From NCBI RefSeq assembly GCF_018420025.1, contig NZ_JAEDAM010000011.1, positions 1 through 19,632 of the forward strand: a stretch of DNA of 19,632 nt, read 5' to 3'. How positions within the stretch are numbered: the stretch's first letter is position 1; every line of letters starts with the position of its first letter. Both the position numbers and the translations under genes were made by a program. The notes under the pieces are model-generated. The model did no database searches. It saw nothing but the letters and a program-made list of their open reading frames with translations, and was not told the origin of the DNA. This document shows positions 1 to 19,632 of this stretch, one piece after another. The stretch comes from Candidatus Vampirococcus lugosii. GTDB lineage: Bacteria > Patescibacteriota > Gracilibacteria > Absconditabacterales > Absconditicoccaceae.

Positions 1-253
1 ATAACAAATATATCAAAGCAATAAATGCACATAATCACAAGAAATAATTTAATATTGTTGATATAAACTCAAGTAAATCTCATTGATTATCTCAAGATGC
101 TTGTCATATTCATTCTATATTATCTCATATTCAAGAAACACCTTGTCTTATTGAATCATCATTAGCAGTATTTCATATAATATCTCATTGCTCTCTAGTA
201 TATGTTTTAGATTCTCATCCCCGAGTAGGAAGAGATAGAAATAAATCTAACAT
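1..253 (-). CDS. hypothetical small protein, Gly/Asp-rich first half then a hydrophobic segment; start is inside the window, 3' end runs off the left edge (partial)
   Basis: The minus frame (codon low coordinate = 2 mod 3) has no TAA/TAG from 256 to the edge. ATG at 253..251 directly follows an in-frame stop (257-259). Hand translation: MLDLFLSLPTRGGESKTYTREQGDIIGNTANDDSIRQGVSGIGDNIEGIGQASGDNQGDLLEFISTILNYFLGLCAFIALIYLL... with 10 in-frame TGA. Same orientation as the two upstream genes. No family recognised, and the opposite strand is also open here, so the call is weak. Confidence 0.35.
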
Positions 254-297
254 ATTCTATATTTTAATTATTAATAAATAATTATTAATTTTTTATT

Positions 298-969
298 TTA
301 TTTTTCTTTAAATTTATCCTGACATACTCATTTTAGATTATTATGAATAATATTTTTACAATCTTCAATATTTTTGGCATGCTCAATCCAGTATCTGGAT
401 ATACAAAATTCTGAATTCACTTTATCTTCTATTTCATTACAAATTTCATAATTAGATTCATCGATAGCTTGTGAAGTATACAAATCACTTTCATAAATTC
501 TATTACAATTATTAGCATCATATATATCATCTAATTTAAGATTCTCTCATGCACATCAATTATGCTCTAATGAAATTTTTAAATTTTCATTATCAAAATG
601 CATATAATCATATATTAAAAAGCGAGATAAGTCATCATACATTTCCCAATCTTTACATCTTTTTGTGTCACTAGGTCTATCAAAATTTGAACAATTTTTA
701 TCTAATTTAATATAAGCTCAGCTATAAACTTCATTACATTTAATAACAAATTTTTGTAAACTTTCATAATTCATATCAACATTCTCTATCTTATCATAAC
801 ATCAATTGTCCATCAATTCTTTTTTGATAAAATTTGAATCAATTTTATCTATATCATACTCAAAAGATAATTTTTCTTTTTGCTTCAAAGGAAAAATTAA
901 AAAAGCAAGAATTAGTAATAATAATAATCAAACAGATACAAAAAAATATTTTTTATTATAAATAGACAT
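298..969 (-). CDS. hypothetical secreted or membrane-anchored protein, 223 aa, 10 Cys
   Basis: ATG 969..967, TAA 300..298. Checked triplet by triplet: no TAA/TAG, 6 in-frame TGA. The N-terminus MSIYNKKYFFVSVGLLLLLILAFLIFPLKQ is a basic stretch plus a hydrophobic helix (signal peptide or anchor). The remainder is acidic with 10 spaced Cys. No family recognised. Confidence 0.7.
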
Positions 970-995
970 TTTAAATTCTAACAAATTAAAATAAA

Positions 996-1829
996 CTAAC
1001 AAGATGGATTAGGATTTGGGCTTGCTGCATTAGGAGTAGTAGTTTCCCAACAACCTCCACTAGCATTACATCCTCTATCTATTCTAGTAGTATTAACACA
1101 ATCAGTATCAGAAACAGTCCGATTATTAGTACAAGTATCACATGTTGTTGAACAAGTCTCATTACCATCATCGTCTGTAGAACAAGATTCTGAGCAATTA
1201 CAAGAATAATTACTACTACATGATTTACTACGAGTTTCACATTGATTATTTGTCCGAGATGTAGAAGGTCAACAATATTCTGAATCAAAAACTTCATGAT
1301 TACATGATCAACCTCTACATCTATCTCTCATGTGCTGAAATGTAAGTCAACTACATTGCCGATAGTCAGGCTCATTACAAGCTTCTACTTCAGTAAAGTC
1401 AAAAGATTCACAAGCTCATTCCATACATCTCCATTCTTCCCGTCAAGCATATCAATTCCAAGGTGCTCCAGAAGTTATACTAGCAAAAGTTCAATTTGTA
1501 GAACAAGTTCTATTTTCAAAATCTTCACAAGATTTAAATTCTCAATCTGGTTCTCAATCATCATTTGCTTTCCATTCCCAAAGTAATTTATTATCATTAT
1601 GAGCTCATCTATTATTTACTACATTAGAATCAAAAGACTTTGTAAATATTTTTGCATCTAATCATCTTGTAAAATGAGGTAGATCAGAATTAGTTTCTGA
1701 CATTTTTACTTGTCATCATGGAGATACACATTGATCTTCAAATTCATAAAAAGAACATTCAATAGCATTTGTATACGAATACAATCAATAAAAAGACATT
1801 AATCAAAATAATAATATATATTTTTTCAT
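996..1829 (-). CDS. hypothetical secreted cysteine-rich protein, 277 aa (about 23 Cys)
   Basis: ATG 1829..1827, TAG 998..996, no in-frame TAA/TAG (checked). The N-terminus MKKYILLFGLMSFYGLYSYTNA/IECS looks like a Sec signal peptide. The C-terminal third is a Cys/Ser/Thr-rich tract (..CETRSKSCSSNYSCNCSESCSTDDDGNETCSTTCDTCTNN..GCNASGGCWETTTPNAASPNPNPSC) and is visibly more GC-rich than its surroundings. Track ORFs 1079..1297(-) and 1332..1586(+) are out of frame or antisense. Confidence 0.75.
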
Positions 1830-1998
1830 TTTTATTTTAAATATAATTAAATTAAAACAATCTTAAAACTATAAAATAATAAACAAATTAAATAAAAAGT
1901 CAAATATTTTATATAACTTTATTGTAATTATATTATTAATATTTTTTTTTAATTTGCAATACATTTTTTACTTTTTTTTAAAATAAACTATATATTTT

Positions 1999-2026
1999 TT
2001 GACAAATTATATATTTTATATATACT
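1999..2026 (+). promoter_or_regulatory. candidate sigma70-type promoter for the 2060..4153 gene pair
   Basis: Perfect TTGACA at 1999-2004, a 16-nt spacer, then TATACT at 2021-2026, 33 nt upstream of ATG 2060. TATA-like hexamers are common in such AT-rich DNA, so support rests mainly on the -35 box. Confidence 0.35.
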
Positions 2027-2059
2027 TTCATAATATATAAATATAAATTATAAATTATT

Positions 2060-2341
2060 ATGAAATATAATGATATAAAAAAATGAGTTTTAAACTCAAA
2101 TATAATTCCAGATCCGTTAAAAGATAAAATATTAAAAATTAAAGATTTACCTATACAAATTTGCTCTGTATTGGAAGAAATTTTTGTTTTGGAAGCAAAA
2201 AATAATGAAATTAATAAAGATATTAAATGAAAATCAGTACAAATATTAGTTGAATATATTAAAAGTGTTGAAGAAAAATCAAATGATATTAATGAAGTAG
2301 AAAAAAAACTTGATGATGAATTAGAAAATATATTTGATTAA
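2060..2341 (+). CDS. hypothetical small acidic protein, 93 aa, probably co-transcribed with the downstream transglycosylase
   Basis: ATG 2060, TAA 2339-2341, 2 in-frame TGA, no TAA/TAG. Translation: MKYNDIKKGVLNSNIIPDPLKDKILKIKDLPIQICSVLEEIFVLEAKNNEINKDIKGKSVQILVEYIKSVEEKSNDINEVEKKLDDELENIFD. Lies 39 nt upstream of the next ATG. Shares an in-frame 22-nt identity (KKLDDEL) with the next gene. Confidence 0.6.
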
Positions 2342-2380
2342 ATACAATAAATATTTTATATATTAATTAAAAATAAAAAT

Positions 2381-4153
2381 ATGATCAATAATATAGATAA
2401 TAGAGATATAAATACACAAGAAGATCCAGAAAAAGTTTGACAACCACAATTAGATAATTTTGAAAAAAATCAAGATATTGAAAAAGTAGTTTCTGAATTG
2501 AAAGAAGAATTTAGAAATCTTGCTGAATCTTTGGATACATGAGATGAATGAGAGTCAATAAATTTTTATGTAGATAGAATGAATAGTTATTTGAATGAAA
2601 ATTATAATTGAATAAAAATTGTAATAGATGAAGATTGAAATTTAGAAGTTAAAAATCATGAAGCAGATGAACTTTTAAAAAAACTTGATGATGAATTACA
2701 ATCATTATATTTGGATATAGAAGAATCAATTGATTCTTGAAATGATTTGTTGGATGATCAAGAATTTGCTTGAAAATCTTCATGAGAACTTTTGCAAATG
2801 TCAAATCAAAATAATTCATTATTATATAATAATATAATAAAAGAAAGTGAAGATTGAAGTTTAAATGTTGATTTTAGATGAAATGAGTGAGCAGAAGATA
2901 ATATTTGATTATCAGATATCTTGGCAGAAGATGTTAAATCAGTAAAAATTACTTCTAGTGATTGACAAGTTAGTGAATGAAATAGAGTATGATTAAAATG
3001 ATGATTTTATGATGCTTGATGAAATTATTTAGCTATTTTTAGCTGAGATAAAGTAGAAATCACAGAAAAATATGAAGAACAAGAACTTGAAAAACTAAAA
3101 GAAGCAAATAGTGAAGCTATAAATTCTTTTATGGAAAGGGATGAAATAAAAGAAATGTATACTGAAAATTGAGAAGTTATAGAAGGAAAAAAAGAAGCTA
3201 TATGATTAGCTGTATCAATGGCAGAATCTTATGATCTTGATCCAAATTTATTATTATCAATTTGATTAAATGAATGAATTTTTGAATGAAATATGTGAAT
3301 AATGAATTGAGATTTACAAACTCTTGATTGACAACTTGTTATGCTTTGTAGAAATGTTCAATCAAGTTTTGTCAAATGAACATCTCAATCAAATGAAAAT
3401 TGAGATTGAATAATAAATACAGATGATATTTTGTATTGAATAAATAATGCTTGATTGAGATGATTTTGATGATCTAATTATGATTTTTTATGAAAAATTG
3501 TTGAATCATATTGGACTTTATCTTGAAAAGAATTTACAAATAATGATTTAAAATGAGTGATAGATAAATACAAAAATTCAAATATAAATTTTTCTAGTAT
3601 AAATCCAGAAAATTTAACAATGTGAAATTTAGATATTAATTTACCTAATTTTGAATCATTATTAACTACTCAATGATGAAGAGATTATATGATGTATAAA
3701 GATAGTATAGAACAAATGTGTGATAAACTTAAAATTCCTCCAGAAGTTTTATTGCAATTATTTATAAAAGAATGAAGTCGTTGAAATCCTCATGCATCTC
3801 CTTGAACATCTAGTGCAGTTTGACTTTGACAAATAATAGATTGAACTTGGGAAGGTATTACTAAATCATGATGAACAGCATCAAAATATGGTATTGATTG
3901 AATAAAATTTGATAGATATGATGCAGGACATCAAATAATATGATCGGCAGTTTATCTTAGAGAAATGTATGATAAATTTTGAAGTTGGTGAAAAGCTATG
4001 GTACATTATCATACATGACCTTGACAAATGACAGATTCATATGCACAAAAATGTGCAAAATGGAATCCAGCTATTGAAAGATGAATATCATGACCAATCA
4101 CAGCTCAATCATATTACAATTCTGCAATGAAATATTATACAAATGTTGTTTAA
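2381..4153 (+). CDS. lytic transglycosylase (SLT/GH23 domain) protein, 590 aa, long acidic Gly-rich N-terminal region, no visible signal peptide
   Basis: ATG 2381, TAA 4151-4153. The whole frame was read by hand with no TAA/TAG and dozens of TGA. The C-terminal domain carries the GH23 signature LFIKE(3770-3772)GSRGNPHASPGTSSAVGLGQII...YHTGPG, and the invariant G of A-x-G-L-x-Q is a TGA (3821-3823). The N-terminus MINNIDNRDINTQEDPEKVGQPQ is hydrophilic. Confidence 0.85.
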
Positions 4154-4182
4154 AATTAGCTTTTAAAAACTAATTTTATTTT
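4152..4182 (+). terminator. weak candidate intrinsic terminator after the transglycosylase gene
   Basis: 8-bp all-A/T stem aaaattag (4152-4159) / ctaatttt (4170-4177), followed by T-rich attttct. The stem has low stability and overlaps the stop codon. Confidence 0.3.
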
Positions 4183-4442
4183 CTATTTCTTTTTGATTTC
4201 CTTCAAGATAATCTATTGCTTTATATAAATTATTGTATTAAATTGATTAATAATTTTGAATATTTATAAACTTCAGAATGTTAACTTATTTTAACTAGTT
4301 TTTGATTTGATTAGATATTGCATTGTAATAAAAAAATATAATTTCAAGATAAAACACATCGATCTTCGCTATTACAAAATAATTTATTTTTACAAAATTA
4401 AGATTAAATATTTTATTATTTAGAAATTAATGAGTTAAAAGA

Positions 4443-7400
4443 TTATTATACAAATTTTGTAAATGTATCAGGTTTTTCTGAGTTTTTTTTATTATTTCAA
4501 TAATTATTTTTTAAATAAGATATTTCTAATACTTTTCAAATTTCAAAATCAATCATAGCAATTCATTTATCTCATAAAACTTTTCAAGTATCATCAAAAT
4601 TATTAATTTTTCAAATTTTTAAATCTCATATAGTATATATAACTTCTCAAGTTTTGGAATTAATTTTTGCAATTCAAGTTTCTCATACAATTTTTCAATT
4701 AGAACTAAAATTATTAATATTTCAAATATCTAAATATCAAGTATTATAAATAATTTCTCAAGTTTCAATATCAATTTTGGAAATTCAGTTTTCTCATATA
4801 ATATTTCAATCATAACTAAAATTATTGATTTTTCAGATTCATAAGTTTCAAGTATTATATTTAACTTTTAAAGTTTTTTTATCTATCATACTAATTCAAT
4901 TTTCTCATTTAATTAATCATTTGTCATAGAATTTATTAATTTTTCAAATTCATAAATCTAATGTACTATAAATAATCTCTCAAGTTTCAAAATCAATTTT
5001 TGCAATTCAATTTTCTCATATAACTCATCAATTTGAATAGAATTTATTAATTTTTCAAATTCATAATTCTAAAATACTATAAATAATTTCTCAAGTTTCA
5101 ACATTAATTTTTGCAATTCAAGTTTCTCATATAATTTTTCAATCATTATCAAAATTATTAATATTTCAAATACCTAAATCTCAAGTATTATATTTAATTT
5201 TTAAATTTTTTGTATTAATTTTTGCAATTCAAGTTTCTCATATAACTTTTCAATCATTATCAAAATTATTAATTTTTCAAATTCATAAATCTCAAGTAGT
5301 GTGTTTAACTTTTAAAGTTTTTGTATCAATTATTGTAATTCAAGTTTCTCATATAATATTTCAATTGTTATCAAATTTATTAACTTTTCAAATTTTCAAA
5401 TTTCATGTACTAGACTTAATTTCTCAAGTTTGAATATCAATTATTGTAAATCAAGTTTCTCATACAATTCATCAACTTGAATAGAAACTATTAATTTTTC
5501 AAATTCATAAATTTGGAATAGTATAAATAGTTTCTCAAGTTTTGATATTAATTTTTGCAATTCAAGTTTTTCATATAATTCTTCAATCATTGCTAAAATT
5601 ATCAATTTTTCAAATATCTAAATCTCAAGTATTATAAATAATATCTAATGTTTTGACATTAATTTTTGCAATTCAAGTTTCTCATTTAATTTTTCAATCA
5701 ATATCAAAATTAATAATTTTTCAAATACCTAAATCTCAAGTATTATAAATAATATCTAAAGTTTTTGTATTAATTATAGCAATTCAAGTTTCTCATATAA
5801 CTTTTCAATTAGCATCAAAATCAATAATTTTTCAAATTCATAAATTTGAAGTAGTAGATTCAATTTGTCAAGTTTTAGTATTTATAACTGCAAATCAATT
5901 TTCTCATTCAATTCATCAAGTTCAATAAAATCATTTAATTTTTCAAATACCTAAATCTCATTTATTATAATTAATTTTTCAAGTTTCAATATTAATTTGA
6001 GCAACTCAAGTTTCTCATATTATTTTTCAAGCATTATTAAAATCATTAATTTTTCAAATACCTAAATCTCAAGTAGTATATTTAACTTTTGAAGTTATTA
6101 AATTAAGTAAAGCAACTCATTTTTCTCATATTATTTTTCAATCATTACTGACATTAAGAATTTTTCAAATAACTAAATCTCAAGTATTATATTTAATATC
6201 TAAAGTTTTTGTATCAACTATAGTAAATCAATTTTCTCATATAATTTGTCAATCTGATATAATTTTTCAATCAAAAATAAAATCAATAATTTTTCATATT
6301 CATAAATTTCAAGTATTAGCTATAATTTTTCAAGTTTGAATATTAATTATTGCAATTCAAGTTTCTCATACAATTCATCAATTTCAATAAAAATCATTAA
6401 TTTTTCAAATACCTAAATTTCATTTATTATAAAGAATTTTTCAAGTTCCAACATTAATTTTTGCAATTCAAGTTTCTCATATAATATTTCAATCATAATT
6501 AAAACTAATAATTTTTCATATTTCTAAATCTCATATAGTATAAAAGATTTTTCAAGTTTCAATATTAATTTTTGCAATTCAGTTTTCTCATATAATATTT
6601 CAATCATAATTAAAATTACTAATTTTTCAAACACCTAAATCTCAGGTAGTATAAATAACTTTTCAGTTTTTGACATTAATTTTTGCAATTCAATTTTCTC
6701 ATATAATTTTTCATTTATTATTAAAATTAATAATTTTTCAAATACCTAAATCTCAAGTATTAGATTTAATTTTTCAAGTTTTGACATCAATTATTGCAAT
6801 TCAATTTTTTCATACAATTCATCAAGTTCAATAAAAAGATTCAATATTTCAAATACCTAAATCTCAAATATTATATTTAATTTCTCAAGTTTTGACATTA
6901 ATTTTTGCAACTCAATTTTCTCATTTAATTAATCAATCATTATCAAAATTACTAATATTTCAAATACCTAAATCTCAAGTATTATATTTAATTTCTAAAT
7001 TTTTAACATTAATTTTTGCAAGTCAATTTTCTCATTTAATTAATCAAGTATCATCAAAATTAATAATATTTCAAATACCTAAATTTCAAGTATTATATTT
7101 AATTTTTCAAGTTTGAATATCAATTATTGCAAGTCAATTTTTTCATAAAATTCATCAACTTGAATAAAATCATTTAATATTTCAAATACCTAAATCTCAA
7201 ATATTATATTTAATTTCTCAAGTTTTAAAATTAATTTTTGCAACTCAATTTTTTCATATAATTTTTCAATCATCATCAAAATTAATAATATTTCAAATAT
7301 CTAAATTTCAAATACTATAATCAACTTCTCAAGTCTCAAAATTAATTTTTGCAATTCAATTTTCTCATATAATTTTTCAATTTTTATCAAAATCAATAAT

Positions 7401-8573
7401 ATTTCAAATATCTAAATTTCAAATACTATAATCAACTTCTCAAGTTTCAAAATCAATTTTGGCAATTCAAGATTCTCATAAGATATTTCAATTTTTATCA
7501 AAATCAATAATATTTCAAATATCTAAATCCGAAGTAGTATAATCAACTTCTCAAGTTTCAAAATCAATTTTGGCAATTCAAGATTCTCATAAAATATTTC
7601 AATCATTATCAAGATTAATTATTTTTCAAATATCTAAATCTCAAGTAGTATAATCAACTTCTCAAGTTTCAAAATCAATTTTGGCAATTCAAAATTTTCA
7701 TAAAATATTTCAGTCAGATTCAAGATTAATTATTTTTCAAATATCTAAATTTCAAGTGGTATAAATAATATCTCAAGTTTCAATATTAATTTTGGCAATT
7801 CAAGATTCTCATAAAATATTTCAATCAGATTCAAAATTAATTATTTTTCAAATATCTAAATTTCAAGTAGTATAAATAATATCTCAAGTTTCAATATTAA
7901 TTTTGGCAACTCAAGATTCTCATAAAATATTTCAACCAGATTCAAATCTATCAACTTTTCAAATATCTAAATTTCAAGTACTATAATTAACTTTTCAAGT
8001 TTCAATATTAATTTTTATAATTCAATTTTCTCATATAATTTTTCAATTAGTTTCAAATTTATTAACTTTTCAAATACTTAAATTTTGAATTATATTTATA
8101 GTTCATTTCAATTTATTAACATATATTATATGTCCAGATTCAGATTCCCATAAATTTTCACAAATTTTATTTAATTTTCAATATTTTTTTTGTAGTTCTA
8201 TATTGGATATTTCATTGTTTGGATCTAACTTTAAAACTCCCAAAATTTTATTAGTGATACTATTATATCAAATATCGCTTAAAAGTTTTTTTAAGAAATT
8301 AGAACTATTTTTATCAACTTTTTTTCTTAATTTTCTCAAAAATGTTTTTGCTTTAGCTTGAAACAGAGGTAAACTAAATAAATCTTTTAATTTTTTTTTT
8401 CATTTATCATCTATATTTGAACTCATTTGAAATAATGAAATAATATTTTCAATTTCTTTATCATCTTTTCATATATCTTTCAATACAATTCATAATCATG
8501 TCGCAAAATCATCACTTACAAAAACTTCATCTAAATCAGAACAATCTTGACTAATTTCATAGTTATCTATCAT
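4443..8573 (-). CDS. giant tandem-repeat protein, 1376 aa: unique N-terminal region of about 160 aa, then 32 x 37-aa glycine-periodic repeats, then a short tail; possible beta-solenoid; unknown function
   Basis: ATG 8573..8571 is preceded by an in-frame stop at 8577-8579; TAA at 4445..4443. All triplets with low coordinate = 0 mod 3 across 4.1 kb were checked and contain no TAA/TAG. By hand count there are about 205 in-frame TGA. N-terminus: MIDNYEISQDCSDLDEVFVSDDFATGLGIVLKDIGKDDKEIENIISLFQ... (no signal peptide or TM helix). Repeat consensus: G-K-I-I-N-F-(D/E)-x-(D/N)-G-(N/K)-I-(L/I)-G-E-x-G-I-A-K-I-(N/D)-(F/I)-E-T-G-(E/D)-(V/I)-x-Y-x-x-G-x-L-x-I. C-terminus: ...IAMIDFEIGKVLEISYLKNNYGNNKKNSEKPDTFTKFV. 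Confidence 0.85.
4520..8100. repeat. 32-copy tandem array, unit 111 bp (one unit is 129 bp), lying entirely inside the 4443..8573 CDS
   Basis: The (c/t)tcat landmark occurs at 4571, 4682, 4793 ... 7919, 8030. That gives 30 intervals of exactly 111 bp and one of 129 bp (6236 to 6365). Every interval is a multiple of 3. Units are diverged at scattered positions, except for a nearly uniform block at about 7364-8030. Confidence 0.95.
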
Positions 8574-8618
8574 TATTTAAATATTTTGATTAAAAAATTA
8601 AATTAAATTTAACATTAT

Positions 8619-8648
8619 GTTATATATATAAAAATATATATTTGTCAA
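8619..8648 (-). promoter_or_regulatory. candidate promoter for the giant repeat gene
   Basis: Minus-strand TTGACA at 8648..8643. TATATA/TATAAC-like -10 candidates lie 16-18 nt downstream (about 8626..8619), roughly 45 nt before ATG 8573. The -10 is not distinctive in this A/T background. Confidence 0.3.
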
Positions 8649-8934
8649 TAAAAAAAAACTTTTTTTTATCTCATACTTGTATGACTAAAATTTGTAAACA
8701 AAATTATAAACTGAAAAACATAATGTATGCCTGGTTAGAAGTAGTTGAATATATATTACTTAATTAAAAATTTTCCGAAATAGTATATTTATACTTAAAA
8801 AACAAAAAATTTCATTATAATAAAAAAATTATATTAATAATTCTATTTTTACTTTTTTACTGATATTTTAAATTTACCAGCATAAAAAATAAAAATATAC
8901 TTGAAATTTATTATAATTTTTTTATACTTCTTTA

Positions 8935-8965
8935 TATAGCACTAATATTATTTATGTGCTATAAT
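8935..8965 (+). promoter_or_regulatory. CIRCE-like inverted repeat (candidate HrcA operator) overlapping an extended -10 upstream of clpB
   Basis: Perfect 8-bp arms tatagcac (8935-8942) and gtgctata (8956-8963) with a 13-nt spacer. This gives TAGCAC-N13-GTGCTA, the same core and spacing as CIRCE (TTAGCACTC-N9-GAGTGCTAA). The right arm runs into TGcTATAAT (8957-8965), 33 nt before ATG 8998. No good -35 box was seen. Confidence 0.5.
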
Positions 8966-8997
8966 ATGAAAATTTTAAATTTTAAAATAAATAAAAT

Positions 8998-11604
8998 ATG
9001 AATTTTGAAAAATATACGATAAAAGCTAGTGAAGCAGTTAATCAAGCACAAAGTAATGCAATAGAAAATAATAATAATGTAATAGATGTTTTGCATATTT
9101 TAAATTCTATGTTTGAACAAGAAGATTGATATATACCTGCTATACTTAAAAAATGAAATTTTGAAATACAAAAAATACATAATGAAATAAAACAATGAAT
9201 AAATAGTTTACCAAAAATTGAATGATGAAAATATCAAATTCAAGTTTCTTATGATTTAAATCAAGCATTTATAAATGCCGAAAAACAAGCAAATAGTTTA
9301 AATGATGAATATATTACTACTTATCATATATTTTTGGCCATATTGAAATGAAACTCAAAAGCAAATAAGGAAATATTACAAAAAGAATGAATAAATTATA
9401 AAAATATTTTGGAAATAATAAACGAAATTAAAAAATGAGATTCAGTTCAAAGTGTAGATCCAGAAACTACTATGGATTCTTTAAATAAATTTGGTAGAAA
9501 TATTACTGAACTTGCAAAAAATTGAGATTTGGATCCAGTAATTGGTAGAGAAGACGAAATAGCTAGAACTATACAAATTCTTTCTAGGAGAACAAAAAAT
9601 AATCCAGTACTTACTGGTGATCCTTGAGTTGGTAAAACTGCTATTATTGAATGAATTGCACAATTAATAATTAAATCTGAAGTTCCTGATATTTTAAAAA
9701 ATAAAACAATAATAGAACTTGATATGTCAGCTTTGATGGCATGAACTAAATATAGATGAGAATTTGAAGAAAGATTGAAAGCTATATTAAAAGAATTAAA
9801 TAAATCTAAATGACAAATAATTTTATTTATAGATGAAATACATAATATAGTATGAGCTGGTAAAACTGAATGATCTATGGATATGTGAAATATGATAAAA
9901 CCTGAACTTGCTAGAGGTAAAATTAGAGTAATATGAGCAACTACTATTAATGAATATAGAAAATATGTAGAAAAAGACCCAGCTTTGGAAAGAAGATTTC
10001 AACAAGTTCATATTGATCAACCTAGTAAAGAAGATGCATTAGCTATTCTTAGATGAATAAAAGAAAGATATGAAGCTCATCATTGAGTAAAAATTACTGA
10101 TTCTTCACTTATTTCTGCTGTTGATTTATCTGAGAAATATATTACTGATAGATTTTTGCCTGATAAAGCTATAGATTTGATAGATGAAGCTTCTGCTAGT
10201 GTAAAAATGGCTCTTACTAGTATGCCTACAGAAATTATTAAATTAAAAAAACAAATTACTCAATTAGAAATTGAAAAACAAGCAATAATAAGAGATCAAT
10301 GAAATACTAGTATAGATAATAATAGAATGCAAAAACTTGAAAAAGAATTAGCTAGTGCAAAAGAAAATTATGAAAAATTAAAAATTAATTGGGAAACAGA
10401 AAGAGAATATGTAGTTAAAGTAAAACAATTAAAAGAAGAATTACAAAAATTAGAACATCAAGCACAAATAGCAGAAAAAGAAACAAATTACAATAAAGTA
10501 GCTGAAATTAGATATTGACAAATTCCAAAATTACAAAATGAATTATCAGAAATAGAAAAAAAAGTAGAAAATTCAAAAAAAGATTCTAGTATTAAAATTA
10601 AAGATATTGTAGAACCTGAAGATCTTGCACTAATTATAAGTAAATGGACACAAATTCCTGTTTCAAAACTTGTTGAAAGTGAAAAAGAAAAATTAGCAAA
10701 TATTGAAAAAAATATATCAACAAAAGTTGTTTGACAAGATTTTGCTATATCAGCAGTTGCAAATGCTATTAGAAGATCAAGAGCTTGATTGAAAGATCCA
10801 AATAAACCAGTTTGATCATTTCTTTTTTTATGACCAACTTGAGTTGGTAAAACACAACTTGCAAAATCATTAGCTGAATTTCTTTTCAATAATGAAAAAT
10901 CTATAATAAGATTAGATATGTCAGAATATATGGAAAAACATTCTGTAAGTAAACTTATTTGATCTCCTCCAGGATATGTTGGTTATGATGAAGCTTGACA
11001 ACTTACGGAAGCGGTAAGAAGAAAACCTTATTCTATAATACTTTTTGATGAAATAGAAAAAGCTCATCCAGATGTATTTAATGTATTATTGCAATTATTG
11101 GATGATTGAATACTTACAGATAACAAATGAAAAACTGTTAATTTTAAAAATACTATAATAATTCTTACTTCAAATATAGGTTCAGATATGATAATGGAAA
11201 AACTTAGTAATTCACAAGATATACAAACAAGAAAAGAAGTTGAAAATTGAATAATGAAACAACTAACTAATTATTTTCGTCCAGAATTTATAAATAGAAT
11301 AGATGACTTAATTATTTTCAATCCTATAAATGAAGAAATGTTGAAAAATATTGTTTCTATAAATTTACAAAAAATTAATGATATGCTTTATTATGATAGA
11401 TGATTAAATCTTGATTTTGATGATGAAGTTTTAAAATATTTGGCAAAAGCTTGATGGGATCCTGCATTTGGTGCTAGACCTTTGGATAGAGCTATACAAA
11501 AAGAATTATTAAATCCATTAGCAATGTCTATTATGCAATGAAATATTAAAAATAATTCTAAAATAAAAATAAATATACAAGATTGAAAAATAAGTATAAA
11601 TTAA
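8998..11604 (+). CDS. clpB: ATP-dependent chaperone/disaggregase ClpB, 868 aa
   Basis: ATG 8998, TAA 11602-11604. The full hand translation shows Walker A1 GDPGVGKTA (9616-), Walker [14 protein letters not shown], a long coiled-coil middle domain, Walker A2 GPTGVGKT (10831-), [24 protein letters not shown] and GARPL. Track ORF 10327..10518(+) is an in-frame fragment between two TGA codons. Confidence 0.97.
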
Positions 11605-11632
11605 AATTAAATTTTATATTATTAAAAAAAAA

Positions 11633-11669
11633 AGATAAAAGTACAGTAAAATTACTTTATCTCTTTTTT
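11633..11669. terminator. bidirectional intrinsic terminator between convergent clpB and the PBP gene
   Basis: Stem agataaaagta (11633-11643) / tactttatct (11653-11662): 10 bp with one bulged A and a 9-nt loop. It is followed by cTTTTTT (11663-11669) and preceded by an A-run (about 11624-11632) that supplies the U-tract for minus-strand transcripts. Confidence 0.55.
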
Positions 11670-11725
11670 ATATTACATATTTTAAGTAAAATACTTAAAA
11701 ATAAATAACTAATTAAAAAAAGATA

Positions 11726-13411
11726 TTATAAATTATTAACAACTAAATTCCAAAGATATCAAGCAGTATTTACTCAACTATCCATCATAGCAGTTCAATT
11801 ATAATTTCAAGCCCACACACATACTATCAATCATTTTTGTTTATTTGCACCACAAGTCCATCAATCAACAAATCTTCTTGAAGTTCATGTTTTTACAGCC
11901 CATCAAGGTACAGACATAAAACTATCTATCCCAAAAGATAAATTTCTATAAGAATTTTTTGTCAAAATATCATAAACTTCTTTTATTTGTACTTCATAAG
12001 AATCTAGAAAATCATATTCATTTATATCAAAAAATATTTTCCAAAGTTTTGCAAAATTTAATGGACTCATTTCATAAGTTCATAAACCAGCAGATAATCA
12101 TAAATTTCTTTCATTAAAAAATTCATGATTTTTTTCTAATTTATCTTTATTTTCTTTTCATACATTAATTCTTAATTTTTCAATAAAATTTATATAATTT
12201 CATACTCATACATCATTTAATAATTTTACAGTAGGAACATTTAGACTACTTCATAAAGCTTGTGCAAGTTTCACATCTCAAGCATAAGTTTGAGAAAAAT
12301 TTTTGGGTGCATAAATATTTTCTCATTCCAAAATATATTCTATAGGTTTATCTTCCAATATAGATTCTGAATTTAAATTTAATTCTTTCATAGCATACAA
12401 ATATAAAAAAGGTTTGGCAACTGATCAAGTTTGTCTCCTAGAAGTACAAGCATTTACCTGTCATGCAAATAAATCTTCATAAGATCTACAAATATTCATA
12501 GTCAAAACTTCTCAAGTATTATCCAAAACTAATATACAACAATCATTCATTCATTGCATATTTCTATATTCAAAAGTATTTTTTATGATATTATTTATCA
12601 TATTATGTAAATCTAGATCAAAGTTTTTAGAATTATTATTTTTTGAAGATTGAATATAATCTACATAATGATTTGCCAAATTATCAAAATTATGATAAAT
12701 ATCATTTGAAGACAATGGTGGCAAATTATATATATTTTTACAAATATTATCACTTACAAAATCAAGATTTGATATTTGATTACAAAGTAATTTAGATCTT
12801 TTTTTTAATTGATCAAAATTATTATTATTTAAAGGATTTGTACCAGTTTGATATATTGAAACCAAAAACAATAATTCAGACAAAAATAAATTTTCACAAT
12901 TATTATCAAAATAAACTAAACAAGCACTATTTAATCATCTTACTTGATTTGGAAATTCCAAATTATTTATATAATACAAAAATATATCTTCTTTTGAATT
13001 ATGTGTATTTAAATTTATAGCAATAAAATTTTCTTTAATTTTCTGCAAAATACTTCTATCAAAAAAAGCAGATTGCGATAATTTTATTGATTGCTGATCT
13101 ATAGTACTTGCTCATTGTCTATTTCCCAAAAATATATTTGAATGAATAGCTCTTGATATTGCTTTTATATCAATTCAAAAATGTGAATAAAATCTTTTGT
13201 CTTCTATTTCTTTTATTATTTGATTAATATTATTTGGTATACTATTATAATTTTCATAAGAAATATTTTTAATTCATTTTAATATATTTCATTTTGAATC
13301 ATATATTAAATTTTCTGTATTATCTTGCAATTCATATTCATACAAAAAATTAAATAAGAATAAAAATATAAAAAACAATACAAAAATTATAAAAGTCAAT
13401 TTTTTTTTCAT
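11726..13411 (-). CDS. pbpC: bifunctional class A penicillin-binding protein (GT51 glycosyltransferase + transpeptidase), 561 aa; PbpC-like by synteny with the upstream alpha-2-macroglobulin
   Basis: ATG 13411..13409, TAA 11728..11726, no in-frame TAA/TAG (checked). N-terminal TM anchor MKKKLTFIIFVLFFIFLFLF. GT51 motifs EDKRFYSHFGID (about 13171-13205) and RQGASTIDQQ (about 13091-13120). Transpeptidase motifs S-V-A-K (RQTGSVAKPF, about 12407-12440), S-L-N (ALGSSLNVP, about 12228-12260) and KTGT (about 11883-11899). Shorter than E. coli PbpC, with no extra C-terminal domain, so the symbol is tentative. Track ORF 12551..12883(-) is an in-frame fragment. Confidence 0.9.
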
Positions 13412-13450
13412 AAAATTAGAGATTATAAAAATAAATTCAATATTTGATCT

Positions 13451-16400
13451 CTAATTATTCAAAACTTTTCTTCAATGAACTTGAGTATCATACATTTCAA
13501 AAAATCTAGTAGGCATTATATTAAAATTACCATTAAATGAGTTTATTCATTCAAAAATTATTTCACATTCTGTTCAAGATTTTATACTATCATAATACAA
13601 GAAAAGTCTATCAAATCTTGATTCATAATGCGACGGCGAACATCTTCTTCATCATTTTATTTGAAAAGGTTCTGAATCATCAAATTTTGAAATATTTCAA
13701 AGTAATTTAATATTTGCTGGAATAAAGAATTCTACTGCAACTTGTGATGCATCTTTAGTTGTTGCAAAAGATCCTGTCAAAATTGTTCTATCACCTACAG
13801 AAGTATCTTTTTCTATTTCAAGATTTAATTCTGATAATCATTCAAGATAACTTTCCAATTCACCAAAATCATTTGGTAAATATGAAGTTTTCATATCTAT
13901 AAATAAGTTTTCATTACAATTCCATGAAGTTTCCAAATCTCATTTGGATTTATCAGATAAATCAATTTCTTGTGATATATTTTTAATTTCATCGGATAAA
14001 GTATGTTTATGAACTTCTCAATCAACTGTAATATCACAAGATATATCATCACTAGACTTAATTTTTAATATATATTTTGACAATGATGATATTATTTGCA
14101 TATTTTTTTGAGTTGACCATCACCAAATTCATTTATTAGTTCTATTTTCCAAAAAATCAGTCACTAATCATATTATTTCTTGATTATAATTTTCAAAATC
14201 ATATTCAATTAAACTTGAAAGGTATATTGATTGTAATATATCTTTTCAAATATATTTACTATATGATCTTGAATATTTTATTTTATCTAAATCTATTTGT
14301 TCAAGATATTTAACTGCTTGTTCTGAATCATTAATATTTGCAAATATTGCAAAAGCTAAGATTGCTAATCTAGGTTCATCATCAATATTGTCATCAATTA
14401 TTTGTTTAATAAGTTCAATATTAATATCTTTATTAACTAAAGTTCTATTATAAATATAATATGCATAAGCAAGTATATTATTTGATCATATTTTATCTAG
14501 AAAAGATTCTAAACTTGACATAAAACTTTTATCTACTTGATATCATAGACTTTCCAAATGAGAAAATACCGAATAAACATAACTACTTAAATATATAGTA
14601 GAACTTTCTCATGCTCTACTCCGATATCACATTCATCAATCAGATTTTTGATTTTGATATATTTTATCAGCTGTTTCCAAAAACATTTCATTGAAATCAA
14701 CAAATCATCTAGTTCATCAAACATTAACAGAATTTCATCTTACTATATTTTCTGAAATCAATCATTCTTGTCAAAGTTCCCATGCAAGCAATGAAGGATA
14801 AAGTCAACTCAACATTTGTTCTGTACATCCATAAGGATATCTTACCAAATAATCCAAAGCTTCTTCAAAAGCATTTATAGGCATATTAGACAAAGATAAA
14901 TCCATAGATAAATATTCATATTCACTTGGCATCTTGAAAATATGTTTTCATTCTTTATTTGAAGTAAAGAAAAAATCATTAATTTCAAATCATGAGGCTC
15001 TAATAGGTATTTTCCATTCTACTATATCTTTAAATTGATCATCACTAGCAGTGATAATAAACTTTACCCAATCATCTTGATATATATTATTTGGTATATA
15101 AACATCAAAATTTGTATTTATTTCAGAATCAGAATTTAATTTATTTGTTCATAAATCTACTTGTGTTCAATCTTCAAATTCCAAAAATCAAGAAACTTCA
15201 ATTTCATCAGATACATCAAAATCAGAATCTAAAACTACATTTACAGGTAATTTAATACTATCTCATAAAGTAAGAAATAAAGGCCAATTTGGATTTAACA
15301 TTATAGCTTGTTTTGTTTGAAAATATTCTCTATTTGTTCATATTTTTTGATTTTTATCATATCAAATAACATCAATCATCCAAGTTGTTAAATTATCTGG
15401 CAAATCAAAATCTAAATTTGCTTTACCATCTACAACATCTAAAGATCAAGTCCAATAAGCAGTATCTTTAAATTCTGTTCTCAAAGAAAGTATTCTAGAA
15501 ATTCAACCTCATCATCATTTTCTACCTCAAGTTGTATAAACTTTTAAACTATCAAAAAGCATTTTCATATTTGAAAAATTGGAAATGAAACTACCAACTT
15601 TATTATAAAAATATGGAATTGGTTCTTTAATAATATCATATAAATCTATCAAAGCTTTATCTACTACTGCCAAAGATACTTTTGCATTAACAGGATTTCA
15701 ATAATTATCATTAACAAAAACATCTAAAGACACATTTTCTCCAGGAGTATATAAATCTTTATTAGCTTCTACATCAATATTTAATTTAACAGCTGATTCA
15801 TCAATATTAGCTTGTGCATATCAAATCATAAATCTAGGTTCTTTTCTTTTATTTTCTCAATCTACATTATCCAAAACAACCGTTTCAGGTACAAGTTTTG
15901 ATACAGAAACATTTACATAAGGAATATATTCTTCTTTTGTAGGAATAGTTATTTTGTTTCAATCAAGAGTTTTTTCATATGTATCAAGAATTTCATTTCA
16001 TTTTTCTACTGTAATAATTACTTTTGCATCATTAATATATGGATTTACATTTATTTCTATTTCTTCATCTAGATCAAAACTTTTCCTAGGTATATTTACA
16101 TCCAAAACAATATTATTATCAATATCTCACCAATATCAATAATATGAATATCATCTATATGAATGTATTCTTTTTTGTGTTTCTCAATTTATATTTCAAT
16201 CCTCTCAATAAGAAATTGTTCTTAAAAAATATTGTCAAGAATCCGATAAATCCAAATTTATACTAAAATTTCAATCTTGATGAGATATTTCTTTTTTTTC
16301 AATTTCTTCAAATTCATATCAAGCTATATAATAATAACTTCAATCTACTCATTTTTCTTGTTTATGTCAATAATCTCTTTTGTACAAAATATATTCAAGA

Positions 16401-19138
16401 GATTCGGATTTATTATTTTTATCAATAATTTCACCTCTAACTAAATATTCATCTTCACTATAATTGTAATCTACAGATTGTCAATCTAGCCCAATTTTTA
16501 TTTCTGCTGGAATTTTTTCATAAAATGTAAGCAATCTAGATTCATCAGAGTTATTATCTGTAATATATAAATCAAATTTAATATCAAAATCATATCATCT
16601 ATTTTGTATTTCACTAAGATCCATAATTTCCAATGAAAAAGTTTCTTTATCAAGATTTTCATATGAAAAATTTCATCCATCAGTATGAATATTACCAAAA
16701 ATATGATTATAAGTATATTCTTTATCAGACCACCAATAACACCGCCAACATTTATCTTCACTAACTATTGAATAATCAAGTTCTATATCATAATTAGATA
16801 AATTTTCTCAAAAATAATATTTAGGATCAATTTGTAAATAATATTTATCAGCTTTTGAATACATATTTGTATCTACAAAATAAGTTGGTTTTTGATATTC
16901 TTGTATCTTTATATTATGAGAATAAGAAATATCATCTGTAAAAATATATTTAATAGTATAATCTCAAAGTTTAGCAGATTTAGGAATTTGAAAACTTCAA
17001 TCAAATCATCAAAATTCATCAAGACTTAAATTTTCTACTCTCTGTATTTCATTACTAGAATGTGATAAAATAGCATTAATATTTCATTCACTAACTGCTC
17101 AAGAATAAATATCGCTCACAAATCAAGCAAAATAAATTTCATCTCAAGGTTTATAAATAGCTCTATCCGTATATCAATAAGTTCTAATAATATCCATATT
17201 ACCTTTTTCTTTATCCATTCATATATCACTACTATCTACAAAAGATGTAATTCTTAAATTTTTGTACAAATCGTTTTCTCTATGATAATACCATAATCAT
17301 CAAGATTTTCTCAAAACAATAAAATTTTGATCATTTCATTTTGAAACTTTTATAAGCAAAACATCGGAATCTATTTCTGATAAATCTAATTTATATAAAG
17401 AATCTATTCATATTTCATATTTAATATTTTCAAATTTATCATCATAAACTTGTATATGTAATTCTTCCAAACTTTTTCCTGTATACATATCATAACTAAA
17501 AAGATACATCATATCTCCTGCTAATTTTACAAAATTTCAAATATCTGATCTAGTAAAATATCTACTTGATCTAAAATCTTCAAAAAATGAAATTCTATAA
17601 TGATTTAAATCACTTACTTGTGGAATAGAAACATGTTCATCATAGACTTTCCAGTATTCAAAATCATCTTTTATATATTCTACTTTTTGTATTTCAGCAT
17701 TACAATCAAGAAAATATTCTTCTATTCATGAAGATCATTTTTTTGTAAAATCAGCTTCTCATAATTCACATCATTGAATATATAAATCTAGTTTATCGTA
17801 ATTTTGAAATCACAATCTAATTTTATCTCACCAATATCAAGTTCTAGAAACTAAATTATATCTTTCTGTATACAAAGATCAAAATTTAAATCAATCAGGA
17901 ATTTCTTCTATATTAAAATCAAATTTATGAGTTGATTCATGTCAATAAATTGATTTTAATAAAATTTCTCATTTGTAATCTTGTCATGGAATTGGACGAT
18001 AATTTATAGAAATACTATTTTCTTTTACATTATAATCATAATATCAACTACCAAAAAAACTTTCTAAAGTTTGATCAAGTCAATGTCAAGTCAAATTAAA
18101 ATTTGATGAAATTTCAAATTTTAAATTTGATTCATTATTTGTAAATTCTGTTTCAAAATCTGCAACTTCAAAAGACATACTATAAGAGAAACCACTATCA
18201 TCAACCATTAATAATAAATAATCACCTGCATCATCTGTTTCAAAATCAAAACTTACATTTCAAGTTCAATATTTAAAATTAGATAACTCGTATTTTTTAA
18301 ATAATTTATTATCAATATCTTTAATATTATAAAAATCTGCCAAATCTTCTATATTATTTACTTCATCATTTCACATATAAAATCATAATTCATGAAAATT
18401 TAAATAATTTTCCAAATCAATATCTTTTTCTTCAATAACTCAAAATTGTTCCATATCTAAATCAATTTCTTCTGGTTTATCTATATATTTTACTAAATAT
18501 GCATTTTTCAAAAACTCATCTTTTTTATTAATTTTGAAAGAATCTAATTCTATATCCACCCAAAAACTTTCTCATACAGGCAAATCACTATTTATAATTT
18601 TTGTATTACTTGATAAATTCCTAGAAAAAGTTCAAAGAGATTCCGATCAATATTTCAATCAAATTTTTTCAAAATCTTTTCGCAATCAATAAAAATCTAA
18701 TTCTGATACAGTATCTATCATTTTACCACTTTGAAAAACATAATTTTTATCTTTTGCATATCAATTTCTTCACACTTCAAAAGTGTGTGGATCAGCATAT
18801 CTAAGTCAATATCATTCTTGAAAAGTTGATTCATTATCTTTAACATCATCAATTTCAATTTTCTTTCAATTGTAATATACATATATATTATCTTTTGAAT
18901 ATCTTTGTCAGAGATTTTCTTTCTCTCAATAATTAAGTTCATCTTCTGATGATAAAAGATCTTCTACTTCATCTAAATTTTTTTCCTTTTCTTCTTTATC
19001 AAGATTACTAGTATGTTTATTAATTTCATACAAATTAAATCATAAAATAACCAAACAAAAAAATCAAAATATTCATATACTTATAAATTTTATGTTTTTA
19101 ACAACATATTCTTTTATTCTATCAAAATTAAAATTCAT
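13451..19138 (-). CDS. bacterial alpha-2-macroglobulin family protein (thioester-containing protease trap), 1895 aa, N-terminal membrane anchor
   Basis: ATG 19138..19136 with an upstream in-frame stop at 19145-19147; TAG 13453..13451. All 95 sequence lines were checked in frame (low coordinate = 2 mod 3) with no TAA/TAG. Family motifs: YKPGDEIYFAGFV (about 17131-17160), LAVVDKALIDL, GGRKGGGGG..EFKDTAYW, LPDNLTTWMIDVIGY (15361-15406) and thioester PYGCTEQM. The N-terminus MNFNFDRIKEYVVKNIKFISIGIFGFFCLVILGF is a single TM helix with no canonical lipobox. Confidence 0.92.
14816..14827 (-). other. thioester motif Cys-Thr-Glu-Gln (CxEQ) of the alpha-2-macroglobulin
   Basis: Plus strand ttg ttc tgt aca reads on the minus strand as tgt aca gaa caa = C-T-E-Q, within PYGCTEQM. 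It is intact and in frame. Confidence 0.85.
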
Positions 19139-19225
19139 TATTAATTAATAATATTAAAATGTAAATTGATTATTAATATAAATAAATAACAAAAAAATGC
19201 AAATATAAAGATATATTTTTATTAA

Positions 19226-19243
19226 TTCCCGCCCGGGCGAGAA
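19226..19243. promoter_or_regulatory. GC-rich 18-bp near-palindrome TTCcCGCCCGGGCGaGAA (candidate operator) in the divergent intergenic region
   Basis: 8 of 9 dyad pairs match. The perfect 10-bp core cgcccgggcg is at 19230-19239, and 19228-19239 is a 12-nt all-G/C run in otherwise almost pure A/T intergenic DNA. Lies 88 nt upstream of the A2M ATG and 73 nt upstream of the + strand ATG. Confidence 0.35.
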
Positions 19244-19249
19244 GTAAAT

Positions 19250-19315
19250 TTGAAAAAATTAGAAAAATCATTATAAAGTTAGTATTTTTTTATTTTATAT
19301 ACTAACTTTTTTTAT
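19250..19315 (+). promoter_or_regulatory. candidate promoter plus an 11-bp inverted repeat immediately upstream of the 19316 start codon
   Basis: TTGAAA at 19250-19255, a 16-nt spacer, then TATAAA at 19272-19277. Perfect inverted repeat aaagttagtat (19275-19285) / atactaacttt (19299-19309) with a 13-nt T-rich loop, followed by tttttata and ATG 19316. The left arm overlaps the putative -10. Confidence 0.3.
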
Positions 19316-19632
19316 ATGCAAGAACAAAATCATCTACAAAACATACTTTACAATCTTTGATATGAGATAAATAAAGATTGAAATATAGAAAATAAACTAA
19401 ATTTTTCTTGATACAAGATAAATAATTATTTTACTTCACAAATTAAAGATTGGAAACAACAAGTAGAAAATAAAGAAGATATCTTAAAAGAAATAGATAA
19501 TTTTTTATCATTTTATTTTGATGGATGAGATTTTGGATATTTTAAAAATAAGTATGATAATTATTCTTATAGACTTGAATATTCTTGAGAAGATACAAGT
19601 TTTATATGGTCAAGTAAAGACAGTTTCTATAT
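19316..19632 (+). CDS. hypothetical protein, N-terminal 105 codons only (runs off the right edge)
   Basis: ATG 19316, open to the window end with 6 in-frame TGA and no TAA/TAG. Translation: MQEQNHLQNILYNLGYEINKDGNIENKLNFSGYKINNYFTSQIKDWKQQVENKEDILKEIDNFLSFYFDGGDFGYFKNKYDNYSYRLEYSGEDTSFIWSSKDSFY.. No family recognised. Confidence 0.5.

Follow-up and report, generated by a model that had tools for sequence, protein, structure and literature searches.

Candidatus Vampirococcus lugosii is a predatory CPR bacterium of the Absconditabacteria (SR1) that lives as an epibiont on Halochromatium. That UGA is read as glycine in SR1/Absconditabacteria has been known since 2013. The literature on this code, translation table 25, reportedly includes Rinke et al. 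2013 and Hanke et al. 2014.

For the V. lugosii genome itself, Moreira et al. 2021 (PMC8080830) described UGA as a glycine codon and called genes with Prodigal under table 25. Their paper reports 38 tRNA genes; the text searched gives no anticodons for these and makes no mention of release factors. A further reassignment, of CGA and CGG to tryptophan, has been predicted for the Absconditabacteria using Codetta (Shulgina & Eddy 2021; eLife 10:e71402; PMC8629427). The supplementary files searched for that study contain no mention of V. lugosii (PMC8629427), and the literature we searched contained no statement tying CGA/CGG-to-Trp to this species. A more distant parallel is translation table 4, in which the UGA stop codon was likewise captured in AT-rich, reduced genomes, presumably with loss of release factor 2 (RF2), but for tryptophan (Mycoplasmatales, Entomoplasmatales, insect endosymbionts), whereas the DNA studied here uses it for glycine.

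We analyzed a stretch of 19,632 nucleotides with a GC content of 21.8% (hereafter, the window), for which a preliminary description had proposed that TGA encodes glycine and that table 25 applies. The glycine assignment is right but already known, having been documented for the same genome in 2021. Biologically, nothing new is established by it; what our analysis adds is that CGG probably encodes tryptophan instead of arginine. The window shares with table 25 its glycine UGA, its UAA and UAG stops, its tryptophan UGG and its setting in an AT-rich member of the Absconditabacteria, for which the table was already in use (Moreira et al. 2021, PMC8080830). It differs in that UGA is the dominant glycine codon (88%), beyond an "additional" one, and in that CGG, perhaps also CGA, seems not to encode arginine.

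Origin and gene content of the window

Two encoded proteins identify the source of the window. In our own TGA=Gly translation, a bacterial alpha-2-macroglobulin (A2M; 1895 aa) is 100% identical over its full length to V. lugosii MBS8121711.1, and a Cys-rich secreted protein (277 aa) is 100% identical over its full length to V. lugosii MBS8121713.1. Candidatus Vampirococcus lugosii is filed in Candidatus Absconditibacteriota (taxonomy lookup), so the CPR origin that had been deduced from the code alone was correct. We are virtually certain of the joint claim that the window reads UGA as glycine and that the contig belongs to Candidatus V. lugosii.

The preliminary description held that standard-code gene calling fails on this DNA, that only 2 of 14 listed ORFs were in frame with real genes, and that ten ORFs of up to 1895 aa cover about 90% of it once TGA is read through. 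All three statements agree with our counts. With table 11, ORFs reach 133 aa at most, only two have 100 aa or more, and nearly everything called is a spurious fragment: 16 ORFs measure 55 aa or more, of which 3 are in-frame pieces of real genes and 13 are out of frame or antisense. With TAA and TAG as sole stops, the longest stop-free stretch extends to 1897 codons, and 88.6% of the window is taken up by seven complete genes, the largest encoding 1895 aa. A small ORF and a partial ORF at either end make up the ten:

1..253, minus strand: partial ORF, N-terminal part of a putative gene running off the left end; 10 in-frame TGA
298..969, minus strand: hypothetical membrane-anchored protein, 223 aa (g1); TAA stop; 6 TGA, 0 GGN
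996..1829, minus strand: Cys-rich secreted protein, 277 aa (g2; MBS8121713.1); TAG stop; 15 TGA, 6 GGN, 4 CGG
2060..2341, plus strand: candidate small ORF of ~93 aa upstream of the lytic transglycosylase gene; TAA or TAG end; 2 TGA
2381..4153, plus strand: protein with a C-terminal SLT/GH23 lytic transglycosylase domain, 590 aa (g3); TAA stop; 58 TGA, 4 GGN
4446..8573, minus strand: repeat protein, 1375 aa (g4); TAA stop; 205 TGA, 15 GGN
8998..11604, plus strand: ClpB disaggregase, 868 aa (g5); TAA stop; 36 TGA, 11 GGN
11726..13411, minus strand: class-A PBP (transglycosylase + transpeptidase), 561 aa (g6); TAA stop; 25 TGA, 5 GGN
13451..19138, minus strand: bacterial alpha-2-macroglobulin, 1895 aa (g7; MBS8121711.1; named Vamp_19_245, 1895 aa, in PMC8080830); TAG stop; 111 TGA, 21 GGN, 2 CGG, 1 CGA
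19316..19632, plus strand: partial ORF, N-terminal part of a putative gene running off the right end; 5 in-frame TGA

In random codons at 21.8% GC, TAA and TAG together are expected at ~7-8%, so an 1895-codon frame that lacks both and contains 111 in-frame TGA is not random. The seven genes hold 456 in-frame TGA and, by construction, no in-frame TAA or TAG; their off-frames contain 598 TAA and 305 TAG. Five genes end in TAA and two in TAG, and the TAG stop of the A2M gene coincides with the C-termini of A2M homologues. These gene ends, the A2M C-terminus and the off-frame counts show that UAA and UAG still act as stops.

Pfam scans of the translated genes recovered Clp_N, AAA_2, AAA_lid_9 and ClpB_D2-small in ClpB, Transgly and Transpeptidase in the PBP, and MG2, A2M_BRD, A2M and bMG10 in the A2M. 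The membrane-anchored protein, an ORF call made with TAA and TAG as the only stops, and the repeat protein matched no Pfam family. For the 590-aa lytic transglycosylase candidate, a full-length scan gave no match, and its C-terminal 175 aa scanned alone matched PF01464 SLT (E=3.5e-10, 39.9 bits). The Pfam scan of the window’s genes found no release factor, and an Rfam scan of the window at gathering thresholds had no match. A tRNA scan found no tRNA in the window or in L081, and only a tRNA-Thr(CGU) in L082; L081 and L082 are related loci encoding A2M orthologues.

The meaning of TGA

The clearest evidence on TGA comes from ClpB, whose best PDB match is the ClpB structure 1qvr (E=5.5e-249 for a query in which X replaced TGA). 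As a reference we used 80 ClpB loci of at most 54% identity from standard-code phyla, found by scanning genome contigs with ClpB and confirmed by standard-code tblastn. Recoded relatives break at TGA in such a search and are absent from the set, which makes the 80 loci useless for phylogenetic placement but unbiased as a reference. We aligned them with MAFFT and tabulated the alignment columns occupied by each codon. TGA occupies glycine positions of both Walker A loops:

9625..9627, plus strand: TGA in the NBD1 Walker A motif G-D-P-[TGA]-V-G-K-T; Gly in 80/80 homologues
10831..10842, plus strand: two TGA (10831-10833 and 10840-10842) in the NBD2 Walker A motif [TGA]-P-T-[TGA]-V-G-K-T; both Gly in 80/80 homologues

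These three columns, which the preliminary description had singled out in the same reading frames, are also glycine in the Thermus thermophilus and E. coli ClpB structures. Of the 36 TGA columns in ClpB, glycine makes up 80% or more in 25 and 50-80% in another 2; one column is Asp, the remaining 8 vary, and no Trp column is among them. Glycine is thus the majority residue in 27 of the 36, and at 13 it is present in 80/80 homologues. Read in the other direction, the 34 columns with 90% Gly or more carry TGA in 20 cases, GGT in 9 and GGA in 1, and the two with 90% Trp or more both carry TGG. The conserved-column table otherwise gave the standard meaning for every codon sampled.

HMM scores computed under alternative readings of TGA point the same way. 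For ClpB, glycine gave 1247.1 bits, the next-best residue, serine, 1169.8 and tryptophan 1143.8, a lead for glycine of 77 bits over serine and 103 over tryptophan. For the A2M, glycine was the best of 20 residues at 455.8 bits, 92 above serine (363.4) and 168 above tryptophan (288.2), and glycine reaches 40% or more in 25 TGA columns, compared with a glycine background of 7%. As side observations, one conserved ClpB column (Asp in 76/80) carries TGA, and the 8 variable ClpB columns are joined by many in the A2M; such variable columns are expected in a diverged protein and are no positive evidence.

The PBP motifs agree with a glycine reading. Aligned with S. aureus PBP2 (2olu), with TGA masked as X, the PBP places TGA opposite glycine in several motifs (H-G-x-D, G-A-S-T, V-x-G and T-G-S-x-x-K-P). 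In the lytic transglycosylase candidate, codon 3821-3823 (plus strand) is TGA within A-V-[TGA]-L-[TGA]-Q, as the preliminary description had it in placing TGA at the invariant glycine of GH23. The codon is confirmed, the domain is recovered in the isolated scan only, and the invariance is read from the motif, not from a computed alignment. Searches of this SLT domain against the PDB, with TGA as X or as G, returned nothing useful; the X-masked query gave one chance-level match (E=0.5).

Two other readings of TGA can be weighed against these data. Under table 4, TGA would encode tryptophan, as it does in the Mycoplasmatales and in several endosymbionts of insects. Like the genomes of table 4 lineages, this one is very AT-rich, and public gene calls of two related contigs (P0002 and P0003) did use TGA=W. 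Yet the 36 ClpB TGA columns include no Trp column, and tryptophan would become ~8.5% of residues. In alignments of A2M and PBP orthologues, window TGA has GGN as its counterpart in 84 cases, TGA in 47 and TGG in one, and window TGG is never opposite TGA or GGN. TGG has kept its usual meaning, as had been proposed from LTTW of the A2M, whose W is TGG (15380-15382), and as both conserved ClpB Trp columns attest. The ClpB columns, the orthologue codon pairing and the bit-score penalties refute TGA=Trp, to which we assign a negligible probability. The other reading takes TGA as a true stop or an occasionally recoded codon (selenocysteine, programmed read-through), with the window non-coding, pseudogenised or misassembled. 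Nearly nothing is indeed coding under table 11, but TGA makes up 7.9% of the 5,789 codons, far above selenocysteine usage, and it is never opposite Cys or Sec. The TAA/TAG-free frames that hold these codons, up to 1895 codons long, yield full-length ClpB, PBP and A2M, with TGA at invariant catalytic-loop glycines. The ClpB match to the PDB, the codon counts and the column table refute this reading too, and it is scarcely credible. The preliminary description had named tryptophan or inconsistent residues at TGA columns as outcomes that would count against it; what the columns contain is glycine.

Glycine in the window is encoded by TGA 456 times and by GGN 62 times; GGC is absent and GGG nearly absent from its genes. 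In the same genes of less AT-rich relatives, TGA provides 35-47% of glycine codons. A secondary source mentions "high usage" of UGA as a glycine codon. Within the repeat protein lies a regular array:

4587-8045, minus strand: array of 31 repeats of exactly 37 aa (period 37, 63% self-identity)

Each 37-aa repeat has six glycines, nearly all encoded by TGA; four columns are TGA in 31/31 repeats, and one column mixes 7 TGA with 11 GGN. TGA thus swaps with GGN, not with TGG, among the repeats as it does among orthologues. Codon-position variability across the repeats was tried as a frame check and discarded as uninformative: position 3 was the least variable (0.19 vs 0.27 and 0.22), as A or T fills nearly every third position.

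CGG and CGA: tryptophan or arginine

Arginine in the window is carried mainly by AGA, and CGA and CGG are rare. The 5,789 codons include 117 AGA, 5 AGG, 4 CGT, 1 CGC, 1 CGA and 6 CGG, which corresponds to 10 CGG and 1.7 CGA per 10,000 codons. Conserved arginine columns carry AGA, AGG or CGT, and never CGG or CGA. Two of the six CGG codons are informative, and both align with Trp and neither with Arg; the other four and the single CGA are uninformative. The codons that bear on the question are:

14621..14623, minus strand: CGG at A2M residue 1506, the aromatic position of the thioester-domain motif D-G-G-x-x-x-W; probably Trp
1440..1442, minus strand: CGG at residue 130 of the Cys-rich secreted protein, opposite W in the same-genome paralogue P0059; probably Trp
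16742..16744, minus strand: CGG at A2M residue 799, within an insert rich in Trp, C-W-[CGG]-C-Y-W-W; opposite CGG in L081

At A2M residue 1506, the column holds W in 33, F in 13 and R in none of 52 distant homologues, and the A2M HMM score rises from 455.8 bits with R to 467.9 bits with W at CGG. Orthologues have TGG (L081) and CGA (L082) at this position. The Cys-rich secreted protein found only itself in a word-index search, and an exhaustive search returned the V. lugosii paralogue P0059 as its sole relative, covering residues 1-148. There, G-Y-A-G-[CGG]-E-E-W-R-C-M-E-G-A-C-E aligns with S-Y-K-V-W-E-E-W-Q-C-M-E-G-A-C-E. The insert around A2M residue 799, for which L081 has D-W-[CGG]-D-W-W-[CGG], has no counterpart in distant homologues, which leaves this CGG uninformative alone. 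In the relatives, CGR codons fall opposite window TGG 9 times, opposite Tyr or Phe codons 9 times and opposite AGR/CGY arginine codons 0 times; in the same orthologue alignments, AGR/CGY codons are opposite one another 43 times.

This pattern resembles the code predicted by Shulgina & Eddy 2021, in which CGR is rare, arginine is encoded by AGA, and CGR sits at Trp or aromatic columns and swaps with TGG. The Absconditabacterales in that study have a GC content of 0.29-0.38 compared with 0.22 in the window (PMC8629427). CGG outnumbers CGA in the window (a sample of 5,789 codons), whereas CGA outnumbers CGG in at least 8 of the 10 Absconditabacterales examined there (PMC8629427). In this respect the window is more like the low-GC BD1-5 genomes of the same study, where CGG alone is assigned to Trp (PMC8629427).

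The competing explanation is that table 25 applies unmodified, with CGG and CGA still encoding arginine and the two alignments of CGG with Trp being ordinary substitutions. It draws support from the small number of informative codons (just 2 of 6), from NCBI proteins that have Arg at the CGG sites, and from the finding that CGA is inferred to stay Arg in some low-GC Gracilibacteria. Against it, Trp makes up 50% or more in only 7 of the 1895 A2M columns, which puts a chance match at ~0.4% per codon, and W makes up only 3.3% of residues in the paralogue whose W faces the second CGG. The arginine-free column at A2M residue 1506, with TGG and CGA in the orthologues, and the pairing of the relatives’ CGR codons with TGG and aromatic codons but never with Arg codons also count against it, and CGA/CGG-to-Trp was already predicted for the whole clade. 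We therefore regard unmodified table 25 as unlikely, though of some weight. On these alignments, CGG in the window is probably a tryptophan codon and not an arginine codon; the single CGA may be a tryptophan codon too.

Proposed code and implications

We are highly confident in the overall explanation that the window is a V. lugosii contig in which UGA encodes glycine, only UAA and UAG are stops, and CGG is most likely a tryptophan codon. The proposal of table 25 thus stands for UGA=Gly, on the columns and HMM scores, and probably does not carry over to CGG (six codons), which behaves as Trp instead of Arg. UGA is a sense codon for glycine in this organism, and translation ends only at UAA and UAG. 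What has been published for the clade suggests that UGA would be read by a tRNA-Gly with anticodon UCA, that RF2 would be absent and that RF1 alone would terminate translation. AT mutation pressure would have turned GGN into UGA, now the main glycine codon; the 88% TGA seen here against the lower share in less AT-rich relatives fits such a history. If CGG and the single CGA do encode tryptophan, the full code becomes table 25 with CGR=Trp added, and deposited proteins would carry a wrong Arg at those sites. On balance, we favor the broader view that the V. lugosii code may be table 25 plus CGG=Trp, with systematic Arg-for-Trp errors across the deposited proteome. V. lugosii would then be the most AT-rich and most advanced case of recoding in its clade, with UGA having nearly displaced GGN and CGG being a commoner new Trp codon than CGA.

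For genome scans, this DNA needs TGA as a sense codon, or nearly only spurious fragments are called. The codon-level evidence suggests that the clade-wide CGA/CGG-to-Trp prediction extends to V. lugosii, whose deposited proteins have Arg at these positions. The 88% share of UGA provides a useful data point on the extent to which AT pressure can let a captured stop codon displace the other codons of a family. The choice of code also bears on several large surface proteins, among them the A2M and the 31-repeat protein, whose sequences come out right only under the correct code and which are relevant to the predator-prey interface.

Gene content with TAA and TAG as the only stops

The window has a GC content of 21.8% over 19,632 bp. 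Under table 11, the longest ORF encodes 133 aa and just two reach at least 100 aa; 16 ORFs have 55 aa or more, and only 3 of these are parts of real genes read in the correct frame. With only TAA and TAG as stops, the maximum stop-free run is 1897 codons, and 88.6% of the window is taken up by seven complete genes, which end in TAA (five genes) or TAG (two).

Complete genes of the window (TAA/TAG-only stops)
g1: 298-969, minus strand, hypothetical protein
g2: 996-1829, minus strand, Cys-rich secreted protein
g3: 2381-4153, plus strand, SLT-domain protein
g4: 4446-8573, minus strand, 37-aa repeat protein
g5: 8998-11604, plus strand, ClpB
g6: 11726-13411, minus strand, class-A penicillin-binding protein (PBP)
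g7: 13451-19138, minus strand, alpha-2-macroglobulin (A2M)

The ten ORFs counted in the preliminary description correspond to these seven genes, a partial ORF at either end of the contig and a further small ORF, and all four codons it cited (9625-9627, 10831-10833 and 10840-10842 in clpB; 3821-3823 in the SLT-domain gene) read as TGA in the context described. A scan of the window found no tRNA genes, and no Rfam family matched it. With TGA as sense, stop-free stretches of 164-323 codons also lie antisense within genes, on the minus strand opposite ClpB (9396-10367 and 10488-10982) and on the plus strand (990-1586 and 7987-8562). These are likely spurious, and table-25 gene callers could wrongly pick such stretches in the V. 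lugosii genome.

The A2M gene is followed by the class-A PBP gene in the window (11726-19138, minus strand) and on two related contigs, L081 (321-8707) and L082 (268-9260). E. coli yfhM-pbpC is the same pairing, which is therefore kept even in this reduced CPR genome. Residues 1-60 of g2 match a second V. lugosii protein, WP_213349847.1, at 100% identity, and the sequences diverge after residue 60. This second protein has 540 aa, carries a thrombospondin type-1 domain annotation and is encoded on a contig of 3,032 bp. The likeness could stem from a duplication or recombination that happened recently, or else from a variant in the assembly or between strains. At 31% (1201-1800), the g2 region also has the highest GC content in the window.

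UGA is a glycine codon

We entered TGA as X in the test sequences, so that glycine was not presupposed. ClpB masked in this way aligned with T. thermophilus ClpB (1qvr; E=5.5e-249), and in the alignments inspected X lies opposite Gly in the two Walker A loops and at other sites. In an alignment of 80 ClpB homologues, all from standard-code phyla, 25 of 36 TGA columns are at least 80% Gly, 13 of them with Gly in all 80 homologues; the other 11 comprise two columns at 50-80% Gly, one Asp column and eight variable columns. None of the 36 is a Trp column. Conversely, 34 columns have Gly in 90% or more of the homologues, and there the window codon is TGA 20 times, GGT nine times and GGA once. The two columns with 90% or more Trp carry TGG.

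We then scored ClpB and A2M against homologue-only profiles with all TGA codons set in turn to each of the 20 residues. Glycine scored best for ClpB (1247.1 bits, versus 1169.8 for Ser, the next best, and 1143.8 for Trp) and for A2M, scored against 52 distant homologues (455.8 bits, versus 363.4 for Ser, again next best, and 288.2 for Trp). In an alignment of the PBP with S. aureus PBP2, conserved Gly residues of several motifs face window TGA codons.

Codon-level comparison is independent of anyone's translation. When the A2M and PBP genes are aligned with the orthologous genes of the related contigs L081 and L082, window TGA lies opposite standard Gly codons (GGN) 84 times, TGA 47 times and TGG once, and window TGG never lies opposite TGA or GGN. 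Within g4, a single repeat column holds both TGA (7) and GGN (11). Because masked alignments, profile scores, PBP motifs and codon exchange agree, TGA is glycine in the window, as first proposed. Table 4, in which TGA is Trp, is ruled out by the lack of any Trp column among the ClpB TGA columns, the lower profile scores and the single TGG exchange; selenocysteine, read-through and pseudogenes are ruled out as well.

The public gene calls of L081 and L082 (P0002 and P0003) give TGA as W in 51 of 51 and 50 of 50 cases; with TGA read under table 4, each of these database sequences consequently contains dozens of erroneous Trp residues.

TGA makes up 88% of Gly codons in g1-g7 (456 TGA, 62 GGN), or 84% without g4; GGC is absent and GGG occurs twice. 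The canonical GGN box is nearly displaced by a captured stop codon in these genes. In the A2M and PBP genes of L081 (27.5% GC) and L082 (36% GC) the share is 35-47%, and a share rising with AT content is the trend that AT pressure would produce. The literature already notes "high usage" of TGA among bacteria with code 25, so this dominance is extreme in degree but not new in kind.

The 1375-aa g4 protein, which matches no Pfam family, contains an array of 31 repeats (4587-8045, minus strand). Each is exactly 37 aa long, and at one junction between repeats six extra residues are inserted. The repeat consensus is GKIIGENGIAKINIKTGEIIYNTGDLGIGKIINFDND, with Gly, nearly all TGA, at six residues per repeat. 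Its G-x-x-x-G...T-G spacing suggests that the repeats may form beta-propeller-like blades.

CGG as a candidate tryptophan codon

The window holds six CGG codons and one CGA.

CGG and CGA codons of the window
14621-14623, minus strand: CGG, A2M thioester domain, aromatic position of a D-G-G-x-x-x-W motif
16742-16744, minus strand: CGG, Trp-rich A2M insert; CGG opposite in L081
1440-1442, minus strand: CGG, g2; W opposite in the V. lugosii paralogue
1359-1361, minus strand: CGG
1254-1256, minus strand: CGG
1119-1121, minus strand: CGG
18680-18682: CGA

The column at 14621-14623 holds W in 33, F in 13 and R in none of the 52 distant A2M homologues, and Trp reaches 50% or more in just 7 of the 1895 columns of A2M. 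The orthologous codon is TGG in L081 and CGA in L082. In g2, G-[CGG]-E-E-W-R-C-M-E-G-A-C-E aligns with V-W-E-E-W-Q-C-M-E-G-A-C-E of WP_213349847.1, the sole relative found. Altogether, window CGG lies opposite Trp in two of six cases and opposite Arg in none. In the A2M and PBP orthologue alignments, CGA or CGG codons of the relatives lie opposite window TGG nine times, Tyr or Phe codons nine times and AGR/CGY Arg codons never, while AGR/CGY lies opposite AGR/CGY 43 times. Conserved Arg columns of ClpB and A2M use AGA, AGG or CGT, never CGA or CGG. The A2M profile score is 467.9 bits with both CGG codons as W, versus 455.8 as R. From these alignments, small as the sample is, CGG probably encodes Trp in the window; the deposited protein sequences of V. 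lugosii have Arg at the CGG sites.

The pattern matches the CGA/CGG-to-Trp reassignment predicted for Absconditabacteria by Shulgina & Eddy 2021 (PMC8629427), whose supplementary files examined do not name V. lugosii. No paper in the literature searched combines Vampirococcus, CGG and tryptophan. Unlike in the eight of ten published Absconditabacterales genomes compared, and within a small window sample, CGG is commoner than CGA here and GC is 0.22 versus 0.29-0.38.

Source genome and code assignment

The translated A2M agrees at every one of its 1895 residues with MBS8121711.1/WP_213348506.1 of Candidatus Vampirococcus lugosii, and translated g2 is identical to MBS8121713.1 of the same organism, which NCBI taxonomy places under Candidatus Absconditibacteriota; the suspected origin in a table-25 CPR lineage is thereby confirmed. 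The genome paper (Moreira et al, 2021, Nat Commun 12:2454, PMC8080830), reports UGA as glycine and gene prediction by Prodigal with table 25, and discusses this A2M ("Vamp_19_245, 1895 aa") as a membrane protein with an alpha-2-macroglobulin domain. It gives 38 tRNA genes, and the text searched mentions neither anticodons nor release factors. The initial observation, interpretation and lineage inference are thus all correct and all previously published for the V. lugosii genome.

In the window, UGA encodes Gly, UGG still encodes Trp and translation stops at UAA and UAG; the A2M TAG stop falls at the C-termini of homologues. The window belongs to the table-25 group, showing each defining feature that could be tested. 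Earlier studies of the clade (Campbell 2013 and Rinke 2013, both cited through PMC8629427) describe a tRNA-Gly(UCA) and absence of RF2; by analogy, UGA would be decoded by tRNA-Gly(UCA) and RF2 would be absent here. That all other codons are standard is doubtful, because CGG aligns with Trp, and the closest precise description of this code is table 25 plus the Shulgina-Eddy change of CGA and CGG to Trp. The TGA diagnosis is correct and needed in practice, yet what it finds again is a known property of a genome already in print; the CGG observation extends a published computational prediction to one further genome.

Follow-up and report, generated by a model that had tools for sequence, protein, structure and literature searches.

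Does the 3.6-kb array of AT-rich 111-bp repeats carried by Candidatus Vampirococcus lugosii (SR1/Absconditabacteria) encode a protein and, if so, what kind of protein would it be? The window analysed here, 19,632 nt in length, is one whole contig of this organism, in which UGA is read as Gly according to the authors of the genome (Moreira et al. 2021, PMC8080830). The proteins encoded next to the array match V. lugosii proteins exactly. Alignment of the window's ClpB with that of T. thermophilus (1qvr) places TGA opposite Gly in 26 of 35 cases and opposite Trp in none, and TGG opposite Trp, which is the pattern of code 25 (UGA = Gly, SR1/Gracilibacteria). Translated with this code, the reverse complement of positions 4443..8573 is a single uninterrupted minus-strand frame of 4131 nt (named here g6), as the initial annotation had described. 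It consists of 1375 sense codons followed by TAA TAA, and the protein is 1375 aa long instead of the 1376 aa first given, the two terminal codons both being stops. The codons include 205 TGA, close to the roughly 200 TGA-encoded glycines reported earlier, and 15 GGN. On recomputation, none of the 1375 codons is TAA or TAG, compared with 30–142 such stops in the remaining five frames of the same interval. Correlation of RSCU with adjacent genes (0.88, 0.86 and 0.79 across frames) does not separate the frames. The description of the gene as cryptic holds for table-11 tools only; it fails for the genome's authors because this is a published SR1 organism known for code 25, whose genes were called with Prodigal in table 25 (PMC8080830).

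The coordinates of g6 and its parts are collected in Table 1. An in-frame TAA two codons upstream of the ATG and the tandem stops at the end bound the frame on both sides, in keeping with the proper start and flanking stops claimed for it. The start context is A/T-rich and devoid of a Shine–Dalgarno sequence, a trait common to all nine genes in the window. The candidate promoter would comprise TTGACA (8648-8643), an 18-nt spacer and TATAAC (8624-8619), with the ATG ~45 nt downstream; it is not listed by the consensus scanner because that program requires the sixth base of the -10 hexamer to be T.

Table 1. Features of g6 and their positions in the 19,632-nt window.
Feature	Positions	Strand	Remarks
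Candidate sigma-70-type promoter	8619..8648	-	Read off the sequence; putative function
Start codon ATG	8571..8573	-	Earliest ATG/GTG/TTG downstream of in-frame TAA
N-terminal domain, unique, aa 1-166	8076..8573	-	No Pfam, PHROG or PDB match; no hydrophobic segment
Units 1-8, aa 167-462	7188..8075	-	All of the common 'FDxDG...ETG' type; adjacent units <=93% nt identity
Units 9-15, aa 463-721	6411..7187	-	Earliest 'FYxxGG' variants are units 9 and 12
Units 16-31, aa 722-1319	4617..6410	-	Four super-repeats of four units
Unit 17, 43 aa (129 nt), sole long unit	6171-6299	-	Carries KIISDG insertion; TRF period 129
Unit 17 insertion, 6 codons in frame (KIISDG)	6249..6266	-	Local duplication of 'DG-x-I-I' segment
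Unit 32, aa 1320-1356	4506..4616	-	C-terminal end degenerate; best identity to another unit 69% nt
C-terminal tail, unique, 19 aa (NYGNNKKNSEKPDTFTKFV)	4449..4505	-	
Tandem stop codons TAA TAA	4443..4448	-	

The g6 protein displays a unique N-terminal domain, a repeat array of 32 units (aa 167-1356) and a unique tail; the domain of about 160 aa and the tail noticed at the outset are thus both found, with lengths of 166 and 19 aa. The N-domain carries an acidic segment (aa 1-40, net charge -9) and a strongly basic one (aa 61-100, net charge +9). In the array, 31 units are 37 aa long and one is 43 aa long (129 nt), which bears out the 111-bp spacing with a single 129-bp exception, and TRF reports periods of 111, 129, 222 and 333. 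All length differences among units are multiples of three and the frame is therefore kept. The initial annotation spoke of 32 exact 37-codon repeats; the number stands, whereas exactness applies to length only and not to the 43-aa unit, the mean unit-versus-unit identity being 77% at the nucleotide and 55% at the amino-acid level. The super-repeats of units 16-31 follow the order of variant types B-C-C-A over 148 aa each, with higher identity at lag 4 than at lags 2 or 3; units 1-15 show no such period of 4, nor one of 8. Within the unit, successive Gly residues are spaced by 9, 4, 3, 9, 7, 3 and 2 residues. The claim of Gly at fixed positions, almost all as TGA, is borne out at columns 2, 11, 15 and 18, where Gly is invariant and encoded by TGA every time. 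Trp is absent from the repeat region and Tyr occupies one conserved column only. The two halves of the unit resemble each other well beyond shuffled sequences (score of 30 versus 4.1 ± 6.6), in agreement with the proposal of two diverged half-units.

Taking into account that only TAA and TAG are stops in code 25, an AT-rich 111-bp satellite might be open by chance, or the array might be an artefact of assembly or amplification, the genome having been obtained from whole-genome-amplified DNA (MDA/MALBAC) with 2x125-bp reads (PMC8080830). Such a non-functional origin would accord with the absence of homologues in all searches, described below, and with an exact look-up in a 15-billion-sequence protein collection, which contains the seven neighbours tested but neither the 1375-aa nor the Met50-start form of g6. 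It would also accord with a pooled NG86 pN/pS between units of 1.09, a value near the ratio of 1 that had been named in advance as speaking against a gene. That ratio is nevertheless rejected as a test without power because the neutral expectation for these units is 1.28 ± 0.14. In neutral simulations matched to g6 in divergence and base composition, and built on a star tree that overstates the independence of units, the array acquires 37 ± 5.5 stops (minimum of 22 among 300 runs) versus 0 observed, retains 83 of 128 scaffold Gly codons versus 128 of 128 observed (four TGA-encoded Gly in 32/32 units) and shows 1.4 invariant sites versus 30. Given the frequency of stops observed, an open, unique N-terminal extension of 166 codons would arise by chance with a probability of ~1e-7, and the strictly in-frame indels likewise argue against a satellite. 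As for an artefact, the longest exact repeat within the array is 55 bp; because no exact repeat exceeds this length, 125-bp reads place uniquely and the array is resolvable in assembly. A chimera, moreover, would lose phase over 3.6 kb, whereas the phase of g6 is intact. We regard a non-functional origin as very improbable, and g6 is a genuine code-25 reading frame under constraint. Column diversity across units is bimodal. Gly, Ile, Phe and Leu residues form a skeleton that does not vary, and in ~14 other columns the variation equals or exceeds that of the neutral simulations, which would suit an exposed surface under relaxed or diversifying selection.

In the databases searched, g6 is a lineage-restricted orphan without detectable relative. 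Neither phmmer with the full protein nor a profile of 16 double units (E <= 1) retrieves a relative, and none is found among 5.8 billion proteins. The unit profile has no match in the PDB, g6 matches no model of NCBIfam (E <= 1) or PADLOC, and tblastn is negative against 50,697 phage records (E <= 0.1) and against plasmids. Its Pfam matches at E <= 10, such as SH3-C_UBE2O, are repeat-summed noise. A FapA β-solenoid lead, obtained by uncorrected tblastn, was likewise discarded after composition-corrected BLASTP (E = 0.77) and hhalign comparison with the FapA of the closest relative (probability of 0.4%). Among PHROGs, phrog_18536 is the top match for all four blocks of g6, and block 1 also matches a 'tail protein' PHROG. 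However, reversed and column-permuted controls reach E = 4.5e-6 on other, unrelated PHROGs; the E-values are thus inflated by repetition and a relationship with phrog_18536 is discounted. The absence of a confident match in Pfam, NCBIfam, PDB, PHROGs and PADLOC upholds the earlier impression that no described family is represented. At the DNA level, pattern P69 (Gly written KGN), which recovers 30 of the 32 units, yields four matches in genome contigs and seven in metagenome contigs, all by chance and without repeats, and none in viral contigs. A related-locus search of viral contigs returned 151 pattern matches, not one of which could be confirmed. In each of the three closest relatives, clpB has a gene upstream that bears no relation to g6; in the closest of them it encodes a TrwB/VirD4-like ATPase.

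The 37-residue unit, a duplicated 18/19-residue module, shows about four short strand-like segments between Gly/Asn/Asp turns. These turns and a hydrophobic periodicity of 2.3–2.9 residues argue for the β-strand character proposed initially, and support the prediction that each unit is a β-rich hairpin pair. The more specific reading of the initial annotation, a β-solenoid or β-helix loosely reminiscent of bactofilin-type or needle-type folds, goes beyond these observations. Loop 1 bears a partial resemblance to calcium-binding loops of the DxDxDG type, which have oxygen donors at positions 1, 3 and 5, Gly at 6 and a hydrophobic residue at 8. The pattern [DNSTE]-x-[DNSTE]-x-[DNSTE]-G-x-[ILV] fits 19 of 32 units (~4% by chance), but no loop contains more than two acidic residues, and the type B units (seven, with Tyr at column 8) lack the pattern.

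Hairpin-sized modules iterated dozens of times are a feature that g6 shares with known β-hairpin repeat arrays. MORN, choline/cell-wall-binding, clostridial CROP and YD/Rhs repeats are strand-turn-strand modules of ~18–23 residues, with Gly/Asp/Asn turns, that form elongated binding scaffolds. The g6 turn 'F-D-x-D-G-x-I' recalls 'Y-D-x-x-G-R-L' and 'F-D-x-x-G', a likeness that we take to be a lead only. However, the Pfam and NCBIfam models of all these repeats are unmatched, MORN_2 appearing only at E = 0.14. The aromatic signature (GW, YY) of the ~20-aa choline/cell-wall-binding repeats and CROPs is missing from g6, whose repeat region has no Trp. Nor are the RHS_repeat and YD_repeat profiles matched (Pfam E <= 10, NCBIfam E <= 1), and in place of the core-end motif and C-terminal toxin of YD/Rhs proteins there is only the 19-aa tail. 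The RTX β-roll (GGxGxDxUx, HemolysinCabind) differs as well, without Pfam match and with a nonapeptide spacing that the Gly residues of g6 do not follow.

Two other folds would also account for strand-rich units of this kind. If the units were four-stranded β-propeller blades, g6 would form closed propellers, such as four of eight blades each, acting as a multivalent interaction platform and would resemble the YncE/BamB-like propeller proteins also encoded by V. lugosii, among which a 1392-aa 'YncE beta-propeller' giant protein is listed for the genome (PMC8080830). The four strand-like segments per unit suit a blade, 32 equals 4 × 8, and the 4-unit super-repeat could correspond to a half-propeller. 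The motif 'G-I-A-K-I-N-x-E-T-G-x-I-x-Y' resembles PQQ/YVTN blade motifs. However, known blades are 40–50 aa long, longer than the 37-aa unit, in which the D-to-A link would be reduced to ~4 residues. Models for PQQ, WD40, Kelch, NHL, YVTN and FG-GAP/VCBS are unmatched (Pfam E <= 10, NCBIfam E <= 1) and units 1-15 lack the period of 4 or 8, so that a propeller seems unlikely. Alternatively, g6 may be a cytoplasmic, bactofilin-like β-helical scaffold or cytoskeletal polymer, tethered to the inner membrane face by the basic amphipathic part of its N-domain, that helps to shape the flat, stacked cells. With bactofilins, left-handed β-helices and FapA (DUF342), g6 shares a coil-sized sub-period of 18-19 residues, which matches the coil length of triangular β-helices, as well as corner Gly and Ile/Val-rich inward positions; its conserved Asn/Asp-rich columns could make ladders. 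Bactofilins combine a β-helix with a short membrane-targeting N-terminus, to which the +9 stretch might correspond, and the lack of an export signal would suit a cytoplasmic protein. Against this, the Pfam bactofilin (DUF583), hexapeptide and FapA models are unmatched at E <= 10, the array is ten times as long as a bactofilin core, and hhalign gives 0.4% for the FapA solenoid. The 6.17-residue harmonic lies outside the six strongest for hydrophobicity, hexad periodicity of the [LIV]-[GAED]-x2-[STAV]-x type is not dominant, hypervariable exposed columns are unusual in a housekeeping cytoskeletal protein, and the three closest relatives have no orthologue next to clpB; we hold this reading, too, to be doubtful.

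As stated in the initial annotation, g6 has neither signal peptide nor transmembrane helix (maximum Kyte-Doolittle(19) value of 1.17 versus 2.4–2.9 for membrane-anchored neighbours); the N-terminus is acidic and inspection of the 19-aa tail reveals no LPXTG-like motif. The lack of a signal peptide, transmembrane helix or known anchor would by itself point to the cytoplasm. Ice-nucleation proteins of the InaZ type are surface located without a classical signal peptide and consist of an N-domain of ~170 aa, a hierarchical tandem-repeat core and a short C-terminal cap. The tripartite layout and nested sub-unit, unit and super-unit repeats of g6 are similar. The repeats themselves are unrelated (16/48 residues, AGYGSTxT, versus 18.5/37/148, without Pfam match); the host of g6 is a monoderm CPR bacterium, and the comparison implies no link in function. 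Of the eight complete genes on the contig, five act outside the membrane (a PBP, an α-2-macroglobulin, an SLT-domain protein and two Cys-rich signal/TM proteins), and the SLT-domain protein (g5) likewise has no signal peptide. Because g6 is monocistronic, and convergent or divergent relative to its neighbours, this context is weak evidence for its role.

In a further reading, g4, g5 and g6 would be a phage-derived remnant or domesticated module, possibly for binding and breaching prey, with g6 as a tail-fibre-like repeat protein and g5 as a tail-associated lytic transglycosylase. In favour of it, g5 matches PHROG 'lytic tail fiber protein' and transglycosylase families (E of 2e-9 to 9e-6), g4 matches phrog_525, the PHROG matches of g6 include the 'tail protein' family, and g5 and g6 both lack a signal peptide, as phage structural proteins do. 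However, the similarity of g5 is confined to its generic SLT domain, the PHROG E-values of g6 are inflated as shown by the controls, phage records and viral contigs are negative, and genes for a capsid, terminase, tube or integrase are absent from the window; a phage origin is thus quite improbable. In another scenario, which we consider improbable, g6 would be a gene of de novo origin: through UGA = Gly, a satellite of AT-rich 111-bp repeats would have turned into a translatable and foldable β-hairpin polymer. TGA would then be no longer a stop but the most AT-rich codon for a turn-forming residue, and the product a species-specific matrix fibre, exported by a non-Sec route, in the 20-50 nm matrix gluing Vampirococcus cells together and onto their prey.

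Our own proposal, advanced tentatively, is that g6 is a genuine lineage-restricted code-25 gene encoding a non-enzymatic all-β repeat scaffold, possibly of the fibrous envelope. A β-hairpin-sized peptide would have been amplified to the 37-aa unit and then to 32 units, the latest growth taking place four units at a time. By stacking, the 32 units with their 64 modules would build an open, elongated array of β-hairpins or coils; if this were a solenoid, a rise of 4.8 Å per 18-19-residue coil would give a rod of ~30 nm. The acidic and then strongly basic segments of the N-domain may anchor or oligomerize the array. The most likely role, and the weakest step of the proposal, would be that of a structural or adhesive element in the fibrous envelope of this epibiotic predator or in the matrix between its cells, and g6 would have to reach the surface independently of a classical Sec signal peptide. 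V. lugosii cells have a thick fibrous coat and intercellular gaps of 20-50 nm filled with fibres, material that the authors credit to large repeat-bearing proteins (PMC8080830). The giant repeat proteins of this genome, proposed for the fibrous coat and host attachment (PMC8080830), share with g6 a comparable size class and a repeat architecture, but differ in their predicted membrane localization and their WD40, PKD, integrin, fibronectin and DUF11 domains, g6 having neither. The authors' table of the ten largest proteins ends at 1392 aa, just above g6 with its 1375 aa, and neither the paper nor its supplements mention g6 (PMC8080830).

The existence of g6 overturns nothing known. In practice, it serves as a warning that table-11 pipelines miss or reject it together with every neighbour, and tryptic peptides carrying Gly where the gene has TGA, for example IINFESDGNILGESGIAK, would be diagnostic of it. 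CPR genomes commonly encode orphan giant repeat proteins, and in V. lugosii, about half of whose proteome is unannotated, prey attachment and cell-to-cell fibres are unexplained. If made, g6 would be among the cleanest natural cases of a large fold arising from the recent in-phase amplification of a hairpin-sized peptide, with the nested levels of 18.5, 37 and 148 residues still visible, the Gly/Ile skeleton fixed and the exposed positions variable.

The orphan repeat gene g6 spans 4131 nt, which resolve under genetic code 25 (TGA = Gly) into 1375 sense codons and a terminal TAA TAA. The initial annotation had described a single uninterrupted minus-strand frame bounded by stops on either side; recomputation bears this out, with no internal TAA or TAG, an in-frame TAA two codons 5′ of the ATG and the paired TAA at the end, and shortens the product from 1376 to 1375 residues. 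The other five frames over this stretch carry 30–142 TAA/TAG codons each, and at the local stop frequency of 0.094 per codon the chance of an open frame is ~3e-10 for even 222 independent codons. The gene is monocistronic, convergent with g4–g5 and divergent from clpB. No terminator-like site was found for it; since no Shine-Dalgarno sequence stands in front of any window gene, the lack of one in g6 is uninformative. Abutting the candidate −35 hexamer on its upstream side, within the g6–clpB intergenic region, is an A9-C-T8 run (reading A8-G-T9 on the g6 strand), which could be a UP-like element or a slippage-prone tract.

Coordinates of the features in the window and at the locus of the closest relative (L012)
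Feature	Position	Strand	Description
g2	298-1829 (with g3)	minus	223 aa from Met12; Cys-rich, N-terminal TM anchor
g3	298-1829 (with g2)	minus	277 aa; Cys-rich, signal-like N-terminus, tail rich in C-x-x-C and S/T/N
g4, g5	2060-4153	plus	93 aa and 590 aa; look like an operon
g6	4443-8573	minus	orphan repeat gene
T-ending codon preference	4446-8573		see text
g6 tandem periods	4536-8085		111, 129, 222, 333 nt (Tandem Repeats Finder)
Promoter-like site of g6	8648-8619	minus	TTGACA-18-TATAAC, read from sequence; candidate
A9-C-T8 run	8650-8667		see text
clpB	8998-11604		868-aa ORF
38-bp tandem repeat	11542-11628		2.3 copies; clpB 3′ end into short clpB-pbp spacer
g8	within 11726-19138	minus	class A PBP, transglycosylase-transpeptidase, 561 aa
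g9	within 11726-19138	minus	alpha-2-macroglobulin Vamp_19_245, 1895 aa
FapA protein	L012 1497-3971		824 aa; FapA_N, FapA beta-solenoid and PilZ
Coupling ATPase	L012 6694-9795		1033 aa; membrane-anchored, TrwB/VirD4-like (ENA ERZ27265998 k141_542477)

Candidatus Vampirococcus lugosii is an epibiotic SR1/Absconditabacteria bacterium that preys on Halochromatium (Moreira et al. 2021, PMC8080830), in whose genome UGA encodes Gly, as stated by the authors, who called genes with Prodigal table 25 (PMC8080830). The term 'cryptic' applied earlier to g6 therefore holds for table-11 tools only. When TGA is read as Gly, the neighbouring ORFs give translations identical to GenBank and RefSeq proteins of this species, and ClpB (E = 2e-268 to 1qvr) provides an independent check of the code: of 35 TGA codons in the alignment, 26 stand opposite Gly and none opposite Trp, the residue aligned with TGG. 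The frequent use of TGA as a Gly codon extends to the whole genome and is no peculiarity of g6 (205 TGA and 15 GGN codons), as TGA outnumbers GGN by 230 to 41 in four neighbouring genes. T-ending codons are preferred by g6 far more than by its neighbours (ATT:ATA 196:49 versus 171:191, ACT:ACA 76:13 versus 85:60, GTT:GTA 33:8 versus 89:81), a bias probably inherited from the founder unit, not independently selected. Seven neighbours are present with GenBank and RefSeq accessions in a collection of 15 billion proteins, from which no form of the 1375-aa protein, self-match included, is retrievable; the RefSeq numbers follow gene order and show a gap at ~WP_213348500, exactly at the position of g6. 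The protein is not discussed in the genome paper, and falls just under the lower end of its table of the ten largest proteins, which spans 1392–4163 aa (PMC8080830).

The array consists of 32 units (aa 167–1356), of which 31 are 37 aa long and one is 43 aa long, between a unique 166-aa N-domain and a 19-aa tail. Of the '32 exact 37-codon repeats' originally proposed, the count and the exactness of length stand; the sequences are not exact (pairwise identity averages 77% nt and 55% aa; best pairs 93% nt), and unit 32 is, as a further correction, degenerate. The consensus unit, IGKINNFDNDGKIIGENGIAKINIKTGKIIYNTGDLG, contains invariant Gly at columns 2, 11, 15 and 18, together with residues conserved at ≥90% (Ile1, Ile4, Phe7, Ile22 and Leu36). 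Its halves, 1–18 and 19–37, align significantly (score 30 versus 4.1 ± 6.6 in shuffles), in agreement with the suggested descent from two diverged half-units. The main hydrophobicity periodicities, 2.3–2.9 residues, are strand-like, and crude propensities predict four short strands per unit parted by X-Gly turns; a hairpin-pair unit is supported at the level of sequence. In 19 of 32 units, against ~4% by chance, the first loop matches a DxDxDG-like oxygen-donor pattern, but it is weakly acidic. Three unit types can be distinguished: the common type A ('FDxDG...ETG'), type B ('FYxxGG'; units 9, 12, 16, 20, 24, 28, 29) and type C ('K(T/N)L'; units 10, 17, 21, 22, 25, 26, 29). All of units 1–8 are of type A, units 16–31 are arranged as four super-repeats, each B-C-C-A-like and 148 aa long, and unit 17 carries an in-frame 6-codon local duplication (KIISDG); amplification of the array was hierarchical. 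Cys and Trp are absent from the repeat region, which contains ~1 Pro and has a net charge of −26.

A dN/dS near 1 between units had been named as evidence against the gene. Code-25 Nei-Gojobori comparison pooled over all unit pairs gives a pN/pS of 1.09, which does not refute it, the neutral expectation being 1.28 ± 0.14 in star-tree simulations started from the consensus unit, at the array's own base composition and with divergence matched; the test is powerless here, given a GC3 of 4% and only one synonymous neighbour for TGA. The same comparison with neutrality is informative in other respects. The array contains no stops versus 37 ± 5.5 simulated (minimum 22 in 300), a difference not explained by the star tree, even though this assumption exaggerates unit independence. 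Gly codons are retained at 128/128 positions of the four scaffold columns versus 83/128 simulated, and 30 nucleotide sites are invariant versus 1.4, 12 of them being the four TGA codons. Column diversity is strongly bimodal (6 columns <0.1, 14 >0.6) versus unimodal in simulations, and all indels are in frame. We therefore conclude that the frame is kept by selection, as a rigid skeleton with freely varying positions between.

Consistent with the claim that g6 belongs to no described family, searches of Pfam (none at E ≤ 0.01, noise only at E ≤ 10), NCBIfam, PADLOC and, with a 32-unit profile, all PDB sequences gave no match. Neither the full protein nor a separate 16-row double-unit profile matched anything among 5.8 billion proteins, even at E ≤ 1. 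Because table-11 callers would shatter code-25 relatives and g6 itself is absent from the collection, DNA was searched directly with a degenerate pattern of the unit (Gly written KGN), which in the window detects 30 of the 32 units and has no other match. Species-representative genomes (596 Gb) yielded four single matches and a metagenome collection seven, all rejected as unrelated sequences lacking repeats. Three close relatives were found by ClpB (76%, 71% and 70% identity); their clpB loci contain neither the pattern nor a 111-bp array, so that g6 appears restricted to its lineage within the available data. Upstream of clpB, the divergently oriented gene encodes a coupling ATPase in the closest relative and is small and unrelated in the other two. 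The FapA protein of the closest relative lies ~3 kb beyond this ATPase (2.7 kb between genes), and both are unexpected for a non-flagellated CPR lineage. A weak tblastn match of g6 to the FapA beta-solenoid vanishes once composition is corrected for (E = 0.77) and is not borne out by hhalign (probability 0.4%).

The contig is envelope-rich, as seen from the products of g2, g3, g5, g8 and g9. The overlapping g2 and g3 have no family match. The PBP gene g8 begins 40 nt downstream of g9 on the same strand, a pairing known from the proteobacterial yfhM-pbpC operon, here in a monoderm CPR bacterium. The g5 product contains a C-terminal lytic transglycosylase domain (SLT, aa 438–552) and no signal peptide or TM segment, though its substrate lies outside the membrane.

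Part of this evidence bears on a phage-derived fibre-plus-lysin module including g6. The g5 domain is matched best by phage PHROGs annotated as 'lytic tail fiber' and transglycosylase, along with a lytic transglycosylase of flagellar assembly, and phrog_18536, annotated as of unknown function, is the top PHROG match of all four independent 8-unit blocks of g6 (E 2e-8 to 4e-3), matched by none of the reversed, shuffled and column-permuted controls, which were all generated from the first two blocks. Other PHROG families are matched at E-values down to 4.5e-6 by the reversed and column-permuted controls, no phage sequence tied to the phrog_18536 match was found and the KGN pattern gave no match in viral contigs; the phrog_18536 match is unexplained and probably repeat-inflated, and we regard such a module as quite improbable. 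Still less credible is non-functional DNA or an artefact, against which the selected frame stands. The genome was assembled with SPAdes from 2×125-bp reads of MDA/MALBAC-amplified DNA from ~10 consortia (PMC8080830), and the copy number of 32 rests on this short-read assembly; exact repeats in the array reach at most 55 bp and every 77-mer is unique, so reads place uniquely and collapse is unlikely.

The N-domain is acidic at aa 1–40 and strongly basic at aa 61–100, with no family match or hydrophobic segment, and the maximum KD(19) of the whole protein is 1.17 versus 2.4–2.9 for the g2, g8 and g9 anchors; g6 has no Sec/TM signal. A cytoplasmic bactofilin-like scaffold, which would need none, is an unlikely reading. 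Closed propellers built from the predicted strands are given a similarly low probability. We tentatively prefer an elongated open beta array of stacked units, ~30 nm long if a solenoid, which the N-domain would anchor or oligomerise, and which may leave the cell by a route other than Sec, as g5 has to. Such an array would most likely serve structure or adhesion within the fibrous coat and 20–50 nm inter-cell matrix of V. lugosii observed by EM (PMC8080830). The original observation is thus confirmed and its interpretation partly supported. Judged by its sequence, g6 represents a new family of repeats that belongs to the well-known class of large tandem-repeat scaffold proteins, and orphan giant proteins were already known to abound in this genome.

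Follow-up and report, generated by a model that had tools for sequence, protein, structure and literature searches.

In the window, by which we mean the whole 19.6-kb stretch of DNA analysed here (GC 22%), an alpha-2-macroglobulin (A2M) with an intact thioester motif is encoded directly upstream of a short class A PBP that derives, by its domains and tree placement, from PBP1C. Pairing of A2M with PbpC has been known since 2004. We consider it rather probable that the two genes are the form taken by this classical A2M-PBP1C module in the Absconditabacterales (SR1, code 25), including the protease trapping and local wall synthesis that would constitute its function, and the comparison with related loci indicates that the pair is old and has been passed on together, by vertical descent, within the UGA-recoded Gracilibacteria/Absconditabacteria lineage. 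The coordinates of all features are given in Table 1.

Table 1. Features of the A2M-PBP pair and its surroundings; positions are counted from the first nucleotide of the window.
Feature	Position	Strand	Basis
alpha-2-macroglobulin gene, 1895 aa, code 25, stop TAG	13451..19138	-	ORF with TGA as sense, Pfam, profile
A2M N-terminal membrane helix, aa 16-34, IKFISIGIFGFFCLVILGF	19037..19093	-	only hydrophobic segment at N-terminus
clade-specific N-terminal extension, aa ~38-330	18149..19027	-	YfhM alignment, AF2 model
MG2 domain, aa 653-731	16946..17182	-	Pfam
bait-region domain A2M_BRD, aa 1013-1166	15641..16102	-	Pfam
putative bait loop, aa 1194-1217, LFDSLKVYTTGGRKGGGGGISRIL	15488..15559	-	YfhM alignment, AF2 model
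Pfam A2M domain, aa 1226-1302	15233..15463	-	Pfam
all-alpha thioester domain, aa ~1421-1692	14063..14878	-	profile, alignment, structure
YPYGCTEQ: thioester Cys1438/Gln1441 and two shielding tyrosines	14816..14839	-	alignment
C-terminal MG domain bMG10, aa 1777-1884	13487..13810	-	Pfam
RFDR in bMG10 (RDDR in YfhM)	13607-13618	-	alignment
EMY in bMG10 (ExMY in YfhM)	13490-13498	-	alignment
intergenic spacer, 39 nt	13412..13450	-	between A2M and PBP CDS
short PBP1C-derived class A PBP gene, 561 aa, stop TAA	11726..13411	-	ORF, Pfam, NCBIfam, tree
PBP N-terminal membrane helix, aa 5-23, KKK before helix	13343..13399	-	single hydrophobic segment
GT51 glycosyltransferase domain, aa 49-212	12776..13267	-	Pfam Transgly, E = 5.6e-37
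transpeptidase domain, aa 292-521	11849..12538	-	Pfam Transpeptidase
SVAK	12413-12424	-	transpeptidase motif
SLN	12239-12247	-	transpeptidase motif
KTG	11885-11893	-	transpeptidase motif
A-tract/stem/U-tract hairpin between convergent PBP and ClpB genes	11624..11669	.	candidate bidirectional terminator

Genetic code and lineage

With table 11, ORF calling yields just 4 ORFs of at least 80 aa across the 19.6 kb, and the long ORFs are regained once TGA is read as a sense codon. This codon stands for glycine, not tryptophan: TGA encodes the glycines of the Walker-A motifs in ClpB as well as the glycine of the KTG motif in the PBP (AAA ACA TGA), and where the A2M has TGA, standard-code homologues have glycine in 30% of the alignment cells, compared with a background of 7%, and no preference for tryptophan. 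The genetic code is code 25 (SR1/Gracilibacteria), in which UGA is glycine, as the first-pass annotation of this DNA had stated; in the A2M, 111 of the 132 glycine codons (84%) are TGA, compared with 21 GGN. Under this reading, both window ORFs stay open from one stop to the next, and the A2M and PBP ORFs of the relatives contain no internal TAA or TAG, so that we reject a pseudogene or an ORF artefact. A search for tRNA and Rfam elements across the window found none.

The relatives of ClpB are Absconditabacteria, which places the window in the Absconditabacterales (SR1, CPR) and bears out the CPR-type genome assumed earlier. Absconditabacteria have very small genomes and have kept peptidoglycan synthesis; they are epibiotic predators, whose giant surface proteins are thought to serve attachment (PMC8080830, PMC13059738). 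One of them, Vampirococcus lugosii, is monoderm (Moreira et al., 2021; PMC8080830).

The alpha-2-macroglobulin

The MG2, A2M_BRD, A2M and bMG10 domains all score above the Pfam gathering thresholds. The Pfam thioester-domain model gave no match to the A2M at E <= 0.01, and a search with Pfam and NCBIfam returned no thioester-domain or A2M equivalog match; the thioester domain is assigned because profile, alignment and structure point to it. The HMM annotation that had been proposed as a check recovers these four domains, along with Transgly and Transpeptidase in the PBP, but not the Pfam thioester-domain model. A single-sequence phmmer search with the A2M against the PDB found nothing, and a family profile was required: built from 11 sequences, the window A2M included, it matched YfhM/ECAM almost end to end (residues 47-1606, E = 6e-154). 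E. coli YfhM (ECAM), the partner of PbpC, and Salmonella SaA2M (PDB 5a42, 4ziu, 4u48) are class-1 bacterial alpha-2-macroglobulins. The window protein shares with them the MG/BRD/TED/CTMG layout, YPYGC.EQ, the RDDR-like and ExMY motifs and, in the corresponding place, a putative bait loop that is predicted to be flexible, but it is only ~23% identical to YfhM over local alignments.

Within the motif PYGCTEQM (aa 1435-1442), CTEQ (aa 1438-1441) aligns with CLEQ of YfhM and with a conserved column of 10 homologues, so that the CxEQ site does coincide with the family thioester. The surrounding motifs can likewise be aligned, YPYGCTEQ with YPYGCLEQ, RFDR with RDDR (one substitution) and FEMY with SMY, and all parts of the shielding pocket, that is, the tyrosines of YxYGC, RDDR and ExMY, are represented. 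The predicted bait loop aligns to the YfhM bait GGDGDELKRGGKP; it is Gly-rich, its C-terminal part varies between relatives, and modelling of the bait region, as suggested in the first-pass annotation, returned it as disordered. In Foldseek, the best global fits of the AF2 model of aa 1194-1895 (pLDDT 82.4) are native ECAM and SaA2M (TM 0.67; 4ziu 0.63/0.69), compared with 0.33 for activated ECAM. Two relatives (L002, L009) have lost the thioester Cys, and their RFDR has turned into NYDK and their EMY into EIY; this joint decay of the motifs implies selection on the thioester elsewhere.

By these alignments and this model, the window protein is an ECAM/YfhM-type (class-1) bacterial alpha-2-macroglobulin with an intact thioester motif. 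It has the MG-domain macroglobulin fold in common with the class-2 proteins P. aeruginosa MagD and E. coli YfaS, which the two relatives resemble in the loss of the thioester Cys. MagD has no CxEQ and no Cys, and its gene belongs to magABCDEF, an operon of six genes that includes no PBP (PMC3735191), whereas the window A2M keeps CTEQ and is paired with a PBP. A search for mag-like genes near it found none; together, these observations rule out a mag-type identity.

The A2M and the PBP each have a single N-terminal membrane helix and no lipobox, as described earlier, and, as in the E. coli pair, both proteins appear to be membrane-anchored with extracytoplasmic domains. In class-1 bacterial A2Ms, a lipobox is a defining feature. 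The A2M has none of the form [LVI][ASTVI][GAS]C within its first 60 residues, and its GFFC is not a lipobox; in place of a signal peptide with a lipobox Cys, it has the membrane helix, preceded by a positively charged N-region and followed by an acidic stretch. It thus differs from YfhM with its lipid anchor, and one relative (L005) has an A2M with the lipobox MLQKRAWYGVMVIFLLVGC. The search for a lipobox in the N-terminus of the PBP was likewise negative. A further difference from YfhM is that some 200 extra residues follow the anchor of the A2M before the first domain shared with YfhM is reached; a YfhM counterpart starts only at about aa 243. This N-terminal extension (~200-260 aa) is poorly conserved, and the AF2 model of aa 36-662 has a pLDDT <50 over the first ~260 residues, to about aa 296. 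A DKNYY match within it is sub-threshold (24.5 vs 25 bits).

The PBP

Both catalytic domains of the PBP score above the Pfam gathering thresholds. The GT51 motifs EDKRFYSHFG, GASTIDQQ, KIKE and KEDIFLYYIN are intact, and SVAK, SLN and KTG of the transpeptidase domain are kept in the relatives. PBP_1c is the best NCBIfam match, although its score of 284.4 bits is lower than the equivalog cutoff of 494.2, and the match to TIGR02073 extends over model positions 14-543 of 728 only. At 561 aa, compared with 770 aa in E. coli PbpC, the protein is 209 aa shorter, and the C-terminal BiPBP_C domain (PF06832) is absent from it and from the entire short clade, much as the first-pass annotation had estimated (about 200 aa and a missing C-terminal domain).

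In an NJ tree with 100 bootstraps, the short PBPs are monophyletic (100/100), with a Gracilibacteria PBP1C as their sister (99/100), and the clade that unites them with E. coli PbpC contains none of the PBP1A and PBP1B sequences sampled (100/100). Judging from this placement and its domains, the window PBP is a derivative of PBP1C that has lost the C-terminal domain. The sister, P0094 (L011), comes from a UGA-recoded 'Candidatus Gracilibacteria' MAG and is a PBP1C with the C-terminal domain; unlike the window PBP, it keeps a faint PF06832 and lacks an A2M in the 9 kb on either side. In a further locus, which uses the standard code (L014), a canonical PBP1C of 707 aa lies directly beside an A2M, in the reverse order of the window. 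A literature search on PBPs in Absconditicoccus or CPR yielded no reports.

Gene order and inheritance

The A2M CDS runs from 19138 to 13451 and the PBP CDS from 13411 to 11726, both on the minus strand and in the same frame, and these positions agree with the 1895-aa A2M containing PYGCTEQM and the PBP 39 nt further on that had been reported. The adjacent pbpC-type gene recalls E. coli, where YfhM and PbpC are encoded in the same order on one strand, with a spacer of 0 nt compared with 39 nt in the window; this order, the profile match to YfhM and the tree placement with PBP1C uphold the claimed kinship with yfhM-pbpC. The 39-nt gap suggests that the two genes are probably co-transcribed. The spacer hairpin is weak and AU-rich, and with a folding energy like that of shuffled sequences (z = -0.25), it makes no convincing terminator; a terminator scan marked two sites only, both within the genes, and none between 13412 and 13450. 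A promoter scan marked 97 sites, compared with 89 +/- 9 expected from shuffles, and in DNA of 22% GC both scans are uninformative. Beyond the PBP gene, the hairpin before ClpB is a candidate bidirectional terminator, which would close the putative operon.

A scan of GTDB genomes found 3 loci, two of them near-identical. Among ten related UGA-recoded loci, eight have the A2M and the short PBP co-located, in varying order and at varying spacing: in L006, the order is inverted, and in L001 and L002, another gene lies between the two. Despite such inversion and insertions, the linkage is kept down to 28-30% A2M identity, and the pairwise identities of A2M and PBP correlate (r = 0.955). This recurrent pairing and parallel divergence point to an old, vertically inherited module, not to a recent transfer. 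Two loci (L012, L013) have a short PBP of the same clade and no A2M within +-9 kb, so the PBP is not necessarily specific to the A2M.

Possible functions

If the pair acts as a trap-and-repair system, both ectodomains would point outwards from the single cytoplasmic membrane into the zone of the wall. There, a protease from the prey or host, or from the predator itself, would cut the bait loop; the A2M would then change its conformation, expose the thioester, bind the protease covalently and cage it, while the PBP1C-type synthase may add or patch glycan strands locally. Even in E. coli, 'trap plus repair', with PbpC in the repair role, is a proposal (PMC4498604), and a literature search found no experimental tests of the YfhM-PbpC coupling. 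Unlike E. coli, the host of the window pair would be a monoderm CPR bacterium, without an outer-membrane-bounded periplasm (PMC8080830).

It is possible, though on balance unlikely, that the PBP is instead the main housekeeping class A PBP, that its adjacency to the A2M is a relic of an ancestral operon, and that the A2M acts as a lone surface protease trap. The short PBPs without a nearby A2M would fit such a role, as would the fully intact and conserved catalytic domains, the disappearance of the PBP1C-specific C-terminal domain, the gene that splits the pair in two loci and the retention of peptidoglycan synthesis in very small genomes. However, the linkage in eight of the ten loci, maintained at low A2M identity through inversion and insertions, would hardly be expected unless proximity is selected for. 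An offensive or adhesive role, in which the activated thioester would fasten to the prey surface or capture prey proteins for feeding, seems improbable to us. The epibiotic, predatory lifestyle with its giant surface proteins, the long clade-specific N-terminal extension and the several A2M paralogues of the lineage (three among the ten largest proteins of V. lugosii) are compatible with it, but the A2M keeps the full ECAM-type apparatus of putative bait loop, shielding pocket and native closed conformation, has a PBP1C neighbour as in free-living Gram-negatives, and shows no adhesin-type domains in Pfam.

A recent lateral gain of the pair from a Gram-negative host or prey, which the first-pass annotation had put forward for checking, is unsupported, and we regard it as most improbable. 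Horizontal transfer has been invoked to explain why bacterial A2M genes are so patchily distributed (Budd et al., 2004, as cited in PMC3735191), and the lifestyle includes the uptake of host DNA (PMC8080830). Yet the TGA glycine codons that dominate the A2M gene would be stops in the donor, the GC content of the two genes (0.23 and 0.21) is like that of their neighbours, the nearest relatives are all UGA-recoded, the next-closest matches reach <=22% identity, and the sister relationship of the PBP clade to Gracilibacteria PBP1C as well as the parallel divergence of the two proteins also speak against it.

Implications

A2Ms in Vampirococcus and other Gracilibacteria, and their defensive reading, have already been published (PMC8080830, PMC9793634). 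Moreira et al. (2021; PMC8080830) described membrane giants with A2M domains in V. lugosii, VAMP_19_245, VAMP_6_203 and VAMP_95_65, and read them as a defence against host proteases. With its 1895 aa, VAMP_19_245 is exactly as long as the window A2M, and it belongs to the same family, code and order-level lineage. Zhou et al. (2022; PMC9793634) found homologues in Gracilibacteria, Paceibacteria and WWE3. The thioester state, PBP neighbour and anchor type of the A2Ms go unmentioned in Moreira et al. (2021; PMC8080830). In view of these reports, the significance of our findings is moderate, and the earlier view that the pair is noteworthy in a CPR genome is weakened. What the present analysis adds is the conservation of the pairing in this monoderm lineage, the truncation of PBP1C, anchoring by a membrane helix and the N-terminal extension. 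The truncation shows that a PBP1C is able to function, or at least to persist, without its C-terminal domain.

A further reading, about which we are doubtful, is that the pair represents a conserved envelope module of monoderm UGA-recoded CPR predators, inherited vertically and held at the exposed surface by the membrane helix and a lineage-specific N-terminal stalk. If so, it would need neither an outer membrane nor a periplasm to operate at the surface, in conflict with the 'outer-membrane breach' model. Where predator and prey meet, it might shield the former against the lytic cocktail, or it might fasten the predator onto prey via the thioester. More generally, our observations suggest that the benefit of the A2M-PBP1C module is independent of an outer membrane, so that epibiotic predators lend themselves to testing the trap-and-repair idea in nature, with relatives that lack the thioester and shielding motifs, and one with a lipoprotein anchor, as natural variants for such tests.

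Gene map and genetic code

With the bacterial code, ORF calling in the 19.6 kb window (GC ~22%) gave just four ORFs of 80 aa or more; long ORFs reappear when TGA is taken as sense, and no coherent gene map was obtained with TAG or TAA as sense. TGA codes for glycine in this DNA. TGA codons stand at the invariant Walker-A glycines of ClpB and at the glycine of the KTG motif in the class A penicillin-binding protein (PBP). In the alpha-2-macroglobulin (A2M) aligned to standard-code homologs, TGA columns hold glycine in 30% of cells (background 7%) and show no preference for tryptophan. Every gene examined uses TGA for most of its glycines (111/132 in A2M), and all five genes examined stop at TAA or TAG. 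The code-25 ORFs agree with the coordinates and description of the A2M-PBP pair in the first-pass annotation; both genes lie on the minus strand in a common frame, 39 nt apart. The closest named relatives of ClpB (59-63% identity) all belong to Candidatus Absconditabacteria or Absconditabacterales.

Features of the window and of two related loci (TGA/GGN, glycine codon counts)
Feature	Position	Strand	Length	TGA/GGN	Remarks
Cys-rich exported protein	298-969	minus	223 aa		membrane anchor
Cys-rich exported protein	996-1829	minus	277 aa		signal-peptide-like N-terminus
590-aa protein	2381-4153	plus	590 aa		C-terminal lytic-transglycosylase-like 'EGSRGNP...AVGLGQI' signature
Repeat protein	4446-8576	minus	1375 aa (code 25)	205/15	repeats at 4536-8085
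ClpB	8995-11604	plus		36/11	convergent with PBP
A-tract/stem/U-tract hairpin	11624-11669				between convergent PBP and ClpB genes
PBP	13411->11726	minus	561 aa	25/5
A2M	19138->13451	minus	1895 aa	111/21
Palindrome CGCCCGGGCG	19230-19239				SmaI/XmaI site inside
A2M of L005	4049-9991				lipoprotein-signal start
ClpB of L013	11159-13768				downstream of short PBP

Among the remaining genes, the repeat protein (205 in-frame TGA codons, 15% Gly) is made up of a 111-nt (37-aa) unit repeated in tandem ~32 times, with higher-order periodicities of 222 and 333 nt; it has neither a Pfam match nor an N-terminal membrane segment and may be beta-propeller-like. The 590-aa protein (58 TGA-Gly codons) matches nothing in Pfam or, by sequence, in the PDB, and neither Cys-rich protein has a Pfam match.

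A2M and its thioester

The A2M is a very divergent sequence: searched singly against the PDB it found no match, and the Pfam thioester-domain model did not match it. Its Pfam matches to MG2, A2M_BRD, A2M and bMG10 all exceed gathering thresholds, and a family profile of 11 sequences, itself among them, matches E. coli YfhM (ECAM) over residues 47-1606 (E = 6e-154). In a direct alignment to the E. coli K-12 yfhM-pbpC locus, the thioester site YPYGCTEQ lies opposite YPYGCLEQ, and a Gly-rich stretch, TTGGRKGGGGGISRILSLRTEF, lies opposite the ECAM bait, GGDGDELKRGGKPPVNHV. In the C-terminal MG domain (CTMG), RFDR and FEMY stand opposite RDDR and SMY; the CTMG motifs, together with two tyrosines preceding the Cys, shield the thioester (Fyfe et al., 2015, PMC4498604). 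These domains, the profile and the CTEQ/CLEQ correspondence bear out the initial identification as an A2M.

Modeled with AlphaFold2, aa 1194-1895 give a confident structure (pLDDT 82.4, pTM 0.80), in which the first 24 residues, the putative bait loop, are disordered. Its best global superpositions are on native ECAM (5a42, TM 0.67), native Salmonella A2M (4u48, 0.67) and an ECAM fragment from MG7 to the C-terminus (4ziu, TM 0.63/0.69), whereas it superposes poorly on protease-activated ECAM (TM 0.33) and C3b (~0.29), so that the predicted structure represents the closed, thioester-protected state. Three Cys pairs (aa 457/479, 1701/1741 and 1833/1858) recur unchanged in all three of the closest A2Ms (alignment A2), which is compatible with disulfides of an extracytoplasmic protein.

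Membrane anchors and N-terminal extension

As noted in the first-pass annotation, each protein has a single N-terminal hydrophobic segment (A2M aa 16-34, PBP aa 5-23), and the lipobox that defines class-1 A2Ms is absent from the A2M N-terminus, as it is from the PBP. Since the A2M N-region is net positive and the 43 residues following the helix contain 14 acidic and 6 basic residues, the charge pattern fits an N-in/C-out signal anchor. Unlike this protein and the other relatives, the A2M of the recoded relative L005 (43% GC) has a canonical lipoprotein signal, MLQKRAWYGVMVIFLLVGC (…VIFLLVGC), at its start. This may be the ancestral class-1 state, with a membrane helix replacing the lipobox in AT-rich lineages, and the contrast suggests that the switch from lipid anchor to helix took place inside the clade.

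The mature N-terminus of YfhM aligns opposite A2M residue ~243, and in a second model, beta-sandwich domains are confidently predicted only from ~aa 305 onward, with pLDDT < 50 for everything before. The N-terminal extension is clade-specific; a DKNYY match within it is sub-threshold only.

The PBP as a truncated PBP1C

Pfam matches to Transgly and Transpeptidase exceed gathering thresholds, and the GT51 motifs as well as SxxK, SxN and KTG are all intact and kept in relatives. The best NCBIfam family is PBP_1c, but the match spans just positions 14-543 of the 728 in the model and scores under the curated cutoff. As first described, the protein is shorter than E. coli PbpC (by 209 aa) and lacks the C-terminal domain PF06832, a defining feature of PBP1C. 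A database search retrieved ~29 such short PBPs (530-581 aa, 34-55% identity), none with PF06832, and canonical PBP1C proteins rank after them (<=30% identity). Neighbor joining of 87 sequences over 519 columns groups the short PBPs as one clade (100/100); sister to them (99/100) is a PBP1C that retains a remnant of its C-terminal domain and comes from a UGA-recoded 'Candidatus Gracilibacteria' MAG, and all sampled PBP1A and PBP1B fall outside the clade formed by these and E. coli PbpC (100/100). Judging from these sequence comparisons, the PBP arose from a PBP1C by loss of the C-terminal domain. Together, the domains, the YfhM alignment and this tree uphold the original reading of what the two genes are and resemble.

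Linkage and co-inheritance

Only two A2Ms in a large protein database exceed 30% identity to that of the window. Code-25 tblastn against the fetched contigs of related loci found an A2M of this type no more than a few kb from a short PBP in L001, L002/L008, L003/L004, L005, L006, L009 and L010, all of them UGA-recoded (20-43% GC). The A2M precedes the PBP by 9-39 nt in the window, L003 and L005; the order is reversed in L006 (108-nt gap), and one gene intervenes in L001 (NIF3) and in L002/L009 (on the opposite strand). No A2M lies within 9 kb of the short PBP at L012 and L013. Pairwise identities of A2M and PBP across loci correlate (Pearson 0.955, Spearman 0.83, 28 non-independent pairs), and the GC of both genes equals that of their neighbors. 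These correlated identities, the heavy TGA-Gly usage and the matching GC speak against a recent import, and because of them we regard the A2M-PBP module as old and co-inherited in the UGA-recoded lineage.

The short PBP has ClpB as its neighbor in the window and again in the distant relative L013, where the two genes share a strand; this suggests partial conserved synteny beyond the pair.

Co-transcription of A2M and PBP is plausible from the sequence: no terminator-like site was found in the 39-nt spacer, whose one hairpin is weak and AU-rich (z = -0.25 vs shuffles). Promoter-like sites are not more common than in shuffled sequence. Upstream of the A2M, ~90 nt from its start, the divergent intergenic region contains a perfect GC-only palindrome in DNA of ~20% GC (7-bp hairpin; single copy in the window, 0/200 shuffles), which could be an operator or structural element.

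Among the A2M loci compared, the thioester Cys is absent only in L002/L008 and L009, MAGs labelled 'Candidatus Peribacteria', in which Gly-Cys is gone (NYPLTEQ) and a short PBP is still nearby. Since the shielding motifs decayed alongside (RFDR to NYDK, EMY to EIY), these loci form a natural control, suggesting that the thioester is functional in the other loci. As natural thioester-less variants, they are reminiscent of MagD.

Discussion

Passages in PMC3735191 and PMC4498604 give the finding of Budd et al. (2004) that thioester-bearing, lipobox-anchored bacterial A2Ms adjoin pbpC, and their proposal that the A2M captures invading proteases and PBP1C mends the wall; a literature search for an experimental test of this coupling found none. 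Moreira et al. (2021, PMC8080830) described the Absconditabacterium Vampirococcus lugosii as having one membrane and a 'Gram-positive cell wall structure'; they reported that it encodes A2M-domain membrane giants, which against host proteases 'may play a defensive role'. One of them, VAMP_19_245 in the supplementary table of that study, is identical in length to our A2M (1895 aa). Zhou et al. (2022, PMC9793634) report homologs from Absconditabacterales and further Gracilibacteria orders, and also from Paceibacteria and WWE3. Hence, most of what had seemed noteworthy for a CPR genome was already published, and the linkage and the variants are what we add; neither study mentions the PBP neighbor, the thioester state or the anchor.

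We infer a trap-and-repair function for the pair. New here are the linkage of A2M and PBP1C, which is conserved and co-inherited in a monoderm UGA-recoded lineage; a PBP1C clade with a truncated domain set; the A2M N-terminal extension; and the joint loss of thioester and pocket in one sublineage, along with a suggested switch from lipobox to membrane helix.
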